Origin: a virus
Lineage: Duplodnaviria > Caudoviricetes
Virus record (IMG/VR): IMGVR_UViG_3300036770_005357
Length of the DNA stretch: 64,000 bases
Reading direction: 5' to 3' (one strand)
Part shown: positions 1 to 64,000 of the stretch, in pieces
Numbering within the stretch: the stretch's first letter is position 1
Layout of the letters: the number at the start of each line of letters is the position of its first letter
Position numbers and translations under genes: made by a program
Notes under the pieces: model-generated
The model's input: the letters and a program-made list of their open reading frames with translations, nothing else
Told to the model about the DNA's origin: nothing
Database searches by the model: none

Positions 1-852
1 TCCACCACTCAAACATAATTTTTTGTATTCAGGATATGTTTTATGTAAGTTATTTAATATCTGTAAAATTTTTTCTTCAAAAATATATTGTCCTGTATAT
101 GCATAATTAGATAAATTTTTTTTATTTTTATAGTATACATCCCCCATAAATTCAAAATATCGTTTGTAAAACTCCGTGAAGATATATTCAAAATTTTTGC
201 CATATGGCATTTTTTTTGTAGAAACATGTTTAATATCACCAATTATATCATTATATATTTTATAAATATATTCATCAAAACAACCATGAGAAGACATACC
301 TACAATTTTACCTTCATCTTTTAATCGTTTAAATCCCAGAAATTCTGTCAGTAAACAATAAAACATTCCCAATGAAACACAATCATCAGTAATACCATCA
401 ACATATTTTAATTCATTATTTTCACCCAAATAATACTTTGCAGAATAACCATCGCCACTACCATCCATAGATATAACTAAACATTTATCATTAATAAATC
501 CACTTGTATAATACGCCAAAACACAGTGAGCATCGTGATGATCATAAAATTTAACCTTATCTTTAAGATCAGATATATCAATAAACTGTGATAAACATTT
601 ATTTATAAATTCATCACATTTTTCGTTGTCATGTGGAAATAAAAAATAATCGATTGATTTAAAATCCAACTTATTCTTATAAAATAGTTCCAACAAACAC
701 ATGTAAGGAAATCTAAATGTAGATTGATCAAAATCTATACACGATTTTATTCTAGTAAATCGTTCTTCCTCATAACAATATAAAATATTGCCGTTATCAA
801 CTAATGTAATTCCAGCACAATGAGTTCCATATACAATAGATAAAATTTTCAT
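1..852 (-). CDS. Carbamoyltransferase (NodU/CmcH/TobZ family), N-terminal part, runs off the window edge
   Basis: Not in the ORF track. Manual translation from the ATG at 852 gives MKILSIVYGTHCAGITLVDNGNILYCYEEERFTRIK...HHDAH...MDGSGDG...DEGKIVGMSSHG...LCLSGG, open to position 1. These are family motifs. Confidence 0.9.
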   Translation of the reverse strand, partial: MKILSIVYGTHCAGITLVDNGNILYCYEEERFTRIKSCIDFDQSTFRFPYMCLLELFYKNKLDFKSIDYFLFPHDNEKCDEFINKCLSQFIDISDLKDKVKFYDHHDAHCVLAYYTSGFINDKCLVISMDGSGDGYSAKYYLGENNELKYVDGITDDCVSLGMFYCLLTEFLGFKRLKDEGKIVGMSSHGCFDEYIYKIYNDIIGDIKHVSTKKMPYGKNFEYIFTEFYKRYFEFMGDVYYKNKKNLSNYAYTGQYIFEEKILQILNNLHKTYPEYKKLCLSGG

Positions 853-1102
853 ACATCAACTTTAATATTTTTTACTGAAATTCCGTATCACCCTATATAA
901 CGCATAGATACTATACACCACCAAACTACTCAACGCAACCAATCCACAACTGCTGCCAACAGTAATTACCCACCCCAATACAATCCTCTGTTCTTCATTC
1001 AACATAACTTGTATTCACATATATAATGCAAAATATATCCTAAGAAATATTTTAATTTAAAAAAAAATCATTAGCAAAAAATCAAATAGATATAATTAAC
1101 TT

Positions 1103-1771
1103 ATGCACAATTTTACAGTAGATTATAGCGACGGATTACTTATTAATAATAATTTTTTTGATACGGAATATGTAAAAGATAAACATATGCATTATATGGT
1201 TAAAACATACTTTCTACACAAAAAAATTAAACGAAGCCTACAAACTCACCCAGATCAATTAGGCATAACCGCAACAATCGAAGAATTAGAAACTTCAACA
1301 GATAAAACTCACCTGACAACAAATAATTGTAATTTAGGTTGTTGGCTCATACCAAGTTTCGTAAAACATTTTGTACCGTATTATATAGAAATTTATTACA
1401 ATAATGAGTTATACACAACAGATACTCTTGATTGTAAATTCAAATTGGTAAACTTTACTCTACACCCAAAAGACGATAGAGAATTATATGTGTGGATGAA
1501 TGTAATAGAAAAATTTAAACGAGATATGCAATGCGATATATCAATAAAAAATGATACAGTATACTCAACAACCGAATTCGATAATATCGTAGATGTAAAA
1601 TATAAAACAGATGATCCAAATAAACAATATTATCTGGGATTACATGTAGGTAGATATTATATTCCAAATACCCAAATACCAGATATAAATTATCACCCAA
1701 ATCAATTGCATAATAAAAATTCGCTGGATATAATTAACGATATACTACACTACTACACTTATATCATATGA
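1103..1771 (+). CDS. Hypothetical protein in glycan-modification cluster
   Basis: 222-aa ORF, stop overlaps next start (ATGA). Confidence 0.6.
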   Translation: MHNFTVDYSDGLLINNNFFDTEYVKDKHMHYMVKTYFLHKKIKRSLQTHPDQLGITATIEELETSTDKTHLTTNNCNLGCWLIPSFVKHFVPYYIEIYYNNELYTTDTLDCKFKLVNFTLHPKDDRELYVWMNVIEKFKRDMQCDISIKNDTVYSTTEFDNIVDVKYKTDDPNKQYYLGLHVGRYYIPNTQIPDINYHPNQLHNKNSLDIINDILHYYTYII

Positions 1772-2433
1772 ACGATACGGTATTAATGATAATGTCCATC
1801 CGTAACATTCAGTCCGTAATAGATTGTAATAATAAATTAAATTGTGAAAAAATTTGGTTCAAAGGATACAAAGAATATGAATTAGCACCAATTATTAATG
1901 ACTTCATAGAAAATTCAAATTTCAAATACTACTTCATCACAAGCGATGACGCCTTATTAAATCATAATCACTTCGAATCATTAAAACATAATCTACAGTT
2001 CTATGATATATTAAGCGCATGGTGCCTAATACGACAAAACGCACACTATACCACCATAGTAAAACCAGAAAAATTCGAAAACTATATTTTTAAACCAAGT
2101 TTTACAACAAGTAAATTCACAAATAATTTTCATACCCATTGCTACAAAACTCACGAAATTAACAGTCTTCCAGATATAATACATACCGCTTTCACCGGTT
2201 GGTGCTACACAGGTATGAAAAAACACATCTGGAAAGAATACCCATTTCAAACTCTAAGTTGGCCATACAGTAGTTCAGATCTGCTCTTCAGTAGACGAAT
2301 AGAATCAGATAAAAAATATAAACAACATATCCTAAAAAAAGCACACGCAATACACCTAAGCCACTTTTATAACAAAAGCTACTTCGACCCATCCACTTGC
2401 TTCAATAATAAAGAAATAGTCAAAACATTCTGA
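1768..2433 (+). CDS. Putative glycosyltransferase-like protein
   Basis: 221-aa ORF with a DxD-like ITSDD motif; cluster context. Confidence 0.4.
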   Translation: MNDTVLMIMSIRNIQSVIDCNNKLNCEKIWFKGYKEYELAPIINDFIENSNFKYYFITSDDALLNHNHFESLKHNLQFYDILSAWCLIRQNAHYTTIVKPEKFENYIFKPSFTTSKFTNNFHTHCYKTHEINSLPDIIHTAFTGWCYTGMKKHIWKEYPFQTLSWPYSSSDLLFSRRIESDKKYKQHILKKAHAIHLSHFYNKSYFDPSTCFNNKEIVKTF

Positions 2434-2435
2434 AT

Positions 2436-2903
2436 ATGATCTTCATTCATCCTACCGCAATAATCGATACACAACCCCAAAATATAGGAGAAAATACAAA
2501 AATATGGGCATTCTCCCATATATGCAAAAATACTACCATAGGTAAAAATTGTGTCATAGGTGAAGGCGTATACATCGGACCCAATGTAACCATAGGCGAT
2601 AATTGCAAAATACAAAACCATAGCCTAATATACGAAGGACTATACATAGAAGATAATGTATTCATCGGACCTAATGTTGTAACCACCAATGATATATTTC
2701 CACGCGCCCTAGGCGACTGGTCCTCAAAATTTAGAAAAACTCTAATAAAAAAAGGAGCAAGTATCTGCGCAAATACTACCATTATCTGCGGCACCACCAT
2801 AGGCGAAAACGCAATGATAGGAGCAGGATCCGTAGTTTCAAAAAATATTAAACCAAATTATATCGCATACGGTAACCCAGCAAGACATGTTAGACCCATA
2901 TAA
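2436..2903 (+). CDS. Hexapeptide-repeat sugar N-acetyltransferase (WbpD/WxcM-like)
   Basis: IHPTAII start, left-handed beta-helix repeats (IGKNCVIGEGVYIG, IGDNCKIQN), C-terminal GAGSVV...GNPAR. Confidence 0.9.
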   Translation: MIFIHPTAIIDTQPQNIGENTKIWAFSHICKNTTIGKNCVIGEGVYIGPNVTIGDNCKIQNHSLIYEGLYIEDNVFIGPNVVTTNDIFPRALGDWSSKFRKTLIKKGASICANTTIICGTTIGENAMIGAGSVVSKNIKPNYIAYGNPARHVRPI

Positions 2904-3210
2904 TATATGCAAATTTCCCATATAAAAAATTTTCCCCACTGCTAAATTACAACCCACTATAAAAAAGTCAAAAAGTACCCCACAAAAACCGCAACAAACA
3001 CATATGCAAAGTTCCCAACAAAAAAACTACCATGTGTGTTGTATGGCTCCCCGCGCGGGGGTGGCGCGGGGTCTTTCCATGTTCAGAACCACTTGACGGG
3101 GCTGCGGGGTGGGGAGGGCCGTCAACTTATATAAAAAGGGTGGAGATATATACCCCCACCCCCGTCAAGCACTTATTTAAGGTACCCCCGCTTGGGGTAC
3201 CCCTAAGCAC

Positions 3211-3729
3211 TTAGTGCCACTCACTGAAGAACTGAGGCTTGCCGTTCCAAGGAAACGCCGTGGAGTAGCTGCTAATCTTAAAGTGGACAGAGCCGTCATT
3301 GTAAACCTTGATACGAGCGGTCTTCACTTCGGTACCGATAGCAGTTTCATCAGGCATACACTCACCGGACATGGGTCCATTGTAGTTACGAGTCTCACCG
3401 ATACTGACATACTTCACGCTATTGGGAAGAACGGCCACGATCTTATAAAAATCCACATTGGTCTGTTCATAACCCCAAGAGCAACTAAAAATATCACCAA
3501 CCTTGACATTAGCCTTAGGCGACTCAGCCTTGGTGACATCGGACTGTCTGACGACGAGGTTGTAGTGAGCGTTCTCGGGAGTGGTGTAGAGCGTACCGTC
3601 ACGCTTGGCCTTCCAGACTCGGCACTTGGTACCGGCGGTGACGACGGTGTTGTAGCTGGTGACGTTGGAGTTGAGGGTGACATAATCACCACGACGAACG
3701 GAGGACTTGGTAGCAGAGGTAGTAGTCAT
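3211..3729 (-). CDS. Phage hypothetical early protein (SWGYEQTNVDFY motif)
   Basis: 172-aa ORF directly after a promoter copy at 3742-3769. Confidence 0.7.
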   Translation of the reverse strand: MTTTSATKSSVRRGDYVTLNSNVTSYNTVVTAGTKCRVWKAKRDGTLYTTPENAHYNLVVRQSDVTKAESPKANVKVGDIFSCSWGYEQTNVDFYKIVAVLPNSVKYVSIGETRNYNGPMSGECMPDETAIGTEVKTARIKVYNDGSVHFKISSYSTAFPWNGKPQFFSEWH

Positions 3730-3990
3730 ATTACGGATAAGAGTGTATCAGGTTTTTTGGTAGTGTCAACAGCTTTTTTATTCGGTATAGTCGGTCATGC
3801 GACTGTTACGGAGGAGGAAGGCTTCAAAGGCGTCCATGTCGGTGGTTTCGTCTTCGGTGTAGATCTCTTCAACGGAGATCCGGACCATATCGTGGAGTTC
3901 GTTGTCGGTGTTGGTGTTGTTGATGTCGTTCATTGTGGGAACAGTGTAGACGAACTGTATGGGAAGTCAAGCCCCTCTTGAACTATTTTT

Positions 3991-4179
3991 TTAGACACCG
4001 GCGACAAATCCAGCCCGCTTGTTACGCTCCCACATCACATCCTCAAGCGTGAACCAAGCTCCATCCCTGCGACGAGGATGATTAGCAACATCAGCTTCCA
4101 GCTTATTTACATAATCTTGATCCACCTCATTCCAACCAAAGCTAGCACATTGATAATAAGTGTCGTTGATACAAACAAT
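3991..4179 (-). pseudogene. Orphaned 3' half of a YodL-like gene (homologous to the C-terminus of 5024..5380)
   Basis: Translates IVCINDTYYQCASFGWNEVDQDYVNKLEADVANHPRRRDGAWFTLEDVMWERNKRAGFVAGV*, with no start codon and an in-frame TAG just upstream. Confidence 0.8.
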
Positions 4180-4221
4180 GTTTTTGTAACTTTTTATCTA
4201 TCTTGGTAATACTTATATCAT

Positions 4222-5052
4222 ATGACTATTACAACACAAGGCGGCATCTATAAAATTGTCAACAAACTAAATGGAAAATATTATGTTGGTAGGACCAAAA
4301 ACTTTAAGAAGAGATGGTATGATCACAGGAAACGATTGCGGAAAAACTGTCACATAAACTCACATTTACAACGTGCGTGGAACAAAGATGGAGAACATTC
4401 ATTTGAATTTGTAATTACGGAAATTATTGATGTCACAATTTGTCATAAAGAAACCGAACAAAAGTATATAGATCAACTTATTGAAGATCGCAAAAATGGA
4501 ATCGACAATAGTTATAACATTAGTGAAAGTTCAGATGGACCAACATTATTCGGTAACAAAAATGGAATGTTTGGTAGAAAACACAGCAATGAGTCCAAAA
4601 ATTTAATGTCTAACAATAGACGAGGTAAAAAACATACCGAAGAAACTAAAAAAATGTGGAGTGAACGTCGAAAAGGAAAACCTTCGTGGAACAAGGGGAT
4701 GGAAATGTCAGAAGAATATCGTAAAAAATTATCTATTATCAGAAAAGGCAGAAGACATTCTGTAGAGACTAAAAGGAAAATTTCGTTATCTCAACTTAGA
4801 GAAAAAAATCACCGATTTGGCAAGCGACCAACAGAAAATCAAATAAACAAAATGGTTGATGTTATAGTTGATAAAACTATTTACACTTGGAAAAATGACA
4901 AGTTGTTACGTACAGAAAATATGACCCGAAGAGATTTTTATAAAAAATACAACATACCAGCATCCAACATATGTGATCTTATTAAAGGAAAAAGAAAATC
5001 TGTTTATGGATGGTATATTGAAACTAGTTCGCCCAACGGGGTTCTCGTATAA
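4222..5052 (+). mobile_element. Free-standing GIY-YIG homing endonuclease with NUMOD3-like repeats
   Basis: GIYKIVNKLNGKYYVGRT, R..H, F.F..E, YN motifs; MFGRKHSNESK/KKHTEETK/RHSVETK repeats; AT-rich and antisense to neighbours. Confidence 0.92.
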
Positions 5053-5380
5053 CAGCATTCAAAGCAAACCACGATCCGTTAATACGATTTGGATGGTTTG
5101 AAACCGCATTCTCTAATTCATTAACTTCTTCGGGAGTAATTTCTTTCCATCCAAGCGATTTACACATATGATATCTGCCATTGATACAAACTACATCTCC
5201 AACGCTGAGTGAACGAATATTGCTATTACGAAATAGTTCACATTCATTAGGCGATCCAGAGTTCCATTGATCAAAGACCATTTCAAGCAGATCGTGGTGA
5301 TCGGTAGCCTTATCGGTTTTGATGACGAAGCTAGCGGTGAACTCATCGGGATAGATGACGGTGATCTTGTTGTTTTTCAT
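5024..5380 (-). CDS. YodL-like domain early protein
   Basis: RSLSVGDVVCING motif; own promoter copy. Confidence 0.55.
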   Translation of the reverse strand: MKNNKITVIYPDEFTASFVIKTDKATDHHDLLEMVFDQWNSGSPNECELFRNSNIRSLSVGDVVCINGRYHMCKSLGWKEITPEEVNELENAVSNHPNRINGSWFALNAVIREPRWAN

Positions 5381-5425
5381 TGTGGAAACAGTATACAGGC
5401 TCTAGTGAGGAAGTCAACAGCTTTT

Positions 5426-5671
5426 TTAACCGAGGACCAAGAAATTCTTCCTTCCATTCTCAGCCACCTCGTTCAGTGCCTCAGCATCCCACTCTCCATT
5501 CATCATTAGAGCTTGCCAACGAATCGTCTTGGCTACAGCCTCCAGAGTCGTGTGTACCGGCTTAAAGCTTGCCAAACCGTATCCGTAGAGGATGGAGTCG
5601 TCCACATTGGACAGATCACGGTTGAAATCCTTGGCGATGGCGAAGGCCTGTTGGAACTGGTTCAGTGTCAT
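5426..5671 (-). CDS. Hypothetical early protein
   Basis: ORF with a promoter-like TTGACG-N17-TACCTT upstream. Confidence 0.6.
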   Translation of the reverse strand: MTLNQFQQAFAIAKDFNRDLSNVDDSILYGYGLASFKPVHTTLEAVAKTIRWQALMMNGEWDAEALNEVAENGRKNFLVLG

Positions 5672-5686
5672 TGTGGATATAAGGTA

Positions 5687-5911
5687 TCAGAAGGGATCCG
5701 ATTCGTCAAGCTGTTCTTTTTCCGATTCACTGAAGATTTCGTCTTGACATTTCTGACAGAGTGCGCTTATATAGTATTCTTCAGCTGAGACTACATCTTT
5801 GAAGGTATCTGCACTTTTACCACAAGAGACACATTGATGAGTTGCTAATGCTAAATTGAAGCTTCTACCGAAGAAAGACAGACTGAACTCATCTCGTATG
5901 TCTATGTACAT
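5687..5911 (-). CDS. Small Zn-binding protein (CxxC...CxxC)
   Basis: CVSCG...CQKCQDEIF. Confidence 0.6.
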   Translation of the reverse strand: MYIDIRDEFSLSFFGRSFNLALATHQCVSCGKSADTFKDVVSAEEYYISALCQKCQDEIFSESEKEQLDESDPF

Positions 5912-6486
5912 AAAATAAACTGGGGTTTTATAATATATAGGATCACCCCAAACCTTTTTATATTGTTAAGCCTTGATTGGCTTTTCAGGCATCTTGGCCT
6001 TATCAGCCCAATCAAATGAGAAGATACCGAGTAGTGTACAAAGTGTAGACAATCCTGTTTGATCTGTATAAATCCAAGCCAATCCAAAGAAGATGGCGGG
6101 ACTACAAATAGTAAAGATTGTTAGCAGTACCTTACCGTAATATTCAATTTTGTCAAACATAGTATTTCCTTTCAGTTTTTGTTTTGTTTTATTCTCCCTC
6201 CTGATTATCATTATTCAGTGACTTACGCAAATCTCGCTTGTTTCTAGTACGATCTCGTTGATGCTTAATTTGCTTTTCCTTACGCCTAGCCCGTATCTTA
6301 TGTTTATCACTCATCGTAGTTCCTTCCCCATTTGTTCTTACGGTTATAAACCTTCTTACTAGCTACAATCCTCATACGAGGATCCATGTTCCACTCTTTC
6401 CTAACTTTGATCTTCATCATAAACAGTTTATATTAAAGTTTTGGTTTGTCAAGCCTATGTTGATCGTAGTTTACAATCAAAAGTAA

Positions 6487-6510
6487 AACATAGCGTTAAT
6501 ATGCGCTATG
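6487..6510 (-). terminator. Rho-independent terminator
   Basis: CATAGCG-catattaa-CGCTATG followed by TTTT on the minus strand. Confidence 0.6.
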
Positions 6511-6519
6511 GCAACCCTT

Positions 6520-6726
6520 TTACATACACTGATATTGTTCACTCTGGGTCCAGTTATTGTACCAATTCTGATAATCCTCCTTTACTTGATTATGAGGTAC
6601 CTGCTTGACAATCGTCTTGCTACCCCATACATGTCCGAGGTTCACGGTATTCTTGAACACAGCCCTAACTCGCATATGTACCTTACCGTACTGAACCACA
6701 TCACCAACAACCAATTGCTTATTCAT
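6520..6726 (-). CDS. Hypothetical early protein
   Basis: 68-aa ORF after a promoter copy. Confidence 0.65.
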   Translation of the reverse strand: MNKQLVVGDVVQYGKVHMRVRAVFKNTVNLGHVWGSKTIVKQVPHNQVKEDYQNWYNNWTQSEQYQCM

Positions 6727-6809
6727 ATTGTGAGACTAGTCTACACCAACCACAGGAGATGTCAAGCGGGGTTTTACAGGATCACCCCAAACCTTTCCTA
6801 CCGAACCAC

Positions 6810-7376
6810 TTACACCGCCTCATACACAAGCGAAGGCTTTCCACGACCTTCAGCCTTCTCTTTTCCTACAACAGTGACAACCCCCGATTTTACCCACTGC
6901 CTCACAACAGGATACAACTGAGGCTGATTGTAACCTGTAGAACTTACAAGAAACTTCATCGTAAAGCGTTTGCCTGTAGGAGGTTGTACATCCACCTTAG
7001 CCTTTGGCCGTCTACCCTTGTTGGGTTTACCGGTTCTGGCAGCCTCTTCCTTTGCGTCTTGGCTGTCCTTGGATTTCTTTAGGAGCTGTTCGTACCGTTC
7101 CTCAGCCGCTTCCTCTGTACGACAGTCAAAAGCGATTTTACCGAATGCGGCACTGCCGGGATATTGGATACGATCTTCCTTTTCTACAGCGCCGCCTGGA
7201 AGAGGAGTGCCTTTTGCGATAAACTTTCCAATGAAGACTTCGTAACCCTTGAGGGTACCGTCCATGCGTTCACGTCGGTACATATATACATTACCCTCTT
7301 TCTTTATTTGGATAAATGTATTGTCACCGACACCATCACAGTTCTTGACAAACTTCTTTGGTAGATCCTTGATCAT
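6810..7376 (-). CDS. Early protein with probable C-terminal winged helix-turn-helix
   Basis: C-terminal helices followed by a GRGKPSLVY wing motif; ATG 6 nt after the -10 box. Confidence 0.55.
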   Translation of the reverse strand: MIKDLPKKFVKNCDGVGDNTFIQIKKEGNVYMYRRERMDGTLKGYEVFIGKFIAKGTPLPGGAVEKEDRIQYPGSAAFGKIAFDCRTEEAAEERYEQLLKKSKDSQDAKEEAARTGKPNKGRRPKAKVDVQPPTGKRFTMKFLVSSTGYNQPQLYPVVRQWVKSGVVTVVGKEKAEGRGKPSLVYEAV

Positions 7377-7406
7377 AAAAACAGTGTATCAGGGTTTTAG
7401 GGTCTG

Positions 7407-7703
7407 TCAAGCCTCGTCGTTGGAATTGAATGGGGCGACCTTGTAGGTTGTATCAAGGTACTTGCCTTTGGGAAATTCGTCTGTAAACTCTTCAATTGGG
7501 TCATATTCGGGCTGAAAGTCTGGGAACTTGGCTTTGATTTCAGCATGGATTTGATTCATAAAATCAATCTTTTGGCTGTACAGCGCAATATCTTCGGGAG
7601 AAGGAGTTGGTAGATTTGCTACATATTCGGACAGTTCCTTATGATACTGTTCGTCCATAGCTTGTTCTTGTTCGGGCGTGAGTTCTTGGTTATCTTGGTT
7701 CAT
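7407..7703 (-). CDS. Acidic hypothetical protein
   Basis: 98-aa ORF. Confidence 0.55.
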   Translation of the reverse strand: MNQDNQELTPEQEQAMDEQYHKELSEYVANLPTPSPEDIALYSQKIDFMNQIHAEIKAKFPDFQPEYDPIEEFTDEFPKGKYLDTTYKVAPFNSNDEA

Positions 7704-7707
7704 ATAA

Positions 7708-8043
7708 TTAATGGGAGGTAGAGTTAGTGTTACAGTTAGTTACATTAGAAACAGTAGCATTACATGCGCAAATCTTCAAGCATTTCATTTGCGGTTGAAA
7801 GACGAATTGATCATTACCCCAAACAGATTCATTGAATGTCTTGATCAGGCCGTAATCAATATCAAAGTAAGTGACATTATTCATTTGATCTTTGAAGATG
7901 ATGCCTTTGAATGCTGTATTGAGGTTTTTGTAGAAACCGACTGGGCCTTTATCAGCGATTGAATAACCGTTACATTGGAATGGCAGGTTATCTTTACTAT
8001 TGGTTGGTTCAAACTTAAAAGTAGCGGTTTTATTATTTCTCAT
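7708..8043 (-). CDS. Hypothetical early protein
   Basis: 111-aa ORF after a promoter copy. Confidence 0.55.
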   Translation of the reverse strand: MRNNKTATFKFEPTNSKDNLPFQCNGYSIADKGPVGFYKNLNTAFKGIIFKDQMNNVTYFDIDYGLIKTFNESVWGNDQFVFQPQMKCLKICACNATVSNVTNCNTNSTSH

Positions 8044-8078
8044 ATCGTGGGAACAGTCTACAGGCTTCTACAGGGAAG

Positions 8079-8273
8079 TCATGGAGTATCTTGATCTAGT
8101 TTAATATGATAATGTGAATTAACCGCATCAGCTAACATTTCAATTGCGTTAATCAAATGGCTCAATGTGGATTCCACGGCGGGATCAGTAGGATGTTCGG
8201 CTCCGATACGATAACAAGATTCTTTGGCTTGATCCAACGCTTTGTCAAAAGCTTTTAAATTAATTTCGGTCAT
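8079..8273 (-). CDS. Hypothetical coiled protein (true start probably MTEINLK)
   Basis: The track start at 8318 coincides with the -35 box; the ATG at 8273 follows the promoter. Confidence 0.55.
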   Translation of the reverse strand: MTEINLKAFDKALDQAKESCYRIGAEHPTDPAVESTLSHLINAIEMLADAVNSHYHIKLDQDTP

Positions 8274-8386
8274 ATTTAATTTACTTTTTAAGTCTACCAG
8301 CTTTTTTCTAGAAGTCAATGGGAAAAATATAACAAGTTTTCAGGATCTCACTCACATTCACCATATGGTGATAGCGATATGTTCCC

Positions 8387-8454
8387 TATAAGTCCCTAGG
8401 AATTGAACCTAGTCTCCTGTAATTACCGGCGCATTACCCGAATGCTGAACTTAC
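8387..8454 (-). ncRNA. tRNA-like element with aberrant anticodon arm
   Basis: Acceptor GTAAGTT/GACTTAT, D-like GCA-TTCGGGTAA-TGC, T arm CTAGG-TTCAATT-CCTAG; anticodon arm shortened and mismatched. Confidence 0.55.
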
Positions 8455-8481
8455 GCGTCTATCTGTACCTTGTTATTTATA

Positions 8482-8553
8482 TAGTATACAGAGGATTTGA
8501 ACCTCTCATTCACCACTGGTGATCAGCTCAGTTTAGAATGACCGCCTGTATAT
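8482..8553 (-). ncRNA. Second tRNA-like element with aberrant anticodon arm
   Basis: T arm AGAGG-TTCAAAT-CCTCT, acceptor TATAC/GTATA, TCACC-AGT-GGTGA hairpin in place of an anticodon arm. Confidence 0.5.
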
Positions 8554-8571
8554 ATTATACAAAAAAATCTA

Positions 8572-8729
8572 TGTTTGAGGCAAGAGCATTTCTACATATT
8601 CAGCGGCAGTTTATTAATGGTGTAACATTAACACTTGCATCACAGATATAATTACACTCATATCTGATCTAACGCTAGATAAGTATCTCTCTGTTGCATC
8701 TCAATTACCTTTCGGTAACACCCCAAACA
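8572..8729 (-). ncRNA. Unclassified structured RNA, about 158 nt
   Basis: Closing stem TGTTTGGGG/CCTCAAACA; internal TTACC-GAAA-GGTAA, CAGATAT/ATATCTG and TTAATG/CATTAA hairpins. Confidence 0.5.
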
Positions 8730-8735
8730 AAATTG

Positions 8736-8831
8736 TTTTGGATTCATGCGGTGTATTGGTTATTTTCCGATCCGCAGTGTCCATCCCCTAAACCAATAGG
8801 TGACACCTTTCATTAGCGGTTGAACCCAAAA
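8736..8831 (-). ncRNA. Unclassified structured RNA with kissing loops, 96 nt
   Basis: Closing stem TTTTGGGTTCA/TGAATCCAAAA; hairpins GTGTC/GACAC and TGCGG/CCGCA; loops TTGGTT and AACCAA are complementary. Confidence 0.6.
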
Positions 8832-8852
8832 ATTATTAAAAGAACTAAAATT

Positions 8853-9061
8853 GTTGATATAGAGGGATTGATTACCCTCACGAAGTTTGGTGGTTGCCCT
8901 TGCTAAAGTTTCTTTCAAGTTATTTCCTTGTGTATGTTTGCTTTAACTCTTCTGTATTATTTCAAATACATTCAGATGATTTTTCATTGAGTTTAACCCC
9001 AACAAAGTCAGACTATTGTCATTAGTCCTATCACCTTGCGTCTATTTCCGCCATATATCAA
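8853..9061 (-). ncRNA. tRNA-Leu-like ends enclosing a long insertion
   Basis: 5' TGATATA-TGGCGGAAATAGACGC and 3' GAGGG-TAATCAAT-CCCTC-TATATCA resemble tRNA-Leu halves; about 150 nt lie between them. Confidence 0.55.
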
Positions 9062-9079
9062 AAAGAACAAAAAAATTGG

Positions 9080-9198
9080 TTTGTTAGCTTCGATGACCGC
9101 ATTTAACTGCCTGTATTATACCCCTACTGGGCGATTACCGACAATCGTGTCGGCATCATTCTCCGTCTACTCATATAATACCATCTATAACTAACAAA
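9080..9198 (-). ncRNA. Unclassified structured RNA immediately 3' of tRNA-Asp
   Basis: Closing stem TTTGTTAGT/GCTAACAAA; nested TATTATA/TATAATA, CCGAC-ACGATT-GTCGG and GCA-GTTAAA-TGC. Confidence 0.5.
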
Positions 9199-9200
9199 AG

Positions 9201-9276
9201 TGGCGGTCTATACGAGATTCGCACTCGTTACTGAATCGTGACAGGATTCTATGATAAACTCATTCAACAATAGACC
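9201..9276 (-). tRNA. tRNA-Asp(GTC)
   Basis: GGTCTAT/ATAGACC acceptor, GAATC-CTGTCAC-GATTC anticodon arm, ACGAG-TGCGAAT-CTCGT T arm, G73 and encoded CCA. Confidence 0.9.
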
Positions 9277-9284
9277 AAAATCTT

Positions 9285-9382
9285 AAGATTGACATCCAAG
9301 TATTTATCAGTGAATCGTAACCCACTGCCCTCTATTTCTTGGTTTTCCGGATAACAACCGGATGAACTTAATCGTCAATCTT
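9285..9382 (-). ncRNA. Unclassified structured RNA, 98 nt
   Basis: Closing stem AAGATTGAC/GTCAATCTT; CCGG/CCGG, CCAAG/CTTGG and CAGTG/CACTG stems; promoter-like TTTACA-N16-TAAGAT just upstream. Confidence 0.55.
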
Positions 9383-9438
9383 GAAAATATCTTATCAGAA
9401 CTTTCTGACTTGTAAAGAACTTTTTTTAAAATCTTTGG

Positions 9439-9530
9439 GGTTGAGGGTGACTGCGCCAGTCGGAGCGCTCTCTTTTACAGTTAAGTAAACCGTGCGGACT
9501 GTTCCCCTACACCAAGTCACCACCTCAACC
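9439..9530 (-). ncRNA. Unclassified four-way-junction RNA starting at a promoter TSS
   Basis: Closing stem GGTTGAGG(T)GGTGACT/AGTCACCCTCAACC with three hairpins; CAGTC and GACTG loops complementary; begins 8 nt after the -10 box at 9539-9544. Confidence 0.65.
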
Positions 9531-9764
9531 TTGAAAATAGTCTACCAGCTTTTTTCTAGAAGTCAACAGATTTTTTAACGGTACTTCAGGCGGATGAAGA
9601 TTTCCTTGTTCTCCTCCAAAACCGTGTCAAGAATCTTGCCGCAGAACTCGCGCCATTCAGTCTCGGTAACTTGTCCGGTTTGGAACTTGCGGAACATGAT
9701 GTCGTATTCGTTCTTCATCGTGAAAACAGTTTACCAGCTTTCTTGGAGAAGTCAACCGCTTTTT

Positions 9765-10166
9765 TTAAAATCCAGCGTATTCCAGTGTATTTCTGATTTT
9801 GGAGTTAATAAACCCCGTTACCTCAACAAATCCATTATCAATCTCTTTCGTTTCAATCTTGAAAGTGAGTTTGGTTTTGGCGAATGGCTTATTTGTTTGA
9901 TGATCTAATGGCGTCGTGGTCAACAAAACCTTGCCGTCATACTTATTCATCAAATAATCATTTTCACTATCTTCACCATCCAAATTCAAGAAGATCGGCC
10001 TGCCATTCTCAATACCAGAAGCAAATGTAATATCAAATAACTTCTCAACAATCTCTACACTGCCACGATTACCGAAAATTTCATCTGTTAACTCCTGTAG
10101 AGTTTCTTGATTATCTTTTTCATTGGAAACTGTAAAGTCAAAATAATAAGTATGATTTGTCTTCAT
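9765..10166 (-). CDS. Hypothetical early protein (start MKTNHTY)
   Basis: ATG 9 nt after a promoter -10 box. Confidence 0.65.
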   Translation of the reverse strand: MKTNHTYYFDFTVSNEKDNQETLQELTDEIFGNRGSVEIVEKLFDITFASGIENGRPIFLNLDGEDSENDYLMNKYDGKVLLTTTPLDHQTNKPFAKTKLTFKIETKEIDNGFVEVTGFINSKIRNTLEYAGF

Positions 10167-10212
10167 CGTGAAAACAGTGTACACCAACCACAGAAGAAGT
10201 CAACCGCTTTTT

Positions 10213-10398
10213 TTACTTTTTCTTGGCTTTCTTGACTGTAGGTTTAGGCTTGCCAGCACCAGCAGCAGCGTCCACAACACCCTGATCGTAACGACCCAGA
10301 TTCTTAAGCACCGTTCCAATGTTTATGCCAGCCCGGACTTGTTCATAAGCAGTGTAAGCGGCCAATTCGTTCTCAGCTTCAGTTCGGTAATCATTCAT
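10213..10398 (-). CDS. Small hypothetical protein with Lys-rich tail
   Basis: ORF after a promoter copy. Confidence 0.6.
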   Translation of the reverse strand: MNDYRTEAENELAAYTAYEQVRAGINIGTVLKNLGRYDQGVVDAAAGAGKPKPTVKKAKKK

Positions 10399-10431
10399 CG
10401 TGGAAACAGTATAGACTACCCATAGGAGATG

Positions 10432-10677
10432 TCAAGCACCAACATACTCAATTTTATTATTAATCTTAACCTCATTACCCAACTTGTAAATCTTCTTAAT
10501 CCACTCAGTACCTCGTACAGCAATAATCTTATCCAACTCCTCACGGGTAACCAACATCATTACATCATACTTCCTATTACCAATACCACGCTGACCATCA
10601 TCATGTTCCTCATAAATCACCACAAACTCAGGATTGACATTCTTGTTCCGATTCATAGGATTCTTCGTGTTCTTCAT
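10432..10677 (-). CDS. Hypothetical early protein
   Basis: Flanked by two 40-bp near-identical promoter copies (10396-10435, 10675-10714). Confidence 0.6.
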   Translation of the reverse strand: MKNTKNPMNRNKNVNPEFVVIYEEHDDGQRGIGNRKYDVMMLVTREELDKIIAVRGTEWIKKIYKLGNEVKINNKIEYVGA

Positions 10678-10748
10678 CGTGGAAACAGTATAGACTACCC
10701 ATAGGAGAAGTCAAGCGGTACATCAAAAAAAGTTTCAGAAAATATCTG

Positions 10749-10840
10749 TTGACCCCACCGGAATTTCTGGTATAGTCTATCCAGATCGGCTGAACAAGCT
10801 AGGATAGGGGACCAACGCCTACCATAATACCGTTAAGGTT
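10749..10840 (+). repeat. Copy A of a plus-strand promoter plus two-hairpin element
   Basis: TTGACC-N16-TATAGT then ccagatcggctgaacaagctaggataggggaccaacgcctacc...cgttaa. Confidence 0.75.
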
Positions 10841-10991
10841 AAAGCTAAACCGCATGGCTTTGCATAGGTTGCGTTCTAGGAGCCAGACCCCTACCGACAC
10901 CCTACCTACGCACCAAAAGTGCGCCTATAGACCGCCTAGGCGCACCGGCAACCGTTCTAGGAGGATCATTTCGTTGAGCTCACCGATATGA

Positions 10992-11264
10992 TCAAACCAG
11001 CATATGGGCTAGTGGATGATAGGATACTTCCTTACGGCTATAAATATTCTTATCATAGTCTGTAGCTTCAATGACGAAAAGACGCTGGGAATACTTAATA
11101 AGACAATAGTTGTACCTAAATAAACTATTCAAATTAAACAACAATTCACCCAACTTAATCTTCACTTCACTATCCTCTACATCACATACACTATGCAAAT
11201 GATCGGTATCATTACGAACACGATCAGTAGATGTAGGATATTTTACAGCCAATATCTTTGTCAT
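10992..11264 (-). CDS. Hypothetical protein
   Basis: 90-aa ORF downstream of the helicase. Confidence 0.5.
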   Translation of the reverse strand: MTKILAVKYPTSTDRVRNDTDHLHSVCDVEDSEVKIKLGELLFNLNSLFRYNYCLIKYSQRLFVIEATDYDKNIYSRKEVSYHPLAHMLV

Positions 11265-11276
11265 ATAATTAATATA

Positions 11277-12650
11277 TTAAATCACCCGAACACTAAATGT
11301 CAAGTCACCATCATTCAACGATTCCAAATTATTAAGCTTGGCTTGAACCCTTCTACAAGCATCTTCCTCAATCGTATTAGCAGCAAATAGTACCTTCTGT
11401 ACACAAGGAGTCTTACCTTCAGCCCTATGAATTCTCCCAAGTGCTTGAAGCATATTGATAGCACTAAAACTAGGACTCAAAATACTATGACGAGGATGAT
11501 TGCCATTCAAGTCATGAAGACTCACACCAGCATTACCCGCTGCCAAATTAGCAATCATAATTCGCTTACGATCCGCTTGAAAATCAGCAATGTCAGCCTG
11601 ACGAGCCTTATCACTCTGTCCACCAACAATACGAGCAACACTCTGACTGTATGTATTGTTTTTACCCAATTGATTAATAATTGCGTCAACAGTATCTGTA
11701 AAATTTACAAATACAACCGGACTGATTCCCTCATCATACAAATCCTTGATCATATCAACCATCGTAGGTACCTTAAGTAACTCAACCTTACGACGAGCCT
11801 TAGTCATAATAGCAAAGTGATGTTCGCTATAATTGGAACTTGACTCTTCAAGTTCAGCCAGTTCTTGTTCCATGATTTCATAGATACGATTGATCTTATC
11901 AGTATTCGTACCCATGTCAAATACATCAGCAATAACCCTATTGTCCGGAAAGATCTTGTCAAACATCTTTCTAGTCATACGGCTAGCCACTTTAAACCGG
12001 TTGAACAGCTTGTCGTGAATATTAGCCATGGCCTCAATCGCTTGACGACTACCAATATCAATTTGATAACCACCAAACCTACCAGTATAAGCACCGCTAT
12101 CAAAGATAAAGCTACGGAAACTCACCAGATTATGAAGCGTCGTAGCAAATCCAAAACTCTTCATCTCCAATGGATTAGTAGCAGCGGTAGCACTCAAAAG
12201 AAGCAGCTTATAGTGGTTCTTCTTGAGAGCAATGAGAAAGTCACTATTCTTGCTATCAAATCCTTTACACTTATGACACTCGTCAATAATGACAAGCGCA
12301 TTCTTGGGAAAGTGGATTTGGTAATCGTCCGGGGTATTGTCTCTACCATTGAGAAAGGAGAGATGTTCAGTATTACCCCGAGTCAATTTCTCAAAGTTTA
12401 TGACGACATGTGCTTTGATACCGAATTCCTTCAGTACATTATGCCAATTGGGAATAACCACTTTGGGACATACAACAACCACAGGGCTATTGAAGTGCTT
12501 GGCGATCCACGCGCCAACATAACTTTTTCCACATCCTGTTTCACTAAGATCTACAGCCGTGCCATTGACATAGAGGCTATCAAGTAGTTTTACTGCATGT
12601 TCCGCTTGAGGACCAATCAGTTTTGAGAAGTCAAATGAAGTAACGCTCAT
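11277..12650 (-). CDS. SF2 (SNF2-like) DNA helicase
   Basis: ETGCGKS Walker A, IIDECH, LSATA, GVSLHD, QALGRIHR motifs. Confidence 0.9.
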   Translation of the reverse strand: MSVTSFDFSKLIGPQAEHAVKLLDSLYVNGTAVDLSETGCGKSYVGAWIAKHFNSPVVVVCPKVVIPNWHNVLKEFGIKAHVVINFEKLTRGNTEHLSFLNGRDNTPDDYQIHFPKNALVIIDECHKCKGFDSKNSDFLIALKKNHYKLLLLSATAATNPLEMKSFGFATTLHNLVSFRSFIFDSGAYTGRFGGYQIDIGSRQAIEAMANIHDKLFNRFKVASRMTRKMFDKIFPDNRVIADVFDMGTNTDKINRIYEIMEQELAELEESSSNYSEHHFAIMTKARRKVELLKVPTMVDMIKDLYDEGISPVVFVNFTDTVDAIINQLGKNNTYSQSVARIVGGQSDKARQADIADFQADRKRIMIANLAAGNAGVSLHDLNGNHPRHSILSPSFSAINMLQALGRIHRAEGKTPCVQKVLFAANTIEEDACRRVQAKLNNLESLNDGDLTFSVRVI

Positions 12651-12768
12651 CGTTTACCTACTGTACCACGGGGTTATAAAAAGTCAAGCCTCCCACGCAA
12701 CTTTTTTCACTTTTCCTCTACTTTTACTCCTCTACTTTTATATATATTAGTAGAGGAAATTATAATAT

Positions 12769-13647
12769 ATGGACAACAATATAAACCAAACTATAATAGA
12801 AAAAGTAGCAATCAAAAGCGTGGCAATATATAAAGCAATAGCTATGTTACCACCACCAGAAATAAAGGACTTATGGGCAGAAAACAATTATACAAAACAG
12901 ACGCAGAACGACTTGAAGCTAGACGCGAAAGACAATTGCGTTACTATGAAAAAAACAAAAACAGAATTAACGCCGGTAGATTGGAAAGATATTACAAATC
13001 AAAACAAGAGCGGGATTTATAAAATAATAAACAAGATTGACGGCAAGTATTATGTAGGTAGAAGTTCCAATATTAAAAAAAGATGGAGATCTCATCGTAA
13101 TCTTTTAAGACAAAACAAACACAGTAATTGTCACCTACAAAGGGCTTGGAATCGTGATGGGGAATCGTCATTTGATTTTATTTTAGTTGAAGAAGTAATA
13201 CCGGATAAAAATATTCTAATAGATGTTGAAACTCGGTACATTAATAAGTTTGTAAATGATAGGAAAAACGGCATTGACGATTGTTACAACTTAAGCTTAA
13301 GTGCGGTTACAGGAAGTGTACCCGGTAATCAACACAGAAAAGGAAAACCTCATTCAATTGAAGATAGATTAAAAATATCTAAGGGACTGTTAGGCAACAC
13401 GAATACTAAAGGTAAATCTATTTCCGAAATACACAGACAAAAAATTATAATGAATGCGCCTAAAGGCAAAAATAATCATGCATTCAATAATAAAATTTAT
13501 AACTTCTTCAACAAAAATACAGGCGAAAGTTTTAGTGGTACACTCAGTGAACTTTTACAAAAAGAAAATATAAAAATAAATTCAGCGTTTCATAGAGTTA
13601 TCCGTGGCGAAAGAAATCATTACAAAGGATGGATATATAAACCCTAG
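12769..13647 (+). mobile_element. GIY-YIG homing endonuclease (probable real start MKKTKTEL near 12946)
   Basis: SGIYKIINKIDGKYYVGRSS; catalytic domain closely resembles the 4222 enzyme. Confidence 0.9.
12873..13025 (+). CDS. Small basic MGRK-type ORF overlapping the GIY-YIG 5' end in another frame
   Basis: Manual translation MGRKQLYKTDAERLEARRERQLRYYEKNKNRINAGRLERYYKSKQERDL*; homolog at 18970. Confidence 0.65.
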
Positions 13648-13653
13648 AATGTC

Positions 13654-13845
13654 TCAATCCTCTGTATCAGCTTTTTCTACAGTGGGAGAGATGATGGGGA
13701 TACGGACAGTGAAGATGATGCGGCTAATTTCGTTGAAGACGATCTTGACAAAAGTGACCGTCAACAAATAAATCAACAATACAAAGGCAATTGCCATACA
13801 GTAATTGCTGATACTAGATGTAATATGTTTAAAAAACTCAGTCAT
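13654..13845 (-). CDS. Small membrane protein
   Basis: Hydrophobic central helix. Confidence 0.5.
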   Translation of the reverse strand: MTEFFKHITSSISNYCMAIAFVLLIYLLTVTFVKIVFNEISRIIFTVRIPIISPTVEKADTED

Positions 13846-13872
13846 ATTAATTATGAATAGTGTTCTTGATTA

Positions 13873-14157
13873 TCAAAACCAGTAATACATTTCTATAGCT
13901 TCAGAACAGCGTGCTTTTGACCACAAAGCAGCAGACTTTTTCGCTATTGATTTGGTATTGTCACTTTCATCATATTCAAAATAATTCCGTTTACCACCGG
14001 GAGAAAATGCAACATATTGCATGTTATCAACATCGTGCCAATACTTTCCTTTAGCAAGTTGTTTTGCTTGTTTTACTTCAACCTTAGTAGCAAATTTACC
14101 ACTATATGGATTATATGGATTTATACAACCCGCTATAAACTTCTGTCGGCTAGTCAT
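13873..14157 (-). CDS. Hypothetical protein
   Basis: 94-aa ORF. Confidence 0.55.
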   Translation of the reverse strand: MTSRQKFIAGCINPYNPYSGKFATKVEVKQAKQLAKGKYWHDVDNMQYVAFSPGGKRNYFEYDESDNTKSIAKKSAALWSKARCSEAIEMYYWF

Positions 14158-14192
14158 ATCTTTTTATAGAATAAGGGGTATCCGCCTAAATG

Positions 14193-14519
14193 TCAAGCAA
14201 CCTTTGCTTCAATCTCAGCCAGTTTCTCAGCGGGAATCAAGCTAATAATTTGACGGGAATACTTAGGAAGCTTACGAAAAGCAATAACAAGTTGTTTAGG
14301 ACTAAGTGTGCGACCCTTGTTAATCTGTTCAGCAAACGAACTTAGTATAAAAGCATCAGTACCGTTGTATCCAACGCCATTGTCGTGTCCCGTGTTTTGA
14401 GCAATCTGCTCGTCAGTCGTCTGCCTCTCCCAGAGCTTCACGATAGCCCTCGTAGCCCAAGTCGGATTGGAGGAGAGCTGCTGCTTCACATATTCAACCA
14501 CTTTCGGATTCAGTTTCAT
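14193..14519 (-). CDS. Conserved phage hypothetical protein
   Basis: EQ...NGVGY...DAFILSSFAEQ...LSPKQ pattern; own promoter. Confidence 0.65.
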   Translation of the reverse strand: MKLNPKVVEYVKQQLSSNPTWATRAIVKLWERQTTDEQIAQNTGHDNGVGYNGTDAFILSSFAEQINKGRTLSPKQLVIAFRKLPKYSRQIISLIPAEKLAEIEAKVA

Positions 14520-14578
14520 CGTGGAAACAGTCTACAGGCTTCTAGGGAGAAGTCAAGCGGTAAAAACAAAAAAACTAA

Positions 14579-14605
14579 CAGAAAATTAATCCGTTAGCTT
14601 TTACA
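14579..14605 (-). terminator. Terminator hairpin, duplicated at about 15120-15146
   Basis: AGCTAACGG-attaatttt-CTGTTAG followed by a T tract on the minus strand. Confidence 0.65.
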
Positions 14606-14624
14606 AAAATATGTTTATAACTTG

Positions 14625-15008
14625 TTATTTACCAAATATTCCAATTTTTCCCATTTGTGATTGAAGAACTGGATTTATTTTCTTCAAAACATCTTTGCCC
14701 GTTGGAATGACTCCACCCCACGACCCTGAATATTTCACTTTTACACGATCATTTCCATCCGGTTCAATTTTTATCATAAAATCTGGGGATTTTTTGGATG
14801 TTATTATGATAGTATTTATGGCAGTATCAATACGCACAAGTAAGTCTCTGTCTATGAGAAGAATGTTACCTTTAAGATCATAAAACAATCTGTCAATTAT
14901 AGATTCAATGTTTGATCCACCAGAAGTACTACGAGTGTCTGATGTATCATCTTCATTTAGGTTTAGAAGACATTCTTTGATTAACATTTTTAGTTGGGTT
15001 CTAGTCAT
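14625..15008 (-). CDS. Late-type protein with MTRTQLKMLIKE tag
   Basis: AT-rich ORF, TATTTATA motif upstream (15031-15038). Confidence 0.65.
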   Translation of the reverse strand: MTRTQLKMLIKECLLNLNEDDTSDTRSTSGGSNIESIIDRLFYDLKGNILLIDRDLLVRIDTAINTIIITSKKSPDFMIKIEPDGNDRVKVKYSGSWGGVIPTGKDVLKKINPVLQSQMGKIGIFGK

Positions 15009-15180
15009 AATTTATATATTGGTTATTTGTTATAAATATACGAAAAAAAAAAATAATAAAAAAATTTACTCGTACAGTTTACTAGCTTTTTTGGGGAAGT
15101 CAAGCGGTAAAAACAAAAAAGCTAACAGAAAATTAATCCGTTAGCTTTGTAATTAATTATAATGATTTAAGTTTAATCCA

Positions 15181-15465
15181 CTACCCGAACAGATCGAAAT
15201 CATCAAAATTATCAACATACCAACTAAAATGACGGGCAAAAGAACGAAAAATGTCAGCCGCTTTGGTTTTTGCTTTTTGAGCTAGATCGGAAAATTGTTG
15301 TTTTTTGACAGGATCGTTTGTTTTCTTACTCAATTCACGATATTCATCTTCCTTTTTTTTCAAAGTAGAATAAGCTAATTTTGCTTTGTTAATCGTGGAT
15401 TTGTCATGATCACTATTTTCAATAATTACTTCTTTGATAAGTTCTTTAAGTTCTTTTTTAGTCAT
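15181..15465 (-). CDS. Late-type protein with MTKKELKELIKE tag
   Basis: TATTTATA motif at 15470-15477. Confidence 0.7.
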   Translation of the reverse strand: MTKKELKELIKEVIIENSDHDKSTINKAKLAYSTLKKKEDEYRELSKKTNDPVKKQQFSDLAQKAKTKAADIFRSFARHFSWYVDNFDDFDLFG

Positions 15466-15520
15466 ATACTATAAATATATGAGAAAAAAATAATTACAGA
15501 TTATAAAACTTTTATAGATA

Positions 15521-15742
15521 TTATTTTGCGTAATGTATTTTATTAGTGCAATTACCTTTATGTATTAATGTCCAGCCACCTATTTTACCGTTATAAGTCT
15601 GAATATACTCACAACCATCTATAACTTTATTTATATTGGTAGGTATCATCATAAATATAATAACAGAAATAATAATAATGCCCAAGTAAATCAAAGTTTC
15701 ATGCGTTATAAATGCTTTGTTTTTCATAGTTGCTTCTTTCAT
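15521..15742 (-). CDS. Small membrane protein, paralog of 40963..41157
   Basis: TM helix then IDGCEYI...LIHKGNCTNKIH, matching IDNCQYI...LTHKGNCTNNIH. Confidence 0.65.
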   Translation of the reverse strand: MKEATMKNKAFITHETLIYLGIIIISVIIFMMIPTNINKVIDGCEYIQTYNGKIGGWTLIHKGNCTNKIHYAK

Positions 15743-15800
15743 CACGAGAACAGTCTACAGTTTTCTAGGGAGAAGTCAAGCCCCCTTTTTTGGGGGAAAT

Positions 15801-15878
15801 TGGTGGGCCTTGAAGGATTTGAACCATCACTCTCAGCAATTATGAGTTGCGTGTTTTAACCAATTAAACTAAAGGCCC
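15801..15878 (-). tRNA. tRNA with CAT anticodon, probably Ile2 (or Met)
   Basis: GGGCCTT/AAGGCCC acceptor, CTCATAA loop, TTCAAAT T loop, ACCA end; own TTGACA-N17-TACAAT promoter. The acceptor resembles Ile2 tRNAs. Confidence 0.85.
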
Positions 15879-16083
15879 GTTATCTAAAAACTATTGTATC
15901 AAACAACTATGCTTTTGTCAAATACTCAAAGTTCGGTATAACAAACACTCACTGTACGACAATCGCCTTTGTAACGCTTGTACGCTTTTTGTTCTGCTTG
16001 ATTATGGTTGGCAGCCTTAATGTAGCCAACTTCTACGCCGTTGTAATAAACAATAAATGTCTTCATATCTTTATCAGTAGTTA

Positions 16084-16281
16084 TCAATAATCATATCCAC
16101 GCTCAATAGCATCAGCACAACTATTGCAAATAGCATACTGAGGCTGTATGTTCACCATACGATCACATCGCTTACACCGCTTAGCAACATTCGTACGCTG
16201 ACACTTATGATAGTAATCAACCATCTCAGGCTCATCCATGTTGCTCCAAGTGCCATAATTGTCGTCACAGTAGGTTCTCAT
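16084..16281 (-). CDS. Small Zn-ribbon protein
   Basis: CKRC...CNSC. Confidence 0.6.
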   Translation of the reverse strand: MRTYCDDNYGTWSNMDEPEMVDYYHKCQRTNVAKRCKRCDRMVNIQPQYAICNSCADAIERGYDY

Positions 16282-16336
16282 TGTTTTAATAGTCTATCAG
16301 CTTTTTTTAATTTGTCAACAGCTTTTTTTAGAGAAA

Positions 16337-16436
16337 GTATCAATTCGGTTGCATCACACCTAATTTATTCTGCAATGCTTTGAGGACAGGCTCTCCATCC
16401 TCATCCGCTAGGCTACGGATTCCACCGAATTGACAC
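16337..16436 (-). ncRNA. Stand-alone cloverleaf-like ncRNA, 100 nt
   Basis: 13-bp closing stem GTGTCAATTCGGT/ACCGAATTGATAC with three hairpins; promoter TTGACA-N16-TATTTT directly upstream; no ORF. Confidence 0.7.
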
Positions 16437-16464
16437 CACCAAAATATCAGACTTTTTTAATCTG

Positions 16465-16695
16465 TCAAGCCTTCGGACACTGTTGAAACTCAAGACTCGG
16501 CGCAATCTTCTCCATCACCCTCATCGCTTCGTCCCGACTGTACACCTGAAAAAACAACTCTCCATCTCCACGATACAACCTCCACACCAAACGCTCACGG
16601 TTGTACATCACATACCCAACAATCACCCCTTGGTTGACCAGCGCATCCACCGGTTTTCCGTCAATCTCAGTCACCGTCCAGTTCATCGTTTTCAT
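16465..16695 (-). CDS. Hypothetical early protein
   Basis: ORF after a promoter copy. Confidence 0.6.
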   Translation of the reverse strand: MKTMNWTVTEIDGKPVDALVNQGVIVGYVMYNRERLVWRLYRGDGELFFQVYSRDEAMRVMEKIAPSLEFQQCPKA

Positions 16696-16729
16696 TACGG
16701 GAAACAGTCTACCAGAAATCTTCAGTCTG

Positions 16730-17005
16730 TCAAGCCCTCACCGTCAACTCGTTCAGCTGTTGAATGGTAGCCCCGCTCATCTCAACCGCCCAATGAACAT
16801 GGTTCATTGCCTCCTTCTTCTTGATTGAATGACCCAGAAACTTAGCACCGTCACCAGTTCCATGATACATTCGCCACCAGTTCTTGCCGTGCTTAGTATC
16901 AACAGGCTTATCAATCATACCCACAGCCTCACCCGCTTGATTGAAAGCGACATGAAGGTTAGGAATCGTGCTCTTGATCTTCTTCCAAGTGATGTAAGTA
17001 ATCAT
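16730..17005 (-). CDS. Hypothetical early protein
   Basis: ORF after a promoter copy. Confidence 0.6.
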   Translation of the reverse strand: MITYITWKKIKSTIPNLHVAFNQAGEAVGMIDKPVDTKHGKNWWRMYHGTGDGAKFLGHSIKKKEAMNHVHWAVEMSGATIQQLNELTVRA

Positions 17006-17415
17006 ATTACGGGATACAGTGTACCAGCTTTTTTTAAGCTGTCAAGCGCTTTTCGGGCTGATAAGTGACGATAGGCGCTGGTTGGATATTCATCGCCGTC
17101 ATCTTGTCAACATAATCACACCACAACAGATAGTTTCGCTGGCCAGACTTCTTGGTTTTGTTCTTCTTCATATTACGGGTAAGAGTGTATCAGGTTTTTT
17201 TCGGTTGTCAAGCCCCTTCAGTCCTCGTCAATCATGGAGTCGTCCACCTCAAAGCTGCCCTCAATGTAGCTGCCATCCTCAGGCAATGGAGCACCCTTAG
17301 CCTCATGTATTGCTTCAGCTACACTGTCAGCCTGCACTTCTACATAACCATACATCTGCCAAACAACAGGTACACGATAGGTTTTCATTGCGGTCATATC
17401 TTTATTTATTTAATT

Positions 17416-17691
17416 TCAGAACCAAAACTCAATACCAATAGTGTCACCCTTGCTATCAAACTGTAATACACCATCCACAACATTACCCACAATATCAAGA
17501 GAAAAACTCAAATCACCCTCCAATACCAACTTGCTATCAGTAATCTCAAAATCCTCAATCTCATATCCATCAGTATCACCATTAAAGTAATACATAACAG
17601 ACGACGGCATATCATTGCCAAATGTATCAACACACTCATTCAAATACTCACGAATCGTCATAGTAACAGTCTCAGTTTTCATTGCATGCAT
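17416..17691 (-). CDS. Acidic hypothetical protein
   Basis: ORF after the promoter at 17716-17743. Confidence 0.6.
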   Translation of the reverse strand: MHAMKTETVTMTIREYLNECVDTFGNDMPSSVMYYFNGDTDGYEIEDFEITDSKLVLEGDLSFSLDIVGNVVDGVLQFDSKGDTIGIEFWF

Positions 17692-17731
17692 ATCTTTATT
17701 TATTTAACGGTTAATAGTCTATCAGCTTTTT

Positions 17732-17965
17732 TTAATCTGTCAAGCCCCCAGTCATCACCTCAATGTCCATCTTCGTCTCACCCTGTAGTGTTTGCCAACG
17801 ATACCCCGACAAATACTCGTTCACCTGCTCCTGCGTCATATCCACAGCCTCCACCCGACGAGATTGATAGGTAGCACCCTCAAAGTAATGAGGACGAATG
17901 TCACGCCCATACCACTTGTCAGCCCTGCCCCGATCCCACGGTCCTCCATGTCGTTCGTTCATCAT
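17732..17965 (-). CDS. Conserved phage hypothetical (HGGPWDRG.AD..YGR)
   Basis: Motif; ATG after a promoter copy. Confidence 0.6.
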   Translation of the reverse strand: MMNERHGGPWDRGRADKWYGRDIRPHYFEGATYQSRRVEAVDMTQEQVNEYLSGYRWQTLQGETKMDIEVMTGGLTD

Positions 17966-18137
17966 GTACACACTCTACACTGCCCACCGAAGAAGTCAAG
18001 CTCCTCCAACCACTTTTTTTAAACTTCTTCCTTTATCGTTAAATTTACCCCACCCCACCCAATACCCTACCGAGACACCATCCAACAAACCAAAGAGGGC
18101 CTGGCGCAATCCTGGCGCTGCCAGGCCCCCGTCAACC

Positions 18138-18443
18138 TCAGACACCAGCCAGACTTTCCAGCTGGGTGTACTCCACACCCTCCTTGGGCGTCCAGTAGAG
18201 ATCCCGCTCGATCTTGAGGCCAAACGGTCCACGAACCGCCTCCAGACCCTCTAGAGACTCAATGCCACCCCATTCCACGCAACCCATACCCAGATCGGCG
18301 TAACCGTAAAGGATGCCATCCTCCATACCAGTGATCAACCAGGTGGCACGACCCCAAGGGGTGAACAGCTTGCAGATCGGATTCGTGTTGTTGTAGCCAG
18401 CCTTGTTGAGCTTGGCAGTCAGTTGTTTCGTCAGTAGCTTCAT
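18138..18443 (-). CDS. DUF2958-like protein
   Basis: KLFTPWGRATWLIT...YGYADLGMGCVEWG...IERDLYW; ATG at 18443 follows a promoter. Confidence 0.7.
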   Translation of the reverse strand: MKLLTKQLTAKLNKAGYNNTNPICKLFTPWGRATWLITGMEDGILYGYADLGMGCVEWGGIESLEGLEAVRGPFGLKIERDLYWTPKEGVEYTQLESLAGV

Positions 18444-18477
18444 CGTGAGACAGACTCTAACAGCTTTTTTTAAAGTG

Positions 18478-18696
18478 TCAAGCCTCCACCAGTTCAACGG
18501 CAGTCAGCTTACCCTGAGCGATTCGGTAGTTCACCGGATCCTCGCTCTCAGCAGCCCGCACATCCTCAACCATCCACCAACGCATCCGAGTCTGCATCGC
18601 ACTCTCAAACGCTTCAACCTCGGTAGCAAACCGAAGACCATTGGTGGCCCACTTACCCTCTACCTTCACTTCCGGCTTCCATGACTTGTTGTTCAT
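18478..18696 (-). CDS. Hypothetical early protein
   Basis: First cassette of the minus-strand block. Confidence 0.6.
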   Translation of the reverse strand: MNNKSWKPEVKVEGKWATNGLRFATEVEAFESAMQTRMRWWMVEDVRAAESEDPVNYRIAQGKLTAVELVEA

Positions 18697-18769
18697 ACGG
18701 GACACACTCTACACTGCCGACCGAGGAAGTCAAGCCCCCCTTGAACTTAAAAAAAGTGCTAGGTAGCGC

Positions 18770-18866
18770 TTGACTTCGGCACTGGCCCTGGTAGAGTGTA
18801 TCCAGATCGGCTGACCAAGCCAGGGTAGGGGACCAAGGGCTACCCGAATAGCGTTAACCTTAACGC
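18770..18866 (+). repeat. Copy B of the promoter plus two-hairpin element
   Basis: TTGACT-N16-TAGAGT then ccagatcggctgaccaagccagggtaggggaccaagggctaccc...cgttaa. Confidence 0.75.
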
Positions 18867-18901
18867 ACTTTTTTAACTTTTCTTCGTCGTTTTATTCCAC
18901 G

Positions 18902-19783
18902 ATGAACTATTTATTAATTGACAAAGATATACTTATGATCAACAATGAAATATTAGAGGAGTACTTTATATGGGACGAAAGAAGCTTAACAGAACACCAG
19001 ATGAATTGCGAGAACAGCGTAAACTCAGAGATAAACGATACTACGAACAACACAAAGATAAACTCAACGCAAATAGATTGGAGAGATATTACCGATCCAA
19101 AGTTAAGAAAGAAACTACGAAAGAAAGCTTGGCGGAAAGCTAATGAAGAAAAATTAAAAAAACAAAATAAAGCTTACTACGAAGCTAATAAAGATAAGAA
19201 CCGAGAATATCGTAAAGATTATAATAAAGCTTATAAAAAGGCTAATAAAGAAAAACAAAAAGCTTATAGTAAAGCTTATCGTGATGCTAACAGAGATAAA
19301 AGAAAAACATATCTTGAAGCTAATAAAGATAAACGAAACAAACATCGTAGAAATCGTAAAAAAACCGATATACAATATAAACTATCTAACAACTTGCGAT
19401 CCAGATTAAGAGATGCTATTAGATGTAATTACAAATCAGGCAGTGCAGTAAAAGATTTGGGTTGTAGTATTGAAGAACTTAAAGTTTATTTAGAAAGTAA
19501 GTTTCTACCGGGAATGACTTGGGACAATTATGGATTGTACGGATGGCATATAGATCACATAAAACCATTAGCTAGTTTTGATTTAAGTGATCGTAACCAA
19601 CTATTAGAAGCTTGTCACTACACAAACCTCCAACCGCTTTGGGCCAACGACAACCTATCCAAAGGCGATAAATTTATAAAAAATCCGCTTCAACCGCTTG
19701 ACTTCGGCACTAGTTCTGGTAAAGTAGTCCCAACAGCTGACAAAGCGAGGGTAGGGTACCAGGGGCTGCGTTTATTCCGTTAA
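18902..19783 (+). mobile_element. HNH homing endonuclease with basic helical repeats
   Basis: KAY(Y/R)EANK(D/E)K repeats; MTWDNYG..GWHIDHIKPLASF...HYTNLQPLWANDNLSKG. Confidence 0.9.
18970..19143 (+). CDS. Small basic MGRK-type ORF overlapping the HNH 5' end
   Basis: MGRKKLNRTPDELREQRKLRDKRYYEQHKDKLNANRLERYYRSKVKKETTKESLAES*. Confidence 0.65.
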   Translation: MGRKKLNRTPDELREQRKLRDKRYYEQHKDKLNANRLERYYRSKVKKETTKESLAES

Positions 19784-19790
19784 CGATAAA
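19698..19790 (+). repeat. Copy C (diverged) of the promoter plus two-hairpin element
   Basis: cgcTTGACTtcggcact shared with copy B, N16-TAAAGT, gctgacaaagc, gggtagggtacca, cgttaa. Confidence 0.7.
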
Positions 19791-20640
19791 GTATAAAAAG
19801 CGCACATGCTCTGGGCTTTAACGATAAAGTCCCAGTTAACGATAAAGCTAAAATTGATAAGTGAACCTAATGACCCCGCGTTCATTAGACAGTCTCATCA
19901 CTCAGTAGGTCGTCTACTGACCCGACCACATTAGGCGCTCTAATGGGTTTTTGCGCTGTCAGCACATAAGAACGACTTATCATAACTTACGAAAATTAGG
20001 ATACCTTATTGAAAAATAAATGTACTTGACAAAGAGAGTGAGATGTGTATACATTTGCGCGGGAAACACAAAAAAAGAAAATCAAGCACACATATGCACA
20101 TATATTATAACCGCCATAAAAAAAAGCGATTTGTGCTCGCCAAGCGTGGTTTATAATGCTCTATGCTTATACTTTATTTAATATTTGCATAACTACACTG
20201 TGATTTATTATAAAAGTATGTACATATACACATATGTTTATTGTTATCAAATGATAGTAGATATAATAAAATTGACATATTTATAATGGTGATATAGTAT
20301 GAGAACTATGATTAATTTTATAAAGGAAGTGGTTGTGAATGTGTTTATGATGTTTATGGTCATATACTTTGTGTTAGCGATGATAGTGTTTTTGAGTGTG
20401 ATGAGTATTGTATTTTTTGCAGCGATGATAGTAGAAACTACACTAGATACATTGAGTCACATGGTAAAGGGTAGTAATATTACAATAAGGAGGGGCTTAT
20501 AAGGCAAAAAGTGATGTACCTGTTTTTAAGCAAAAAAAGCGCTGGGGGGAGGTTAATGAACGAAAAAAGCGCGGGGGGGAGGTTACAAATGGCCTATGTG
20601 GGTGGGGGGTGCTTAGTTATAGGGACTATGGTATGGGGGG
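19778..20640. other. Candidate replication origin / large non-coding switch region
   Basis: TTAACGATAAAG x3, several hairpins, G-tract repeats, gene-orientation and skew switch. Confidence 0.45.
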
Positions 20641-20648
20641 TTTAAGAT

Positions 20649-21080
20649 ATGGTTATAAAAGATATATTGAAACAATATCCGATAATTAATCGTGAGTGGA
20701 TATATGTGGATCGTCGTGGTTTGGCGTATAGTATGGCTGAGCATTTTAATGATTATGTTATATTAAATGGTAACGATGTAGATTTGTCTATGACGCGGGA
20801 TATATATGTTAAGGAGTGTATCAGGGCGTATGGAAGTATATGGGGACATTTTGTAAGGAGGGTAGATGGTAACATAGGCAATTTGGCTATAAAGAATGTG
20901 GATATGTGGAATAGGGCGTTTCCTAGGTATAGAAGTAGCAGTGGAATTTATTTGGATCCATATAAGTCTAATATGGTTAGTAGTGATGCTGGTATATTAT
21001 GTGTACATCATACTACTGTAATGGGTAATAGTGTATATTGTTTAGATTTGTATGATTATAGGGGTAGTGTGTATGTATAG
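20649..21080 (+). CDS. Hypothetical protein, paralog family with 24383 and 32248
   Basis: KQYPI.N..W ... VYCLD motifs. Confidence 0.65.
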   Translation: MVIKDILKQYPIINREWIYVDRRGLAYSMAEHFNDYVILNGNDVDLSMTRDIYVKECIRAYGSIWGHFVRRVDGNIGNLAIKNVDMWNRAFPRYRSSSGIYLDPYKSNMVSSDAGILCVHHTTVMGNSVYCLDLYDYRGSVYV

Positions 21081-21324
21081 TTGTTATTTATTAAGATGTG
21101 TTGACGGCAGTTATTATTGTGGTATAAGCAACGATGTTGAGGCACGTATTTTGGTACATAACAGTGGTAGGGGTAGTAAATATGTTAGAAGCAGGTTACC
21201 GGCGGTATTGGTGTATGTTGAGGAGTGTGGTAGCAAGAGTGAAGCGATGAAGCGGGAGAGACAGATAAAGAGTATGAGTAGGCAGCAGAAGATACAATTG
21301 ATAGATAGTTATAATAGTATATGA
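21052..21324 (+). CDS. UPF0213/YhbQ-type GIY-YIG nuclease
   Basis: YLLRCVDGSYYCGISNDVEARILVHNSGRGSKYVRSRLP...REROIK-type tail (REROIK read as RERQIK). Confidence 0.9.
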   Translation: MIIGVVCMYSCYLLRCVDGSYYCGISNDVEARILVHNSGRGSKYVRSRLPAVLVYVEECGSKSEAMKRERQIKSMSRQQKIQLIDSYNSI

Positions 21325-21887
21325 TTAAATTAAGTGAATTATTGCAATCTCCGTATAGAGATGCTGTATCTATATTTGAATCTCCGTTTCAATTAAACAG
21401 GCCGTATAATCCGCAAAATTTAGAATCTATTGGAAGAAATAAAGTATTTACGGATAATATAATAGAAAAGGCGAAGAAGATTGGTAGATTTGAAGATTAT
21501 CAGTTATATGAATATGTTGTGGGTGATGATATATTCAATATATTGGAGCAGAGTGGATATACCTATGGATTTTTTCAATATAGAGTAATAAATAATATTG
21601 TTAATGAAGTGGGTATATGGCAATCGCCTATTAGTTTGGGGTTAATTAGAAGATTTATATTTGATTATATACTTAAAGTGTATGATGGATTATTATCTGA
21701 TGATGCACATACCGAGTTAGGACAAAAATATTGGGATAAAGTATTAAATCGAGCATTGAGTTTGGGTTATGGTGTATATGTTATTGAAAATGATAAAAAG
21801 ATATCTTTATCATCAAATATTGATATTAGTAAATTTTACAGCAAATCTTCGGTAGGTATGAATTATAAGTTTTTGATACAGAAATGA
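21321..21887 (+). CDS. MIKL-tagged protein, paralog of 42321 (possible GNAT-like fold)
   Basis: IWQSPISLGLIR..IF.Y...DGLLSDDAH..LG..YW.K. Confidence 0.6.
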   Translation: MIKLSELLQSPYRDAVSIFESPFQLNRPYNPQNLESIGRNKVFTDNIIEKAKKIGRFEDYQLYEYVVGDDIFNILEQSGYTYGFFQYRVINNIVNEVGIWQSPISLGLIRRFIFDYILKVYDGLLSDDAHTELGQKYWDKVLNRALSLGYGVYVIENDKKISLSSNIDISKFYSKSSVGMNYKFLIQK

Positions 21888-22406
21888 TGTAGAGAATATT
21901 TAATTAAGATATATGAATGATAAATTGGATAATATTGAACCGAAAGAATGTATGACATTTGATGAGGCTTGGGAGCATATGAACAAGTTGGGTATGACTG
22001 TGGTACATTTGAGTGATGATGAGTATAACAAGCTTATGGATGATATTGGCAACTGTGAGAGTATGCGAGAATTTGATGAAATAATGGATAAATTAAGATC
22101 TTCGGATTAACCGCTTCAAAAATGGTGTTTTAACGATAAATGTTCAATGTTTTGTAGCAAAAAGATCTTCAGCAACATCTTCGTTTTGTGTAAAAGACGC
22201 GGGGGGTGCTTGTTAATAAGCCTCCCTATAGTGAGGGTAGATGTGTAAAATATAATATTGATTAGGTGTAAAACATCTGATATATAGAGAGTAGATGAGT
22301 TCCGAAGGAACTATCGTATGTTACACATCAATGTTTGGTAGAGCTTCAGGTGAAGTTGACGCAAATGGTGATTAGTTGTACATAAAAATATATAAAAAGG
22401 AACAAA

Positions 22407-24287
22407 ATGAGCAATCTTGAAATGGTTGGAAATGCTAAGATATATAGTAATCAGATAGAAGCTGGTAAGAGTGTGTGTGAAAAGTTGTTAGATGGGCCTA
22501 CACATTTAACGGCTGGATGTCAGAGTGGAAAAACTGGGGTAGTCATATATGCAGTAAATCAGTTTTTAAATGGATTTGCTTTAGATAAAAGCAAAATACT
22601 TAAAGAAGTTGATAAAGACGAAGCATTTAATAATATGTTAGGTAGGACTCAAATAATTTGGATTAATGCTCGTAGTGATAATTATTTAAGGGATCAGACT
22701 GAGAAGAGGTTAATAGAGGCGTTTGGGGTAAACAAGATATTGACGAGAGACAGTATTAGTCGTAGGCGTACATTGAGTGTTAATAATAACGCTAAGAAAG
22801 GTAAGTTAATTGGTAAGATATATATTGGACATTTGTGTGATCTACAGATAGATAACAATGATAATTTGGTTCAATTAAAGAATGTGATTGATGAAAACGA
22901 GCCAATATTATTGATATTGGATGAGAGTCATGTAGGACAGGATAAATTTGACCGTAAGGTTTCTGTAGATGAGGATGGTAAGATAACTGAGTATAATGTT
23001 GGAGTATTGGATAATTTCTGTAAGAATTTGTTGGGAATACATTTGACGCAGCCAAAAGACAAATGGGATAACCGCAGGTATTTATTGAGTATGAGTGCTA
23101 CACGGCCGAGTTGGTCTGTATATATTGAAGCATTCAAGGAGAATTTTGGGGACGATTATGTACCTAACATTGTTCATTTGCATCCTGGCAAAGATTATTG
23201 TGGTATTGCCAAGGATTATGATAATGTTAGTGACAGCAGGTTTGTTCAAGCCGAACCGTTTTATGATAAAACGACACGACTCGTAAGCAAACAAATAATT
23301 GATGAAGTCAAAAATTTGACAGTTGGAAAATGTATATTGATACGGTGTAAATTACAGGACAGTAAAGGTATGATAGAATCCTTGGAGAACATGGGTTTTA
23401 AAAGTGGTGAATATTCATATAGACAGTGTGGTATCAATCATGTACATGGTGACGCGGATGCTTTAACATCATATTTAAAAGATTGTACGGAGATGTCTGA
23501 TGAAAAGACTATAATTTTCATTGAGAATTTTCTTGGTGCGGGTGCTACATTTCCCAATGTTAGGATAAGTGCTCAATTTGAGAGATATAATAAATCTAAT
23601 CCGACATCACATATTCAGAGTGTAGGTCGTAGTTTTGGATATAGCGATGAATATATTGATATAGATGGAAACATAAAAGTTTTCAACAAAAAGGATGCTA
23701 AGTACAAGATATATTGTGATTTAGAAGCGATGAAATTGTATCAAGATGGATTCAACACGGAAAAACCTATGTTTAGCGATTCAGCTTTGACTACAATTCG
23801 TAGTCGTAATGTTGATGGAAATGCAGTGTGGTGTTGTGATATAGTACCGAAACAACTTGGAATAAGTGTACATTCAACATTACAAAAATATTATTCTACT
23901 AAATTTCCTGATCATGGTAAGAATCTTAAATTAAAAAGAAAGGCACAGAATAATATTCGTATAAGTTACACATCTGGTTCCGGATGGTTGGACTTAAATA
24001 GGTTAATTTTAAATAAACAAACGAAAAGCGATGGAGAGAGTATTTTGAACAGAGTTATTTGTATTGACGGACCTAATTCAAAACATAATGTAGTTGATGA
24101 GTTTTTTGGTTATAAAAATAGTTATGATGAATTAATTGAAAATATTAAAAATGGCAATAATTGGTTATGTAAAGAATTTGGTTTAACCGATGAAATGTTT
24201 GAAAAACACCATATATGCGTTTATGCTTATAAAAATGATATGAAATCATTTACGATTAAAAGACATACAACTTTAAGCATAACTTAA
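22407..24287 (+). CDS. SF2 helicase-like ATPase (QSGKT/DESH type)
   Basis: CQSGKTG, ILDESH, MSAT, QSVGRSFGY. Confidence 0.75.
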   Translation: MSNLEMVGNAKIYSNQIEAGKSVCEKLLDGPTHLTAGCQSGKTGVVIYAVNQFLNGFALDKSKILKEVDKDEAFNNMLGRTQIIWINARSDNYLRDQTEKRLIEAFGVNKILTRDSISRRRTLSVNNNAKKGKLIGKIYIGHLCDLQIDNNDNLVQLKNVIDENEPILLILDESHVGQDKFDRKVSVDEDGKITEYNVGVLDNFCKNLLGIHLTQPKDKWDNRRYLLSMSATRPSWSVYIEAFKENFGDDYVPNIVHLHPGKDYCGIAKDYDNVSDSRFVQAEPFYDKTTRLVSKQIIDEVKNLTVGKCILIRCKLQDSKGMIESLENMGFKSGEYSYRQCGINHVHGDADALTSYLKDCTEMSDEKTIIFIENFLGAGATFPNVRISAQFERYNKSNPTSHIQSVGRSFGYSDEYIDIDGNIKVFNKKDAKYKIYCDLEAMKLYQDGFNTEKPMFSDSALTTIRSRNVDGNAVWCCDIVPKQLGISVHSTLQKYYSTKFPDHGKNLKLKRKAQNNIRISYTSGSGWLDLNRLILNKQTKSDGESILNRVICIDGPNSKHNVVDEFFGYKNSYDELIENIKNGNNWLCKEFGLTDEMFEKHHICVYAYKNDMKSFTIKRHTTLSIT

Positions 24288-24309
24288 AAAACATAAATAA
24301 AATAAAACT

Positions 24310-24346
24310 TCCCGTTGACATTTTGTTTGTTGACGGGATTTTTTAT
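24310..24346 (+). terminator. Terminator-like hairpin
   Basis: TCCCGT...ACGGGA followed by TTTTTT. Confidence 0.55.
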
Positions 24347-24382
24347 TGATACCGCTTAAAAAGTGTTGTATACTTGTTATCA

Positions 24383-24838
24383 ATGAAAAATGGTGATTTG
24401 GAAGCGTTAGTTAGAAAGTATCCCGTAACTAATATTGATTGGGAACTGAATAATGTTAATGTAATGAACATGAGCATAAGAAAAGCTGTATTCTACTATA
24501 GATCTGGAAAGTTATTAACTAAGTCATTGGATCATAGTTTTATGACTACACTAACTCAGCGAATGATTGATGCTGAAACGCTATATGTTAATGTATATGA
24601 TCATTTTGTTAGGCGGTTAAAACGAGATGATTATAATTTTGTAAACATATTGGTTGATGCTTGGGGCAGACAATTTCCGAAGTATGGTGATGTACGGTCT
24701 AGTTCATGTCCCAATCAGAATAATAGTATATATGATAATGGGTATGAGTTAAAGGATGGCAATGATATAATTGTGTGTAGGGTTACTGTAAGCAGCATAG
24801 AGGGTCGTGCTATTTATTTTCTGGATGTGTTTGAGTGA
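24383..24838 (+). CDS. Hypothetical protein, paralog of 20649/32248
   Basis: RKYPVTNIDW ... IYFLDVFE. Confidence 0.6.
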   Translation: MKNGDLEALVRKYPVTNIDWELNNVNVMNMSIRKAVFYYRSGKLLTKSLDHSFMTTLTQRMIDAETLYVNVYDHFVRRLKRDDYNFVNILVDAWGRQFPKYGDVRSSSCPNQNNSIYDNGYELKDGNDIIVCRVTVSSIEGRAIYFLDVFE

Positions 24839-24854
24839 GTTATATTTATAAAAT

Positions 24855-25928
24855 ATGATTAAATTCAAAGACATATTGTGTGAAGTGTCTGAACAAGAAG
24901 TGAGTAAGATACAATCTTTTATTGACAGCAATCAATTTTTGAAGGGTAAGATTGTAAATATAAATGATTTGATTGACGGCGACAAATTTGTATTGTATGT
25001 AAGTGATGACGCTTTATCTCATATAAAAGAAAGACATAAGGATGAAACCAAACCGGGATCCATATTTGATGTTGGTATTAATTTAAGAGCTGTATTGAGT
25101 AAGTTAATAAATTTACCTCCATCTGAACAATCAGGTGGTAGAGTTAAGTGGTTAGGCGTAAATGTTGGCTCTCCAATTGGTAAGATGGGTGTAAAGTTAG
25201 GCAGCCCAGAACAAGTTGCTAGTATGACTGACTATCAAATGCCTGACGGTAAAAAGGAGATGGTAAAAGTAGCTGTAGGTGAAAGAAATCCAACAAGTGA
25301 AATTAGTTTAATTACCGGAGAACTCGGTGAATTAGAAAATGGCAAGAAGGTATTATCATTAATATCAGCATTTCCGGGTGGAATGAGTGTTGATGGTGTA
25401 GAGTTGCCGATGGATAGAGGACAATTTGCTAGTAAAGGACTATATTTTATGATTACTAAAACAAATACTTTAAACGAAACATTTAATAAACATTTAGGTT
25501 ATCTCAAAAAGAAATTAATAACCGAGAACATTACAGACGATTGGTTTAGTGAAGGTGCTTTTAGTACTTACAAGAAACCTGCTGTAGAACAATATGAGAT
25601 TGCTGCACAAGATGGTGTATTAAAGACATTGGAGGGTGAACAATCATATAAGAAAGGATATTATATATTGACCGGTCCAAAAGGTGAGAAGTATAGTATG
25701 CCTCCTGAAAAGTTTAATGAGTTGAAAGATGATTTGGGTGATGGCAAGTGTAGTCCCAAGAAGATAATGAAAGTTGCTAAGTTAGCCGATCATGATGGTA
25801 GTGTACAAACCAGTTGGGGAGCTAAGTTAGATTATACAGCTGGCAATGATTATATAGTTAAGCATGGACCGGGTGATTATGGAGTGGTAAAGAAGGATAT
25901 TTTTGATACCACTTATGTTAAATCATAA
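24855..25928 (+). CDS. Two-domain tagged protein with C-terminal PGDYG domain
   Basis: MIKFKDILCE start; C-terminal HGPGDYGVVKKDIFDTTY. Confidence 0.65.
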   Translation: MIKFKDILCEVSEQEVSKIQSFIDSNQFLKGKIVNINDLIDGDKFVLYVSDDALSHIKERHKDETKPGSIFDVGINLRAVLSKLINLPPSEQSGGRVKWLGVNVGSPIGKMGVKLGSPEQVASMTDYQMPDGKKEMVKVAVGERNPTSEISLITGELGELENGKKVLSLISAFPGGMSVDGVELPMDRGQFASKGLYFMITKTNTLNETFNKHLGYLKKKLITENITDDWFSEGAFSTYKKPAVEQYEIAAQDGVLKTLEGEQSYKKGYYILTGPKGEKYSMPPEKFNELKDDLGDGKCSPKKIMKVAKLADHDGSVQTSWGAKLDYTAGNDYIVKHGPGDYGVVKKDIFDTTYVKS

Positions 25929-25964
25929 ATTATTTATATTTATTCATATTAACCACAACAAATT

Positions 25965-26237
25965 ATGACAAAGAGTGAACTTAAAGCATTGATTAGAGAA
26001 ACACTAAGTGAAACAACCAATGAAATGTTTGGAAGCAGACCCGATCTTGCTTCACTAACAAATGAACTTACAAAAAAGAGAGATGAACTTGACGGTTTGT
26101 TTGATAAGCTTATCTCTGAATTAGACACACAAGGTGATAGTGCGCACAGTTATAAAGTTAAACTTGCTCGTGATGTTGTTGATAAGGCACTTTTCTCTCT
26201 CAACAATTCGTTGGAAAACAAATATGGCAATAGATAA
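25965..26237 (+). CDS. MTKSELK-tagged coiled-coil protein
   Basis: N-terminal tag, late motif upstream. Confidence 0.65.
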   Translation: MTKSELKALIRETLSETTNEMFGSRPDLASLTNELTKKRDELDGLFDKLISELDTQGDSAHSYKVKLARDVVDKALFSLNNSLENKYGNR

Positions 26238-26273
26238 TTAATTTATATTTATTATTATTAACCACAACAAATT

Positions 26274-26627
26274 ATGACAAAAAGTGAACTCAAGAAATTA
26301 ATCAAAGAAGTATTATCTGAAGCTCAATCTCAAATAGATCCAAAAGCTATGGTTGGAAGCGAGATTGCTGCTTGGAAGACAGCTGCTGCTGCAATTGCAA
26401 AAAAATTGACTGTTGATTTGGTCGGCAAGCCAATGACAGGTGAATTGGTAAAGGGAGATCCATATAGTTATACTGCTAAGAGAAAGCCTATTGCGACTAC
26501 AATTAAATCCATAGATGTTGATTTGACATATAGAACAGGCGAAGGAACTACTAAATGTTATTTAAGCATTTATGCTAGAGGTGAACAAGGTCAAGCTGGT
26601 GAATTGATATTCGGTGAATATATCTAA
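26274..26627 (+). CDS. MTKSELK-tagged protein, tandem duplicate 1
   Basis: Near-identical DNA to 26644..27006. Confidence 0.75.
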   Translation: MTKSELKKLIKEVLSEAQSQIDPKAMVGSEIAAWKTAAAAIAKKLTVDLVGKPMTGELVKGDPYSYTAKRKPIATTIKSIDVDLTYRTGEGTTKCYLSIYARGEQGQAGELIFGEYI

Positions 26628-26643
26628 AAAAAGGAATAATATT

Positions 26644-27006
26644 ATGACAAAGAGTGAACTTAAGAAACTAATCAAGGAAGTATTATCTGAAGCTGAATCC
26701 CAAATAGATGCAAAAGCTATAGCTGGAAGCGAAATTAACGCTTGGAAAAAAATATGTGAAACACTCTCAAAAAAATTGACTGCTGCTTTGGTAGGTAAAC
26801 CGATGACAGGTGAATTGGTAAAGGGTGATCCATATAGTTATACTGCTAAGAGAAAGCCTATTGCGACTACAATTAAATCCATAGACGTTCAATTAACATA
26901 TAAAAACAACCCAGATGATACTGAAGGTTCACGATTTTATTTAAGCATTTATGCCAATGGCAGCTCGGGTCAAGCTGGTGAATATATATTCGGTAAATAT
27001 ATCTAA
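26644..27006 (+). CDS. MTKSELK-tagged protein, tandem duplicate 2
   Basis: ATG at 26644 aligns with the paralog start. Confidence 0.75.
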   Translation: MTKSELKKLIKEVLSEAESQIDAKAIAGSEINAWKKICETLSKKLTAALVGKPMTGELVKGDPYSYTAKRKPIATTIKSIDVQLTYKNNPDDTEGSRFYLSIYANGSSGQAGEYIFGKYI

Positions 27007-27022
27007 AAAAAGGAATAACATT

Positions 27023-27205
27023 ATGACAAAACAAGAACTTAAGAAATTAATCAAAGAAACAATGAGTGAAATGGCAACTGAAGCAGCTGAACCAGCTGGT
27101 TTAAGAGGTGCTACTGTATTTCGTATAATGGAAAAAGGTGGTAAAGTATATATTCAACTGTATAGCGATACTACCCATCAAACATTTGATGCAGTACTTG
27201 TTTAA
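27023..27205 (+). CDS. MTKQELK-tagged small protein
   Basis: Same upstream aaaggaataa(c/t)att leader as 26644. Confidence 0.6.
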   Translation: MTKQELKKLIKETMSEMATEAAEPAGLRGATVFRIMEKGGKVYIQLYSDTTHQTFDAVLV

Positions 27206-27216
27206 ACAATTATTTT

Positions 27217-27525
27217 ATGATTAGATTCAAGAAATTAATTAATGAGATGATGCAACTTCGTGGAAAGTATCAAGATGGTACTGAATTTGAAGTTGATCCA
27301 AATGGTAAGCCATTGAAGTTTATTTTTAACGGCAAAGAAATTCCACCAAGTGAATGGACTGATTTGGGTTATTCCAATGGTTGGTCTGCTGAAGAAAAAG
27401 CAAAATACAATTCAATGTTTAGTGGCAAGAAAGTATATAGCACATCATTGAATTATAGAGGCACTTTGGATGCTAGATATTATCCTGAATTGAAATCATA
27501 TTATTTAGTAGACAGTAGTGGTTAG
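27217..27525 (+). CDS. MIRFKKLINE-tagged hypothetical protein
   Basis: 102-aa ORF followed by a terminator. Confidence 0.6.
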   Translation: MIRFKKLINEMMQLRGKYQDGTEFEVDPNGKPLKFIFNGKEIPPSEWTDLGYSNGWSAEEKAKYNSMFSGKKVYSTSLNYRGTLDARYYPELKSYYLVDSSG

Positions 27526-27548
27526 ACAATAAATTATATAATTTAGAT

Positions 27549-27583
27549 ATCCCCGCTTCAAATAATTGGAGTGGGGATTTTTA
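27549..27583 (+). terminator. Rho-independent terminator
   Basis: ATCCCCGCTTC...GGAGTGGGGAT-TTTT. Confidence 0.7.
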
Positions 27584-27603
27584 TTTGGTTATATTTATAG
27601 TAT

Positions 27604-28167
27604 ATGATCAAGTTGAAAGATTTATTGAATGAAGTATTTAGTTTACCTGACATTGTATATCATGGCAGTGGATTAGATTTTGATAAGTTTGATAAAAACA
27701 AAAGTAATTTTAGAGGTACTATATATTTTACCACCAACAAAGATTTTGCTAAATCATTTGCTACAGACAGAGGCACAGGTAAAACAATAATATATCATTG
27801 TAAGTTGAATATTGATAAGATGTTTGATCCGGAAGATATTAATTCTTTAAATGCATTAAAACCTATCATACGAGATCTAATTGAGAAAAAGTATAAAGAT
27901 ACAGTAACAAATGCTTCTTTTATTATTCCAAGTGGACCGATTTATATTGACGGCAATGAAATTACAAATCCATCATTGGATGACGCTGTTAATTGGTATC
28001 TGTGGAGAATCAAGAATGGCGCTTGGCGAATACTTGAAGGAGAAAACATATTGAACTTCATAAAACAATCTGGTTACGATGCTGTTTTGACAAAAGAACG
28101 TGGATCTCAAAATATAGCGGTATTTGATCCTGATAAAGTTACGATAGTTAAGAAAGAATACATCTAG
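27604..28167 (+). CDS. ADP-ribosyltransferase-like (ART-PolyVal type) tagged protein
   Basis: VYHGS..DFDKFD....RGTIYFTTNKDFAKSFA ... GYDAV ... AVFDPDKV. Confidence 0.6.
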   Translation: MIKLKDLLNEVFSLPDIVYHGSGLDFDKFDKNKSNFRGTIYFTTNKDFAKSFATDRGTGKTIIYHCKLNIDKMFDPEDINSLNALKPIIRDLIEKKYKDTVTNASFIIPSGPIYIDGNEITNPSLDDAVNWYLWRIKNGAWRILEGENILNFIKQSGYDAVLTKERGSQNIAVFDPDKVTIVKKEYI

Positions 28168-28187
28168 TTTTTTATATTTATATTAAC

Positions 28188-29846
28188 ATGATTAGTTTAC
28201 ATACAATTTTAAGTGAAAATGTAGATCAAAATATTGATCGTATAAAAGCCGCTTACAAATTCTTTATACAACATTTAGGATTGCCAGCTGGTAGAATCAA
28301 ATTAAAGCTGGGTCCACTAAGTGTTGATCCAGATTCTGGATTACCAACACAAGCAAGTGTATTTGTAAGCAAAGATAAACCGGCTAAATACATTATAACA
28401 GTTAATAGCAAAAGCGCTGTAAGTGTATCTGATTTGATAAGACATTTAGCACATGAGATGCAACATATACTTCAAACTGAATCTGGTAGATTTGATGTAT
28501 ATACACACACTTGGGATGGAAAGACTTATGAAGTAACTAAAGGCACTGAAGAATATTATAATTTACCGTGGGAAAGAGATGCTCGTAAAGCAGCATTTGA
28601 ATTGGAATTGGCATTTACCAGATATATGCGTGATAAAGGTGCAAGTAAGAGTTATAAGAAATTAAATGAGAATCCGGATACAATTGTTTATAAAGGTCAA
28701 TATTATGTATATAGCACTCCACACAACAAGGCTAGTTTCTTAATTTATAAGGATGATAAAACTAAAAAAGAAACGCTATTTGGTTTTAGTGTTAATAAAA
28801 AAGATTTCTTTAGTTCCGATCCAGATGTTATAAAAGAAATAGAAGAACTTACAAAGGGTACAGATTATTCACAATATTATACACGACAAAAAATTGAAGA
28901 TTTCAAAAGTGCTTCAAATGGCAAGGGTCATTATGATTTAGAAAAATTATTGATGGAACTCAGAAGATATGATAATGGCGGTCTTTCAAGAGGTAGAATA
29001 TTTGAATTACCCGATGATATTACTGTATGTACATTTTGGGAACCAAAAAATGTTGTCTTGAAGTATTTGAAATTTTACGAAGAAGCCATTAAATCAAGTG
29101 GTTATGATCCTAAAAAGATATTATACGAACCATATGATGTTAAGAATTTCATAACATATGAAGAGTTTATTAGTAATACATCTCCTGATCCTACATATGT
29201 AACTTTAAACGACGGTAGCTTAGCTAAGGTTGGTGAAAAGGTTGTTATAATTTATCTTTCACACGATCCGAATGATTTAAATAATCCAGATGGTGAAATT
29301 GTAAAAATAATAAATGGCAATAGAGTTAAAGTAAAAATTCTCAACTCTAGAGCTCCACAATATTTCAAAGTTGGAGATGAAACGGAGGAAGCCGGTAATT
29401 ATCTTCTTCCATATGATCAAAAAACAAGATATCCAGATGCAGGTGGTGAAGATATAAGTTCGGTAATTGATACAAAGACAAAAGAATTTGTAGATAAACG
29501 AGCAAAATTACACACAACAGGTGCAGCACTTACAACCGCTGAAAAAGAAGCACTTGAAGTGGAAGTAGATAGTTTAGAAACAGAAATCAAATTGTTAAGA
29601 GACATAATGGCTTCCGGTGAAAAATATTATACGGATAATGTGAAAGATGTAGTGAGTAAATCTGTTGCGCGTAAATTACATGCTAAGAAAAAAGAAAAAC
29701 AAGATCAATACAGTTTGATTGCACAAGCTGAAAAACAATTTGGTATGCCTATTGCACAAATAAGACAAAAGTATAGAGGTGTACCGTTGGATCAATTGAT
29801 CAAGAAAGAATCGTTATATAGAAAGATAATGAACCAAATTCTATAA
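28188..29846 (+). CDS. Multidomain tagged protein with N-terminal zincin-like metallopeptidase
   Basis: LAHEMQHILQ (HExxH) ... PWERDA. Confidence 0.6.
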   Translation: MISLHTILSENVDQNIDRIKAAYKFFIQHLGLPAGRIKLKLGPLSVDPDSGLPTQASVFVSKDKPAKYIITVNSKSAVSVSDLIRHLAHEMQHILQTESGRFDVYTHTWDGKTYEVTKGTEEYYNLPWERDARKAAFELELAFTRYMRDKGASKSYKKLNENPDTIVYKGQYYVYSTPHNKASFLIYKDDKTKKETLFGFSVNKKDFFSSDPDVIKEIEELTKGTDYSQYYTRQKIEDFKSASNGKGHYDLEKLLMELRRYDNGGLSRGRIFELPDDITVCTFWEPKNVVLKYLKFYEEAIKSSGYDPKKILYEPYDVKNFITYEEFISNTSPDPTYVTLNDGSLAKVGEKVVIIYLSHDPNDLNNPDGEIVKIINGNRVKVKILNSRAPQYFKVGDETEEAGNYLLPYDQKTRYPDAGGEDISSVIDTKTKEFVDKRAKLHTTGAALTTAEKEALEVEVDSLETEIKLLRDIMASGEKYYTDNVKDVVSKSVARKLHAKKKEKQDQYSLIAQAEKQFGMPIAQIRQKYRGVPLDQLIKKESLYRKIMNQIL

Positions 29847-30386
29847 ATGATATTATTAACTATTTTACTTTGCGTATTGTGGTGTAGTATTTGTGAATGG
29901 TTACTACACAAGTATATGATGCACAATGCTTTATTTGGATTTCAATATCCGTATGAAGCACATGCTAAGATACATCATACAACATTTAAGGCTGATGACA
30001 CTTATCAATTGCAGAACGAAGTGGATAAAAAGACTATTGCAATGGCGTGGTGGAATTCATTTGCAATTGCTTTGATGGCGAGTGTACCACTTATAATATT
30101 GGGGTGGAAATATTTCTTTATCAATTATGTTGTAGCGATGTGTTATTATGGTGTATATGAAACATTACATTGGTGTATGCATTTACCTAAAAGAAGAAAG
30201 GTAGAGTATAGTACTTGGTATAGAAAGTTGAACGGTCATCATATATTACATCATCGGTACTTAAAAAAGAACTATAATGTAGTATTACCGTTTGCAGATT
30301 TGATATTTGGAACATTATTGACAAAGAGTCCAATAAAGTTCAATCAAGTAAAACCAAGTTATTGTGTGCCTGATGTACAACCTTAA
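29847..30386 (+). CDS. Fatty-acid hydroxylase / sterol desaturase family membrane protein
   Basis: EWLLHKY.MH, HAKIHH, ETLHWCMH, HHILHH...NYNV His boxes. Confidence 0.7.
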   Translation: MILLTILLCVLWCSICEWLLHKYMMHNALFGFQYPYEAHAKIHHTTFKADDTYQLQNEVDKKTIAMAWWNSFAIALMASVPLIILGWKYFFINYVVAMCYYGVYETLHWCMHLPKRRKVEYSTWYRKLNGHHILHHRYLKKNYNVVLPFADLIFGTLLTKSPIKFNQVKPSYCVPDVQP

Positions 30387-30400
30387 TATATTTATAAGAT

Positions 30401-31204
30401 ATGAAGTTAATAGAAATACTCAAGAAACATATATTAAAAGAAGGTATAGATGATCCTTCAATATTAAAGTGTATATTTTTGGCAGGTGGACCTGGCAGCG
30501 GTAAGAGCACTGTAGCTTCTGAATTATTTGATTTACCCAAAGATTTATCTGTAAATAGATTTGGACTTAAAGTGATCAATAGTGATATAGAGTTTGAAAG
30601 AATGTTACATCAAATGGGTATATCTACTGATTTAAGTAAATTAAGTGGAGAAGATTTTAAAAGATTGACAAGCGGAAAAGATTCGGTAAGAGAAAAAGCA
30701 AAGAGAATTGCTAAAAAGAAACTGGAAATGTATAGAAAGAGTAAGTTAGGATTAATCATAGATGGTACAGGTGACAGCATAGAATCTATACAAACGAAGA
30801 AACATATTATGCAACAACATGGTTATGATTGTTATATGATATTTGTTAATACGAGCTTAGAAGTTGCTATGGAAAGAAATAGAAAAAGAGCTCGTAAGAT
30901 ACCCGATGATTTATTGAAACAGATGTGGAATAGTTGTCAAAATAATATTGGCCACTTTCAAAATATATTTGGTAATAATTTTAGAATTGTTGATCGTACA
31001 ACATCTGAACCAATTGACAGAAGTGTCGTAAAGAATACAGTAGAGTTCTTAAAGAGTCCTATAAGAAACCCTATCGGTAAAAAGTGGATACAAAGTTATT
31101 ATGATGATAACAAGAAAGTAAATCAAACTGTATCTGGTGATTTTGAACTTGATGATGCTCCACTATTTGAACCAATACGACCAAGAACATTTAAAGACAA
31201 ATAA
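30401..31204 (+). CDS. P-loop kinase (zeta-toxin/AAA_33-like)
   Basis: FLAGGPGSGKS, IIDGTG, RNRKRARKIP. Confidence 0.75.
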   Translation: MKLIEILKKHILKEGIDDPSILKCIFLAGGPGSGKSTVASELFDLPKDLSVNRFGLKVINSDIEFERMLHQMGISTDLSKLSGEDFKRLTSGKDSVREKAKRIAKKKLEMYRKSKLGLIIDGTGDSIESIQTKKHIMQQHGYDCYMIFVNTSLEVAMERNRKRARKIPDDLLKQMWNSCQNNIGHFQNIFGNNFRIVDRTTSEPIDRSVVKNTVEFLKSPIRNPIGKKWIQSYYDDNKKVNQTVSGDFELDDAPLFEPIRPRTFKDK

Positions 31205-31207
31205 CAT

Positions 31208-31852
31208 ATGAATTATAAATCTCTTTTAAACAAACAAAATTTAATTTCATTTTTAAAATCTACATCCGTTAATGATAAACAATATAAACCGATAACGGAT
31301 GAAATAATCAATAGTTTACAAAACAAAACATTATTAAAGTATAATAGTGTATACGAAGAGTTTTATAGAAAACATAAATTTAAGTTGATAAGTACACAGT
31401 CTTCAACCGCAGGTTTACAATTTTCATTATATGAATATGATTTTGGAAAGAGTATAAACAAGACTGTTGGTATTGTGACTGAACAAACTAGACGACGCAT
31501 TGCTACATCAACTGTACCAGCGCCAGAGCCAGAGCCAGAGCCAGAACCATCCAATTTACCAATTATTACTAGTTTTGATCCAATTGAAGGTGTGGCAGTT
31601 TCTCAATCTTGTTTAGATCCGGGCCCACAATTAGTTTACATATATGGATCAAATTTTTATCCAGCCACAAGTGTAACATTCAATGGTGTTGAGGCTTTAG
31701 TTGGTACATATGCTGTTATATTTGACGGTACAGAAATTCAAGTATTCGTACCGGAGGGAGCTACTACTGGAACGATAACAGTGACAACACCAAATGGTAC
31801 AGTAACATCCACCACAGATTTTACAGTTACATCAGGTACATGCAACGATTGA
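31208..31852 (+). CDS. Protein with PE linker and IPT/TIG-like C-terminal domain
   Basis: PEPEPEP; IYGSNF..ATSVTFNG...VPEGATTGTITVTTPNGT. Confidence 0.7.
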   Translation: MNYKSLLNKQNLISFLKSTSVNDKQYKPITDEIINSLQNKTLLKYNSVYEEFYRKHKFKLISTQSSTAGLQFSLYEYDFGKSINKTVGIVTEQTRRRIATSTVPAPEPEPEPEPSNLPIITSFDPIEGVAVSQSCLDPGPQLVYIYGSNFYPATSVTFNGVEALVGTYAVIFDGTEIQVFVPEGATTGTITVTTPNGTVTSTTDFTVTSGTCND

Positions 31853-31860
31853 TATATTAA

Positions 31861-32118
31861 ATGAAACACTTATCTAAAACATGGAAGAACAAAGCTGGTA
31901 ACTTGTATAAAAAGTATACGTTTGATAACTTCAAACAAGCTATATCATTTGTGAATAAGATTGCTAACTATGCTGAGAAAGTGGGTCATCATCCCGAATT
32001 AAGAATCGGATACAGTACTGTAGAAGTTTATTTAAAGTCGCATGATGTGAATAAGATAACAAAGAAGGATGTTACTTCTGCTAAACATTATGATGAATTG
32101 ATAAAGGGTGATGAGTGA
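31861..32118 (+). CDS. Pterin-4-alpha-carbinolamine dehydratase
   Basis: YTFDNFKQAISFVNKIA..AEKVGHHPEL...HDVNKITKKD. Confidence 0.85.
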   Translation: MKHLSKTWKNKAGNLYKKYTFDNFKQAISFVNKIANYAEKVGHHPELRIGYSTVEVYLKSHDVNKITKKDVTSAKHYDELIKGDE

Positions 32119-32247
32119 CGAGGTACTAGTATTTGGAGTGTTGTTACCTCTTTTTATTTGTATTGGTATAGTTCTTTATAATTTGATTTTTTATATTTTA
32201 AATAACTACACGAATGTTGGTGTAGAAGATAGATATAAGAAACGCAA

Positions 32248-32664
32248 ATGAGTTTCTTGGATGACATAGTTAAACAATATCCTATAAAAAACAATCAGTG
32301 GAAATTTGTAAGTGATGATGATTTATCGTTGTTTTTTTATATTAATACCGAGATACATTATTCTAATTTACCCGAAGGAATTTATAGTGATGTCACGAGA
32401 TATTTTGTAAGGAAAATTTATCCGTTGAATTATAAAATATCAAATGTTAAATTAGAAAAGTCGTTGAGGTTAGATCCTTGGAACAGAGAATTCAAATGTT
32501 TTCCGTTTGATAAGTGTGTGGGAAACAATGTGTATGGTTGGGACGGCGATGTTTACGGATGGATTGCTATAAGAGATGTAGCTTATGAAAATGAAAGAGC
32601 TTATGTAATTACAACAACCGTTAATAATAAAAAGGTATATTGTTTAGATATATTGAGGGGATAA
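32248..32664 (+). CDS. Hypothetical protein, paralog of 20649/24383
   Basis: KQYPIKNNQW ... VYCLD. Confidence 0.65.
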   Translation: MSFLDDIVKQYPIKNNQWKFVSDDDLSLFFYINTEIHYSNLPEGIYSDVTRYFVRKIYPLNYKISNVKLEKSLRLDPWNREFKCFPFDKCVGNNVYGWDGDVYGWIAIRDVAYENERAYVITTTVNNKKVYCLDILRG

Positions 32665-32669
32665 TAGTC

Positions 32670-33041
32670 ATGGAATATTTTATTGATAAAAGACTTTATA
32701 TAAGTAACGGCAAAAAAGGTAGAGGTATATACACAAACGAACATATACCGGTTGATACCATAATAGAATATAGTCCAGTGATTACAAATTATGTTACTAG
32801 TTGGCAAGATACGCCGTATGAACTTAAAAAAATGGCATTTAGTTTTCCTCAAGGAAGTGACAATTATGTAATCGCATTGGGTTATATTTGTTTATATAAT
32901 CACGACGATAACAACAATGCACATTGGTATACTGATGAAGGTGGTGTTATTATAAAAACTGTTAGAGATATTAATATTGGCGAAGAAGTTTGTATACATT
33001 ATGGAGATGCATATTGGAGCGGTGGATGGCCAAAATATTAA
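32670..33041 (+). CDS. SET-domain protein
   Basis: KGRGIYT, YNHDDNNNA, RDINIGEEVCIHYG. Confidence 0.85.
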   Translation: MEYFIDKRLYISNGKKGRGIYTNEHIPVDTIIEYSPVITNYVTSWQDTPYELKKMAFSFPQGSDNYVIALGYICLYNHDDNNNAHWYTDEGGVIIKTVRDINIGEEVCIHYGDAYWSGGWPKY

Positions 33042-33155
33042 AAATATTTAAATTGTCGGTAATTTAAATTAATATATATTGACATATTGTTCTTGTGTTC
33101 AGACTAGTTTTTTATAATTAATTTGTTATAAACGATTAGTCTGTATACACGAACT

Positions 33156-36100
33156 ATGAAAGTTTTAAATTTATTAAAATTGTTTATTGCATTGTTATTT
33201 TTGATTGTTAATATCAATGCACAGGTTGTAACAAATACAGCCACATTGTATTCATCGGTAACTCAAGCTGATAATACTATTGTTCCTTCTGTACCCATAC
33301 CAATTACAATTGTCAGAACGAATGGAAGAATAGCAGAAATTTCTTTGAATATTGGTAATGTTTCACAGAATGCAAAACAAATTAATTTAAGGGTATATGA
33401 ATTAATTTATACCACAAATGTTGTTGAGTCACCGCTCACAAATTCTACTACAACCGGTGGAAGCACTGGTGGTACAACGGGCGGAAGTACTGGAGGTACA
33501 ACAGACGGTGGCACGACGGGTGGAAGCACTGGAAGTACCGGAGGTACAACGGATGGAGGTACAACAGACGGTGGCACGACGGGTGGAAGCACTGGAAGTA
33601 CCGGAGGTACAACGGATGGAGGTACAACAGACGGAACAACGGGTGGTTCTACTGGTGGAAGCACCGGAAGCACTGGTGGAAGCACTGGTGGTACAATATC
33701 AACAAATTATGTATATGTAACAAATAATGTTACACTAAATGTTACATTACAAACACAAACTGGTACAACGAACGATGTACAGATACCTGCTCAAACTATT
33801 TGGCATAACGATAAATTAGAAAACATATTGTTTGATATAACGAGTTTACCGGCTGATGCAATTATTGTACGGTTTAGAATATTGGATTACATTTACGACG
33901 AAAATGGTAATTTAGTTGGGCCACAAGGTTCAGGCACAAATAGTGGAGGTACCGGAACAGGTGGATCTGGTACAGGTACCGGAGGAAGTGATACGGGTGG
34001 ATCTGGTACAGGTACTGGCGGTGGCACAATTAGCCCACCACCACCTTCAGCGGATGCTGTACAATTTCCAGTTGAAGTACTTGGTGCTGATCAACATACA
34101 GAAGAATTTAAATTGGTTCTTAATGATAATTTAAATGATATCTACGGCGCAAGATTCACTATACACGGTTTAGGATTTACAAATAAAGCCTCGGTTAGTA
34201 TTAATGGATCACAATGGATTCCATTAAATAACAGAACGGTTATATTTCCAAGAAAATTTGAAAGAATATGGGTCGGAATTGGTGGTTTTCAAAACACATT
34301 AACAATGGTATTACCATTTGCCAGTAACAACATTATTCCTAGCGTAACTAATACGATTAAATTTAAGTTTAATGATATCACAAAACAAACCGTTGGATAT
34401 AGAGTATTAAATGCTGATATTGTAAGAAGACAGGATACCGCTGAAAAAGAATATACATTTGGACATCTTACAGGCAGGTTTTATACAAATACAGTTTATA
34501 ACTACACGCCTACAACACTTGCTACAACCAAGGTTATTGATGATCCTAAAAATTGGACTCCAGCATCAAGTGATCCTGTCGTAATTAATCAAGGAAAAGA
34601 TTTGTGGTTTAATGGTAATATTTCAGAACGAGGAGTCGCTTTAAATGCTAAGTGTGGTGATTGTCATTTTACAGACGGATATGATTTGAAGTATTTCAAT
34701 TATAGTGATAAATCAATTATAGCACGAAGTAAATATCATGGTTTGAGCGAGCAACAAGGTTTAGCATTAGCATCTTATATTCGTAGTTTGGATGTGCCAT
34801 ATCAAGAAAAAGGCAGACCTTGGAATCCACTTTATCAACCCGGACCCGGCATGAGTACTGTGCCAATTGACAATTGGGCTGCTGGTGCAGGCATGGATTG
34901 GGTATTAGATGATGATATAAAATCATTTAATTATATTTTTCCTAACGGAACACAAGATGGAATTGTATACAATGGTGTAGTTCAACCAATAGACATAAAC
35001 AAAGCATACAACATTCATGAAATACCAATTGCAATGCAACTGCCAGATTGGAATCATTGGTTGCCTAAAGTTCATTTGAAAGATAGTGCGCCTGAAATCT
35101 GGGATTGGAGTTTGACGAAAGATGGTGGCAGTGGTCGTAGATTCTTTGATTGGTTTATGGGTAGTATACCAAAAGATCAAGGAATGAAAGGTCTTGTTCA
35201 AATAATGAGATCATATGGAGAAAATACTGGTTATCAGTTGGTTCACATGGATCAATTCTTTCAGAAGAAATATTTTGATGCTGGAAAACGAATTCAATTC
35301 ATGAATGACATAAGAATGGCGTATCGTCATTGGGTAACCGTAAGAACATTAGAAATCATGCAAAAATGGAAGATGCAAGATTTGGGTCATGATATTCTTG
35401 AAGATAATGCTAATACAAGAGATCAATGGGGAGAAAGAGGAGCAAGATCATATATTGATTTAGGTAAGTTAGATAAAATCAAAGCACAATTTGGTAACAG
35501 TTATACGAATGTATTCAATGATAGAAGATGGTTTGCGAACAGTTTGCCTTTCCATCTAGCTCCACACATTGGAAATCTTGTAGCAGTGACGGATCAAAAC
35601 GATCCTAATTTCACTTATGAACCTTATGGTGATCAGTCTCCACAATGGTATCAACTACAAATGTATCTTGATGATAGCAATAGAATGCCAGAATATAACA
35701 TAATTGATTGGGGATATTTACATAACTTCTTGTGGGGAGCAACAAGTCAATGGGGACAATTAGCAAACTACAGTTTATATACAGGTAAACACAATGCTTT
35801 ACAATTCATAAACACTTTAAAATCATATGAAGCATATGCATTTAATGGAGATTACAAAGGTTTGCTTGAAGGGCTTTTAGATGATCATCATCCGCACATA
35901 AGATTATTTGGAGGTACTGTTCTTTTACATGCCGATAGTTCAAGTGCAAATAAATTTAATGAGTTCACAATGCATTATATTGATGCGTTACATACAAAAG
36001 AAAAGAAAGACATGATGGTCGGCATGTACAATCAAATACATAAAATACAAATAGATGTATTAGAACAAAATCCACAGATTGCTGACTATAATAATCTTAC

Positions 36101-36248
36101 AATGTCCGAAAACTTTTTAAGATACATGGGCGGTGATCCAAGTCTAATTCAAAGATTTGTTAATTTCAGAAAATCAAAATGGCCTAATGATACTTGGACA
36201 AGTCAGATCAAACATCTTTGGCCTCAACCATTCTATCCAGCATTGTAA
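33156..36248 (+). CDS. Large exported protein with Gly/Thr linkers and one CxxCH heme-c motif
   Basis: N-terminal signal-like segment, GGT/GGS repeats, KCGDCH. Confidence 0.75.
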   Translation: MKVLNLLKLFIALLFLIVNINAQVVTNTATLYSSVTQADNTIVPSVPIPITIVRTNGRIAEISLNIGNVSQNAKQINLRVYELIYTTNVVESPLTNSTTTGGSTGGTTGGSTGGTTDGGTTGGSTGSTGGTTDGGTTDGGTTGGSTGSTGGTTDGGTTDGTTGGSTGGSTGSTGGSTGGTISTNYVYVTNNVTLNVTLQTQTGTTNDVQIPAQTIWHNDKLENILFDITSLPADAIIVRFRILDYIYDENGNLVGPQGSGTNSGGTGTGGSGTGTGGSDTGGSGTGTGGGTISPPPPSADAVQFPVEVLGADQHTEEFKLVLNDNLNDIYGARFTIHGLGFTNKASVSINGSQWIPLNNRTVIFPRKFERIWVGIGGFQNTLTMVLPFASNNIIPSVTNTIKFKFNDITKQTVGYRVLNADIVRRQDTAEKEYTFGHLTGRFYTNTVYNYTPTTLATTKVIDDPKNWTPASSDPVVINQGKDLWFNGNISERGVALNAKCGDCHFTDGYDLKYFNYSDKSIIARSKYHGLSEQQGLALASYIRSLDVPYQEKGRPWNPLYQPGPGMSTVPIDNWAAGAGMDWVLDDDIKSFNYIFPNGTQDGIVYNGVVQPIDINKAYNIHEIPIAMQLPDWNHWLPKVHLKDSAPEIWDWSLTKDGGSGRRFFDWFMGSIPKDQGMKGLVQIMRSYGENTGYQLVHMDQFFQKKYFDAGKRIQFMNDIRMAYRHWVTVRTLEIMQKWKMQDLGHDILEDNANTRDQWGERGARSYIDLGKLDKIKAQFGNSYTNVFNDRRWFANSLPFHLAPHIGNLVAVTDQNDPNFTYEPYGDQSPQWYQLQMYLDDSNRMPEYNIIDWGYLHNFLWGATSQWGQLANYSLYTGKHNALQFINTLKSYEAYAFNGDYKGLLEGLLDDHHPHIRLFGGTVLLHADSSSANKFNEFTMHYIDALHTKEKKDMMVGMYNQIHKIQIDVLEQNPQIADYNNLTMSENFLRYMGGDPSLIQRFVNFRKSKWPNDTWTSQIKHLWPQPFYPAL
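33492..33634 (+). repeat. 63-bp coding tandem repeat, about 2.3 copies
   Basis: ggaggtacaacagacgg at 33492, 33555 and 33618. Confidence 0.85.
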
Positions 36249-36292
36249 AAAGTATTGACACGGTTGAAACATTGTTGTATAGTTTATCTAAT

Positions 36293-36577
36293 ATGACAAA
36301 GCCAATTAATGTTTCAACCGATATCAAAATCAACATCAAGGGTAATGAGTTCACGCTTTCAAAAGATGAAGCAAGTCAACTGATTACATCACTCAAGCGT
36401 GAACTTAATGTTTTAGACTATGATGCACAGTCTGTACCACAATATCCAATTAGTCCGTGGCCGGATTGCTCTACATTAGCTTATAGGAATGATCCAGCTT
36501 GGACTAAGCAAATCAATACAGATAATCCTGTTAGCATAAATGGTGTACATACAAACACTTATACATTTAATGCATAA
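36293..36577 (+). CDS. Hypothetical protein
   Basis: ATG 9 nt after TTGACA-N17-TATAGT. Confidence 0.55.
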   Translation: MTKPINVSTDIKINIKGNEFTLSKDEASQLITSLKRELNVLDYDAQSVPQYPISPWPDCSTLAYRNDPAWTKQINTDNPVSINGVHTNTYTFNA

Positions 36578-36823
36578 TTATGACATTATTTAGTAGAATG
36601 AGTAAGGATGTTGAACCTTATAAGAAGTTTGAGGTAGAACTAAATCTTCCACATATTTGTTGTACTAACAAACCTTCTCGTAAAGAAGATTGTTGGATGG
36701 AAACGGAAGATTATAGAAATGTTGTGATGTTATTTGAAACGGGTATTCGTTATGTTTCTTCTAAGGGATATTTCTTTTTTAGCTTGTCAATATTTGGATT
36801 TGGGTTTAGCATAGTGAGACAAA

Positions 36824-37171
36824 ATGAATACTGATTTTATGTTTCGGGTATGGGATGTTGTCAACAAGTGTTATGTTGATAGCAAGCAAAATATTTTAGT
36901 TATTGATAGTAATGGTTATTTGCTTATCAATGAGATGCCAGTAGATGATGATAAGTATATTATAGAGAAGTGTACTGGATACAAGTGTGTTGACGGCAAC
37001 TATTTGTATGAAGGAGATTATGTTGAATGGAAATTAGGTTTGAAGATGGTACAGGCACGAATTTTGTTTCAACATTTTTGTTTTTGGGTGTATGAAATTA
37101 GGGGTGGGTGTATGTTATTTAGTCAACAACAGTATAAGTTGATTGGTAACAAAAATACTAACCCTATTTGA
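36824..37171 (+). CDS. YopX family protein
   Basis: FRVWD ... TG ... YLYEGD. Confidence 0.75.
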   Translation: MNTDFMFRVWDVVNKCYVDSKQNILVIDSNGYLLINEMPVDDDKYIIEKCTGYKCVDGNYLYEGDYVEWKLGLKMVQARILFQHFCFWVYEIRGGCMLFSQQQYKLIGNKNTNPI

Positions 37172-37205
37172 TTGACCGTTTACAATTATATGGTATGATG
37201 TAATT

Positions 37206-37577
37206 ATGATTAAAGTTGTTATAAATGCAAAATATGGTGGATTTGGATTGAGTCACGAAGCTATTATGCGATATGCTGAGCTTAAGGGATTGAAGATAGT
37301 GACTGAGGGTGTTAGGTATGATAGTATGACTGGCAAACCTATATATAGTAATTACTATATTGACAGTGTGAAGGAGGAGAACTATTTTAGTGTATATGAT
37401 TTTGAAGATAGGACTGACGCAGTACTTGTACAGGTTGTAGAGGAATTGGGTGAATTGGCTAATGGACCGCATGCCAAGCTTAAGGTGGTAGAGATACCTG
37501 ATGATGTGGAATGTTGGAAAATTGAAGAGTATGATGGATGGGAAAGTGTGCATGAATGTCATAGGGTGTTTAACTGA
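37206..37577 (+). CDS. Conserved phage hypothetical
   Basis: KVVIN..YGGFGLS.EA ... LVQVVEELG..ANG..AKLKVVEIPD...YDGWE. Confidence 0.75.
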   Translation: MIKVVINAKYGGFGLSHEAIMRYAELKGLKIVTEGVRYDSMTGKPIYSNYYIDSVKEENYFSVYDFEDRTDAVLVQVVEELGELANGPHAKLKVVEIPDDVECWKIEEYDGWESVHECHRVFN

Positions 37578-38192
37578 TTTATATAAATTATGAATATGAA
37601 TAATATTAAAGTGACGCAAACAATTAATGTAAAGATTAATGATGTTGAATATGCATTAACATCCGGTGAAGCAAATGCATTATATAATGCGTTGGGTACT
37701 GTTTTGAATTTACATAAGCCATTGAGTATTCCGGATAAATATCCTATATATACTCCGTATGATATTTGGCGTGGTATTCCGCCTGTGACTTCTACTGAAA
37801 CTCCTCCTATGAATCTTTGTTCTAATGGAGAAACAGGCACTCCTCCTATCAATCAGTATAGTTGGAATAATGCTACTGCTGAAGAACGAAAAGAACGCCA
37901 TGACAGGGGTCTTTTTGCAAATAATCTTCCTCCTACAGGTTTTCCCAATCATATGTGTACAAATCATTGATTATCAATATGAAAGCGACATTAGAGTATA
38001 ATTTACCGGAGGAACAAGATTTATATATTGGCGCTTGTCAAGGTGTAAATATAAAGAATGTTGTGCGTGATATTGACAATGAGATGCGAAATTGGTTAAA
38101 GCATGGCCATTCATTTAAGAGTGCTGATGAAGCGCTTGAAAAAGTGAGACAGATGTTGTATGATGATTTGAATCGTTATGGTATAAATTTGC

Positions 38193-51623: not shown

Positions 51624-52394
51624 ATGAAAATTGATTCCAAAGATAAAAAGATTTTGATATTCTCAGATCCTCATCAAGAAATTGATAAGGTTGATGATAT
51701 CATTAAACATGAAGCTGCTGATATCAACATTTGTTTGGGTGATTGGTTTGATAGTTTTTATAAAGACTATGATAGTGATTATAAAGCAACCGCTGATTAT
51801 CTATTGAAATATCTTGATACTAGAAACTCACATACTTGTTTTGGTAATCACGATGTTCACTACTTGTTCAATAGTGATGTTGCTAAATGTAGTGGTTACG
51901 AAGACCGTAAGTACTTTGCTATAGATGATGTAATTGGTAGATATAGAAAGTCTGTACAAGATTATTTTAAATGGTATTTTGTAATTGACGATTATTTGTG
52001 TACACATGCTGGTATACATCCAAATTACATACCTTCAACTGCAAAAAATAATGATGACATAATCAATTATATAGACAGTGAATGTGAACGGGCTACACTT
52101 GCGGCGAGAACTAATGACTATCATTGGTTTTTTAAGGCTGGTAGAGCAAGAGGCGGATTTGCCAGATATGGTGGTATTGTATGGTTAGACTTTGATAGAG
52201 AGTTTGAACCTATTGAGGATTTAAAACAAATCGTTGGTCATACACACAGAAGAAGTAAAGGTATTGAACAACATCATACAGAAGGATTCAGTGATCTGAC
52301 AGAAGCTAATAACCTGTGTATTGATTGTAATGTAAATCAATGGCTTACAATTACAAACGGTAAGATGGAGATAAAAAGTTATAAAGATTTGTAA
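51624..52394 (+). CDS. Calcineurin-like metallophosphoesterase
   Basis: SDPH, GDWFD, GNHD, THAG, GHTH. Confidence 0.85.
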   Translation: MKIDSKDKKILIFSDPHQEIDKVDDIIKHEAADINICLGDWFDSFYKDYDSDYKATADYLLKYLDTRNSHTCFGNHDVHYLFNSDVAKCSGYEDRKYFAIDDVIGRYRKSVQDYFKWYFVIDDYLCTHAGIHPNYIPSTAKNNDDIINYIDSECERATLAARTNDYHWFFKAGRARGGFARYGGIVWLDFDREFEPIEDLKQIVGHTHRRSKGIEQHHTEGFSDLTEANNLCIDCNVNQWLTITNGKMEIKSYKDL

Positions 52395-52957
52395 CATCTG
52401 TGTGAACTACACAATAGTATCTTTACTTTAAAATAAGTTTATGATATTTTATAGTGTATGATTGATATACGCTGTAATTATTGTGACACAGTTGCTTCTA
52501 TAAAGAATGGTTATATTCGTATGCAATGTCATTGTTGTGATGAAAACCGTATTATACCATTAACTGACCATGTAAATTATGATCAACACAATGATTATTT
52601 ATATTCCATGATGAGTGATGATTTTGTATATAACGAGGAGAAGTGACACTACTTATATTAAAGAGAAAGGTTTATTAATATGCCAGGTCCAATTTATTTA
52701 GGTATCAAAACACAAAATCCAGCATTAGGTATTACCAGCACAAATCCGGGTATTGCAAACGGAATGGCAGCTGCACAACAAATGGCTCAAGCTCAACAAC
52801 AACCTCAACCAGAACAAACACAAGGTAGATGGAATCAAGGTCAAGGTGTTCCGGTTATTGAAGTGCCATGGCACAAGGCTACGCCTGATATGAAAAATAT
52901 CAAATAATATTGACTTACACTACAGTATGCCCTATACTCAAAGTATAGGGTTTTTTT

Positions 52958-53536
52958 ATGCATCATTATCAACTTGAATTTGAGTTTAGAACAAAAGAAG
53001 AAAGAGAAAAAGATTACATAGACGCAATGTCTAAGATAAAGGATATTGACCTTAACTTTTATAGAATAAACAAATTTATGGATGAATTGCTTGACAATAT
53101 TCCATATGGTTGGCGAATCTATCATAAGACTCATCACATTAAATCGTGGATTGTATCAATTTATCAAAAACTTCGTTATGGAGTAAGTAATAAAGAATGT
53201 TGGAATCTAGATCAAACTATCACCAAGTTTATTTTACCAAGATTAAAACATTTCAAGAAAGTAAATGTACATTCACATCCAGCAAATTTGACAGAGGAAA
53301 AGTGGGATGCCATATTAGACGAAATTATTTGGACATTTGAATATTTAAATGATCCTGACAAATTTAATCCATTTCCATATTCATGTGCGATTCTTACATC
53401 AAGTAGAGTTTCCGGTAAAACTGAGAAACAAAAACAAGATTGGAAAAATTATGTAAATAAGTCTCTAGGACTAGAAGAACGAAAGAAAAAGGGTTTACAG
53501 TTATTTGCCGAATATTACGAAAATCTTTGGGATTGA
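52958..53536 (+). CDS. Conserved phage hypothetical
   Basis: WNLD..I..FILPRL..FK...GL.LFAEYY..LWD. Confidence 0.7.
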   Translation: MHHYQLEFEFRTKEEREKDYIDAMSKIKDIDLNFYRINKFMDELLDNIPYGWRIYHKTHHIKSWIVSIYQKLRYGVSNKECWNLDQTITKFILPRLKHFKKVNVHSHPANLTEEKWDAILDEIIWTFEYLNDPDKFNPFPYSCAILTSSRVSGKTEKQKQDWKNYVNKSLGLEERKKKGLQLFAEYYENLWD

Positions 53537-53726
53537 CATATTATAATTTTGTGGTATACTTTTAATATGAAGACTGAATATTGGCTTTTTATACTTACAC
53601 TGTCGTATCTAATAAACACTTGTTTGGGTTGTTATTTTGTTTTTAACAACAGCAAATTTTTAGGTTATTTACATGCTGCTATAGCATCGGTGTCTGCTGG
53701 TATTTGGTTTTATATGAGGAGTATGT

Positions 53727-54734
53727 ATGGATCGTAAGTTAGCCTCTATTCGTAAGATTGAAGAAATCAAGCCTATTCAAGGCGCTGATAAGATTTGTGT
53801 CTATCGTGTAGGCGGATGGTGGGTTGTTGACACTGTAAATAAGTACAACGTTGGCGACTTGGTTGTTTATTATGAGATTGACAGCTTTCTTCCTATTAAG
53901 CCTGAATTTGAGTTTCTTCGTAAGAATAGTTACAAGAAAATGCCTAATGGCGATGATGGATTTAGACTCAAGACTATCAAGTTGCGCGGTCAACTTAGTC
54001 AAGGTCTTCTTACCAAGATTCCAGATACTATTGTAAATCCTAAAGAGGGCGATGATATTACTGAAATACTTGGTATTGTTAAGTATGAACCACCGATTCC
54101 TGCACAACTTGCTGGACTTGTAAAGGGTTTATTTCCGTCATTTATTCCAAAGACCGATGAAATTCGTGTACAGAACTTTGAATCTGATACAGGTTTAAAT
54201 GTTTATGGATCAATAGTTTACATTACTGAAAAACTTGATGGTACAAGTTTTACTTGTTACTTCAATAAAGGTGAATTCGGTGTTTGTAGCCGTAATCTTG
54301 AATTGAAAGAAACCGCTGAAAATACTCATTGGTCTGTTGCCAATAAGATGAAACTTCGTGAGAAGTTGAGTGCTTTGGGTAGAAATATAGCTCTACAAGG
54401 TGAATTATGTGGTACGGGTATTCAAAAGAATATGTATCGTTTCAATGATCAACGGGTGTATTTCTTTACAGCTTATGACATTGATAATGGTAGTAGATTA
54501 CACTTTGAAGAACTTAAAGAACTTATTTCTAATTTAGAACTTGAAATGGTACCTATACTAGATGATTTGTATAGACTTCCTTCTGAAAATCTTGTAGAGA
54601 AGATGCTTGCTTATGCTGATGGCAAGAGTTTCTTTAATAACACTGTTGACCGTGAAGGTGTAGTGATTCGTGGATTGATGGTGGATTTTAGCTTCAAGGC
54701 TATTAGTAACAATTTCTTGTTGAAAAATGACTGA
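53727..54734 (+). CDS. RNA ligase (DRB0094/Rnl2-like family)
   Basis: RKLASI, RLKTIKLRGQLSQGL, IPKTDEIRVQN, TEKLDGTS, QGE, REGVV, FKAISN.FLL. Confidence 0.92.
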   Translation: MDRKLASIRKIEEIKPIQGADKICVYRVGGWWVVDTVNKYNVGDLVVYYEIDSFLPIKPEFEFLRKNSYKKMPNGDDGFRLKTIKLRGQLSQGLLTKIPDTIVNPKEGDDITEILGIVKYEPPIPAQLAGLVKGLFPSFIPKTDEIRVQNFESDTGLNVYGSIVYITEKLDGTSFTCYFNKGEFGVCSRNLELKETAENTHWSVANKMKLREKLSALGRNIALQGELCGTGIQKNMYRFNDQRVYFFTAYDIDNGSRLHFEELKELISNLELEMVPILDDLYRLPSENLVEKMLAYADGKSFFNNTVDREGVVIRGLMVDFSFKAISNNFLLKND

Positions 54735-55012
54735 AGAACTTGTACATAGGGGAGTTTACGACTCCTCTTTTTTTATGAAAGAACTAGTTACAAATGAGAA
54801 CAATGAATGCTTGAGCGTTCGTTGTGATTTTTATCAGACATGTAAGAAGAATCGTGTGTCAAAGTTTTATAATACCAAGAGAAAGTTCTTGCCATTGGTA
54901 GAGAAAAACATTTGTTTTAGCTTTGACAGCGGAAAACGAAGTGATCTACCTGATAATGCTTACCCAAAAAAATTCGTTGACTTTCTATAAATGCATGATA
55001 GGATTATAGTAT

Positions 55013-56110
55013 ATGAAGTTACCTATTCTTTATTCTCGTACAAATACTGGTGCTGTTCAAACTTGGACCGTTGAAGTTGTAGGCGATAAGTATCGCACTT
55101 TTTTCGGCCAGATTGATGGTATCATACAAAGTACCGAATGGACCTTTGTTGAAGCCAAGAATGTTGGTAAGAAAAATGCCACGACGGGCGAACAACAAGC
55201 ACTGAAGGAAGCCAATGCTCTTTGGAAGAAGAAGAAAGAGAGCGGTTATTTTGATGACATCGGTAATATTGATAATGATATCTTTACGGAACCTATGCTC
55301 GCTAAGAGTTATGATGACTATAAGGATGAAATTAAGTATCCGGTCTATAGTCAACCTAAGCTAGATGGTATCCGGTGTATTATTAAAAAGAATGGTATGT
55401 GGAGTAGGAATGGTAAACCAATCATTTCAGCTCCTCATGTACTGGAGGCTCTTAAGGACTTTTTTAATAAGTTCCCCACCGCAATTCTTGATGGTGAACT
55501 TTATTGTGATAAGTTAGCTAACGATTTCAATAAGATTTGTAGCTTGGTTAAGAAGACTGTTCCTACAAAGGAAGACCTTATTGAAAGTGCTAAAACTATT
55601 CAGTATTGGGTTTATGATTGGATTTTACCGGATGATTTCGGTGAACGGTCACATCAGATCAATGTCAATATTTTAAGTAATAATATTATTCGTAAGGTAC
55701 CTACTCATAGAGTTGATACACTTAATCAGCTTGATGATCTTTATGAAAAGTATATTGTTGAAGGATATGAGGGTCAGATGGTTCGTCTTGATAATGTTTA
55801 TGAAAACAAGCGTAGTAAGAATTTGCTTAAGCGTAAGGAGTTTCAAGACAGTGAATACAAGATTATTGATATTGTAGAGGGTGAAGGCAATAGGTCTGGT
55901 ATGGCTGGATATATGGTATTTAGGAATCACAAGGATATTCTGTTCCATAGTAATATTAAAGGAGATCGTGAATATTTGAAGGAACTGCTTAAGAACAAAA
56001 AGAAGTACATTGGTAAGATGGCTACAATTAAGTACTTTAATTTGACGCCTGGTGAGGAAATACCCAGATTCCCTTTTGTAATTAATATTGACCGTGAAAG
56101 TTATGAATGA
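55013..56110 (+). CDS. ATP-dependent DNA ligase with N-terminal WGR-like domain
   Basis: PMLA, QPKLDGIR, LDGELY, EGYEGQMVR, LLKRK, PRFP. Confidence 0.92.
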   Translation: MKLPILYSRTNTGAVQTWTVEVVGDKYRTFFGQIDGIIQSTEWTFVEAKNVGKKNATTGEQQALKEANALWKKKKESGYFDDIGNIDNDIFTEPMLAKSYDDYKDEIKYPVYSQPKLDGIRCIIKKNGMWSRNGKPIISAPHVLEALKDFFNKFPTAILDGELYCDKLANDFNKICSLVKKTVPTKEDLIESAKTIQYWVYDWILPDDFGERSHQINVNILSNNIIRKVPTHRVDTLNQLDDLYEKYIVEGYEGQMVRLDNVYENKRSKNLLKRKEFQDSEYKIIDIVEGEGNRSGMAGYMVFRNHKDILFHSNIKGDREYLKELLKNKKKYIGKMATIKYFNLTPGEEIPRFPFVINIDRESYE

Positions 56111-57780
56111 TAAGATACACACTAGTAAGATCGTACTTGAAATTGAATGGGTTGAACATCCACATCAACTAAACAATCCGGCTCAGTGGGATTGGAACAG
56201 AATTAAGAGTGATTTGGATTTGAAACGAGTTAAATTTATTGGTACATACACACAAGGATTGCCTGAGAAGGCAGCAAATTGGATTGATAATTAAAATATG
56301 ATTAAAGACAATACAAAAGTTGTAGAGTGGTTGAAAAATCAAATTGATAAAAAGTTTGCTAAAGATCTTGATTATAAAGAGATCAAGGTCTACTATAGTT
56401 GTGACCGTCCACATCCAGATTTGATTGTGGAATGTAAAACAAATAATGATGATCTAAACATTATTAGATTTTTGGTTGTATGAACATTCTGAATTTGTTT
56501 CACACAATATTGTTAGTTACACTGTTGGTGATTTTGGTCACAGTATTTTTTGATAATGAGGATTAATTATGTTCAATAGTTCAGAAAGATTAGAGAGGAT
56601 ACGAGATTTTATTAAGTGTCAAAAAACTATAAACACTGTTCAAAAACAAATGGGCGGTAATACAAATTATAGTGATCTAATCTATAATGATATTGAATGG
56701 GCATGTAAAGAAATTGAAGAACTTAAATTGGAGATTGCAAGAACAAACAGTGTTGTAAAAGTTGGTAAATTTTCAGCAAAAAAGATTCTATGAAGTCATT
56801 AATATTTAGTGTTGTACTAATTACAGTTGCTTATGCCAGTACAATTGCAGAACCTATAAAGGTATATTTTGTGGTATCTAGTAGGTCAGGCGATCGTACA
56901 ATTGAACGGGTATATCTTCTAAAAGAAAATGCTGAAAAATATTGTAATATGTACAAAGATAGTCATAATTATTCAATAGAAGAACATAAACTTAGTGAAT
57001 AAATTTTTTTAAAAATTGAGAAAGGCTAACTAAATAGATGGAAACTCAGATAGACTCTATCATTAAAAATTATTGTAAGAAACTTAAAAAACTTGATAAA
57101 ACTAAAAGTATACCTTATCTAGTAAAAGACATAGATAAACTCATATATGACATGTACTATGAATTACATGCTTTGAGAGGTGTTACTAAGTTAGCCGAAT
57201 CTGTTGAAACACCTAAAAAAGGTCATTGTTGTTGATTTATGAAAAAGAAAAATGTTTTGTGTACAAACATCACACTGGATAAGTGTCCCGACTGTAAAGT
57301 TGACGCGGGTAAAAAACATAAAAAGAATTGTGATGTAGAACGTTGCAGTGTATGTGGTTCACAATATATCAGTTGTGGATGTGAAAATCATGATAAACAG
57401 TTTTCATATTGGACAGGTTTTTGGCCCGGAGAGCTAGAAGCGAGAGCGTTAAATATGGATTTGAACTCTCTATATACGACGGGCATGCATAAAATATTTT
57501 TTACAAAACCCAAATAATTTATGGCAAAGAAAATTACAGAACATCTTGAACTAATAGCGCAACGAGTACCGCCCGGTGATAAATGGCGACTTGTGAATGA
57601 TACTCGTAAAATTATACACAATTCACTCACAGAAGCTTTAGAAGCTTATTTTATGGAAACTAAGTTTAAAGGTGAATATAGATTGGCACCGTTGGATAGT
57701 AAACTATATGTGATTAAATCAGTTGAAGAAGAAATCATTCCCGAAATAAAGAACTTCAATATTTACGGTGATCCTATTTA

Positions 57781-58413
57781 ATGTTTTATAATATTGTACA
57801 AATAGGTGCTTTTGTAGGTAATGACGATGTATATAAAATAATCATCAATGAACCTAATATAAATGCTTTGTTAATTGAACCCGTACCGTGGTACTTTGAT
57901 AAGTTAAAACAGAATTATGTTAACATACCCAATCCAAACCGTATATCATTTGATAATAGTGTTATACATACTTATGACGGTGAATGTACATTTCATTGTA
58001 TGAAAGAGGTTGAGTATGAATTTAATTATAATACCGACAAAAATTGGGGTCCAGAAATAAGCGGCGTAAATCTAGAACTAATTAAAGAACACGAACAATA
58101 TTTAAATAATCAACACTTTCAATACGAAACACTTAATTTAAAGTGTATAACTTCATTAAGCTTAATAAACAAGTATAATATAACAGATATAGAGTTTCTT
58201 AAGATTGATGCTGAAGGATTGGATTATGATTTGATCACTAATTGGCCATTTGACAAAGTAAAACCTAAATATCTTAAGTTTGAACACTGTCATTTAGACG
58301 GTCATATCAATAGGAATAGTTCAGCTAATACATTGAATTTATTTCTAAATAATAGAGGTTATAAGTTCCTCAAGGATGAAGGTATAGATAGGGTATATAC
58401 AAGAATTTTTTAA
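57781..58413 (+). CDS. FkbM-family methyltransferase
   Basis: VQIGAFVG, LIEPVP, LKIDAEGLD. Confidence 0.8.
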   Translation: MFYNIVQIGAFVGNDDVYKIIINEPNINALLIEPVPWYFDKLKQNYVNIPNPNRISFDNSVIHTYDGECTFHCMKEVEYEFNYNTDKNWGPEISGVNLELIKEHEQYLNNQHFQYETLNLKCITSLSLINKYNITDIEFLKIDAEGLDYDLITNWPFDKVKPKYLKFEHCHLDGHINRNSSANTLNLFLNNRGYKFLKDEGIDRVYTRIF

Positions 58414-58470
58414 TACATTTACCCGTTTAATATTATATTTATATGTAAATAACAATATAGATATAATATT

Positions 58471-58749
58471 ATGCCATTATCAAGTTCACAATATCCAGAA
58501 GTAGAATTGCCATCTCCGGTAATTACACAACAACAAGTAACATCCAGTGCTTATCAAATCACCGATGTAAACGACAATCCTGTACAAAAAACAGTTGTTG
58601 CAAGAGTAACTGTAGGACCAGGTGCAATTAATTTCTTCACCGTATGGAGTGGAGAATCATACGATCAAATCGGTCAATGGACCGACAGTGATCTTGTAAC
58701 TGCTGTAACTCCTTTGGTACAAGCAGCTTATCCACCAGTTACACCTTAA
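58471..58749 (+). CDS. Small late protein
   Basis: TATTTATA motif upstream. Confidence 0.55.
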   Translation: MPLSSSQYPEVELPSPVITQQQVTSSAYQITDVNDNPVQKTVVARVTVGPGAINFFTVWSGESYDQIGQWTDSDLVTAVTPLVQAAYPPVTP

Positions 58750-59714
58750 TCATTAAACAATTTCAACCATTGTGCTGATACTACATCAGCACAATATTTT
58801 TTTGCATCTACACTACATTTTCTTTGTGTTGTTACATCACTAAAGAATTGTTTAATATCATTTGTAACTGTATCGCTGTTCAATACTTCTTTTAAAGCAC
58901 CATAACCATTAGTACAATAGATGTAAGGTGTGGCTTTGAGTATTTCTGCTAATACAGCACTTACACAAAATGTTTCGGTCATAACATTGACATAAAACAT
59001 GCCTTCCGATCTAGCTAATAGATCTACCACTTGTTTAAATGTAAGCGTATTCAAATAATTTACGCTATAGTTTGCTATACTAATATCATTCCGGGGATTG
59101 TCATAACCAGGCAAACAAACATTCAATGATTTATTTTTAAGTGACGGACTTTTATCCTTAAGATACATCCAATATTGTAATGTATAACCATAACCTTTCA
59201 TCAAACTACTAGCATATACAAAATCTGATTTATTTTGTGGTAATTGATAATCATATACCCACTGTGGAATCATAAAGTTTATAATATGTTTATTCCAATC
59301 GGATGGATATTGATCATTACTATATTTGCTTAGTGTGACTAACTTACATTTACCACTATCAATTAATTCATAGTAAGGTAGATTTTGTGGACTATTATTA
59401 TCAGTCACCCAATGATAACAGTTCTTATGTTTGATTCTGCGTGGAATAATGCTATTACGAAGTAATATCAAATGATTACACTTAAATTGATATTGTTGAA
59501 CGCTTACATTAGGCAAATAAAGTACACCGTTATATTCTTTTTCAACGGTTGTATTGTTTAAACAAATTACTTTCTTACCCAATTTAGCAAACTCTTCAAG
59601 CAAAAATATTGCTTGCGATTCACTGCCACCCATGCCTTTAGTCAATAAATCCTCACCTGTATAAGGAACGCATACAGTGTCAAATAGTATTATATCAGCA
59701 AATAGTTCGTTCAT
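58746..59714 (-). CDS. Glycosyltransferase (GT-B-like)
   Basis: GMGGSE, YASS..KG, ETFCVSAVLAE..A.P...GALKE. Confidence 0.8.
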   Translation of the reverse strand: MNELFADIILFDTVCVPYTGEDLLTKGMGGSESQAIFLLEEFAKLGKKVICLNNTTVEKEYNGVLYLPNVSVQQYQFKCNHLILLRNSIIPRRIKHKNCYHWVTDNNSPQNLPYYELIDSGKCKLVTLSKYSNDQYPSDWNKHIINFMIPQWVYDYQLPQNKSDFVYASSLMKGYGYTLQYWMYLKDKSPSLKNKSLNVCLPGYDNPRNDISIANYSVNYLNTLTFKQVVDLLARSEGMFYVNVMTETFCVSAVLAEILKATPYIYCTNGYGALKEVLNSDTVTNDIKQFFSDVTTQRKCSVDAKKYCADVVSAQWLKLFND

Positions 59715-60526
59715 AACACTTTAAACATATCGTCATCTACAGTTTGTTGTGATGTTGGTGTTACAAAGTATTTGGATAATACTTCATTTTTAGTTGGTTG
59801 TTGAACTACACCTTGATTTTCAAACTTGGTTTTCCAATCAGCCAACCATTTTCTTACATCGCCCGTATAAGATTTATTACCTACATGTACCAAATCAATG
59901 TTTGTATCTAAAAACACTTTACCACCCATTTGTTGCCACTTGAATCCCATGATGATATCTTCACTTACAAAGTGATTATTTGCATTAATTGTACATGCAC
60001 AAATATTCTTAGTTAATTCAGGAGCGCCTTCTTTTTCAGATACATAAAATTCATTTTCATTTTCAAATAACTGTTTAACACAATTCTTTGATAACTTCAA
60101 GAAACCACATCCTAATCCATTTACTTCAAGTATACCGTTGTCGTCAGGTACTATATTGAAATTACTCGCATTTTCTCCAAGTGCTTTAAAAGCATACAAT
60201 TCTTCATCGTCATTCTTTTTACGATATGTACCACCAATCATATCTTTATCACTTAGAACTAACTTTACAAAATCAGATGGGTTCCAACCAATATCGCTGT
60301 CAATAAAGAACAATACATCCACAGCACTTTGATAAGCTACTCTAAAATAATCATTTCTAGCTCTTTGTATCAAACTATCAAAACAAAGAAAGTATGGTAA
60401 AACTTTGATGTTGTTTTGTTCACAGAGTGGTATGGTATTGATTAGACTGTCCATGAAACGGACATCAAATCTACCATCATAACTTGGTGCTGCTAGTAAA
60501 ACTGTAATAGGTTTATTTTCGTTCAT
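59711..60526 (-). CDS. Glycosyltransferase-like protein
   Basis: QRARN, FIDSD, GCGFLKL, SED, HVG. Confidence 0.75.
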   Translation of the reverse strand: MNENKPITVLLAAPSYDGRFDVRFMDSLINTIPLCEQNNIKVLPYFLCFDSLIQRARNDYFRVAYQSAVDVLFFIDSDIGWNPSDFVKLVLSDKDMIGGTYRKKNDDEELYAFKALGENASNFNIVPDDNGILEVNGLGCGFLKLSKNCVKQLFENENEFYVSEKEGAPELTKNICACTINANNHFVSEDIIMGFKWQQMGGKVFLDTNIDLVHVGNKSYTGDVRKWLADWKTKFENQGVVQQPTKNEVLSKYFVTPTSQQTVDDDMFKVL

Positions 60527-61347
60527 ATGTTGTAATTAAAAGCTTTATAAAACCAATTGTATTTTTCTGTAATATAGTTGCAGTTGTGTCTGCCCAATAC
60601 ACTAAGATAATCTTCGGGTACCTGTTCAATTTTATTTCTTATTAAGTGATCGCCAAATGGTCTATAGAAGACATCATTTTCTTTGGTAAATTGAGCTATA
60701 TTATTGAAATCGTGTTGGTAATATGGTATTTCAAGATAGTTGTATATTTTTCTTACTTCTTGTTCTGGATTTGCACTGAAGTCTTCAAACTTTATGAATA
60801 AGCACTTCTGTGCAATCTTTCTTACTATAACATCATATATCACATCAATAGGAGCACATAGTGGTGGTGCTACATTTAGATACATATCTACTCTTTTATC
60901 TACAGTAGTACCTTTCATTTCATTCCAGTTTTGCATGCCAGCGTCTAGGTGTTGATTGTCTCTAAACTTCTTTTCTAGACTGCTTACGATACTTCTTAGA
61001 TCTCGTATCATTATGATAACTTTTGGATTGGGATCAAACCAATTTACGAAATCATATGTTACACTCCAACCTCTACACTTATCTACAACATATTTTCTGT
61101 CAGTAACATTATTATAAAAACCATATAAAGCACTTTTACAAAATCCTTTGAATCCATTGTCCATGATCTTACTATCTTGTGCTTTGAATTCTATTGCGTT
61201 TGTATAGTTATTTTTTGCATTGAGCAATAGATCACAAAGACCGCTTGTTGGACTGCCGTATATGTCTGGATTTTGAGCAAGCAAATTTTGCACGAGAGTT
61301 GAACCTGCGCGAGGCATGCTACTTTGGAAAAACACTTTTTCTACCAT
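60523..61347 (-). CDS. Sulfotransferase
   Basis: SMPRAGSTL (5'-PAPS-binding), VDK.R.W, RDLRSIVSS, KFEDF..NPE. Confidence 0.9.
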   Translation of the reverse strand: MVEKVFFQSSMPRAGSTLVQNLLAQNPDIYGSPTSGLCDLLLNAKNNYTNAIEFKAQDSKIMDNGFKGFCKSALYGFYNNVTDRKYVVDKCRGWSVTYDFVNWFDPNPKVIIMIRDLRSIVSSLEKKFRDNQHLDAGMQNWNEMKGTTVDKRVDMYLNVAPPLCAPIDVIYDVIVRKIAQKCLFIKFEDFSANPEQEVRKIYNYLEIPYYQHDFNNIAQFTKENDVFYRPFGDHLIRNKIEQVPEDYLSVLGRHNCNYITEKYNWFYKAFNYNI

Positions 61348-61390
61348 ATGATTATAACTATTTTTAAGCGGTTAAAATCTATTTTTATAT

Positions 61391-61807
61391 TTAACTCAAA
61401 TTATTTGCGTCAATGAATATTTGATCAATTTGTTGACTCGTTAATCCTAACTCTGTACCTATTTGTATAATAAGTGGATGATTTCTTTCTACTTGATTAC
61501 CATACTCCCATTGTTGTACAGCTACTATTTTTTCAGTTCCTGTCAAATTATCTATCATTGATTGTACATCATCAAATAAACCCATTATTTGTAGTTGTGC
61601 TCTTAATGACCAATTTGGAATGATTTGTGGTACAGGTGTTATTATTTGATTAATTACCCATTGACAATCTTGCCATATACAATTCTGTGTTGCTGGATCG
61701 TATTGTGGTTGTGGAGTTTCTACCCAACCTTTTCTTGTCAATGTTTCTATAACGGCAGGATCAGTTTCAGTTCTTAATTGACAATCGTATGTTAAAAATG
61801 TAATCAT
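61391..61807 (-). CDS. Tail-fibre-associated small protein
   Basis: PQYDPATQ...W; WEY...R..P.I..I..LGLT.QQID.IF. Confidence 0.55.
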   Translation of the reverse strand: MITFLTYDCQLRTETDPAVIETLTRKGWVETPQPQYDPATQNCIWQDCQWVINQIITPVPQIIPNWSLRAQLQIMGLFDDVQSMIDNLTGTEKIVAVQQWEYGNQVERNHPLIIQIGTELGLTSQQIDQIFIDANNLS

Positions 61808-61829
61808 ATCTTTATTTAAATATTATTTT

Positions 61830-62546
61830 TCAAGAACAAGCAATTTTAAAAGTAAAAGCTGCCGACTTTTCATATCGTTTTCTTAAATCAACGGAAATAG
61901 ATCCAAATACAGCAATATAACAAATACTTACCATTCCATACCAATTTTGACCCGTGCCATGCCATCCTAGTCTATGTGTTAAATTTGTACCAGCGTTACC
62001 ATTCCTTATTGTTGATGACAAAATATTTGGAACGCCAACCGATATGTTACCGGCAGTTACACCTGTATATCTACCATTTATGTTAACATCAGTTACGTTA
62101 TTTGATGAGGAGTCTTGCATTTCTATTGCAGCAAATGGTTGAGTTGTTGTGAGAAATGTATTTGTATAATAAGATAAAAATCCCTGACGAGGAAATCTAG
62201 TAACAAAACCATCAGTTGCTATGATTACATCAATAGTAATATGTACATAATTTGGAGATCTATTTAATTTACCAACTATAACATATGATTGATCAGCAGT
62301 TGTAGTTATTCCACTAGTACTTGTTAAAATAGTGTTAGTACCATTAAAATCTACCGCTGGATTTCCGTTAATAAGTCTACTATAATATGTTGGTCTAACT
62401 GTTGCTTCGGTAAAATCAGTTGTTGTAGCTCTATTTGACCATGTTGTTAAAGCACTACCATTACTTACTCCGGTTATAAATCTTGAATCTAGAACTATAA
62501 TAGCACCTGAAGATTTTGCGTTTAAATGTCTATTTCTTCTATGCAT
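61830..62546 (-). CDS. Lectin/LamG-like structural protein
   Basis: LD.RFI..V.NG...TW ... INGNPAVDFNG. Confidence 0.5.
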   Translation of the reverse strand: MHRRNRHLNAKSSGAIIVLDSRFITGVSNGSALTTWSNRATTTDFTEATVRPTYYSRLINGNPAVDFNGTNTILTSTSGITTTADQSYVIVGKLNRSPNYVHITIDVIIATDGFVTRFPRQGFLSYYTNTFLTTTQPFAAIEMQDSSSNNVTDVNINGRYTGVTAGNISVGVPNILSSTIRNGNAGTNLTHRLGWHGTGQNWYGMVSICYIAVFGSISVDLRKRYEKSAAFTFKIACS

Positions 62547-62552
62547 ATATTA

Positions 62553-64000
62553 TTACGCTGTTGTATAAGTTATTTCTACGCCTAATAATCTAGCGTCTAC
62601 AGCTAAAGTATCACTTGCATTCGTCGCATCTCTATAAATTTCAAATATAATTGGTTTACTATTAGCCAATGAACCGCTTATTGTAATTGCACTTGTTGCC
62701 GGACTTATGTGCATATCATATGCTTTAAGCAATGTATCTGTAGCTGTTTGACCTGTACCCAGATTGCCTGTAGAATTAAGTGTATCATCATCCGAATAGA
62801 TTCTACCTCTTAATCCCCAAACAACTGCGCCTGAACCACCGTTGGCTGACCAATAGAATTTGCCTGTTACTGTACTGGAACCATTCCAATTATTTGGAAG
62901 TACTCGCATTACTTGTACATATTCAATTATACCTGCGTCAAAATCTAGAGTATCATAATTTACTCTAGCACTGCCTGTTAATTCTGTGCTATTTACACCG
63001 GACCCACTGAATGATCTTGGAATCATTTCGCCTGCACCTATCCAAATGTTTGAACTATTTGGAACAGTTTTCCATACAGTTTTTGTGCCTGTTGTATAAA
63101 GTACACTACCACTTGTACCAGCACTATTATTACCATCATAATAAGCACCGTTTAGTCTCATACTACCCGATACTTGCAATTTTTGTGATGGTTTATTTGT
63201 ACCTATACCTACTCTACTACCGCTTATAACGAAGTCATTGGCATTGTATTTACCCATGAATATTCTATCATCACTCCAAACATCTACTACAGGCAGACCA
63301 CTTACATCATTTACAGTGAATAGTGAACCTGACAATGTATCTGTAACATTGAAGAGTGTACCTGTACCACCATCTGTTCTTAATACGCTTAAATTACTAC
63401 CGCTTCTATATACTTGTAATTTAGCGGATAAGCTACCGGATACGCCTATACCTACGAAGCTACCGGTACTATGTTGCAATCCTTGACCAAAGGCACTACC
63501 ACTTGCGAATATCAAGTTAGCTATATTTAATTGATTACTACCAGCAGGTTTTCCTGCGTCAATATTGTGTCCTATTATTATATTACTGTTGCCTGTCGTT
63601 ATATTATCACCAGCATCAACGCCTACAGCTATATTTCGTTGACCACTTGTTAATGTACCTAAAGCGCCGTAACCGAATGCGTTGTTATCATTACCGGTCG
63701 TATTATTTACTAAAGAATTATATCCAAATGCACTATTAGCAATACCAATTGTATTAGCTTGTAATGCTTGATGTCCGAAAGCACTATTTTGTATACCCGT
63801 TGTATTACTTGCTAACGCTAAATAACCGAAAGCATTATTGTTATTGGTAGTATTATTTAGTAATGCATAGGCACCAAAAGCATTACTACGATTGCCGGAT
63901 GAGTTATTATTTAACGCTTTATTACCAAATGCTGTATTAGCACCACCCGTTTTATTTAATCTCAATGCGAAATAACCAAATGCACTGTTTAATCTACCAC
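62553..64000 (-). CDS. Tail-fibre/adhesin-like protein with NTAFG..AL repeats (5' end outside window)
   Basis: Repeating N(T/S)AFGxxAL units; frame open to the window edge. Confidence 0.75.
   Translation of the reverse strand, partial: GRLNSAFGYFALRLNKTGGANTAFGNKALNNNSSGNRSNAFGAYALLNNTTNNNNAFGYLALASNTTGIQNSAFGHQALQANTIGIANSAFGYNSLVNNTTGNDNNAFGYGALGTLTSGQRNIAVGVDAGDNITTGNSNIIIGHNIDAGKPAGSNQLNIANLIFASGSAFGQGLQHSTGSFVGIGVSGSLSAKLQVYRSGSNLSVLRTDGGTGTLFNVTDTLSGSLFTVNDVSGLPVVDVWSDDRIFMGKYNANDFVISGSRVGIGTNKPSQKLQVSGSMRLNGAYYDGNNSAGTSGSVLYTTGTKTVWKTVPNSSNIWIGAGEMIPRSFSGSGVNSTELTGSARVNYDTLDFDAGIIEYVQVMRVLPNNWNGSSTVTGKFYWSANGGSGAVVWGLRGRIYSDDDTLNSTGNLGTGQTATDTLLKAYDMHISPATSAITISGSLANSKPIIFEIYRDATNASDTLAVDARLLGVEITYTTA

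What the first reader, a model, noticed from the sequence alone, without database searches (positions are those of the whole stretch)
3730..18733. 15-kb array of one-promoter-one-gene cassettes with an invariant 16-bp spacer
About 25 promoters with the same geometry head almost every short gene or RNA. Some are near-identical over 28-40 bp (10396 vs 10675; 8291 vs 9539). This resembles T4-type PeSL shuffling cassettes and the SPO1/T5 host-takeover modules, where repeated promoters also act as recombination points for gene exchange. The 16-nt rather than 17-nt spacing is unusual and may reflect the host sigma factor. Cargo includes YodL-like and DUF2958-like domains, known from counter-defence polyvalent proteins.
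Basis: partly seen in the sequence, partly recalled or inferred. Interest (0 to 1): 0.7.

Follow-up and report, generated by a model that had tools for sequence, protein, structure and literature searches.

The report
Promoter-fused early gene cassettes in phage
A large uncultured lake phage related to T4 drives about 30 small early genes each from its own copy of one strong bacterial-type promoter set directly against the start codon, and natural variants show that genes are lost, gained and moved by recombination inside these promoter copies; this is a variant, without ribosome-binding site or stem-loop, of a gene-shuffling cassette already known in T4-type phages.

Summary
There are 24 minus-strand sites TTGACW-N16-TAnAnT between 3742 and 18733, plus 2 on the plus strand. 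The whole window has 28, against 1.1 expected.

The mRNAs should therefore be leaderless or carry a 0-5 nt leader. No RNA data exist, so transcription starts are inferred.

The recombination idea is supported. Six metagenome contigs at 89-99% identity, and contigs from four freshwater runs, show cassette losses and a relocation. The crossovers lie in register inside two promoter copies. 13 of 31 breakpoints fall within 10 nt of a promoter, against 3 expected. A GIY-YIG homing endonuclease with its flanking -35 box sits before four different genes.

Most units have no stem-loop and none has an SD, so this is a variant of PeSLs, not a member. DUF2958 is confirmed; YodL is not.

The phage's ammonium transporter gene points to a Verrucomicrobiota host. 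MAGs of that phylum also favour the 16-nt spacer and show a leaderless signature.

This scan has already reported the same kind of array in several other freshwater T4-like phages.

The parts
3136..18733 (-). whole early cassette array: about 33 small ORFs plus RNA genes, all on the minus strand, about 30 promoters
18478..18733 (-). cassette: promoter 18706-18733, ATG 9 nt after the -10, 72-aa ORF
   Evidence: homologues in L007, L010, L012
18138..18481 (-). cassette: promoter 18454-18481, ATG at 10 nt, 101-aa DUF2958 protein
   Evidence: sits at two alternative sites in relatives
17732..17999 (-). cassette: promoter 17972-17999, ATG at 6 nt, 77 aa
17416..17743 (-). cassette: promoter 17716-17743, AT-rich 24-nt leader, 91 aa
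17218..17397 (-). 59-aa ORF without its own promoter; same AT-rich leader as the gene before it
17034..17211 (-). cassette: promoter 17184-17211, ATG at 12 nt, 45 aa; absent here and re-sited in variants
   Evidence: (joint 17036>17203)
16730..17045 (-). cassette: promoter 17018-17045, ATG at 12 nt, 91 aa
16465..16733 (-). cassette: promoter 16706-16733, ATG at 10 nt, 76 aa
   Evidence: joint 16312>16728
16337..16468 (-). promoter 16441-16468 (TTGACA-16-TATTTT) followed by non-coding sequence
   Evidence: an earlier first-reader note calls it a cloverleaf-like RNA, not tested here
16084..16318 (-). cassette: promoter 16291-16318, ATG at 9 nt, 65 aa
15801..15921 (-). promoter 15893-15921 (17-nt spacer) and tRNA-Met 15801-15878
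15521..15779 (-). cassette: promoter 15752-15779, ATG at 9 nt, 73 aa
14559..15736 (-). low-GC (0.28) block of three genes (15521-15742, 15181-15465, 14625-15008); absent from L037, with the crossover between promoters 14529-14556 and 15752-15779
14625..15103 (-). promoter 15076-15103, 67-nt AT-rich leader, 127 aa; terminator-like hairpin 15118-15148 just upstream
14193..14556 (-). cassette: promoter 14529-14556, ATG at 9 nt, 108 aa (about 80% identical in relatives); hairpin 14570-14602 upstream
13873..14196 (-). cassette: promoter 14168-14196 (17-nt spacer), ATG at 10 nt, 94 aa; absent from L038 and L036
13654..13845 (-). 63-aa ORF with only a weak promoter-like site
12769..13647 (+). GIY-YIG homing endonuclease gene, GC 0.32; absent from L025, L026, L027, L037, L038 and one X5 contig; its 5' flank plus the -35 box is found before four different genes
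11277..12687 (-). cassette: promoter 12660-12687, ATG at 9 nt, 457-aa superfamily-2 helicase
10992..11303 (-). cassette: promoter 11274-11303 (18-nt spacer, inside the helicase 3' end), ATG at 9 nt, 90 aa
10749..10776 (+). plus-strand promoter (TTGACC-16-TATAGT), divergent from 10687-10714
10432..10714 (-). cassette: promoter 10687-10714, ATG at 9 nt, 81 aa; absent from L025 and from X5/X6 contigs
10213..10435 (-). cassette: promoter 10408-10435, ATG at 9 nt, 61 aa
9765..10203 (-). cassette: promoter 10176-10203, ATG at 9 nt, 133 aa
9575..9755 (-). cassette: promoter 9728-9755, ATG at 9 nt, 47 aa; absent from L025, with the crossover in TTGACTTCT
8329..9566 (-). promoter 9539-9566 heading an ORF-free stretch that holds tRNA-Asp 9201-9276; the tRNA is absent from contigs of all four runs laid
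8079..8318 (-). cassette: promoter 8291-8318, 17-nt leader, 64 aa; replaced by other sequence in L026, with the break inside the promoter
7708..8082 (-). cassette: degenerate promoter 8055-8082 (ATGACT-16-TAGACT), ATG at 11 nt, 111 aa
7407..7703 (-). 98-aa ORF without its own promoter
6810..7410 (-). cassette: promoter 7383-7410, ATG at 6 nt, 188 aa; in L026 a homing endonuclease with its own promoter replaces this promoter
6520..6765 (-). cassette: promoter 6738-6765, ATG at 11 nt, 68 aa; hairpin 6489-6510 follows
6307..6452 (-). cassette: promoter 6425-6452, ATG at 4 nt, 37 aa; the promoter is absent from X5, X7 and X10 contigs (joint 6423>6520)
5426..5709 (-). cassette: weak promoter 5681-5709 (TTGACG-17-TACCTT), ATG at 9 nt, 81 aa
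5687..6211 (-). two ORFs (5966-6211, 5687-5911) without a recognised promoter; 5687-5911 and 5024-5380 are in swapped order in G001, G002 and G004
5024..5417 (-). cassette: promoter 5390-5417, ATG at 9 nt, 118 aa
4222..5052 (+). second homing endonuclease gene (GIY-YIG type by PHROGs), GC 0.33; contigs of all four runs lack about 4180-5205
3778..3970 (-). cassette: promoter 3943-3970, ATG at 9 nt, 51 aa; in an X5 contig it follows the 13654 gene instead (joint 3950>13654)
3211..3769 (-). last cassette: promoter 3742-3769, ATG at 12 nt, 172 aa
3136..3163 (-). 12-bp G+C-rich terminator-like hairpin closing the array
18770..18797 (+). divergent plus-strand promoter of the same class, followed by non-coding sequence
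18902..19783 (+). third homing endonuclease gene (weak PHROGs match to endonuclease VII; an earlier first-reader note calls it HNH), GC 0.34
19698..19725 (+). second plus-strand promoter of the same class, followed by a paralogous non-coding element

Best explanation
This is the early, hyperplastic region of an uncultured freshwater T4-type giant phage.

Expression (inferred):
- Host sigma70-type RNA polymerase fires about 30 copies of one strong promoter (TTGACW, 16-nt spacer, often TGn-extended TAnAnT, A-tract upstream).
- Each copy is fused to a start codon 4-12 nt (mode 9) after the -10 box, with no Shine-Dalgarno sequence.
- Each small gene is therefore made as its own leaderless or 0-5-nt-leader mRNA. 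If translation depends on a 5'-proximal AUG, that explains why every gene needs its own promoter.

Recombination:
- The same unit of about 45 nt (GC, -35, spacer, -10, CA start site, ATGAA) is the homology at which cassettes are deleted, inserted, replaced and moved. Each event leaves a chimeric but intact promoter. These steps are shown by comparing natural variants.
- Homing endonuclease genes that travel with a flanking promoter add further breaks at the same sites.
For: Promoters:
- 28 sites against 1.1 expected, 24 on one strand within 15 kb.
- Spacer 16 in 24 of 25 strict sites.
- T/G enriched at the two positions before the -10 box, and an A-tract upstream.
- The same motif heads tRNA-Met and ORF-free stretches, so it is a transcription signal, not a translation signal.

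Start-codon geometry:
- The ATG of the downstream ORF lies 4-12 nt after the -10 box in 20 of 24 sites, and exactly 9 nt in 11.
- In nine related loci the distance is 9 nt in 31 and 10 nt in 13 of 86 sites.
- No purine-rich SD is present anywhere.
- C and A are conserved at positions 6 and 7 after the -10 box, the usual -1/+1 pair.
- Pfam DUF2958 and the helicase homologues align from residues 2-5, which supports these start codons.

Unit and lineage:
- The composite unit recurs in 14 IMG/VR contigs and in none of 185,579 species genomes.
- A syntenic relative carries T4 Gp23.

Recombination:
- L025 lacks cassettes 9577-9720 and 10441-10672.
- L037 lacks 14559-15736.
- L027 lacks 17048-17167 and has that cassette re-sited.
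- Three of these four junctions are switches of homology within the -35/spacer of two promoters, in register. At the 10441-10672 junction in L025 the upstream side is unrelated sequence, and the break lies at the upstream edge of the -35.
- The same junctions appear in Logan contigs of independent freshwater runs. Joint 17036>17203 has sides of 183-206 nt in two studies, and 16312>16728 shares only the 6-nt -35. These overlaps are too short to be k-mer assembly chimeras.
- 13 of 31 unique breakpoints lie within 10 nt of a promoter, against 3.0 expected (P < 1e-4).
- More distant relatives keep a backbone order but swap two cassettes and place DUF2958 at two sites.

Host mode, conditional on the host guess:
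- The phage Amt is 61-78% identical to Verrucomicrobiota proteins.
- In five such MAGs, spacer 16 gives 32 hits against 6 (N17) and 5 (N18).
- 11 of those 32 hits have an ATG 6-13 nt after the -10 box.
- 400 kb of one MAG shows a TAnnnT peak 6-7 nt before ATGs and no SD peak.
Against: - No transcription start was mapped.
- The modal -10-to-ATG distance is 9 nt. In organisms with proven leaderless mRNAs it is 6-8 nt (PMC12340547; PMC6028130). The conserved CA at positions 6/7 predicts a 3-nt leader, and in Caulobacter and E. coli even short leaders depress leaderless initiation (PMC8459731).
- Several genes in the array have no promoter of their own, or have 17-67-nt AT-rich leaders. 5'-end-independent, SD-independent initiation must therefore also work.
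- Intergenic space here is almost entirely promoter. Enrichment of breakpoints at promoters could partly reflect survival of only intergenic breaks.
- Four of the events involve homing endonucleases.
- The host is inferred from one auxiliary gene, and the candidate MAGs have about 59% GC against 32% for the phage.
Confidence: 0.7

Rival explanations
1. The promoters are real, but they are not the recombination substrate. Breakpoints map there because only intergenic breaks survive selection, and because homing endonucleases cut next to promoters so that double-strand-break repair with co-conversion creates the mosaics.
For: Three homing endonuclease genes lie in the array. Endonuclease-free alleles exist for two of them. 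The same endonuclease 5' flank plus -35 box is joined to four different downstream genes, with the junction anywhere from the -35 to the ATG. Intergenic DNA here is nearly all promoter.
Against: Several cassette losses or gains (9577-9720, 14559-15736, 17048-17167, 16313-16727) have no endonuclease nearby. Each is an exact in-register switch between two promoter copies sharing 6-24 nt at the crossover. That pattern is the signature of homology-guided exchange, not of random intergenic breaks.
Confidence: 0.25
2. The transcripts are not leaderless in the functional sense. Transcription starts at the conserved CA 7 nt after the -10 box, giving 3-5-nt leaders, or genes are also read from run-through polycistronic RNA. 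Translation would then use an SD-independent, 5'-end-independent mechanism typical of the host, relying on an unstructured A-rich start region.
For: The modal distance is 9 nt, not 6-7, and C/A is conserved at positions 6/7. Genes with 17-67-nt AT-rich, SD-less leaders and genes without promoters are present in the same array. Few terminators lie between cassettes. The whole window lacks SD sequences.
Against: The tight clustering of the ATG at 9-10 nt in the window and in relatives of about 70% nucleotide identity is hard to explain if the 5' end were irrelevant. The candidate host lineage shows a leaderless-type -10 peak before start codons.
Confidence: 0.3
3. The motif is read not by the unmodified host sigma70 holoenzyme but by a phage-directed polymerase form (phage sigma or activator), or it doubles as an operator for a phage repressor that shuts early genes off.
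For: Conservation extends beyond the hexamers into the spacer (TCT.C, A-run, CTGG) and into GTTT.CA after the -10 box. That is more than sigma70 needs. The exact composite unit is absent from 185,579 bacterial and archaeal genomes.
Against: Both hexamers and the TGn extension match the sigma70 consensus. The extra conservation is explained by common descent of a repeat family, which has two sub-families. Candidate-host MAGs carry the same -35/16/-10 arrangement before their own genes and tRNAs.
Confidence: 0.1
4. The variant junctions are assembly artefacts caused by repeats.
For: All relatives are metagenome contigs, and some promoter pairs share about 44 nt.
Against: The same junctions occur in contigs from different pipelines and studies. 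Several crossovers share only 6-11 nt, below any assembler k-mer. Chimeric promoters are internally consistent, and both flanks run for hundreds of bases at 95-99% identity.
Confidence: 0.03

Closest known systems
PeSLs (promoter-early stem-loops) of T4-type phages RB49/phi1, T4/PST, KVP40/nt-1 (Arbiol et al. 2010, PMC2839356; Comeau et al. 2014, PMC4122927)
   Same: Both are repeated strong sigma70-like early promoters with an A/T-rich upstream part. Both sit before ORFans in a hyperplastic region of a T4-type genome. In both, indels and replacements between close relatives are bounded by the units and leave one chimeric unit.
   Different: Most units here have no stem-loop or terminator, and none has a Shine-Dalgarno sequence. 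The start codon is fused 4-12 nt after the -10 box, so the unit carries the translation start as well. The spacer is 16 nt. Mini-circles were not tested.
Leaderless genes with a -10 box next to the ORF in Deinococcus-Thermus and Actinobacteria (PMC12340547; GeneMarkS-2 group C, PMC6028130)
   Same: A TAnnnT -10 element lies directly before an AUG, with no SD.
   Different: In those organisms the distance is 6-8 nt and a -35 box is often missing. Here the mode is 9 nt, a perfect -35 box is always present, and the units form a repeat family in a phage.
Thermus phage phiYS40 leaderless middle and late transcripts (Sevostyanova et al. 2007, J Mol Biol 366:420; recalled from my own knowledge, paper not held)
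   Same: A large phage in which many transcripts start at or next to the start codon.
   Different: phiYS40 belongs to a different phage group and host. In my recollection the leaderless transcripts there are middle and late classes and do not form a recombining repeat family.
Integron gene cassette arrays (own knowledge)
   Same: Rows of single-gene cassettes are gained, lost and reordered at a repeated short site.
   Different: Integron cassettes are promoterless, are moved by an integrase at attC/attI sites, and share one promoter. Here each cassette brings its own promoter, and exchange appears to be homology-driven and aided by homing endonucleases.
SPO1 host-takeover module and T5 pre-early region (own knowledge)
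   Same: Both are clusters of small early genes behind multiple strong host-type promoters.
   Different: No sequence relation was found. A position in a terminal repeat and a host shut-off function were not tested.

Membership tests
PeSL (promoter-early stem-loop) cassettes | strong sigma70-consensus early promoter, repeated many times | tested here: met
   28 sites against 1.1 expected; conserved unit of about 45 nt
PeSL (promoter-early stem-loop) cassettes | AT-rich tract upstream of the -35 box | tested here: met
   A predominates at positions -10 to -5 before the GC-TTGAC in about half of the 26 sites
PeSL (promoter-early stem-loop) cassettes | stable stem-loop (terminator or attenuator) in or next to each unit | tested here: not met
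   Only four minus-strand terminator-like hairpins lie in the array (3136-3163, 6489-6510, 14570-14602, 15118-15148). Folding of the promoter cores gives z-scores between -1.5 and +1.5.
PeSL (promoter-early stem-loop) cassettes | Shine-Dalgarno sequence and start codon at the 3' end of the unit | tested here: not met
   The start codon is present but no SD. Only 4-12 nt of pyrimidine-rich sequence lie between the -10 box and the ATG.
PeSL (promoter-early stem-loop) cassettes | location in a hyperplastic region of a T4-type genome, before ORFans | tested here: met
   Of the 29 minus-strand ORFs scanned, only two have a Pfam family. Cassette content varies among relatives. Gp23 is present in the syntenic relative G001.
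PeSL (promoter-early stem-loop) cassettes | indels and replacements between close relatives bounded by the units, leaving a chimeric unit | tested here: met
   In-register crossovers and chimeric promoters; 13 of 31 breakpoints within 10 nt of a promoter against 3.0 expected
PeSL (promoter-early stem-loop) cassettes | excised mini-circles carrying one cassette and one chimeric unit | not testable with these tools
   Only assembled contigs were available. The 'goes back' joint 17408>17086 is explained by a re-sited cassette in L027.
Leaderless mRNA genes | transcription start on, or within a few nt of, the A of the AUG | not testable with these tools
   no RNA data available
Leaderless mRNA genes | -10 box 6-8 nt before the start codon | tested here: inconclusive
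   Mode 9 nt, range 4-12 in 20 of 24 sites. In relatives the mode is 9-10 nt. Three sites are at 4-6 nt.
Leaderless mRNA genes | AUG start codon and no SD | tested here: met
   All starts are ATG and no purine-rich tract is present
Cargo: DUF2958 (PF11171) | Pfam match above the gathering score | tested here: met
   ORF 18138-18443: 77.3 bits against a cut-off of 21, E = 1.5e-21
Cargo: YodL-like domain | Pfam match | tested here: not met
   No hit in the 29 ORFs of 59 aa or more that were scanned, at E <= 0.01 or <= 0.1. The four ORFs of 51 aa or less were not scanned.
SPO1/T5 host-takeover module | position in a terminal repeat; products that shut off the host | not tested
   genome ends and protein functions unknown

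The most novel reading that the evidence does not exclude
The promoter-start unit of about 45 nt may be a self-contained 'express and recombine' module of a T4-like phage lineage that probably infects Verrucomicrobiota. It would supply transcription and 5'-end-dependent translation to any ORF placed behind it. It would also be the crossover site for cassette exchange and the landing site of GIY-YIG homing endonucleases that travel with a promoter copy. The early region would then work as an integrase-free, integron-like gene-capture platform. Its GC-rich cassettes (0.40-0.48 against 0.33 for the rest of the phage) would be tuned to the host tRNA pool before the phage's own tRNAs are made.
Probability: 0.3. 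Interest if true: 0.75.

Novelty: new variant of a known kind. Interest (0 to 1): 0.6.

Why it matters
The finding extends PeSL-type modular shuffling from coliphages and vibriophages to a deep-branching freshwater T4-like lineage. It shows the process caught in natural populations, with base-level crossovers inside promoters. It suggests that a whole class of phage early genes is expressed without ribosome-binding sites. This matters for gene calling in metagenomic phages, where start codons are set by the promoter. It also matters for understanding translation in SD-poor hosts such as Verrucomicrobiota, and the compact promoter-start unit could serve as a portable expression part. The link between homing endonucleases and promoter copies offers a testable mechanism for how accessory early genes, likely host-takeover and anti-defence factors, turn over.

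Tried and rejected
- Megablast of 3700-18800 and of 22000-44000 against 50,697 GenBank phages found no match.
- No whole genome is held for the window.
- Sequencing runs: no RNA holder was listed, so expression and transcription starts could not be examined.
- Only contigs could be laid, so molecule ends and mini-circles cannot be read.
- The phiYS40 paper (PMC1885378) is not held.
- Literature searches for leaderless early promoters in T4-like phages or cyanophages returned only method citations.
- A stem-loop as a regular part of the unit was rejected after folding all 24 sites.
- A Bacteroidota-type promoter (TTTG / TAnnTTTG) was considered and rejected on inspection, because the motif does not fit.
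- An archaeal TATA-box reading was rejected, because the motif lies too close to the ATG.
- The exact composite pattern was sought in 185,579 species genomes as a host clue and gave no hits.
- The reversed-pattern control counts in the MAG spacer scans vary from 19 to 51, so only the comparison between spacers is used.

Full report
**1. What is there**

A scan for TTGACW-N16-TAnAnT finds 28 sites in the 64-kb window, against 1.10 expected.
- 24 sites are on the minus strand between 3742 and 18733.
- Two more, at 18770 and 19698, point the other way at the upstream edge of the array.
- With the same hexamers, spacer lengths of 13-15 and 18-20 give no minus-strand hit in the region, and 17 gives one, the tRNA-Met promoter at 15893-15921.

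An alignment of the 26 sites shows a unit of about 45 nt. It runs GC, then the -35 box, TCT.C, an A-run, CTGG (a TGn extension of the -10 box in most copies), TAnACT, then GTTT.CA.. and ATGAA. There are two sub-families: TTGACA with an A-run spacer, and TTGACTTCTCC.

All about 33 ORFs of the array are on the minus strand. A 12-bp hairpin at 3136-3163 closes the array.

Three plus-strand genes interrupt it. All three are homing endonuclease genes: GIY-YIG at 12769-13647 and 4222-5052, and a third at 18902-19783 with a weak endonuclease VII match.

**2.

In 20 of 24 sites, the ATG of the downstream ORF begins 4-12 nt after the last base of the -10 box. In 11 sites the distance is exactly 9 nt.
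- Degenerate promoters with 17- or 18-nt spacers show the same distance: 11274-11303, 14168-14196, 8055-8082 and 5681-5709.
- The few bases in between are pyrimidine-rich, so there is no Shine-Dalgarno sequence. The rest of the window also lacks one.
- The start codons are credible. Pfam DUF2958 and the helicase homologues align from residues 2-5.
- The motif also heads tRNA-Met and ORF-free stretches. It is therefore a transcription signal and not a translation signal.

The inference is one short transcript per gene, leaderless or nearly so.

The caveat is quantitative. Proven leaderless genes have the -10 box 6-8 nt from the start codon (PMC12340547; PMC6028130). Here C and A are conserved at positions 6 and 7 after the -10 box. 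That predicts a start at this A and a 3-nt leader for the 9-nt class. In Caulobacter and E. coli such leaders reduce leaderless initiation (PMC8459731). No RNA data were available, so the exact 5' ends remain inferred.

**3. Relatives**

The composite pattern (promoter plus GTTTYCMCRATG) occurs in 14 IMG/VR contigs and in none of 185,579 bacterial and archaeal species genomes.
- Four larger viral contigs carry 11-23 copies of the promoter with the same A-run/CTG spacer.
- One of them, G001, is syntenic with the window and encodes a T4-type Gp23 capsid protein. The lineage is therefore T4-like.
- In nine related loci the -10-to-ATG distance again peaks at 9-10 nt, in 44 of 86 sites. Some of these loci were found through one such site, so they are not fully independent.

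**4. Is the promoter a recombination point?**

*Distant relatives (about 70-75% nucleotide identity).*
- They keep a backbone order: 18478, 16730, 14193, 13654, helicase, 10992, 7407, 6810, 3211.
- They swap the 5024 and 5687 cassettes.
- They place the DUF2958 cassette at either of two sites, or at both in L007.
- They carry many private cassettes.

*Close relatives.* Six metagenome contigs at 89-99% identity were examined at base level.
- L025 lacks 9577-9720 (the 47-aa gene). Homology switches from one promoter to the next within TTGACTTCT.
- L025 also lacks 10441-10672 (the 81-aa gene). There the upstream side is unrelated sequence, and the break lies at the edge of the -35 box.
- L037 lacks 14559-15736. 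This is a three-gene block of 28% GC. The switch lies within 24 shared bases of promoters 14529-14556 and 15752-15779.
- L027 lacks 17048-17167 (the 45-aa gene), with the switch at the -35 box. It carries that gene upstream of 17218-17397 instead.

*Independent runs.* Logan contigs from four freshwater runs of four studies show the same junctions and others.
- 17036>17203, with sides of 183-206 nt in two studies.
- 16312>16728, where only the 6-nt -35 box is shared.
- 6423>6520.
- 3950>13654, with 16 other bases between.
- 17193>16313.
- 10437>19696.

These overlaps are far shorter than assembler k-mers, and the junctions recur across pipelines. They are therefore real variants.

*Statistics.* Across eight close contigs, 13 of 31 distinct homology breakpoints lie within 10 nt of a promoter, against 3.0 expected. 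Most of the rest lie at endonuclease ends or in the RNA gene stretch.

*A fair objection.* Intergenic DNA here is almost all promoter, so selection alone would place surviving breaks there. The in-register chimeric promoters are what argue for homology-guided exchange.

**5. Homing endonucleases**

About 110 nt upstream of the GIY-YIG gene at 12769, together with the adjoining -35 box, are 96-98% identical in L017 and L027 and recur in L026. They are fused to four different downstream genes.
- In the window: the helicase.
- In L017: the homologue of 13654.
- In L027: an unrelated ORF.
- In L026: gene 6810-7376.

The junction lies anywhere from just after TTGACTTT to just before the ATG.

Alleles without the endonuclease exist for two of the three genes.

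So endonuclease genes move together with a promoter copy. They probably contribute breaks at these sites. Whether they cut the promoter unit itself is untested.

**6. Comparison with PeSLs** (PMC2839356, PMC4122927)

Features shared with PeSLs:
- a repeated sigma70-type early promoter
- an A-rich upstream tract
- a position before ORFans in a plastic region of a T4-type phage
- indels bounded by the units, leaving a chimeric unit

Features not shared:
- The stem-loop that gives PeSLs their name is missing from most units. Only four terminator-like hairpins occur, and folding gives no signal.
- The Shine-Dalgarno sequence is missing from all units.

Mini-circles could not be tested.

I therefore call this a new variant of a known kind, not a member. 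I found no description of such leaderless units in the papers searched.

This scan has already reported very similar arrays in several other freshwater T4-like phages (e1-5380404, e1-5380411, e1-5363537, e1-5401032, e1-5352689; e1-5392633). Within the scan it is not a first sighting.

**7. Host and the 16-nt spacer**

The phage's ammonium transporter (49636-51093) is 61-78% identical to proteins of Verrucomicrobiota MAGs, with Limisphaerales and Pedosphaera at the top.

Five such MAGs were scanned with the strict pattern at four spacer lengths.

| Spacer | Hits | Reversed-pattern control |
|---|---|---|
| N15 | 19 | 51 |
| N16 | 32 | 19 |
| N17 | 6 | 22 |
| N18 | 5 | 37 |

- Of the 32 N16 sites, 11 have an ATG 6-13 nt after the -10 box. 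One reads ...CCACGATG, like the phage unit. Two precede tRNAs.
- In 400 kb of one MAG, TAnnnT peaks 6-7 nt before the first ATG of long ORFs (25 hits against 2-3 per position). SD-like words show no peak.

This fits a host lineage that uses 16-nt promoters and leaderless, SD-free genes. It rests on one auxiliary gene, and the MAGs have 59% GC against 32% for the phage.

The early cassettes have 40-48% GC, whereas the endonuclease genes, the 14559-15736 block and the late region have 28-34%. The early genes may be tuned to the host's tRNA pool. This is inference.

**8. Cargo**

DUF2958 is confirmed. The largest gene is a superfamily-2 helicase. No YodL-like domain was detected in the ORFs scanned. 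Almost all other products have no family.

**9. Verdict**

The PeSL-like recombination reading is supported by natural variants. The mechanism of expression (leaderless or a very short leader) is strongly suggested by the geometry but unproven. It is a new variant of a known kind, of moderate to good interest.

Noticed in passing
window 24843-24857, 27592-27606, 28175-28190, 30389-30403, 42307-42323 (+) and 15466-15484 (-): A second promoter-like motif, TATATTTATA, lies 4-6 nt before the ATG of six genes. It resembles the T4 late promoter TATAAATA and would also give leaderless mRNAs. One copy drives gene 15181-15465 inside the early array.
   Followed up: partly
window 3211-18733 versus 20000-64000: Early cassettes have 40-48% GC. 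The homing endonuclease genes, the 14559-15736 block and the rest of the window have 28-34%. This may be adaptation of early genes to the tRNA pool of a GC-rich host before the phage tRNAs are expressed.
   Followed up: partly
window 49636-51093 (-): A phage-borne ammonium transporter (Pfam E = 8.5e-114) is 61-78% identical to Verrucomicrobiota (Limisphaerales, Pedosphaera) proteins. It is a host clue and a nitrogen-uptake auxiliary gene.
   Followed up: partly
window 9198-9286: tRNA-Asp (9201-9276) is absent, replaced by 4 bases, in contigs of all four freshwater runs laid. The region 9061-9411 is also missing from L026. The tRNA is a strain-specific insertion in an ORF-free RNA gene stretch.
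   Followed up: partly
window 10749-10840, 18770-18870, 19698-19790 (+): Three plus-strand promoters of the same class are each followed by a related non-coding element of about 70 nt, divergent from the early promoters. The element is conserved in relatives. Other notes of this scan cover it.
   Followed up: no
L017 (IMG/VR contig, 4907 nt) versus window 10447-14556: The flanking genes are 90-98% identical in DNA but the helicase between them only 74%. The allele was replaced, with boundaries at the gene's promoter and at its 3' end.
   Followed up: partly
L027 7306-7547 and L037 1846-2087 versus window 16068-16081: Both close relatives carry an extra cassette of about 240 nt with a promoter copy like 16291-16318 at a place where the window has 13 nt.
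   Followed up: no
window 17398-17420 and 17692-17715 (-): Two neighbouring genes share the same AT-rich, SD-less leader ending AAATAAATAAAGAT before the ATG. This hints at a second, 5'-end-independent way of starting translation in this phage.
   Followed up: no
G007 (Limisphaerales MAG), 400 kb of contig 14: The MAG shows a TAnnnT peak 6-7 nt before ATGs and no SD peak. Leaderless, SD-poor gene starts may therefore be common in this Verrucomicrobiota lineage. The GeneMarkS-2 paper's main text does not mention the phylum.
   Followed up: partly

What the first reader, a model, noticed from the sequence alone, without database searches (positions are those of the whole stretch)
8387..9566. Dense array of about eight back-to-back structured RNAs around a single true tRNA
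About 1.2 kb with no credible ORF is tiled by discrete units, most closed by their own 7-14 bp terminal stem: 8387-8454, 8482-8553, 8572-8729, 8736-8831, 8853-9061, 9080-9198, tRNA-Asp 9201-9276, 9285-9382 and 9439-9530. Several are separated by short A-rich linkers (for example AAAATT). Promoters sit at 9539-9566 and about 9390-9417. This layout resembles a phage tRNA operon processed into separate RNAs, but most units are not tRNAs and I recognise no known family. This is the best candidate for an undescribed RNA-based system.
Basis: partly seen in the sequence, partly recalled or inferred. Interest (0 to 1): 0.88.

Follow-up and report, generated by a model that had tools for sequence, protein, structure and literature searches.

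The report
Phage operon of stable structured RNAs
A large uncultured freshwater phage carries a promoter-driven, protein-free row of nine to ten separately folded small RNAs (two are tRNA look-alikes without an anticodon, one an optional odd tRNA-Asp) that match no known RNA family, are swapped like cassettes between related phages, and are extremely abundant in river RNA samples.

Summary
Five units fold better than shuffles (z -2.5 to -3.9). Relatives give compensatory changes in B, C, D, G and H: 13 pairs in D, and 96-98% of cells paired against 24-58% in slid controls for C, G and H. Rfam matches nothing, and its tRNA model misses even the ARAGORN tRNA-Asp. G and H are tRNA mimics with acceptor and T arm but no anticodon loop. 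In 29 related loci the units recombine as whole cassettes, and tRNA-Asp is present in only 4. In four freshwater metatranscriptomes, contigs cover only the array, at depths up to about 8,800 in a 285-Mb library, so these are very abundant RNAs. My best reading is an early stable-RNA operon cut at AU-rich linkers into exonuclease-protected RNAs that act in trans, probably as tRNA-elbow mimics, decoys or protein-binding scaffolds. That function is inferred. RNA contigs that join the 3' end of D, and of F, back to its own 5' end hint at circular RNAs but are unresolved. Unchecked notes from this scan describe similar stem-closed RNA cassette arrays in other phages.

The parts
9539..9566 (-). Promoter P1 (TTGACT-16 nt-TAGACT, TG-extended -10). 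Unit A starts about 8 nt downstream.
   Evidence: A near-identical promoter copy lies at 8318-8291, and relatives carry the same promoter type before their first unit.
9439..9530 (-). Unit A: a four-way junction RNA with a 14-bp closing stem (one bulge) and three hairpins, cloverleaf-like.
   Evidence: Fold z -2.5. It is 99-100% identical in 6 loci whose other shared parts are 84-98% identical. There is no variation with which to test pairs.
9389..9416 (-). Internal promoter P2 (TTTACA-16 nt-TAAGAT) with a TCAGA-N4-TCTGA palindrome in its spacer. It is reused before several different units in relatives.
   Evidence: Repeated copies are seen in L126, L135 and L143.
9285..9382 (-). Unit B: a stem-closed RNA with two internal hairpins.
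   Evidence: Fold z -3.6. Two compensatory pairs among 3 variants. RNA contig depth is about 1,800 in run X15, and B is joined directly to C in strains lacking the tRNA (the same junction type is in DNA locus L135).
9201..9276 (-). tRNA-Asp (GUC) with encoded CCA. It is atypical (T loop UGCGAAU, no GG in the D loop) and optional.
   Evidence: ARAGORN. It is not reported by the Rfam tRNA model at E<=10. It is present in only 4 of the 29 related loci, always between B and C. One variant has an A.C mismatch in the anticodon stem.
9080..9198 (-). Unit C: a conserved scaffold of nested helices carrying one hypervariable hairpin.
   Evidence: Fold z -3.9. With 11 distinct variants, 97.9% of cells are paired against 24-52% in slid controls, and 4 compensatory pairs all lie in the variable hairpin, which has at least five different stem sequences. 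An RNA-contig variant shows the same compensatory changes (places 9139/9152 and 9143/9148).
8853..9061 (-). Unit D: a 209-nt multi-helix RNA. It has an 8-bp closing stem, a hairpin stacked next to the closing stem, and conserved unpaired stretches.
   Evidence: Fold z -3.9. 13 of 49 pairs change on both sides between D and a 79%-identical variant, and 95% of cells are paired against 38-43% slid. RNA contigs form a 216-nt cycle that joins 8850 to 9065.
8736..8831 (-). Unit E: a three-way junction with an 11-bp closing stem.
   Evidence: Fold z -1.7 only. Three variants carry only pair-compatible single changes (G.U to A-U, G-C to G.U). It moves as an intact cassette.
8572..8729 (-). Unit F: a 158-nt multi-hairpin RNA with a 9-bp closing stem.
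   Evidence: Fold z -3.3. It occurs only in the window and L007, and the two copies are identical. One RNA contig joins its 3' end to its 5' end.
8482..8553 (-). Unit G: a tRNA mimic with an acceptor-like stem, a canonical T arm (loop UUCAAAU), one long arm in place of the D and anticodon arms, no anticodon loop and no CCA.
   Evidence: 98.5% of cells paired against 29-58% slid. Three compensatory pairs, two in the T stem and one in the long arm. Present in 24 loci. RNA depth is about 1,600-2,100 in X15.
8387..8454 (-). Unit H: a tRNA mimic with a 7-bp acceptor, a D arm with GG in its loop and a canonical T arm (UUCAAUU). The anticodon arm is reduced to 5 bp plus a tetraloop, and no CCA is encoded.
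   Evidence: Rfam tRNA scores 15.6 bits against a gathering score of 29. 96% of cells paired against 31-54% slid, with 2 compensatory acceptor pairs. RNA depth reaches about 8,800 in X15.
8321..8386 (-). Trailer: a tenth small stem-closed hairpin (about 43 nt) followed by the conserved CCUGAAAACUUGUUAU and a U run. This is the probable 3' end of the operon.
   Evidence: The same nested-hairpin fold is predicted in two sequence types whose inner sequence differs. It is present after H in all loci.
16342..16430 (-). A solitary paralog of the 'Y1' RNA cassette family, which sits inside the arrays of relatives. It has its own promoter and lies among early genes.
   Evidence: 82% identical to unit Y1 of L010. 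The four-way junction has 5 compensatory pairs across 5 sequences. Sequence.

Best explanation
The stretch is an untranslated 'stable-RNA operon' in the early, one-promoter-per-cassette region of a large uncultured freshwater phage. Host RNA polymerase starts at P1 and P2, right at the closing stems of units A and B, and reads through about 1.2 kb of back-to-back modules. The short AU-rich single-stranded linkers (typically ...ACAAUUUU...) are cut by host endonucleases: RNase E-type cuts in the linkers, and RNase P and RNase Z at tRNA-Asp and at the tRNA mimics G and H. Each module is left with its 5' and 3' ends locked in a 7-14-bp stem, which shields it from exonucleases, so the RNAs accumulate to very high levels. 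They then act in trans. G and H present a tRNA acceptor/T-arm 'elbow' without an anticodon, and the others present conserved loops on rigid junction scaffolds. This best fits mimics, decoys or scaffolds for tRNA-binding or RNA-binding proteins of the host, either defence nucleases or processing enzymes, as part of host takeover or counter-defence. Shown: the units, their folds, the promoters, the lack of a known family, cassette-wise exchange and very high RNA abundance. Inferred: the processing enzymes, the exact RNA ends, early timing and the decoy or scaffold function.
For: Units and closing stems. Promoters, and no terminators inside the array. The strand is fixed by the promoters, by T-arm orientation, and by many G.U pairs that would be A.C on the other strand. 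Structure is under selection: compensatory pairs in H (2), G (3), C (4), D (13), B (2) and the Y1 family (5), with 95-98% of cells paired against 24-58% in slid controls for C, D, G and H. The array is not coding: only short ORFs, and indels of 1, 4 and 8 columns in C. No Rfam family matches. Cassette behaviour: 29 loci show combinatorial unit content with breakpoints in the linkers. RNA abundance: four metatranscriptomes from different studies hold contigs only over 8208-9566, at depths up to 8,777 (H), about 2,100 (G), about 1,800 (B-C), 29 (D) and 4 (F) in a 285-Mb library. That is far too deep to be contaminating phage DNA, and it is uneven between adjacent units. Flanking letters of those contigs match the phage linkers seen in DNA loci. 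DNA of the array is found in 14 freshwater, aquatic or subsurface runs from at least 9 studies.
Against: No read-level 5' or 3' ends are available, only contigs, so discrete species are not directly shown. The contig joining B to C has the same depth as B and C, so not every linker is cut. Uneven depth is partly explained by strain composition, since units differ in how many strains carry them. Flanking genes vary between strains, so zero cover of the flanks is weak evidence. No partner protein, host or defence system is known. Ro60, RtcB and RNA ligase genes were not found, but only fragments could be searched. Units A, E and F have no informative variation.
Confidence: 0.6

Rival explanations
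1. Some excised modules (at least D and F) are circularised. After cuts about 4 nt outside each side of the closing stem, an RNA ligase of phage or host joins the ends into a dumbbell-shaped circular RNA that exonucleases cannot attack. This extends the best explanation rather than excluding it.
For. In run X15 the two D contigs (141 and 135 nt) overlap by 30 nt at both ends and close a 216-nt cycle. The junction contig has nearly the depth of the body (25.7 against 29), not the half expected for two tandem copies. A second run (X16) has a D-to-D joint with a slightly different junction, and F has an F-to-F joint. The junction sequences equal a 3'-flank piece plus a 5'-flank piece (4+4 nt outside the stems for D in X15 and for F). 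They differ from every genomic linker seen. No unit is tandemly duplicated in any of 29 DNA loci, and the D-D junction pattern is absent from IMG/VR.
Against: Assembled contigs cannot tell a circle from tandem copies that differ by a SNP, or from reverse-transcriptase template switching between abundant molecules. In X16 the junction has only a quarter of the body depth. The F contig has a 20-nt terminal overlap, not the 30 nt expected for a clean k=31 cycle, and a depth of only 4. The most abundant units (H, G, B-C) show no such joints. No ligase gene was found in the DNA I could search. Few DNA contigs carry D (5) or F (2), so tandem alleles could have been missed.
Confidence: 0.3
2. The array is a decaying tRNA gene cluster. 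The units are pseudogenes or remnants of phage tRNAs with insertions and have no function of their own.
For: G and H keep T arms and acceptor stems, D and A have loosely tRNA-like ends, a tRNA-Asp sits in the middle, and H scores weakly with the tRNA model (15.6 bits). One tRNA-Asp variant has a mismatch in the anticodon stem.
Against: Stems are maintained by compensatory changes across variants that differ by up to 21%. Unit A is 99-100% conserved. The mutated 'anticodon' arm of H is itself conserved, and one variant repairs its mismatch. Units have their own strong promoters and are among the most abundant RNAs in the libraries. B, C, E and F have no tRNA-like features.
Confidence: 0.05
3. 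The whole 1.2 kb is one giant ornate RNA of the GOLLD or ROOL kind. Those are phage-borne, lie next to or around tRNAs and are known from lake metagenomes. Such an RNA would fold or assemble as a unit.
For: It comes from a freshwater phage, has an embedded tRNA, and forms a long ORF-free helix-rich stretch. GOLLD and ROOL are phage-associated and tRNA-adjacent (bioRxiv 10.1101/2024.12.08.627333; PMC5737381).
Against: There is no GOLLD or ROOL match even at E<=10. Each unit closes on itself. Closely related phages carry different subsets and orders of units. An internal promoter splits the array. RNA depth differs by 100- to 1,000-fold between adjacent units.
Confidence: 0.03
4. The modules are Y-RNA-like cofactors: a long stem formed by the two ends plus a tRNA-like or other effector domain. 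They would tether a Ro60-type protein or an RNA repair or decay enzyme, as for bacterial YrlA.
For: The architecture (terminal stem plus tRNA-like module) resembles YrlA (PMC4201824). Some jumbo phages encode Ro/TROVE proteins with a tRNA-like partner (PMC7824862). An unchecked scan note reports such a case in another freshwater jumbo phage (e1-5320493).
Against: No Rfam Y RNA or YrlA match at E<=10. No TROVE or RtcB gene in the two related phage fragments that could be searched. None of the 20 window ORFs scanned with Pfam, which include five of the six ORFs over 400 aa, matched TROVE. The array sits among small early genes, not beside any conserved protein gene.
Confidence: 0.08

Closest known systems
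Phage T4 tRNA operon with its stable RNAs species 1 and 2 (rnaC, rnaD), and similar T5-type tRNA regions (from my own knowledge of the classical literature, not retrieved here)
   Same: Phage-encoded, promoter-driven and untranslated. tRNA and non-tRNA stable RNAs lie head to tail, separated by short spacers and matured by host RNases. The function of the non-tRNA species is unknown. Homing endonuclease genes lie nearby; here GIY-YIG genes sit at 4222-5052 and 12769-13647.
   Different: Here the non-tRNA RNAs are the rule (about nine, against one optional atypical tRNA). They fall into many unrelated structural families, are exchanged as cassettes among close relatives, several have their own promoters, and there is no sequence similarity to any GenBank phage.
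tRNA (Rfam RF00005)
   Same: G and H keep the acceptor stem stacked on a 5-bp T stem with a canonical UUCAA(A/U)U loop. H also keeps a D arm with GG. This is the 'elbow' recognised by RNase P, RNase Z and the CCA-adding enzyme.
   Different: There is no 7-nt anticodon loop (H has 5 bp plus a tetraloop, G a long arm with an 11-12-nt loop) and no encoded CCA. The score is 15.6 bits against a threshold of 29, and ARAGORN does not call them.
Bacterial and phage Y RNAs (YrlA) bound by Ro60 (PMC4201824)
   Same: They are modular small RNAs whose ends pair in a long stem and whose other module mimics tRNA. Several are encoded side by side, and some occur in phages.
   Different: No Rfam match, no Ro60/TROVE gene found nearby, and most modules here are not tRNA-like.
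GOLLD and ROOL large ornate RNAs (bioRxiv 10.1101/2024.12.08.627333; PMC5737381)
   Same: Phage-borne, next to or around tRNAs, found in lake metagenomes, function unknown.
   Different: Those are single large RNAs that self-assemble. This is a row of independent, exchangeable small RNAs with no model match.
RNA-based phage counter-defence (pseudo-ToxI, RNA anti-CRISPRs); cited from my own knowledge and from a scan note, not checked here
   Same: Small non-coding RNAs made by phages that mimic a host or defence RNA and bind its protein partner. They are accessory and fast-changing.
   Different: Those are repeats of a known defence RNA. No defence-system RNA resembling these units is known.

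Membership tests
tRNA (RF00005) | Score at or above the Rfam gathering threshold (29 bits), or a call by a tRNA finder | tested here: not met
   H scores 15.6 bits. G and the other units score nothing at E<=10. ARAGORN calls only tRNA-Asp at 9201-9276, and that tRNA-Asp is itself not reported by the Rfam model at E<=10.
tRNA (RF00005) | Seven-nucleotide anticodon loop on a 5-bp stem | tested here: not met
   H has a 5-bp stem with one mismatch and a 4-nt loop. G has a 5+4-bp arm with an 11-12-nt loop. tRNA-Asp does have the loop CUGUCAC.
tRNA (RF00005) | Acceptor stem stacked on a T arm with a T-loop of UUCRANN type | tested here: met
   H has 7 bp plus 5 bp and loop UUCAAUU. G has 5-7 bp plus 5 bp and loop UUCAAAU. 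Compensatory changes occur in the H acceptor stem and the G T stem.
Phage tRNA-operon stable RNAs (T4 rnaC/rnaD type) | Non-tRNA RNA encoded within and co-transcribed with a phage tRNA cluster | tested here: inconclusive
   The units share promoters and a strand with tRNA-Asp, with no terminator between them. The tRNA is absent from most related arrays, and co-transcription is seen only as multi-unit RNA contigs, such as a 498-nt contig spanning D, G and H.
Phage tRNA-operon stable RNAs (T4 rnaC/rnaD type) | Processed to discrete, stable species | tested here: inconclusive
   Very high and uneven depth in RNA libraries fits stable discrete RNAs. Contigs cannot show ends.
Phage tRNA-operon stable RNAs (T4 rnaC/rnaD type) | Sequence similarity to the T4 or T5 RNAs | tested here: not met
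   blastn of 8250-9800 against 50,697 GenBank phage records found no match.
Y RNA / YrlA | Match to the Rfam Y RNA or YrlA models | tested here: not met
   No such match at E<=10 in the window array, nor at E<=5 in two relatives' arrays.
Y RNA / YrlA | Ro60 (TROVE) gene in the same genome, usually adjacent | tested here: inconclusive
   No TROVE match in two related phage fragments. None of the 20 window ORFs scanned with Pfam matched TROVE. The full genome could not be searched.
GOLLD / ROOL | Match to the Rfam models, and one large RNA conserved as a unit | tested here: not met
   No match at E<=10. The units shuffle independently.
Repeat-based RNA arrays (type III antitoxin ToxI-like, CRISPR) | Tandem copies of one short repeat unit | tested here: not met
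   The units are unrelated in sequence and length (68-209 nt). blastn of each unit against the window finds only itself.

The most novel reading that the evidence does not exclude
The phage excises some of these structured RNAs and ligates their ends, making small dumbbell-shaped circular RNAs (D about 216 nt, F about 166 nt) encoded by a DNA phage. To my knowledge no natural circular non-intron small RNAs of a bacterial virus have been described. The array would then be a swappable library of exonuclease-proof tRNA-mimic or decoy RNAs used in host takeover.
Probability: 0.25. Interest if true: 0.9.

Novelty: new variant of a known kind. Interest (0 to 1): 0.68.

Why it matters
Phage genomes are annotated almost entirely by protein, and the non-tRNA RNAs of T4's tRNA operon remain unexplained after fifty years. 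This locus has at least ten structurally supported RNA families absent from Rfam, counting units seen only in relatives. They are among the most abundant RNAs in several river metatranscriptomes. They sit in the fast-changing early region, where phages keep host-takeover and counter-defence functions, and they are exchanged like gene cassettes. That makes RNA-level host manipulation by environmental phages directly testable. Clear candidates are the anticodon-less tRNA mimics G and H, and unit C with its hypervariable hairpin. The locus also offers a concrete, checkable lead to phage-made circular RNAs. Because unchecked notes from this scan report comparable stem-closed cassette arrays in unrelated phages, this may be one instance of a general, still undescribed class.

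Tried and rejected
- Known RNA families: Rfam at gathering score and at permissive E-values, on the window and on relatives, gave only chance hits to eukaryotic lncRNA and snoRNA models.
- GenBank phages: there was no DNA match to the array. The only protein match for the nearby helicase was a weak one (29% identity) to a Micrococcus phage, so there is no cultured relative and no host.
- Whole genome: none is held for the window, and the metagenome records, including a 295-kb contig, cannot be searched as wholes.
- Partner enzymes: searches for TROVE/Ro60, RtcB and RNA ligase families in four related viral fragments found nothing. The fragments are 13-67% complete, so this says little.
- A loose promoter-plus-start pattern in IMG/VR returned more than 100 mostly unrelated loci and was useless.
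- The H T-arm 17-mer occurs in tRNAs of many unrelated phyla, so it gives no clue to the host or to the tRNA being mimicked. A 21-mer found nothing.
- The motif AGTTCTTT (a 'boxA-like' idea) is only weakly enriched in the window, with 10 matches against 3.7 expected and 1 of 100 shuffles reaching 10, so I dropped it.
- More distant helicase-bearing contigs (L002-L006) show no comparable tRNA or RNA array by ARAGORN.
- Literature searches for tRNA-like phage RNA arrays, T4 stable RNAs and tRNA decoys returned nothing describing such arrays.
- The region 10700-10995(-), which looked structured in an alignment with L001, folds no better than shuffles (z -0.6).
- RNA runs gave no cover on the flanking genes. 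Those genes differ between strains, so this absence is not counted as evidence.
Full report
**What is there.** The window is part of a large uncultured phage. It holds virion, helicase and GIY-YIG homing-endonuclease genes and an ammonium transporter. No whole genome is held, and one related contig is 295 kb long. Bases 2,000-20,000 are a region of short minus-strand genes, each with its own sigma-70-type promoter.

Within that region, 9566-8321 has no credible ORF. Read on the minus strand, it consists of:
- promoter P1 (9566-9539);
- unit A (9530-9439);
- promoter P2 (9416-9389);
- unit B (9382-9285), tRNA-Asp (9276-9201), C (9198-9080), D (9061-8853), E (8831-8736), F (8729-8572), G (8553-8482) and H (8454-8387);
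- a trailer (8386-8321), followed by the promoter of the next gene (8318-8291).

The promoter scan confirms the three promoters, all with TG-extended -10 boxes, and finds no intrinsic terminator.

**Is it more than chance?**
- Every unit closes on its own 7-14-bp terminal stem in the minimum-free-energy fold.
- D, C, B and F fold 3.3-3.9 standard deviations better than dinucleotide shuffles, and A 2.5.
- E, G, H and the tRNA are near -1.7. Their support has to come from comparison with relatives.

**Relatives.**
- IMG/VR pattern scans gave three related contigs: L007 and L008 (L010 is the same record, re-cut), and L126.
- One metagenome scan with a 22-mer from H gave 26 freshwater contigs.
- The array's 31-mers occur in 14 DNA runs from at least 9 freshwater, aquatic or subsurface studies, so the phage group is widespread.
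- Mapping the units on all loci shows a combinatorial picture. Examples are A-D'-E-G-H; A-B'-E-F-G-H; X1-B-Asp-C-X4-G-H; X1-C-Z-X4-G-H; and X1-X2-(small ORF)-B'-X3-C-D-X4-G-H.
- Units are present or absent as whole blocks at 79-100% identity, with breakpoints in the linkers.
- At least seven further unit families occur only in relatives.
- One of those families (Y1) has a solitary paralog with its own promoter in the window, at 16342-16430(-).
- tRNA-Asp is present in only 4 of the 29 related loci, always between B and C. ARAGORN calls it in the three of those loci that hold it whole.

**Structure under selection.**
| Unit | Cells paired | Slid controls | Compensatory pairs |
|---|---|---|---|
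| H | 96% | 31-54% | 2 (acceptor stem) |
| G | 98.5% | 29-58% | 3 (2 T stem, 1 long arm) |
| C | 97.9% | 24-52% | 4 (variable hairpin) |
| D | 95% | 38-43% | 13 (in 7 helices) |

- In one H variant, the single mismatch of the short third arm is repaired.
- In C, all compensatory changes sit in one hairpin. That hairpin has at least five different stem sequences, while the rest of the unit is nearly invariant. A variant RNA contig shows the same paired changes (9139/9152 and 9143/9148).
- D was compared with a 79%-identical variant, and several unpaired stretches are identical between the two.
- B has 2 compensatory pairs and the Y1 family has 5.
- Many G.U pairs fix the RNA strand as minus.
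- A, E and F have too little variation to test. A is 99-100% identical in all six loci that carry it.
- The trailer folds into the same small nested hairpin in two sequence types.

**What the units are.**
- Rfam 15 matches nothing in the array at gathering score. At E<=10 there are only chance hits plus a 15.6-bit tRNA hit on H, against a threshold of 29. The same holds for relatives.
- H is a tRNA mimic. It has a 7-bp acceptor, a D arm with GG, a 5-nt variable region and a canonical T arm. Its anticodon arm is cut down to five pairs and a tetraloop, and no CCA is encoded.
- G keeps the acceptor stem and a canonical T arm, but has one long arm in place of the D and anticodon arms.
- A and Y1 are four-way junctions with long closing stems. 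D has a hairpin stacked next to its closing stem.
- B, C, E and F have no tRNA features.
- The ARAGORN tRNA-Asp has a proper anticodon loop, G73 and an encoded CCA, but an odd T loop (UGCGAAU) and no GG in the D loop. The Rfam tRNA model does not report it.

**Expression.** Four RNA libraries from four different studies (three river metatranscriptomes and one freshwater cDNA library) were laid on 7000-11500.
- Contigs cover only 8208-9566.
- In run X15 (285 Mb in total), depth reaches 8,777 on H, about 2,100 on G, about 1,100 on C, about 1,800 on the B-C contig, 29 on D and 4 on F and the tRNA.
- A phage genome at such depth would exceed the size of the whole library, so this is RNA, and very abundant RNA.
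- Letters flanking the mapped parts match the linkers and neighbouring units of the DNA loci, so the RNA comes from these phage arrays.
- The joint that 'skips' the tRNA (9198 to 9286), seen in all four runs, is a strain allele rather than splicing. DNA locus L135 also has B followed directly by C, across a near-identical short linker.
- A 498-nt contig spanning D, G and H shows multi-unit transcripts.
- Contigs cannot show ends or strand. Unit frequencies differ between strains. So 'discrete species' is strongly suggested by the 100- to 1,000-fold depth differences between neighbours, but it is not proven.

**An unexplained feature.** Some RNA contigs join the 3' end of D back to its 5' end, and one does the same for F.
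- The evidence is 8850 joined to 9065 in X15, 8854 plus five letters joined to 9067 in X16, and 8572 plus four letters joined to 8733 for F.
- In X15 the two D contigs overlap by 30 nt at both ends and close a 216-nt cycle. The junction contig has 25.7 depth against 29 for the body. Two tandem copies would predict about half.
- The junction sequences equal a short piece of 3' flank plus a short piece of 5' flank, 4+4 nt outside the stem for D in X15 and for F. They match no genomic linker.
- No unit is tandemly repeated in any of the 29 DNA loci, and the D-D pattern is absent from IMG/VR.
- This fits circular RNAs made by ligating processed ends. It would also fit template switching between abundant molecules with defined ends.
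- Tandem alleles in unsampled strains cannot be excluded from contigs alone. I rate circularisation at about 0.25-0.3.

**Mechanism.** My best reading is an early stable-RNA operon.
- Transcription starts at the closing stems of A and B.
- Host endonucleases cut the AU-rich single-stranded linkers. The 3' junction sites fit the RNase E preference, and G, H and tRNA-Asp offer RNase P and RNase Z sites.
- The closing stems protect the products, which therefore accumulate.
- Three features resemble accessory counter-defence and host-takeover loci: cassette-level turnover, individual promoters, and a hypervariable hairpin on a conserved scaffold.
- Anticodon-less elbow mimics are natural decoys or competitors for proteins that recognise tRNA shape.
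- This functional step is inference. No partner is known.

**Comparison and novelty.**
- In layout, the closest known case is the T4-type tRNA operon with its unexplained species 1 and 2 RNAs (from my own knowledge). There is no sequence similarity to any GenBank phage, the tRNA is optional, and the non-tRNA RNAs dominate.
- Y RNAs (PMC4201824) and the Ro/TROVE systems of jumbo phages (PMC7824862) are similar in architecture. However, no model matches, and no Ro60 gene was found in the little DNA I could search.
- GOLLD and ROOL are excluded by the absence of model matches and by the modularity.
- Unchecked notes from this scan describe comparable stem-closed RNA cassette arrays in other phages, including coliphage N4, Pseudomonas phages, other freshwater jumbo phages and Saccharibacteria phages. 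This is probably one instance of a wider, undescribed class. I did not test those claims.
- I file the locus as a new variant of a known kind, with interest 0.68.

Noticed in passing
window 16342-16430 (-), promoter about 16470-16441: A solitary structured RNA gene with its own promoter among early protein genes. It is an 82%-identical paralog of the Y1 cassette found inside the arrays of related phages, and forms a four-way junction with 5 compensatory pairs.
   Followed up: partly
window 8850/9065, 8854/9067 and 8572/8733 (RNA contigs): Metatranscriptome contigs join the 3' end of unit D, and of F, to its own 5' end. This means circular RNA, RT template switching or unseen tandem alleles. 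No DNA locus shows such tandems.
   Followed up: partly
window 9389-9416 (-); also L126 781-835 and 1147-1193: Promoter P2 carries a TCAGA-N4-TCTGA palindrome between its -35 and -10 boxes and is reused nearly verbatim before different RNA units in relatives. It may be an operator for a regulator.
   Followed up: no
window 9135-9160 (-), inside unit C: One hairpin of unit C is hypervariable, with at least five unrelated stem sequences among close relatives, while the rest of the unit is nearly invariant. This suggests diversifying selection or a swappable specificity element.
   Followed up: partly
window 4222-5052 (+) and 12769-13647 (+): Two GIY-YIG homing endonuclease genes flank the early cassette region. 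T4 has a similar endonuclease (SegB) in its tRNA region, and these may contribute to cassette exchange.
   Followed up: no
window 49636-51093 (-): The phage carries a full-length ammonium transporter gene (Pfam Ammonium_transp, E 8.5e-114), an auxiliary metabolic gene.
   Followed up: no
window 10700-10995 (-) against L001: A GC-rich non-coding stretch after ORF 10992-11264 is over 95% conserved with relative L001, apart from one rewritten short segment. It folds no better than shuffles (z -0.6) and has no Rfam match.
   Followed up: partly
L126 657-790: A unit in a relative's array (X2) carries two T-arm-like hairpins (loops UUCAAUU and UUCAAAU) within one stem-closed RNA. ARAGORN calls neither a tRNA nor a tmRNA there.
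   Followed up: no
window 15801-15878 (-): A canonical tRNA-Met (61 bits in Rfam) stands alone with its own promoter and a terminator-like GC hairpin, in contrast to the atypical tRNA-Asp inside the array.
   Followed up: no

What the first reader, a model, noticed from the sequence alone, without database searches (positions are those of the whole stretch)
8736..8831. Three-way RNA with 6-bp kissing loops
An 11-bp closing stem holds two adjacent hairpins whose loops TTGGTT and AACCAA are exact complements, and the pairing is extendable to TATTGGTT/AACCAATA. The joining segment CGCTAATGAAAG is purine-rich, as in riboswitch or ribozyme cores. It is not upstream of any ORF, so a cis-regulatory role is doubtful.
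Basis: partly seen in the sequence, partly recalled or inferred. Interest (0 to 1): 0.66.

Follow-up and report, generated by a model that had tools for sequence, protein, structure and literature searches.

The report
Swappable small RNA in phage operon
A giant uncultured phage carries, among its tRNA-type genes, a real 90-base folded RNA gene that relatives gain or lose as one clean block; it matches no catalogued RNA family, its proposed kissing loops are possible but unproven, and its job is unknown.

Summary
The element is real and lies on the minus strand (8831 to 8736). It is one module of a 1.2-kb tRNA/ncRNA cluster in a 305-kb phage. I found 9 further copies (5 distinct sequences) in two phage lineages. 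The closing stem shows compensatory changes, a second stem keeps a G-C to G·U change, and the 72-nt core is invariant. Relatives lack exactly this 97-nt block, or carry other RNA modules in the same slot behind a boxA-like spacer. It is therefore an optional stand-alone RNA gene, not a leader. The kissing contact is only modestly above chance (6/6 p~0.05; 8 nt p~0.01), has no covariation support, and has competing pairings. AACCAA sits inside a 20-nt loop. There is no Rfam match and no known ribozyme or riboswitch core. Best reading: a stable small RNA cut from the tRNA-type transcript and acting in trans through a weakly paired apical 'seed' that the second loop masks; the partner is unknown. 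One lead: that seed is a perfect 13-nt complement of another cluster RNA in relatives (p~0.004), but the two do not co-occur reliably. The scan noted the surrounding array earlier in this genome, and found no look-alike on other DNA.

The parts
8736..8831 (-). Whole RNA module (likely mature form about 8827-8739, ~89 nt)
   Evidence: empty site in relatives
8821..8831 (-). P1 5' arm (7-bp core 8827-8821 plus U-rich flank)
   Evidence: pair probability 0.9-1.0; two pairs changed on both sides
8807..8820 (-). 14-nt joiner J1/2, invariant; can alternatively pair with the P2 tip
8777..8806 (-). P2 hairpin: 5-bp base, asymmetric bulge, weak 4-bp tip, 6-nt loop L2 at 8796-8791
   Evidence: sequence; pair probability ~0.2 (0.7 in C84U variants); no variation
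8784..8796 (-). 13-nt apical 'seed' (positions 36-48), complementary to a stretch of another cluster RNA (module Y) in relatives
   Evidence: p~0.004
8747..8776 (-). P3 hairpin: 5-bp stem and 20-nt loop L3 (8771-8752)
   Evidence: pair probability ~0.9; G-C to G·U change kept
8754..8761 (-). L3 segment complementary to 8798-8791 (proposed kissing partner)
   Evidence: p 0.006-0.014; no covariation
8736..8746 (-). P1 3' arm
8830..8848 (-). Conserved boxA-like spacer that heads the exchangeable slot
   Evidence: consensus GYTCTTTAANA in bioRxiv 10.1101/091223, matched with one extra T
9539..9566 (-). Phage early promoter (TTGACT-16-TAGACT) heading the RNA cluster; a second one at 9416-9389
   Evidence: consensus match only
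8329..9531 (-). Surrounding cluster of stem-closed RNA modules with tRNA-Asp (9276-9201)

Best explanation
An optional gene for a small stable non-coding RNA inside a phage tRNA-type operon. Shown: strand, P1 pairing, stand-alone cassette behaviour, operon setting. Inferred: it is co-transcribed from the upstream early promoters, probably with boxA/Nus help, and cut out at the A/U-rich spacers as tRNAs and T4 species I/II RNAs are. P1 stacked on P3 (7+5 bp, like a tRNA top half) defines and protects the ends. The released ~89-nt RNA acts in trans. Most likely the weakly paired P2 tip is the working surface: held closed in cis by 6-8 bp to the P3 loop, and used to engage a partner (an RNA by strand exchange, or an RNA-binding host defence or translation protein as a decoy). 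My odds: real stable ncRNA ~0.85; L2-L3 contact forms ~0.6; trans-acting binder or decoy rather than catalyst or sensor ~0.5.
For: All substitutions but one terminal change keep pairing, including a double change G5-C92 to A-U. Both wobble changes read as G·U on the minus strand, the strand of all neighbouring tRNAs. The three fixed differences between lineages all fall in the 14-nt P1 core and none in the other 74 nt (p=0.003; 0.011 if P1 is counted as 22 nt), so unpaired core bases are under sequence constraint. The RNA is a 116-bp island shared by two lineages that otherwise share only mosaic patches. L326, L327 and L328 lack exactly the block. L008, L289, L303, L324 and L332 carry other modules in the slot. 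Neighbours differ between copies: tRNA-Arg, tRNA-like modules. Precedent: the T4 primary transcript yields eight tRNAs plus species I and II RNAs (PMC2330249).
Against: Only 5 distinct sequences, so P2 and the kissing pairs never vary. The shuffle control for covariation is weak (39/500). Folding z-score -1.7. tRNA-like sequence signatures are not significant (p 0.09-0.16). No partner is demonstrated, and no antisense target above chance exists in the window, G001 or G002.
Confidence: 0.5

Rival explanations
1. Antisense or partner RNA for module Y or a shared third RNA: the 13-nt seed leaves the cis kissing contact and pairs with its complement.
For: A perfect 13-nt complement in Y of L324; one G·U in L007, L331 and L332. 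8 of 2000 shuffled cores reach 13 nt in 12 kb of cluster sequence. Duplex about -22 kcal/mol against -6.7 for the kiss; both RNAs lie in one operon in L007.
Against: Found after many pattern tests. Co-occurrence is poor: Y is absent from the window, G001 and the L002 locus, and the RNA is absent from the L324 and L332 loci. The Y stretch has its own partners in cis. The net gain on co-folding is small (-6.3 and -1.4 kcal/mol).
Confidence: 0.14
2. New class of self-cleaving ribozyme that helps cut up the polycistronic transcript, as theta ribozymes do beside phage tRNAs.
For: Invariant unpaired core; tRNA-cluster setting; compact pseudoknotted size; the joiner holds near-motifs (CUAAUGA, GCUAAU).
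Against: No Rfam ribozyme hit at E<=10. The near-motifs lack their required partner elements. HDV descriptor hits lack the L3 consensus. Theta ribozymes lie within 5 nt of a tRNA (PMC10879173), whereas this lies ~20 nt behind the upstream module. Relatives delete it and keep the same neighbours.
Confidence: 0.1
3. Free aptamer that sponges a nucleotide signal or metabolite (riboswitch-like fold used in trans).
For: Three-way junction with a loop-loop contact recalls purine riboswitches (own knowledge); long invariant joiner; patchy distribution like accessory anti-defence genes.
Against: No Rfam riboswitch match. Junction lengths differ, with no J2/3 at all. No downstream gene or expression platform.
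Confidence: 0.08
4. The loops pair between molecules and build dimers or rings, as in phi29 pRNA or the ROOL/GOLLD cages.
For: P2 and P3 abut without a linker and could stack end to end, pointing the loops apart (inference). ROOL and GOLLD sit in phage tRNA islands and use intermolecular kissing loops (PMC12286853).
Against: Much smaller than those RNAs; far from packaging genes; P3 can equally stack on P1, which leaves P2 free to reach L3.
Confidence: 0.08
5. Neutral or selfish inverted-repeat DNA element that hitchhikes by recombination at the shared spacer.
For: In L007 the block has 9-bp perfect terminal inverted repeats and a 5-bp direct repeat at its ends.
Against: One copy per record, always in the same slot and orientation; G·U-type changes on one strand; core more conserved than the ends.
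Confidence: 0.05
6. Message for a 17-residue peptide (ORF at 8813-8760 inside the invariant core).
For: The ORF is intact in all copies.
Against: An open run of this length is expected by chance about half the time. No ribosome-binding site; the start is internal; no synonymous changes.
Confidence: 0.03

Closest known systems
T4 species I and II RNAs (stable non-tRNA RNAs of the T4 tRNA cluster; PMC2330249)
   Same: Small non-tRNA RNA genes co-transcribed with phage tRNAs, variably present among related phages.
   Different: No sequence similarity to any cultured-phage record; different fold; processing not shown here.
GOLLD and ROOL RNAs (PMC12286853)
   Same: Phage tRNA-island ncRNAs of unknown function that use kissing loops.
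   Different: About one-sixth to one-ninth the size; no Rfam match; oligomerisation untested.
Purine riboswitch aptamer family
   Same: Three-way junction with a proposed L2-L3 contact.
   Different: Junctions 14/0/0 nt; 20-nt L3; no core motif; no gene or expression platform downstream; no Rfam hit.
Theta (HDV-like) ribozymes (PMC10879173)
   Same: Small pseudoknotted RNAs in phage tRNA clusters.
   Different: No HDV double-pseudoknot topology or L3 consensus; ends pair with each other; not within 5 nt of a tRNA end.
YrlA Y RNA and other tRNA mimics (PMC4201824)
   Same: Faint T-loop-like (4-12) and D-arm-like (34-51) stretches in YrlA order; 7+5-bp stack; the model's best non-self hits were tRNA genes (E 0.56 and 3.3).
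   Different: Signatures not significant; no Rfam YrlA hit; the T-like stretch is buried in P1.

Membership tests
Any Rfam 15 family | Covariance-model score at gathering threshold | tested here: not met
   only a chance snoRNA hit at E 9.6
Purine riboswitch | Three-way junction with loop-loop contact | tested here: inconclusive
   geometry possible; contact p~0.01, no covariation
Purine riboswitch | Ligand-binding J2/3 of about 8 nt and conserved core | tested here: not met
   J2/3 is 0 nt; family features from own knowledge
Purine riboswitch | Upstream of a regulated gene with an expression platform | tested here: not met
   followed by RNA modules or tRNAs; no terminator
Hammerhead ribozyme | CUGANGA and GAAA core around three stems | tested here: not met
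   only a CUAAUGA near-match, not followed by stem II and GAAA
HDV-like / theta ribozyme | P1-P2-P3-P1.1 nested double pseudoknot with L3 consensus and catalytic C in J4/2 | tested here: not met
Twister, twister sister, pistol | Family core motifs | tested here: not met
   (motifs from own knowledge) and Rfam
Self-cleaving ribozymes in general | Site-specific self-cleavage | not testable with these tools
   needs a cleavage assay
tRNA / tmRNA | Cloverleaf or TLD recognised by ARAGORN or Rfam | tested here: not met
tRNA / tmRNA | Alanine identity G3·U70 with A73 on the terminal stem | tested here: not met
   present in window, L199, L256; A-U in L001 and G-C in L002, L007
YrlA Y RNA | Significant T-arm / acceptor-like / D-arm module | tested here: inconclusive
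   profile p 0.09-0.16; no Rfam hit
YrlA Y RNA | Adjacent Ro60 gene | not tested
   no targeted search for a Ro60 gene was run
Stable non-tRNA RNAs of phage tRNA clusters (functional class) | Stem-closed non-coding gene within a tRNA operon, same strand | tested here: met
Stable non-tRNA RNAs of phage tRNA clusters (functional class) | Accumulates as a discrete processed RNA | not testable with these tools

The most novel reading that the evidence does not exclude
A toehold-masked phage small RNA, or a new ribozyme or free aptamer class. In the first form, the kissing contact is a safety catch on a 13-nt seed, and the RNA pairs with another exchangeable cluster RNA of its own or of a competing phage. 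The cluster would then be a swappable kit of interacting RNAs.
Probability: 0.2. Interest if true: 0.8.

Novelty: new variant of a known kind. Interest (0 to 1): 0.43.

Why it matters
Phage tRNA clusters have held unexplained stable RNAs since T4. This one is small enough to make and probe in a day, and natural with/without pairs of phages exist. It shows that these giant phages treat structured RNAs as plug-in cassettes behind a fixed spacer, as they do accessory protein genes. If it cleaves, binds a signal nucleotide or pairs with module Y, it would be a new RNA mechanism in phage-host or phage-phage conflict. On present evidence it is a genuine but rare orphan RNA of unknown function.

Tried and rejected
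Rfam at gathering and E<=10: nothing. BLAST of cultured phages and plasmids: nothing meaningful. Metagenome scan: three more close copies. Genome collection: two hits in unrelated sequence, chance. Covariance-model searches of about 50 related-phage loci and 8 records: no divergent member. Structure-only descriptor over 0.84 Mb: no GC-rich analogue. Antisense targets in the window, G001 and G002: longest 11-12 nt, chance level. tRNA-ancestry profile test: not significant. Alanine-acceptor idea: not conserved. The 12/13 match to the module at 9503-9515 is one of 19 short repeat families, treated as chance. Literature search for the sequence: none. The supplement of the 10,006-candidate viral RNA catalogue (PMC10690425) is not held, so overlap with it is unchecked. 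No whole genome was available. Host not determined.

Full report
Setting. The window comes from a 305-kb contig with phage-type genes: DNA helicase, DNA ligase and RNA ligase. It has a run of short minus-strand genes behind repeated TTGAC-N-TAGACT promoters. The finding lies in an ORF-free stretch, about 8330-9530, that holds tRNA-Asp and several stem-closed modules. No cultured phage is close. The host is unknown. Relatives carry N_methyl/SBP_bac_10 genes, which from my own knowledge hints at Planctomycetes or Verrucomicrobia.

Observation. The RNA reads on the minus strand; position 1 is window 8831. P1 pairs 1-11 with 86-96, with a 7-bp core and U/A flanks. A 14-nt joiner follows. P2 has a 5-bp base, an asymmetric bulge, a weak 4-bp tip and a 6-nt loop. 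P3 follows at once with 5 bp and a 20-nt loop, and runs directly into P1. In the nested ensemble P1 and P3 have pair probabilities near 0.9, P2 near 0.2; the joiner can instead pair with the P2 tip, and the P3 loop can form a short inner hairpin. The z-score is -1.7. The six-base complementarity alone has p=0.05; the eight-base form has p=0.006-0.014 and must open two P2 pairs. By a rough estimate of mine, the kissed state (open three-way form -19 to -20 kcal/mol, duplex -6.7, less a pseudoknot penalty) is about as stable as the nested minimum, so energy does not decide. The whole architecture was absent from 100 shuffles of the region.

Homologs. Exact-pattern scans gave L001, L002, L004 and L007 and L199, L239 and L256. 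A neighbouring protein gave L313 and L314. There are five distinct sequences. Positions 12-83 never vary. Pair 5/92 changes from G-C to A-U, pair 7/90 takes G·U, G-C and A-U, and pair 57/84 takes G-C and G·U. One terminal U-A pair breaks; 99.3% of cells pair, against 27-45% for slid controls. The shuffle control is weak (39/500), as expected with five rows. The copies fall into two lineages that share only mosaic patches, in which the RNA is a 116-bp island. The three fixed differences between lineages all lie in the P1 core (p=0.003 for 14 of 88 positions, 0.011 for 22 of 96), so the core, including its unpaired bases, is constrained in sequence. Searches for divergent members by pattern, model and descriptor failed. 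The kissing contact therefore has no covariation test.

Cassette behaviour. L326, L327 and L328 have the same flanks as L007 and L002 and lack exactly the 97-nt block. The block always follows the spacer at 8848-8830, which resembles the boxA consensus with one extra T. Other phages put different RNA modules behind the same spacer. One relative of the wider clade encodes a NusB-family protein. Downstream neighbours vary: another module in the window, a tRNA-like element in L199, and a short element followed by tRNA-Arg in L007. This argues for a stand-alone optional gene. It argues against control of a downstream gene and against an essential processing role.

Family tests. Rfam gives nothing. 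Hammerhead, twister, twister-sister, pistol and HDV cores are absent. Theta ribozymes are scored within 5 nt of a tRNA; this RNA is not so placed. The 7+5-bp P1/P3 stack resembles a tRNA top half, and the model's best weak hits were tRNA genes. A profile built from 56 clade tRNAs, however, scored the RNA at p 0.09-0.16, while a neighbouring tRNA-like module scored p 0.001. tRNA ancestry is a lead, not a result. Alanine-type ends occur in some copies only.

Partner lead. Positions 36-48, which contain L2, are a perfect 13-nt complement of a conserved stretch in another uncatalogued cluster RNA, module Y (L324:4245-4398; one G·U in L007, L331, L332). Only 8 of 2000 shuffled cores did as well. 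The match was noticed after many other pattern tests, and the two RNAs occur together only in L007/G002 among the stretches I could read. It supports the idea that the P2 tip is the recognition surface and that L3 masks it, but it does not establish a pair. No other antisense target exceeds chance.

Mechanism and verdict. The RNA is most likely transcribed with the cluster, cut out at the A/U spacers as T4 species I and II RNAs are, and acts in trans as a compact binder through a masked apical seed. Strand, terminal stem, operon setting and cassette exchange are shown. Expression, processing, the kiss and any partner are inferred. Catalysis, ligand binding and oligomer formation (compare) remain open at about 0.1 each. 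It works like the orphan stable RNAs of phage tRNA islands, but is not a member of any catalogued family. It is real and uncatalogued as far as I could check, but rare and of unknown function: interest 0.43.

Noticed in passing
L324:4245-4398; L007:1622-1768; L331:191-342; L332:1079-1232: Module Y: uncatalogued ~150-nt RNA with a covarying T-arm-like hairpin and a likely loop pseudoknot. It is collapsed to a short hairpin in L326. It carries the 13-nt complement of the finding's P2 tip.
   Followed up: partly
window 8830-8848 (-) and equivalent sites in 18 loci: A boxA-like spacer heads an exchangeable slot filled by at least five different RNA modules. Similar GTTCTTT-A motifs precede many tRNA genes in these phages.
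   Followed up: partly
L008:7824-7960; L256:679-850: RNA module containing GGACCGGAAGGAA, which recalls the SRP RNA domain IV loop (from memory); no Rfam hit at gathering.
   Followed up: no
L285:16628-17009: Phage-encoded NusB-family gene (PF01029) in a clade relative, consistent with antitermination of RNA clusters.
   Followed up: no
L007:908-1190; L326, L327 and L324 equivalents: Two tandem conserved RNA modules that begin GCAGCAATGA and end GATCTGC, upstream of the slot in lineage B; no Rfam match.
   Followed up: no
L326:8407-8598; L332:73-264; similar stretch L007:625-840: Group I intron inside a tRNA-Leu gene of lineage B phages (Rfam RF00028); L002 has the intron-free tRNA-Leu.
   Followed up: no
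window 9503-9515 (-) versus 8784-8796 (-): The tRNA-shaped module at 9439-9530 shares 12 of 13 bases with the finding's P2 tip; treated as chance, but it is the same segment that matches module Y.
   Followed up: partly
window 8853-9061 (-); L199:1168-1375; L289: tRNA-Leu-like scaffold with a long insert directly upstream; its terminal stem differs between relatives while staying paired.
   Followed up: no
window 8572-8729 (-): The next module downstream is also optional: it is absent in L199, where the finding joins the tRNA-like module directly.
   Followed up: partly
window 49636-51093 (-): Phage-encoded Amt ammonium transporter, with 24 close cluster members.
   Followed up: no

What the first reader, a model, noticed from the sequence alone, without database searches (positions are those of the whole stretch)
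8853..9061. tRNA-Leu-like termini split by a roughly 150-nt insertion
The ends match tRNA-Leu halves: TGGCGGAAATAGACGC D region, CGTGAGGG..CCCTCTAT T/acceptor region and a 7-bp acceptor stem. Inside lie an anticodon-like hairpin GACTA-ATGACAA-TAGTC (central GAC) and a long AT-rich insert. It could be an intron-bearing or decayed tRNA, or a tRNA-scaffolded larger RNA. The phage RNA ligase makes splicing conceivable (inference).
Basis: partly seen in the sequence, partly recalled or inferred. Interest (0 to 1): 0.65.

Follow-up and report, generated by a model that had tools for sequence, protein, structure and literature searches.

The report
Unspliced tRNA-framed jumbo phage RNA
This is neither a broken nor an intron-split tRNA but a conserved 207-base RNA of a freshwater jumbo phage that uses a stripped-down leucine-tRNA frame to carry a folded insert of unknown job; it is one of several swappable small RNAs in an array, and one river RNA sample shows it as a closed circle.

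Summary
The tRNA-Leu-like ends and 158-nt insert are real (minus strand, 9061-8854). The intron and decay readings fail. No single deletion of 908 gives a tRNA, because the ends themselves lack G18G19 and the T-loop UUC. RNA contigs from three studies cover the insert with no splice joint. The unit is 98% identical in a phage whose helicase gene is 72% identical. An 87% orthologue and one closer variant give 9 compensatory pairs, all in the insert. The same elbow-less frame carries unrelated inserts (56-192 nt where measured) in 13 families from viral and metagenome contigs (23/55 motif sites; null 0.1%). All keep U48, G53:C61 and U54. It is one swappable module of an array of stem-closed RNAs; a complete 296-kb T4-like relative lacks it and has three ordinary tRNA-Leu genes. 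Best reading: an unspliced, non-decoding scaffolded RNA whose insert binds a protein (function inferred, untested). No Rfam match or paper found; closest are T4 RNA C/D. This scan noted the same class earlier on other DNA (e1-4035489).

The parts
8854..9061 (-). U4: the tRNA-framed non-coding RNA (207-208 nt)
   Evidence: covered end to end by RNA contigs
9054..9061 (-). 5' strand of the terminal (acceptor-like) stem, 8 bp with 8861-8854; A3:U70, no G3:U70
9038..9053 (-). U8-G9 and Leu-type D arm, 3-bp stem, loop lacking G18G19; A14 and A15 kept
8974..9036 (-). 5' insert domain: anticodon-stem equivalent (9036-9030/8980-8974) closing a three-way junction with hairpins 9028-9010 and 9006-8983; stems covary, loop sequences kept
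8953..8970 (-). hairpin at the start of the variable region, two compensatory pairs counted
8882..8952 (-). 3' insert domain: long interrupted stem with A-rich internal loop, nearly invariant in sequence; one compensatory pair in the tip hairpin 8930-8916
8862..8880 (-). U48 and T arm: 5-bp stem, 8-nt loop keeping U54 and A58 but not U55/C56
9062..9079 (-). U-rich spacer with a boxA-like heptamer at 9068-9062; the circular junction of run X15 starts at 9065
   Evidence: boxA identity is from my own knowledge
9389..9416 (-). sigma-70-like promoter with extended -10, nearest upstream of U1-U8 (others at 9566-9539 and 9755-9728)
   Evidence: consensus match only; motif recurs in relatives
9290..9381 (-). 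array unit U1, stem-closed RNA with T-arm-like hairpin
9201..9276 (-). tRNA-Asp(GUC), itself a swappable unit of the array
9080..9197 (-). array unit U3, stem-closed RNA ending in ACCA
8738..8829 (-). array unit U5
8572..8730 (-). array unit U6; also shows an end-to-start junction in run X15
8484..8560 (-). array unit U7 with canonical T arm
8331..8477 (-). array unit U8: inner tRNA-like domain without a normal anticodon arm, mounted on an outer stem
9436..9530 (-). array unit U0 behind its own promoter-like site
53727..54734 (+). ATP-dependent RNA ligase (PF09414 + PF21189); candidate for end sealing, link to U4 untested
   Evidence: homologue in complete relative G001

Best explanation
U4 is a functional, unspliced, non-decoding RNA built on a chassis derived from tRNA-Leu. 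Shown: frame, insert fold, conservation, modular exchange, presence of the full-length sequence in RNA libraries. Inferred: it is co-transcribed with its neighbours from sigma-70-type promoters, released by cuts in the U-rich spacers, and protected by the 8-10 bp terminal stem. The core that stacks D and T arms is kept (U8, A14, A15:U48, G53:C61, U54:A58) while the elbow (G18, G19, U55, C56) and CCA end are lost, which should keep it away from synthetases and the ribosome. The 158-nt insert is the working part. Most likely (about 40%) it is a protein-binding decoy or aptamer that serves host takeover or counter-defence as an accessory gene. A fraction may be sealed into circles, possibly by the phage RNA ligase (about 30%).
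For: U4 98% versus helicase gene 71.6% (L061) and 86.6% versus 71.9% (L064). 98.8% of cells paired, 9 two-sided changes, all in the insert; slid controls 34-47% paired, 0-2 such pairs. Same frame around unrelated inserts in 13 families, 12/39 viral and 11/16 metagenome motif sites, null 0.1%; U48, G53:C61 and U54 present in all 23 though not demanded by that scan; no framed T loop begins with UUC, whereas two GG-containing D arms in the same loci have UUCG loops. Full-length cover with no internal skip in X15, X17, X20. Units swap between close phages; complete relative G001 lacks U4 and has three normal Leu tRNAs. Loops stay fixed while stems covary, as expected for binding surfaces; no antisense match of 13 nt or more in the window.
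Against: No partner protein or target was identified; the decoy role rests on analogy. Eight of nine compensatory pairs come from one orthologue (L064), and three lie in a helix with a register shift. High identity could reflect recent module exchange rather than selection. The D-arm sequence was the search key, so its conservation is circular. RNA evidence is from assembled contigs: no strand, ends or level, and rare spliced forms would be dropped.
Confidence: 0.62

Rival explanations
1. Intron-containing tRNA-Leu or tRNA-Val gene that is cut and re-joined by the phage RNA ligase.
For: Leu-type D arm, A73, A15:U48; a 7-nt loop with U33, GAC and A37; RNA ligase in the window; a relative does carry tRNA-Asn and tRNA-Lys genes with 51- and 35-nt anticodon-loop inserts.
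Against: 0/908 single deletions pass ARAGORN at 100% or 95%; 0/540 double deletions pass at 100%, but 372 pass once canonical D and T loops are put in, so the exons themselves are the block. No skip joint in three RNA studies. 158 nt is too short for a group I core, and the P7-like pentamers are replaced in L064. In L064 the GAC loop has 8 nt.
Confidence: 0.04
2. Decaying tRNA pseudogene with a random AT-rich insertion.
For: Loss of D-loop GG, T-loop UUC and CCA.
Against: More conserved than a linked protein gene; compensatory changes inside the insert; the same losses recur in 13 families with intact stems.
Confidence: 0.04
3. Base-pairing regulatory RNA: the tRNA-like frame stabilises single-stranded seeds that pair with host mRNAs or RNAs, as proposed for tRNA-Other of Bacillus cereus (PMC3399842).
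For: The A-rich unpaired stretches of 8952-8882 are nearly invariant.
Against: No complement of 13 nt or more in the phage window and no Rfam match on either strand. Host genome unknown, so host targets were not tested.
Confidence: 0.13
4. Y-RNA-like partner of a Ro60 ring protein, in the orientation of Deinococcus Yrn1 (long terminal stem, then D, central arm, T).
For: Terminal stems of the class run 7-13 bp; Yrn1 has this order of arms (PMC4201824).
Against: No TROVE or vWA_Ro60 match in the complete relative, controls positive; no YrlA Rfam hit; terminal stems share no sequence across families; U4 stem is a plain AU-rich helix. G001 lacks U4 itself, and a host Ro60 cannot be excluded.
Confidence: 0.07
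5. Miniature tmRNA: tRNA-like ends plus a short tag frame in the 3' insert domain.
For: GAC at positions 19-21 as in tmRNA; three substitutions in one frame are synonymous.
Against: No G3:U70, no T-loop UUC, no CCA; ARAGORN finds no tmRNA at 85%; every frame is broken or loses its stop in at least one orthologue; two of the synonymous changes are one compensatory pair.
Confidence: 0.04
6. Selfish or neutral RNA cassette that spreads by recombination between shared spacers and does nothing for the phage.
For: Units swap freely between near-identical spacers; U4 is absent from a complete relative.
Against: Compensatory changes and fixed loops imply selection on the RNA; no mobility gene in the array.
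Confidence: 0.06

Closest known systems
Phage T4 species 1 and 2 RNAs (rnaC, rnaD)
   Same: Stable non-coding RNAs of 120-140 nt inside a phage tRNA cluster, function unknown (PMC9697503); rnaC ends in a T arm and short terminal stem.
   Different: rnaC keeps a canonical T loop and has no Leu-type D arm; no sequence similarity to U4; U4 is longer and sits in a swappable array of eight such units.
tRNA-Leu (class II tRNA, RF00005)
   Same: D-arm sequence, U8, A14, A15:U48, A73, 5-bp T stem, U54, A58.
   Different: No G18G19, no U55/C56, no CCA, no anticodon loop in place, 158-nt insert; not detected by ARAGORN or Rfam.
Bacterial Y RNAs YrlA and Yrn1 (PMC4201824)
   Same: Larger RNA carrying D- and T-like arms with tRNA tertiary contacts including the 15:48 pair.
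   Different: YrlA has a permuted order and a closed acceptor stem and lies beside Ro60; none found here.
Allo-tRNAs and polycistrons of irregular tRNAs (PMC5389517)
   Same: Polycistronic irregular tRNA-like RNAs seen in metatranscriptomes, some not used in translation.
   Different: Those have 8/4 or 9/3 branches, Sec-like D arms and anticodons; U4 has a 5-bp T stem, a Leu D arm and a multi-helix insert.
tRNA-Other of Bacillus cereus (PMC3399842)
   Same: A tRNA-like element recruited into a larger non-translating RNA.
   Different: Chromosomal island flank, extensions outside the tRNA body; here the cargo is inside the frame and phage-borne.
DucS circular RNA of Bacillus altitudinis (PMC10504365)
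   Same: About 200-nt bacterial non-coding RNA seen through permuted junction reads.
   Different: Host-encoded, no tRNA frame, validated by RNase R; the U4 circle is unvalidated.

Membership tests
tRNA-Leu / canonical tRNA | G18G19 in D loop and UUC in a 7-nt T loop | tested here: not met
tRNA-Leu / canonical tRNA | U8, A14, A15:U48, A73, G53:C61, U54:A58 | tested here: met
tRNA-Leu / canonical tRNA | 7-nt anticodon loop on the anticodon stem | tested here: not met
   stem closes a three-way junction
tRNA-Leu / canonical tRNA | aminoacylation | not testable with these tools
   predicted absent
Intron-containing tRNA | removal of one segment restores a tRNA | tested here: not met
   0/908 at 100% and 95% threshold; positive control found
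Intron-containing tRNA | spliced product in RNA | tested here: inconclusive
   no skip joint in three RNA studies, but contigs drop rare forms
Group I intron | catalytic core P3-P8, Rfam match | tested here: not met
   no Rfam hit to E 5; P7-like pentamers are 7 nt apart and replaced in L064
tmRNA | G3:U70 alanine acceptor with CCA | tested here: not met
   A3:U70, 3' end A-CAA
tmRNA | conserved tag frame ending in a stop | tested here: not met
Y RNA (YrlA/Yrn1) | Ro60 gene nearby or in the genome | tested here: inconclusive
   none in complete relative G001, which lacks U4; own genome not held; host unknown
Y RNA (YrlA/Yrn1) | YrlA topology or Rfam match | tested here: not met
T4 RNA C/D type | stable non-decoding RNA with terminal stem in a phage tRNA transcription unit | tested here: met
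   (stability itself not measured)
T4 RNA C/D type | sequence homology to rnaC or rnaD | tested here: not met
   no phage-collection match to U4; direct reading
Allo-tRNA | 8/4 or 9/3 acceptor branch, Sec-like D arm | tested here: not met
   5-bp T stem, 3-bp D stem
Bacterial circular RNA | permuted junction plus RNase R resistance | tested here: inconclusive
   junction 9065 to 8850 in one contig of X15; X20 fits by length only; RNase R not testable

The most novel reading that the evidence does not exclude
Jumbo phages run a cassette library of elbow-less tRNA chassis loaded with interchangeable folded cargos, cut from one transcript and sealed into covalent circles by their own RNA ligase, giving nuclease-resistant RNA decoys against host defence or translation factors.
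Probability: 0.18. Interest if true: 0.85.

Novelty: new variant of a known kind. Interest (0 to 1): 0.56.

Why it matters
tRNA finders and Rfam miss these genes, so phage non-coding gene counts are too low. The class gives natural variation for an old open question, the role of T4-type tRNA-framed RNAs, and suggests a rule: keep the core, drop the elbow, swap the cargo. If the cargos bind host proteins they are a new layer of RNA-based accessory genes. If the circles are real, phage RNA ligases have a role beyond tRNA repair.

Tried and rejected
Rfam on the region to E 5 and on 11 class loci: only tRNA matches, none on U4. BLAST of the array against 50,697 phage records: only tRNA-Asp; one class member also without real match. 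Low-threshold ARAGORN on the window: noise. Loci reached through the downstream protein did not contain the array. An 18-nt scan for the 3' domain gave chance hits only, so no orthologue below 86% was found. A two-part D-plus-T pattern in cellular genomes gave nothing; of 79 plain motif sites there, 2 were framed and both lacked U48 and G53. ORF 8918-8760 overlapping the 3' half: stop in L064 and in RNA run X20, different tail in L001, rejected. Group I P7 look-alike, CsrA-like GGA site (paired in a covarying stem) and antisense seeds in the window: rejected. DUF2828 search rang nowhere including controls, uninformative. Zero RNA cover on flanking ORFs is not used as evidence because relatives differ there. 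Contig depths are not used to rank expression. The 87-nt and 287-nt skips in RNA contigs match relatives lacking tRNA-Asp or U5/U6, not splicing. Seven paper searches found no description of this frame; the library lacks most subscription papers. Host not identified.

Full report
Observation. The feature lies on the minus strand, 9061-8854. An 8-bp terminal stem encloses a Leu-type D arm (9053-9038), a 158-nt insert (9037-8880) and a T arm (8879-8862). The unconstrained fold recovers these helices, z = -3.3. ARAGORN and Rfam do not call it. The ends are not intact tRNA halves: G18G19, U55/C56 and CCA are missing.

Setting. The best DNA holder is a subsurface metagenome that may be the source; other holders are freshwater. 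Relatives that share array units include a complete 296-kb IMG/VR phage with a T4-type capsid gene (G001). U4 is one of eight stem-closed units plus tRNA-Asp between 8330 and 9530, separated by short U-rich spacers and preceded by sigma-70-like sites. Units are exchanged between close phages: L001 keeps U3, U4, U7, U8 but replaces U5/U6 and lacks tRNA-Asp; L016 and L018 carry other units in the U4 slot; L064 and L076 have further combinations. G001 has no U4-type D arm and encodes about 31 ordinary tRNAs elsewhere, including three for leucine. U4 is therefore accessory and not needed for decoding.

Intron test. None of 908 single internal deletions passes ARAGORN at 100% or 95% threshold, while T4 tRNA-Leu carrying the same insert is detected with its intron. 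None of 540 double deletions passes at 100%, but 372 do when canonical D and T loops are put in. The block is in the would-be exons. RNA contigs from three studies cover 8850-9064 continuously with one or two differences and no internal skip. Contigs drop rare forms, so this is presence of the unspliced form, not proof that no spliced form exists.

Decay test. Eight orthologous loci were found: 100%, 98-99% (six) and 86.6%. In the same genome pairs the helicase gene is 71.6% and 71.9% identical. On four distinct sequences 98.8% of cells pair and nine pairs change on both sides, all in the insert; slid controls give 34-47% and 0-2. Eight of the nine come from L064, so this is essentially one deep comparison. 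Stems change while the loops of both 5' hairpins and the A-rich internal loop of the 3' domain stay fixed.

The class. The 16-nt GG-less D arm, searched alone, is followed by a T arm and a closing acceptor stem at 12 of 39 viral and 11 of 16 metagenome sites, against 0.1% in shuffles and 2 of 79 in cellular genomes, both atypical. These fall into 13 families; the inserts compared (56-192 nt) share no similarity. All 23 have U48, G53:C61 and U54 although the scan did not ask for them, and the 14 sequences have A third from the end of the T loop (A58). None of the framed T loops begins with UUC (one unframed candidate, L043, does), whereas two GG-containing D arms in the same loci have UUCG loops. 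Loss of the D and T halves of the elbow thus goes together. Terminal stems run 7-13 bp with no NCCA. A boxA-like heptamer lies upstream in 5 of 13 families against 3% of background windows (post hoc), and at 9068 for U4.

Circles. Run X15 has one contig (depth 25.7, neighbour 29) joining 9065 directly to 8850 with 1 nt of overlap, which closes a 216-nt loop with a 5-nt leader and 4-nt trailer; U6 shows a similar joint. In X20 a 134-nt contig has exactly the length such a junction would need (30 + 104), but the joint is not listed and a linear neighbour is possible. No DNA orthologue has a tandem copy. X17 shows U4 in a linear contig with U7 and U8. The window encodes an ATP-dependent RNA ligase, with a homologue in G001. 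Reverse-transcriptase switching between stem-held ends, or a host ligase, would give the same picture. I put real in vivo circles at about 30%.

Mechanism. Shown: frame, fold, conservation, modularity, full-length sequence in RNA libraries. From established tRNA biology (own knowledge): the elbow and CCA end are read by RNase P, LeuRS, T-boxes and the ribosome, so their loss should keep the RNA out of translation while the core still folds. Inferred: release by cuts in the spacers, protection by the terminal stem, and a cargo that binds a protein. I favour a decoy or aptamer role in takeover or counter-defence (about 40%) because loops are fixed, stems covary, units swap like accessory genes, and no antisense target or coding frame was found. 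Phage tRNAs are known to cancel tRNA-targeting defence (10.1101/2023.03.15.532788), but that is by replacement, which U4 cannot do.

Comparison. It works like T4 RNA C and D, stable RNAs of unknown function in a tRNA cluster (PMC9697503), but is not homologous. It fails membership in tRNA, tmRNA, group I intron, allo-tRNA (PMC5389517) and YrlA (PMC4201824); no Ro60 was found in G001. I found no Rfam family or paper for the frame.

Verdict. Real, conserved, unspliced tRNA-Leu-framed RNA; new variant of a known kind; function open. Interest 0.56.

Noticed in passing
L165:9097-9222 (-) and L166:4033-4144 (+) (G001): tRNA-Asn and tRNA-Lys genes with intact D and T loops and CCA but 51- and 35-nt folded inserts in the anticodon loop; better intron candidates than U4.
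   Followed up: no
window 8331-8477 (-): U8 holds an inner tRNA-like domain with compensated acceptor, D and T arms but no normal anticodon arm, on an outer stem; Yrn1-like topology; high contig depth in two RNA runs.
   Followed up: partly
window 8572-8733 (-): U6 shows an end-to-start joint in RNA run X15 (one contig, depth 4.2).
   Followed up: partly
window 9198-9364 (-): U1 and U3 are joined directly in RNA contigs of all four studies, as in relatives lacking tRNA-Asp; the array is not always cut into single units.
   Followed up: partly
L024:605-739 (+): 135-nt tRNA-Leu-like gene with a long insert but canonical D-loop GG and UUCG T loop, next to an elbow-less member; possible intermediate.
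   Followed up: no
L001:1647-1782 (+), L018:2817-2952 (+): Another array unit with a compensated 7-bp acceptor stem, encoded CCA and 8-nt T-like loop.
   Followed up: no
window 9068, 8845, 9420 (-): boxA-like heptamer in array spacers, suggesting rRNA-style antitermination.
   Followed up: partly
window 49636-51093 (-): Intact ammonium transporter gene (PF00909) in a phage contig.
   Followed up: no
window 4222-5052 and 12769-13647 (+): Two GIY-YIG-type endonuclease genes against the local gene direction (Pfam checked for the second only).
   Followed up: no
window 30401-31204 and 51564-52394 (+): P-loop kinase (AAA_33/Zeta) and calcineurin-like phosphoesterase; possible end-healing partners of the RNA ligase.
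   Followed up: no

Follow-up and report, generated by a model that had tools for sequence, protein, structure and literature searches.

A conserved cloverleaf RNA in an accessory early cassette of large freshwater phages

Phages carry more small structured RNAs than have been catalogued, and almost none of these has a known role. In phage T4, RNAC and RNAD are encoded together with the tRNA genes. They are small non-coding RNAs that are not tRNAs, have no assigned function and are classed as late (PMC9697503). The YrlA-type Y RNAs, some of which are phage-encoded, have paired 5' and 3' ends that form a long bulged helix on a tRNA-like module, and they are recognized by a GNCGAAN0-1G motif near the 5' end together with a canonical T arm (PMC4201824). 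Other phage-associated RNAs multimerise by loop contacts, some of them at a length of less than 200 nt (PMC12286853; bioRxiv 10.64898/2026.07.01.735769). At the level of gene organization, the PeSL modules of T4-type phages are built from repeated early promoters that flank small, swapped modules (PMC2839356, PMC4122927).

Here we describe an element of 92 nt on the minus strand, at positions 9439-9530 of the window, by which we mean the whole 64,000-nt stretch of a Caudoviricetes genome that was analysed (IMG/VR record IMGVR_UViG_3300036770_005357). The element is very probably a real, functional structured RNA gene. Like T4 RNAC and RNAD, it would specify a small stable non-tRNA RNA of a phage; unlike them, it has its own early-type promoter. 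With the phi29 pRNA and the ROOL, GOLLD and manA RNAs it shares an association with phages, paired termini and complementary loops able to link molecules, but unlike the pRNA it lies in the early region, away from the packaging motor, its multimers are at most predicted, and there is no family match. As with PeSL, a promoter-flanked module has been gained, lost and differently placed among related genomes, whereas here the module carries a structured RNA in place of an ORF and its promoter lacks an accompanying terminator stem-loop. The locus offers a clean case: the RNA is short enough for structure work, it has a promoter of its own, it belongs to an abundant and widespread group of freshwater phages, and two natural alleles already mark the parts that can change (the stems) and those that are fixed (the loops).

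Fold and promoter of the element

Folding of the minus strand with ViennaRNA returned the four-way junction that the original prediction, made by a model from the letters of the DNA, had placed at 9439-9530, with a closing helix and three hairpins. The 14-bp closing stem that had been proposed is present in the sequence and in the fold as 8+6 bp with a 2-nt bulge. Its 5' strand (element 1-16, 9515..9530, bulge at 8-10) pairs with its 3' strand (element 79-92, 9439..9452; fold and allele comparison) through 1-8/85-92 and 11-16/79-84, and the centroid structure adopts the other register of 7+7 bp. All three proposed hairpins (GTG..CAC, TTTAC/GTAAA and GCGC/GCGC) were also recovered. The D-like arm (9492..9512) consists of a 4-bp stem from G19-C39 to U22-G36 (GUGU/GCAC, element 19-22/36-39) and a 13-nt loop, AGGGGAACAGUCC. 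The anticodon-like arm (9474..9489) has a 5-bp stem, UUUAC/GUAAA (element 42-46/53-57), and the 6-nt loop UUAACU. The T-like arm (9453..9468) pairs GCGC with GCGC and may add a U-G pair (GCGC(U)/(G)GCGC, element 63-67/74-78); its loop UCCGACUG, which can also be written (U)CCGACU(G), holds the U-N-N-R-A pentanucleotide UCCGA, readable as a putative T-loop motif. The D-like and T-like arms were invariant in all copies described below.

The minimum free energy of the 92-nt element was -35.1 kcal/mol (z = -2.5), a value reached by 1 of 200 shuffled sequences. This statistic is modest taken alone, and the element stands beyond chance because it is conserved in 14 other contigs with compensatory changes. 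Folding of the plus strand of 9439-9530 gave no defined cloverleaf, with a centroid of only -14 kcal/mol, and two G-U pairs of the fold fit the minus strand only. The fold is thus specific to the minus strand, and it is identical in both alleles.

A promoter 8 nt ahead of the RNA had also been claimed, and we found a sigma-70-type promoter, TTGACT-N16-TAGACT, followed by the 8 nt ATTTTCAA and then by G1 of the helix at 9530. The -35 hexamer TTGACT (9561..9566, minus strand) was invariant in all copies of both alleles. The -10 hexamer TAGACT (9539..9544, minus strand) reads TAAAGT or TAAATT elsewhere, always within the TAnnnT frame and 16-17 nt from the -35 box; in both alleles the sequence of this spacer differs freely among copies while the hexamers are kept. 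Just 5' of the -35 box, an A-tract, AAAAAA (9571..9576, minus strand), may act in the manner of an UP element, and AAAAAAAG/AAAAAATC precedes TTGACT in all copies. Within the discriminator and start region (9531..9538, minus strand), ATTTTCA is kept in all copies. The spacing points to transcription from A9532 (+/-1), in keeping with the claim that the element begins at a promoter start site: it begins at, or within 0-2 nt of, this predicted position, and the distance from the -10 box to the helix is preserved at 6-8 nt in both alleles.

On the 3' side, the helix is followed by an A/U-rich single-stranded flank, CCAAAGAUUUUAAAAAAAG (9420..9438, minus strand), which runs into the next promoter. 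The sequence of this flank varies between copies, with an A-run and then a U-run kept. A search of 9420..9438 for an intrinsic terminator found no terminator-like site, and the next cassette, with its own promoter, lies about 50 nt downstream of the element; the 3' end of the RNA is probably formed by processing. One metatranscriptome contig covers 9466-9744 and spans the promoter and the upstream ORF. Its origin may be DNA or read-through RNA, and because contigs cannot show RNA ends it argues neither for nor against the start site.

The original prediction had gone one step further and joined the first and third loops by base pairing. The sequence part of this claim was borne out: CAGUC in the D-like loop (element 30-34, 9497..9501, minus strand) is the exact 5-bp complement of GACUG in the T-like loop (element 70-74, 9457..9461, minus strand). 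The contact itself is a candidate, both loops being invariant in every copy and free of covariation. All homologs keep the complementarity, but they keep it by invariance, which neither supports nor contradicts pairing. Five Watson-Crick pairs between loops of these sizes are expected by chance in 3% of cases with random composition and in 6% with shuffled loops, and the loop-loop duplex would yield -4.7 kcal/mol against 5.8 kcal/mol needed to open the competing local pairs. Pairing of CAGUC with GACUG is possible and only weakly beyond chance. Alternatively, the GG of the first loop could pair with the CC of UCCGA as in the elbow of a tRNA.

Copies, alleles and the accessory cassette

Full-length matches to the covariance model, at 85-122 bits, were found in 14 other contigs from independent freshwater metagenomes, and the copies fall into two alleles, type A of 92 nt and type B of 87 nt. 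Pattern scans and covariance model R1 identified nine further contigs with full-length copies (two from IMG/VR and seven from metagenomes); the shorter type B allele was found in one further contig and then, in identical form, in four additional assemblies to which a neighbouring protein led. In addition, near-identical DNA was present in 19 DNA runs of 12 studies, mostly from fresh water.

Among type A copies with different neighbourhoods, only 3 of 92 columns of the element were variable, compared to 37 of 61 upstream (a stretch of 60 nt) and 28 of 46 downstream. The three substitutions fall at the first base (G1A), in the helix (C84A) and in the middle loop (C51A), where contigs L012 and L018 have A. 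The contigs of four further runs, a sample independent of the search pattern that fixed the loops, carried zero variants inside the element and many in its flanks, and the neighbouring tRNA-Asp shows 7 differences in the population of one of these runs. In type B the closing helix has 11 bp instead of 14 bp and the bulge has moved to the 3' strand, with pairing kept by changes on both strands; pair 45-54 of the middle hairpin is switched from A-U to C-G, one base of the 5-nt spacer is changed, and all three loops, the other stems and the other junction bases are identical. Formal covariation is thin, with 2 pairs changed on both sides, a number equalled in 22 of 500 shuffles. Fixed loops with variable stems are the pattern expected of a functional RNA, and, judged from the alignments, the element is under very strong purifying selection. 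Part of its extreme invariance could also come from recombination that spread the cassette recently, and not from selection at every base.

We rejected a coding reading, since the only overlapping ORF (9395-9523) is broken by the 5-nt difference in length between the alleles and by a 1-nt indel in the 3' flank. The single metagenome scan fixed both loops in its pattern and hence cannot test loop covariation, and 4 of its 12 hits were GC-rich chance matches. Three further IMG/VR patterns aimed at more diverged homologs, one with the first loop left free, returned only the same two contigs. Covariance model R1 found no paralog in the window or in 80-odd loci and no match in five whole contigs of more distant relatives. 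A GTDB pattern scan for a bacterial copy gave 4 hits, all rejected by the model (L024 looks like coding sequence), and neither the region nor a nearby protein matched any annotated phage record by BLAST.

Promoters of the form TTGAC(A/T)-N16-TAnnnT head about 30 minus-strand cassettes between roughly 3000 and 19000 of the window, each with one short gene. In the ORF cassettes, the ATG follows 9-10 nt after the -10 box (for example …GTTTCCACGATG, GTTTCCAC[G/A]ATG), and their mRNAs would thus be nearly leaderless, with a leader of about 3 nt and no Shine-Dalgarno sequence. RNA cassettes start with A(R)(R)GUUGA at the position where ORF cassettes start. In this window the element comes first in a 1.2-kb run of RNA units. 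ARAGORN calls one of them, at 9201-9276 (minus strand), as a tRNA-Asp(GUC) with an encoded CCA; its D arm is odd in that it lacks GG, and its T loop reads UGCGAAU. Two more units with a canonical T arm (GGUUCAAnUCC), both on the minus strand, were missed by ARAGORN at default settings: the Rfam tRNA model gives that at 8388-8453 a sub-threshold score of 15.6 bits, and that at about 8481-8557 is called a tRNA with an 8-nt anticodon loop (cacc) by relaxed ARAGORN. In other genomes ORF cassettes flank the element. Its place is constant, in one early region with a helicase upstream of it.

Type A and type B are surrounded by unrelated genes, and among the neighbourhoods no gene was found that co-occurs with the element. 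Relatives without it, sampled through homologs of the helicase and of a 140-aa ORF, include many with a helicase 73-76% identical as well as more distant ones. Because it is absent from many relatives and its neighbours differ between copies, we consider the element an accessory cassette. Such a distribution is typical of host-interaction genes.

Likeness to tRNA and candidate roles

We compared the element with tRNA (RF00005) and found that the likeness lies in the layout. The junction spacers are 2/2/5/0 nt in both alleles, compared to 2/1/4-5/0 in tRNA; the inner stems have 4, 5 and 4-5 bp; U17 occupies the position of tRNA U8; GG is present in the first loop and U-N-N-R-A in the third; and the element is located in the tRNA region of the phage. 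In contrast to tRNA, with its 7-bp acceptor stem, unpaired discriminator and CCA, the closing helix has 14 bp (type A) or 11 bp (type B) and its ends are fully paired. The bases that follow the helix vary (CCAAAG, CAAAAC or AAAAUA), and a CCA-ended acceptor was rejected in the absence of a fixed CCA. The first loop has 13 nt; the anticodon-like loop has 6 nt on a 5-bp stem, or 8 nt on 4 bp, instead of 7 nt; and the third loop has 8 nt, is closed by C-G or U-G and carries C in place of U55, whereas tRNA has the 7-nt UUCRANY closed by G53-C61. The element cannot be a decoding tRNA. Any tRNA mimicry would be one of shape rather than detail, given the 8-nt T-like loop with C at the place of U55 and the 6-nt middle loop, and since helix length differs between the alleles, enzymes that measure tRNA, such as RNase P, would see different substrates.

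At default settings ARAGORN made no tRNA call at the element; only its loosest mitochondrial setting, which produced 17 calls in 1.5 kb, gave a cloverleaf at 9445-9521. Rfam returned no relevant match for the whole window at gathering score, or for 1401 nt and 111 nt at E <= 10, a level at which its tRNA model also misses the tRNA-Asp of this phage. The RNA matches no catalogued family. It resembles the YrlA Y RNAs in its paired ends and long bulged helix, but its 5' strand, GGUUGAGGUGGUGAC in type A or AGUUGAUUGAC in type B, lacks GNCGAAN0-1G, there is no canonical T arm, and the terminal helix, which replaces the anticodon arm in YrlA, replaces the acceptor arm here. No Ro60/TROVE gene, the usual neighbour of a Y RNA gene, was matched in partial contigs of three relatives (181 kb in total), in which the controls matched, and no CCA-adding enzyme was found in the contigs of the relatives. 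A phi29-type pRNA, which binds the prohead connector and packaging ATPase, was rejected on the four-way rather than three-way junction, the lack of an Rfam pRNA match and the location in the early region.

Our preferred reading, to which we give an even chance, is that the locus is a separate gene whose product is a small, stable, tRNA-shaped non-coding RNA of a new family, and that a group of abundant large freshwater phages carries it as an accessory early cassette. The transcript would begin 0-2 nt before a closing helix made by its own two ends and would be trimmed at the A/U-rich 3' flank to about 95-100 nt. It may then adopt an L-shape with the elbow held by the D-like and T-like loops, either through GG/CC as in tRNA or through the CAGUC/GACUG kiss. 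Early in infection, the free and stable RNA would bind a protein that recognizes the shape of tRNA, with the invariant loops as the contact surface and the terminal helix as a protective handle. That the RNA works in this way, by protein binding as a mimic of tRNA shape, falls a little short of an even chance. A first guess for the partner would be a tRNA-targeting host defence nuclease, or an enzyme that processes or binds tRNA, with the RNA serving as decoy or sponge. We favour the decoy form because the element is distributed as an accessory cassette, would be expressed early and lies among tRNAs, grounds that make it an inference only, and a role specifically in anti-defence is unlikely. 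Mimic or decoy is our best guess, from shape and setting only. If a translation-dead look-alike of tRNA does titrate a host factor that binds tRNA or a defence nuclease that cuts it, it would constitute an RNA-only form of counter-defence, beside the spare tRNAs that phages carry.

The same observations can be read in other ways. The element might be a cis-acting 5' module, whose paired 5' end shields read-through RNA from 5'-end-dependent decay or marks a processing site. Transcripts must run on, since no terminator precedes the next cassette, the RNA opens with the helix, and the A(R)(R)GUUGA start and UCAAC end common to several RNA cassettes would suit a shared role in processing or stabilization. 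We nevertheless regard this as improbable, somewhat more so than the anti-defence role: with the next promoter about 50 nt on, most downstream RNA would be without the element; the downstream content varies by genome, being RNA units or unrelated ORFs; and a mere 5' stabilizer needs no invariance of all three loops. A riboswitch or cis-acting leader, which would sit with an expression platform in the 5' UTR of its gene, was rejected on the position of that promoter and on the downstream unit, which differs between genomes.

A trans-acting RNA that uses its invariant loops as seeds against phage or host transcripts is less probable again. Positions 24-34 of the D-like loop are complementary over 9-11 nt to GACUGUU(U/C)CC, which stands just before the start codon in 8 early ORF cassettes, and the GACUG of the T-like loop, with which this target also begins, could mask the seed. 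In the window, 9497-9507 faces sites at 16709-16699, 14532-14523, 8058-8049, 3945-3937 and others, each with the motif GACTGTTYCC in the -10/start region. Against this, transcription of these cassettes is predicted to start downstream of the motif, and only read-through RNA would carry it; 21 sites were seen where 12 were expected, a result matched by 3 of 100 shuffles; and L009, L021, L072 and L073, in which the element is identical, have ATTTCC or ATTCCC and no such site. We rejected GACTGTTYCC as a conserved target on its absence from these other genomes with an identical element.

Two further readings have little probability, less than that of a trans-acting RNA. In the first, also offered in the original prediction and specifically supported by no more than the 5-bp complement, CAGUC would pair with GACUG of a neighbouring molecule, so that dimers, rings, cages or other larger RNA-only assemblies form early in infection; were such intermolecular pairing true, the RNA would be a small cousin of the phi29 pRNA or of the manA, ROOL and GOLLD cages. 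Each molecule does carry both complementary loops, and both are invariant, but a tRNA-like fold brings the two loops together within one molecule, five base pairs arise by chance at the rates given above, and the element, placed in the early region and not among packaging genes, has no family match to pRNA, manA, ROOL or GOLLD. In the second, equally doubtful, the element is a decayed tRNA gene, or acts as DNA (a recombination module or a protein-bound site) with no RNA function. It does lie in an array of tRNA and tRNA-like units, others of which are degenerate, and the region is shuffled by promoter-flanked cassettes like the PeSL modules (PMC2839356). These 92 nt, however, are better conserved than anything else in the region, as a pseudogene would not be; the changes in hairpin and helix are compensated, only the strand in promoter sense folds, and the promoter geometry is preserved in both alleles.

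Four-way junctions with loop contacts occur in the hairpin and twister-sister ribozymes and in several riboswitches. Although the element shares this layout, a small self-cleaving ribozyme or a ligand-binding aptamer is the least probable reading, as there is no Rfam family or core match (hairpin, twister-sister, HDV-like, hammerhead) at E <= 10 even in the 111-nt search, the internal loops that these ribozymes require are absent, and no gene is placed under the control of the element.

Other RNA genes and features of the early block

The promoters of the early block are repeated (examples on the minus strand are 10435-10396, 14556-14520 and 5417-5380), and this repeated DNA is covered at very high depth and interrupts assemblies. 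Different RNA cassettes begin with A(R)(R)GUUGA and end with its complement UCAAC, forming a common terminal helix; they include 9285-9382 (minus strand) of the window, L008:163-245, and those from L012:1165 and from L064:5797 onward. The shared helix may serve as a common handle, or may simply have come along with the promoter module by inheritance. Contigs from two metagenome runs join across 9198-9286 and 9198-9385, and part of the population is without the tRNA-Asp alone (87 nt) or without the tRNA-Asp and the upstream RNA unit (186 nt); L008 is entirely without the segment corresponding to window 8851-9374.

The composition of the window changes with the end of the early block: 2000-20000 has 38-44% G+C and negative GC skew, and 20000-64000 has 30-35% G+C and positive skew. 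Two GIY-YIG homing-endonuclease genes, at 4222-5052 and 12769-13647 (both plus strand), lie on the opposite strand within the block, one of them with NUMOD3 repeats.

The "tRNA region" of this phage consists largely of non-tRNA RNAs, each of which is an early gene in its own right. A second cloverleaf RNA that stands alone, unrelated in sequence and with a promoter of its own, is found at 16337-16436 (minus strand) of the window, at L009:9074-9173, at L021:8698-8797 (minus strand) and at L028:3449-3546. Across four genomes 8 of its pairs are compensatory, and its distribution is wider than that of the element at 9439-9530, so that stand-alone cloverleaf RNA genes recur in these phages.

What the first reader, a model, noticed from the sequence alone, without database searches (positions are those of the whole stretch)
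10749..19790. Three copies of a divergent promoter driving a conserved two-hairpin non-coding element
Copies A (10749), B (18770) and C (19698) share a promoter followed by ccagatc-GGCT-GAmcA-AGCy, then GG.TAG-GGGACCA..-CTACC, then cgttaa. Stem changes between A and B keep the pairing and the loops stay conserved. A and B each sit back-to-back with the first promoter of a minus-strand cassette block, and C abuts the origin-like region. Candidate roles are a small RNA, a replication primer or R-loop RNA, or a block-boundary element.
Basis: partly seen in the sequence, partly recalled or inferred. Interest (0 to 1): 0.72.

Follow-up and report, generated by a model that had tools for sequence, protein, structure and literature searches.

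The report
Conserved leader RNA at phage early promoters
The three copies are real members of a large, uncatalogued family of short folded RNAs made straight after strong host-type promoters in the early region of big uncultured lake phages; what the RNA does is untested, and acting on the polymerase that makes it is only the leading guess.

Summary
Observation confirmed and much extended. Copies A (10749-10845), B (18770-18874) and C (19698-19791) share a sigma70-type promoter, a start at a conserved A, a short hairpin, an almost invariant box AGGGTAGGGGACC, a second weaker hairpin, and tandem CGTTAA-like hexamers. The same unit occurs in about 100 distinct versions in phage contigs from metagenomes. 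No Rfam family matches it, and it is essentially absent from 185,000 cellular genomes. Hairpin 1 is proven by covariation (seven different stems). G-U pairs place the fold on the transcribed sense strand. Hairpin 2 is supported only by conserved complementarity. The copies sit at fixed syntenic posts. A converges on the end of a helicase operon. B and C belong to a tandem promoter array that diverges from gene F12 and fires into conserved AT-rich non-coding DNA; an HNH homing endonuclease has been inserted between them. Relatives also carry copies between tandem promoters in front of early genes. So neutral duplication or assembly artefact is excluded. Function is inferred only. My ranking is a put/nut-like leader that modifies RNA polymerase (about 0.3), a free small RNA (about 0.22), or an origin-priming R-loop RNA (about 0.18).

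The parts
10749..10776 (+). Copy A promoter (-35 TTGACC 10749-10754, 16-nt spacer, TG-extended -10 TATAGT 10771-10776); inferred start at A10783
   Evidence: same geometry in about 85 of 107 related copies
10783..10845 (+). Copy A element: hairpin 1 GGCT(10788-10791)/GAACA/AGCT(10797-10800); G-box AGGATAGGGGACC 10801-10813; 3' partner CCTACC 10818-10823; hexamer module CGTTAAGGTTAAAG 10831-10844
   Evidence: 75.4 bits; fold
10846..10991 (+). Non-coding tail downstream of A. It overlaps, in antisense, the 3' UTR of the convergent 90-aa gene (10992-11264, minus). It contains CCCCTACC / CCCTACCTA, complementary to the G-box, and a 9-bp hairpin GTGCGCCTA...TAGGCGCAC
   Evidence: 91-99% identical in L033/L045/L058; core shared with L002
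18770..18797 (+). Copy B promoter (-35 TTGACT, -10 TAGAGT); inferred start A18804; back-to-back with the promoter of gene F12 (18478-18696, minus)
   Evidence: F12 is the divergent neighbour of 20 related copies
18804..18874 (+). Copy B element: hairpin 1 18809-18812/GACCA/18818-18821; G-box 18822-18834; hairpin 2 GGGTAG 18823-18828 / CTACCC 18840-18845; hairpin 3 GCGTTA 18851-18856 / TAACGC 18861-18866 followed by T6 18869-18874 (weak terminator-like)
   Evidence: (82.4 bits)
18902..19783 (+). HNH homing-endonuclease ORF inserted between array members B and C. It begins with the cassette-type start TTCCACGATGAA. A basic MGRK reading frame starts at 18970. Its last ~28 codons and its stop codon lie inside copy C
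   Evidence: phrog_1035 endonuclease VII, phrog_28061; same placement of an HNH gene between two elements in L013
19698..19725 (+). Copy C promoter (-35 TTGACT, -10 TAAAGT); inferred start A19732
19732..19791 (+). Copy C element ('AACAG' type): hairpin 1 GCT 19736-19738/GACAA/AGC 19744-19746; G-box AGGGTAGGGTACC 19748-19760; weak partner CTGC 19766-19769; hexamer module CGTTAACGATAAAG 19778-19791
   Evidence: (75.2 bits); orthologous type in L008/L014 1144+
19780..19847 (+). Three exact TTAACGATAAAG repeats (19780, 19818, 19836). The first is the hexamer module of C
   Evidence: 26 near-matches against 11.6 expected; 4 exact, the fourth at 18031-18042 minus
19850..20320 (+). Non-coding region fed by B and C: three hairpins at 19868-19948, then AT-rich palindrome-rich DNA. 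Region 20068-20215 is conserved (~70%) behind the arrays of relatives
18028..18075 (-). Decayed fourth copy in the sense orientation of the early cassettes: G-rich remnant (TAGGGTATTGGGTGGGGTGGGG) + TTTAACGATAAAGG + A-rich spacer + cassette promoter
   Evidence: not found by the covariance model at E<=1

Best explanation
The element is a cis-acting leader RNA. Host RNA polymerase starts at a strong early promoter and within the first ~50 nt transcribes hairpin 1, whose loop is GNRA-like in most copies, and then the invariant G-box AGGGUAGGGGACC, which mostly pairs with a downstream CCUAC/CCUGC.

I infer that this folded RNA stays with the polymerase that made it and changes its elongation behaviour, giving processive read-through of terminators and of Rho. 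It could do so alone, as HK022 put does, or together with a factor bound to the RNA or to the hexamer module, as at lambda nut. Selected early transcripts could then cross DNA that is untranslated or that carries terminators:
- the 0.3-0.9 kb non-coding leader into the long plus-strand block (B, C);
- the antisense side of the helicase operon (A);
- rows of single-gene cassettes (relatives).

Shown: the family, the promoter linkage, RNA-level selection on hairpin 1, sense-strand polarity, and the fixed syntenic posts. Inferred: transcription itself, any contact with polymerase, and any effect on termination.
For: 1. The fold is selected on the sense strand. Pair 12-20 is CG in 61 and GC in 11 of 72 copies, never unpaired. 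G-U occurs in 33 (pair 10-22) and 34 (pair 27-43) copies. Divergent copies use seven different stems. 98% have a hairpin of at least 3 bp and 79% of at least 4 bp, against 35% and 10.5% after shuffling.
2. The element is tied to a promoter. About 85 of 107 distinct copies have TTGnnn-16/18-TAnnnT placed so that the transcript starts at the conserved A. In the E-type, and probably in remote relatives, the element lies inside the leader, at about +44 in L035. This tolerance of position matches putR and nutR, and does not fit a 5'-end stabiliser.
3. There is no general terminator. In the commonest context the transcript must run on through a second promoter and an ORF. That favours a cis role over a discrete small-RNA gene.
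4. A 13-nt box stays invariant across phages of very different composition. This is expected for contact with a conserved machine such as polymerase.
5. There are several copies per genome, and all lie in a 10-15 kb early region at the heads of transcription units and at divergent control regions, as putL/putR and nutL/nutR do.
6. Architecture matches putL: about 70 nt, two stem-loops just after the promoter, and a -10-like word at +23..+28 (PMC9378689). Here NAGGGT lies at +18..+23 and TAGGGN at +23..+28, with A and T invariant.
7. The commonest hairpin-1 loops are GANNA pentaloops, including GACAA. P22 boxB uses GACAA, and phi21 boxB uses a UAAC-type loop that is also seen here (PMC12550061).
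Against:
- Early genes here are one-promoter, near-leaderless units without Shine-Dalgarno sequences. Read-through transcripts may therefore not be translated, which removes the obvious benefit in the cassette context.
- The window's early block has no excess of intrinsic terminators: 8 found against 7.1 expected.
- Copy A and 25 other copies point into a convergent gene, where read-through has no evident product.
- Tandem arrays of 2-3 units are redundant for a cis antiterminator.
- Hairpin 2 shows no covariation, and RNAalifold keeps only hairpin 1.
- No arginine-rich N-like protein family was seen in the loci held.
- There is no sequence relation to the put-like leaders noted elsewhere or to the T7 A1-A2 leader.
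- The hexamer module recurs as DNA repeats outside transcribed copies, which looks like a DNA-binding site.
Confidence: 0.3

Rival explanations
1. A free-standing, very abundant early small RNA of about 45-70 nt that acts in trans, for example as a decoy or sponge for a host protein or RNA. Several strong promoters would supply the dose. The 3' end would be made by weak termination, or by RNase cutting in the A/U-rich hexamer module.
For: The function would be independent of context. This fits the three unrelated downstream settings: co-directional 37, convergent 26, no ORF within 600 nt 28. It also fits the tandem arrays. B and about a fifth of relatives have a T-run after hairpin 3. The invariant 13-mer could be a seed or a binding site.
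Against: Most copies have no terminator, and in class I the unit is welded at fixed distance to a second promoter and an ORF. No complementary target was found in the window other than A's own tail. The G-box is half buried in hairpin 2. The element is absent from cellular genomes, so it is not an obvious mimic of a host RNA or a CRISPR repeat.
Confidence: 0.22
2. An origin-activating or primer RNA, as at T4 oriF/oriG/oriE, T7's primary origin or ColE1. The G-rich RNA would form a persistent R-loop on the C-rich template just after the promoter. The following AT-rich hexamer module and repeats would be the unwinding and loading zone, rich in GTT, which is the T4 primase site (from my own knowledge).
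For: C and the arrays in relatives fire into 300-900 nt of conserved AT-rich, repeat- and palindrome-rich non-coding DNA at the point where gene direction and G/C skew switch. Copies bracket a helicase operon. Its first gene, P107, has a fold seen inside an SF3-helicase protein, TM 0.79. The hexamer module behaves like iterons. The tandem promoters resemble T7.
Against: A covarying hairpin with G-U pairs means the RNA folds on itself rather than staying hybridised. The two copies flanking the helicase operon point inward, which is the wrong way for bidirectional firing. Three to six origins within 15 kb, many directly in front of ordinary early genes, is hard to justify. The skew switch is equally explained by gene orientation.
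Confidence: 0.18
3. A boundary or insulator unit. A strong non-coding promoter faces away from a cassette block, and its polymerase pauses on the hairpin/G-box. This shields the first near-leaderless cassette promoter from incoming transcription, or boosts it through divergent supercoiling.
For: 41 copies are divergent from the next gene, 20 of them from F12. The tail copy of the helicase operon always sits between that operon's terminator and the first cassette promoter. A and B are 34-36 bp back-to-back with cassette promoters.
Against: 44 copies are co-directional with the upstream gene, and 37 lead a co-directional ORF. An insulator does not need a 13-nt invariant box or a covarying hairpin.
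Confidence: 0.1
4. A repeated regulatory cassette kept alike by recombination (PeSL-like), or a DNA operator for a phage regulator, with no role for the RNA.
For: The phage is built of shuffling promoter cassettes (Arbiol et al. 2010, PMC2839356, abstract only). The G-box and hexamer module are conserved as sequence without covariation. Truncated units keep the promoter plus hexamer module only.
Against: Compensatory and G-U changes in hairpin 1 occur across phages that share little else. Orientation relative to the promoter is fixed. Conservation extends to contigs of 55% G+C and to MAG contigs from other habitats.
Confidence: 0.07

Closest known systems
HK022 putL/putR (RNA-only processive antiterminators)
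   Same: Phage-specific. Several copies at the heads of early transcription units. About 50-70 nt with stem-loops made immediately after, or some way after, a sigma70 promoter. A -10-like word lies near +23 (PMC9378689).
   Different: No sequence or covariance-model relation was tested against put itself. The stems here are much shorter (3-4 bp and 4-7 bp), and no triplex or bulged stem I is evident. Many copies face convergent genes. Antitermination is untested.
Lambdoid nut sites (boxA + boxB bound by N and Nus factors)
   Same: A short hairpin with a GNRA-like pentaloop. GACAA is the P22 boxB loop, and UAAC-type loops as in phi21 also occur (PMC12550061). A conserved linear word sits next to it. 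The hexamer module of remote copies reads CUUUAAC, like the rrn/T7 boxA core CUCUUUAAC (for T7; rrn from my own knowledge).
   Different: The stem is 3-4 bp rather than 5. The loop is not fixed: AAC, AUNAAC and GUGACA also occur. The order of parts is hairpin first. No N-like arginine-rich protein was found. The linear box is G-rich and unlike boxA.
Tandem host-type early promoters A1/A2/A3 of phage T7 with structured inter-promoter leaders
   Same: Strong sigma70 promoters 85-210 nt apart, each followed by conserved non-coding RNA and an A-rich run before the next -35. These lead into an untranslated leader.
   Different: There is no sequence or structure match: model R1 gives 1.8 bits on T7 400-1000. 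The function of the T7 segments is itself unknown.
T4 origins oriF/oriG (promoter + unwinding element, R-loop primer) and oriE (early promoter + iterons)
   Same: Promoter followed by AT-rich DNA and short repeats. Several per genome. T4-like lifestyle features are present: homing endonucleases, tRNA and small-RNA genes, promoter cassettes. This comparison rests on my own knowledge of T4.
   Different: T4 origin transcripts have no conserved folded RNA. Here many copies are followed at once by a promoter and a gene, or by a convergent gene.
PeSL cassettes of T4-type phages (PMC2839356, PMC4122927)
   Same: Repeated promoter-plus-stem-loop units between small early genes in plastic regions.
   Different: In a PeSL the stem-loop is a terminator before the promoter. 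Here the structures follow the promoter, are transcribed from it, and are conserved far beyond one genome.

Membership tests
HK022 put RNA | Two long stem-loops (~70 nt) with bulges, transcribed downstream of early promoters | tested here: inconclusive
   Promoter-proximal position met. Hairpin 1 proven, hairpin 2 only by complementarity. Stems are much shorter than those described for put.
HK022 put RNA | Suppresses termination and pausing in cis without a protein factor, through the beta' zinc-binding domain | not testable with these tools
   Needs transcription assays.
Lambdoid nut site | boxB hairpin: 5-bp stem with a GNRA-like penta- or hexaloop | tested here: inconclusive
   GANNA loops in about 75% of copies, but stems are 3-4 bp and other loops occur.
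Lambdoid nut site | boxA (CGCUCUUA-like) next to boxB | tested here: not met
   No such word in A, B or C. Only CUUUAAC/CGUUAAC in the hexamer module, downstream of the hairpins.
Lambdoid nut site | A cognate small N protein with an arginine-rich motif encoded in the early region | tested here: inconclusive
   No conserved Arg-rich family among 1283 ORFs of the window and loci, but only parts of the genomes are held.
Any Rfam 15 family | Match at or near the gathering score | tested here: not met
   Only tRNA in the window at gathering. Nothing better than E=0.57 on the three copies with relaxed thresholds.
T4-type R-loop origin | Promoter followed by a DNA-unwinding (AT-rich) element | tested here: inconclusive
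   Met for C and for the arrays in relatives (G+C 0.25-0.35 over 300 nt). Not met for class I copies (G+C ~0.48, promoter and ORF follow).
T4-type R-loop origin | Persistent RNA-DNA hybrid used as leading-strand primer | not testable with these tools
   Needs hybrid and nascent-strand mapping.
Intrinsically terminated small-RNA gene | Promoter, short RNA, then a G+C-rich hairpin with a U-tract | tested here: not met
   Only B has a weak version: 6 bp, 3 G-C pairs, T6. A, C and most relatives have none.
PeSL cassette | Terminator stem-loop upstream of an early promoter, conserved mainly within a genome | tested here: not met
   The structures lie downstream of the promoter and are conserved across about 100 contigs.

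The most novel reading that the evidence does not exclude
This is a new class of RNA-only polymerase-modifying leader, unrelated in sequence to put. Large freshwater phages would use it to mark a subset of host-polymerase transcripts. Its attached hexamer or iteron module would couple that early transcription to firing of the neighbouring replication region. One element would then serve both transcription control and origin activation.
Probability: 0.12. Interest if true: 0.85.

Novelty: new variant of a known kind. Interest (0 to 1): 0.6.

Why it matters
Promoter-proximal RNAs that reprogram bacterial RNA polymerase are known from very few systems (put, nut, EAR, rrn leaders). This is a compact module of about 50 nt with an invariant 13-mer. 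It is present in about 100 variants in abundant lake phages, always behind consensus sigma70 promoters, so it can be tested directly with E. coli-type polymerase in vitro.

If it modifies elongation, it is a new and very small tool for read-through control. If instead it is a small RNA or a primer, it identifies one of the most heavily promoted early products of these phages, or it marks their origins. In any case it gives a sequence signature (model R1) for finding the early control regions of an uncultured phage group.

Tried and rejected
- Near and distant BLAST of the region against 50,697 phage records: no match. The helicase is only 29% identical to a Micrococcus phage.
- Rfam at gathering and relaxed thresholds: nothing.
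- Whole genome of the window: not held.
- CRISPR-repeat or host-RNA mimic: a scan of 185,579 species genomes gave two hits, both true copies on MAG contigs that look like phage DNA. No arrays and no host homologue were found.
- N-like partner: no arginine-rich family. The basic MGRK frame after B looks like the repeat-rich N-terminus of the homing endonuclease, read in another frame, and not like an N protein.
- Partner search through P107, the gene most often behind the element: no Pfam hit and one PHROG of unknown function. The model is confident (pLDDT 88), but no solved fold stands out: Foldseek E>1 and VIA Z<=3.9. The only lead is a domain inside an SF3-helicase protein.
- Helicase as a UvsW-like R-loop helicase: it matches only SNF2/Rad54-type chains, and weakly.
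- Relation to the T7 A1-A2 leader noted earlier in this scan: none.
- Homing endonucleases depending on A's transcript: the GIY-YIG gene at 12769 has its own AT-rich promoter-like site.
- G-quadruplex: A lacks four G-tracts.
- 5'-end stabiliser: 5-6 unpaired nucleotides precede hairpin 1, and E-type copies sit about 44 nt into the transcript.

Full report
**What is in the window.** The window is part of a large, novel phage. There is no nucleotide match in 50,697 phage records. PHROG hits are to helicase, ligase, homing endonucleases and virion proteins. Related contigs of 105-115 kb are rated only 34-36% complete. Bases 2-19.7 kb carry a minus-strand block of small genes. Each gene has its own sigma70-type promoter placed about 10 nt before the ATG, with no Shine-Dalgarno sequence. 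From 20 kb onward the genes run on the plus strand, and G/C skew flips there.

**The observation.** Copies A, B and C are as described.
- A 26-nt degenerate core hits exactly these three places, allowing three mismatches, with 0.00 expected by chance.
- Each copy has TTGAC(C/T), a 16-nt spacer and a TG-extended TAnAGT. A conserved A lies 7 nt further on.
- Then follow a short hairpin, the box AGG(G/A)TAGGG(G/T)ACC, a partner CCTACC / CTACCC / CTGC, and CGTTAA-type hexamers.
- A and B are 34-36 bp back-to-back with minus-strand cassette promoters.
The loops differ (GAACA, GACCA, GACAA). The A/B stem change is one-sided. C has a different 5' end and almost no hairpin 2.

**A large family.**
- The core pattern finds the unit in IMG/VR contigs and in 85 metagenome contigs, giving 72 distinct copies. 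Judged by the sample names, most of these are from lakes and rivers.
- A covariance model built from them (R1) recovers about 35 further divergent copies in the same loci, and only A, B and C in the window.
- Within long contigs the copies are confined to 10-15 kb: G004 at 69.5-83 kb of 115 kb, G002 at 0.7-11.4 kb of 105 kb.
- A scan of one genome for each of 185,579 prokaryote species gave two hits. Both are genuine copies on short MAG contigs. The element is therefore phage-borne and does not copy a host RNA.
- Rfam has nothing like it.

**Structure.**
- Hairpin 1 is proven. In the 72-copy alignment, pair 12-20 is C-G 61 times and G-C 11 times, and never unpaired. Pair 10-22 alternates between G-U and G-C.
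- Divergent copies use GCUG/CAGC, GCCG/CGGC, ACCG/CGGU, GCCG/CGGU and GGU/ACC.
- 98% of copies have a hairpin of at least 3 bp abutting the G-box, and 79% one of at least 4 bp, against 35% and 10.5% after shuffling.
- Frequent G-U pairs would be C-A on the other strand, so the fold is on the sense strand, meaning the transcript.
- Loops are mostly GANNA. That was partly imposed by my search pattern, but it is also seen in model-found copies. AAC, AUNAAC, GUGACA and GUAAA also occur.
- The 13-nt G-box is nearly invariant even in copies found without constraining it.
- Its GUAG core faces CUAC (49 copies) or CUGC (24 copies) 5-16 nt downstream in 75% of copies, against 24% after shuffling. The alignment shows 80% pairing against 21-41% when the partner is slid. 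There is no two-sided change, and RNAalifold keeps only hairpin 1. Hairpin 2 is therefore likely but not proven.
- The third module reads better as two or three tandem hexamers (CGTTAA, CGATAA, CATTAA, CGTTAG) than as a hairpin. A keeps the repeat but not the pairing. Exact TTAACGATAAAG recurs three times after C and once on the minus strand at 18031.

**Contexts.** Of about 100 distinct copies, 37 lead a co-directional ORF, 26 face a convergent gene, and 28 have no ORF within 600 nt. Four fixed posts emerge.
1. *Class I.* Terminator, promoter 1, element, A-rich spacer, promoter 2, near-leaderless ORF, always at the same spacing. This sits in front of three ORF families (P107, F23, F20). It includes the most remote relatives (L030, L104, L106).
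2. *Tail of the helicase operon.* The operon is P107-P66-SNF2-type helicase-P90. A copy points back into P90 in the window (copy A) and in L002, L014, L026, L047, L063, L079, L081, L086 and L109. In five of these loci a second copy heads the operon, so it is bracketed by inward-facing units.
3. *Tandem arrays.* Two or three promoter units, 85-210 nt apart, diverge from gene F12 (20 copies). They are followed by 300-900 nt of AT-rich, palindrome-rich DNA that is conserved without coding, and then by a long co-directional block. B is the first member of such an array and C the last. An HNH homing endonuclease has been inserted between them, as in L013, and its reading frame simply runs on into C.
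4. *Truncated units.* These keep only the promoter and the hexamer module.

In E-type copies the element lies about 44 nt into the transcript. In remote relatives (L030, L031, L044) no promoter sits directly upstream, and a candidate promoter lies roughly 45-60 nt further up.

The window lacks posts (1) and the operon-head copy. It does keep a decayed class-I remnant at 18028-18075 on the minus strand. Orthologous placement across diverged phages excludes neutral duplication and assembly artefact.

**What it does.** Three points favour a cis-acting leader.
- The RNA is selected to fold.
- It is made from the first bases of a strong early transcript, or a little further in.
- In the commonest and most widely conserved setting it has no terminator and runs on into the next unit.

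The best-known class with this anatomy is the processive antitermination site. putL of HK022 is a two-stem RNA of about 70 nt made just after pL, with a -10-like word at +23..+28 (PMC9378689). Here NAGGGT and TAGGGN occupy +18..+28, with invariant A and T. boxB of P22 has the same GACAA loop, and phi21 a UAAC-type loop (PMC12550061). Such a function would also make sense of transcripts that must cross long untranslated DNA (B/C) or run antisense (A), which are normally prey to Rho. I put this at about 0.3.

Several facts weaken it.
- Read-through RNA may not be translatable in a near-leaderless cassette system.
- The window's early block has no excess of intrinsic terminators.
- Tandem arrays are redundant for this purpose.
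- No N-like protein was found.

The rivals:
- A free small RNA (0.22) explains the indifference to context. It lacks a 3'-end signal except in B and about a fifth of relatives.
- An origin-priming R-loop RNA (0.18) fits C, the iteron-like hexamers, the AT-rich region, and the neighbouring helicase operon, whose first protein resembles a domain of an SF3-helicase protein. It fits badly with a self-folded RNA and with inward-facing copies.
- Boundary or insulator roles (0.1) and pure DNA or recombination roles (0.07) are less likely.

**Comparison with known systems.** The element is not a member of any Rfam family. It fails the boxA criterion for nut sites. It differs from put in stem length, and it has no relation to the T7 A1-A2 leader, although the tandem-promoter layout is similar. 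I class it as a new variant of the known kind 'promoter-proximal structured leader RNA of phage early transcripts'.

**Earlier notes of this scan** (AI notes, used as leads only):
- They describe the same phage as a large freshwater phage with promoter-driven small RNAs.
- They note the HNH gene between B and C.
- They note the origin-like region after C.
- They note put-like leaders in other phages.

I checked the second and third in part, and I tested the T7 lead, which was negative.

Noticed in passing
window 12873-13022 and 18970-19143 (+): The same basic MGRKKLNRTPDE... reading frame overlaps the starts of two unrelated homing endonucleases (GIY-YIG 12769-13647, HNH 18902-19783) in another frame. 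Its RxYY..K repeats continue in the main HNH frame, so a frameshift, programmed or by error, within A-rich runs seems likelier than a separate gene.
   Followed up: partly
window 20068-20215; L074 782-929, L071, L048, L062: AT-rich non-coding DNA full of CATATG / TGTACA / TACGTA palindromes and the run ATAAAAAAAGCACAAAATGCT. It is conserved at ~70% behind the promoter arrays of several phages. It may be an origin or a dense operator region.
   Followed up: partly
window 18095-18140 (-); L001 1320-1375; L002 11290-11330; window 10925-10955: A recurrent 3'-UTR word (GCCAG.ACGCGCCAG ... TATAGGCGC-TTTTG) sits between stop codons and terminators of early genes. It occurs in both orientations next to class II copies.
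   Followed up: no
window 10784-10787, 18805-18808 and most relatives: GATC lies at +2..+5 of the predicted transcript in the 'AGATCGG' type. The other type has CAGCTG at the same place. A methylation-sensitive start is conceivable.
   Followed up: no
L079, L109, L026, L086, L014: The operon P107-P66-SNF2-type helicase-P90 is bracketed by two inward-facing elements. P107 (window 14193-14519, minus) is an all-helical protein (pLDDT 88). Its only fold relatives are uncharacterised proteins and a domain of an SF3-helicase protein.
   Followed up: partly
L110 (Oscillospiraceae MAG contig) and L111 (Melainabacteria MAG contig): True copies of the element on contigs binned into bacterial MAGs, one apparently not from fresh water. 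These are either mis-binned phage DNA or a hint at hosts and at a wider range of the family.
   Followed up: no
window 14570-14602 and 15118-15148 (-): Two near-identical 12-13-bp terminator hairpins (AAAGCTAACGGATTAATTTTCTGTTAGCTTT + T-run) lie just upstream of two cassette promoters. They are the only PeSL-like (terminator-then-promoter) units seen in the block.
   Followed up: no
window 4222-5052, 12769-13647, 18902-19783 (+): All three homing-endonuclease genes in the early region lie on the strand opposite to the early cassettes.
   Followed up: no
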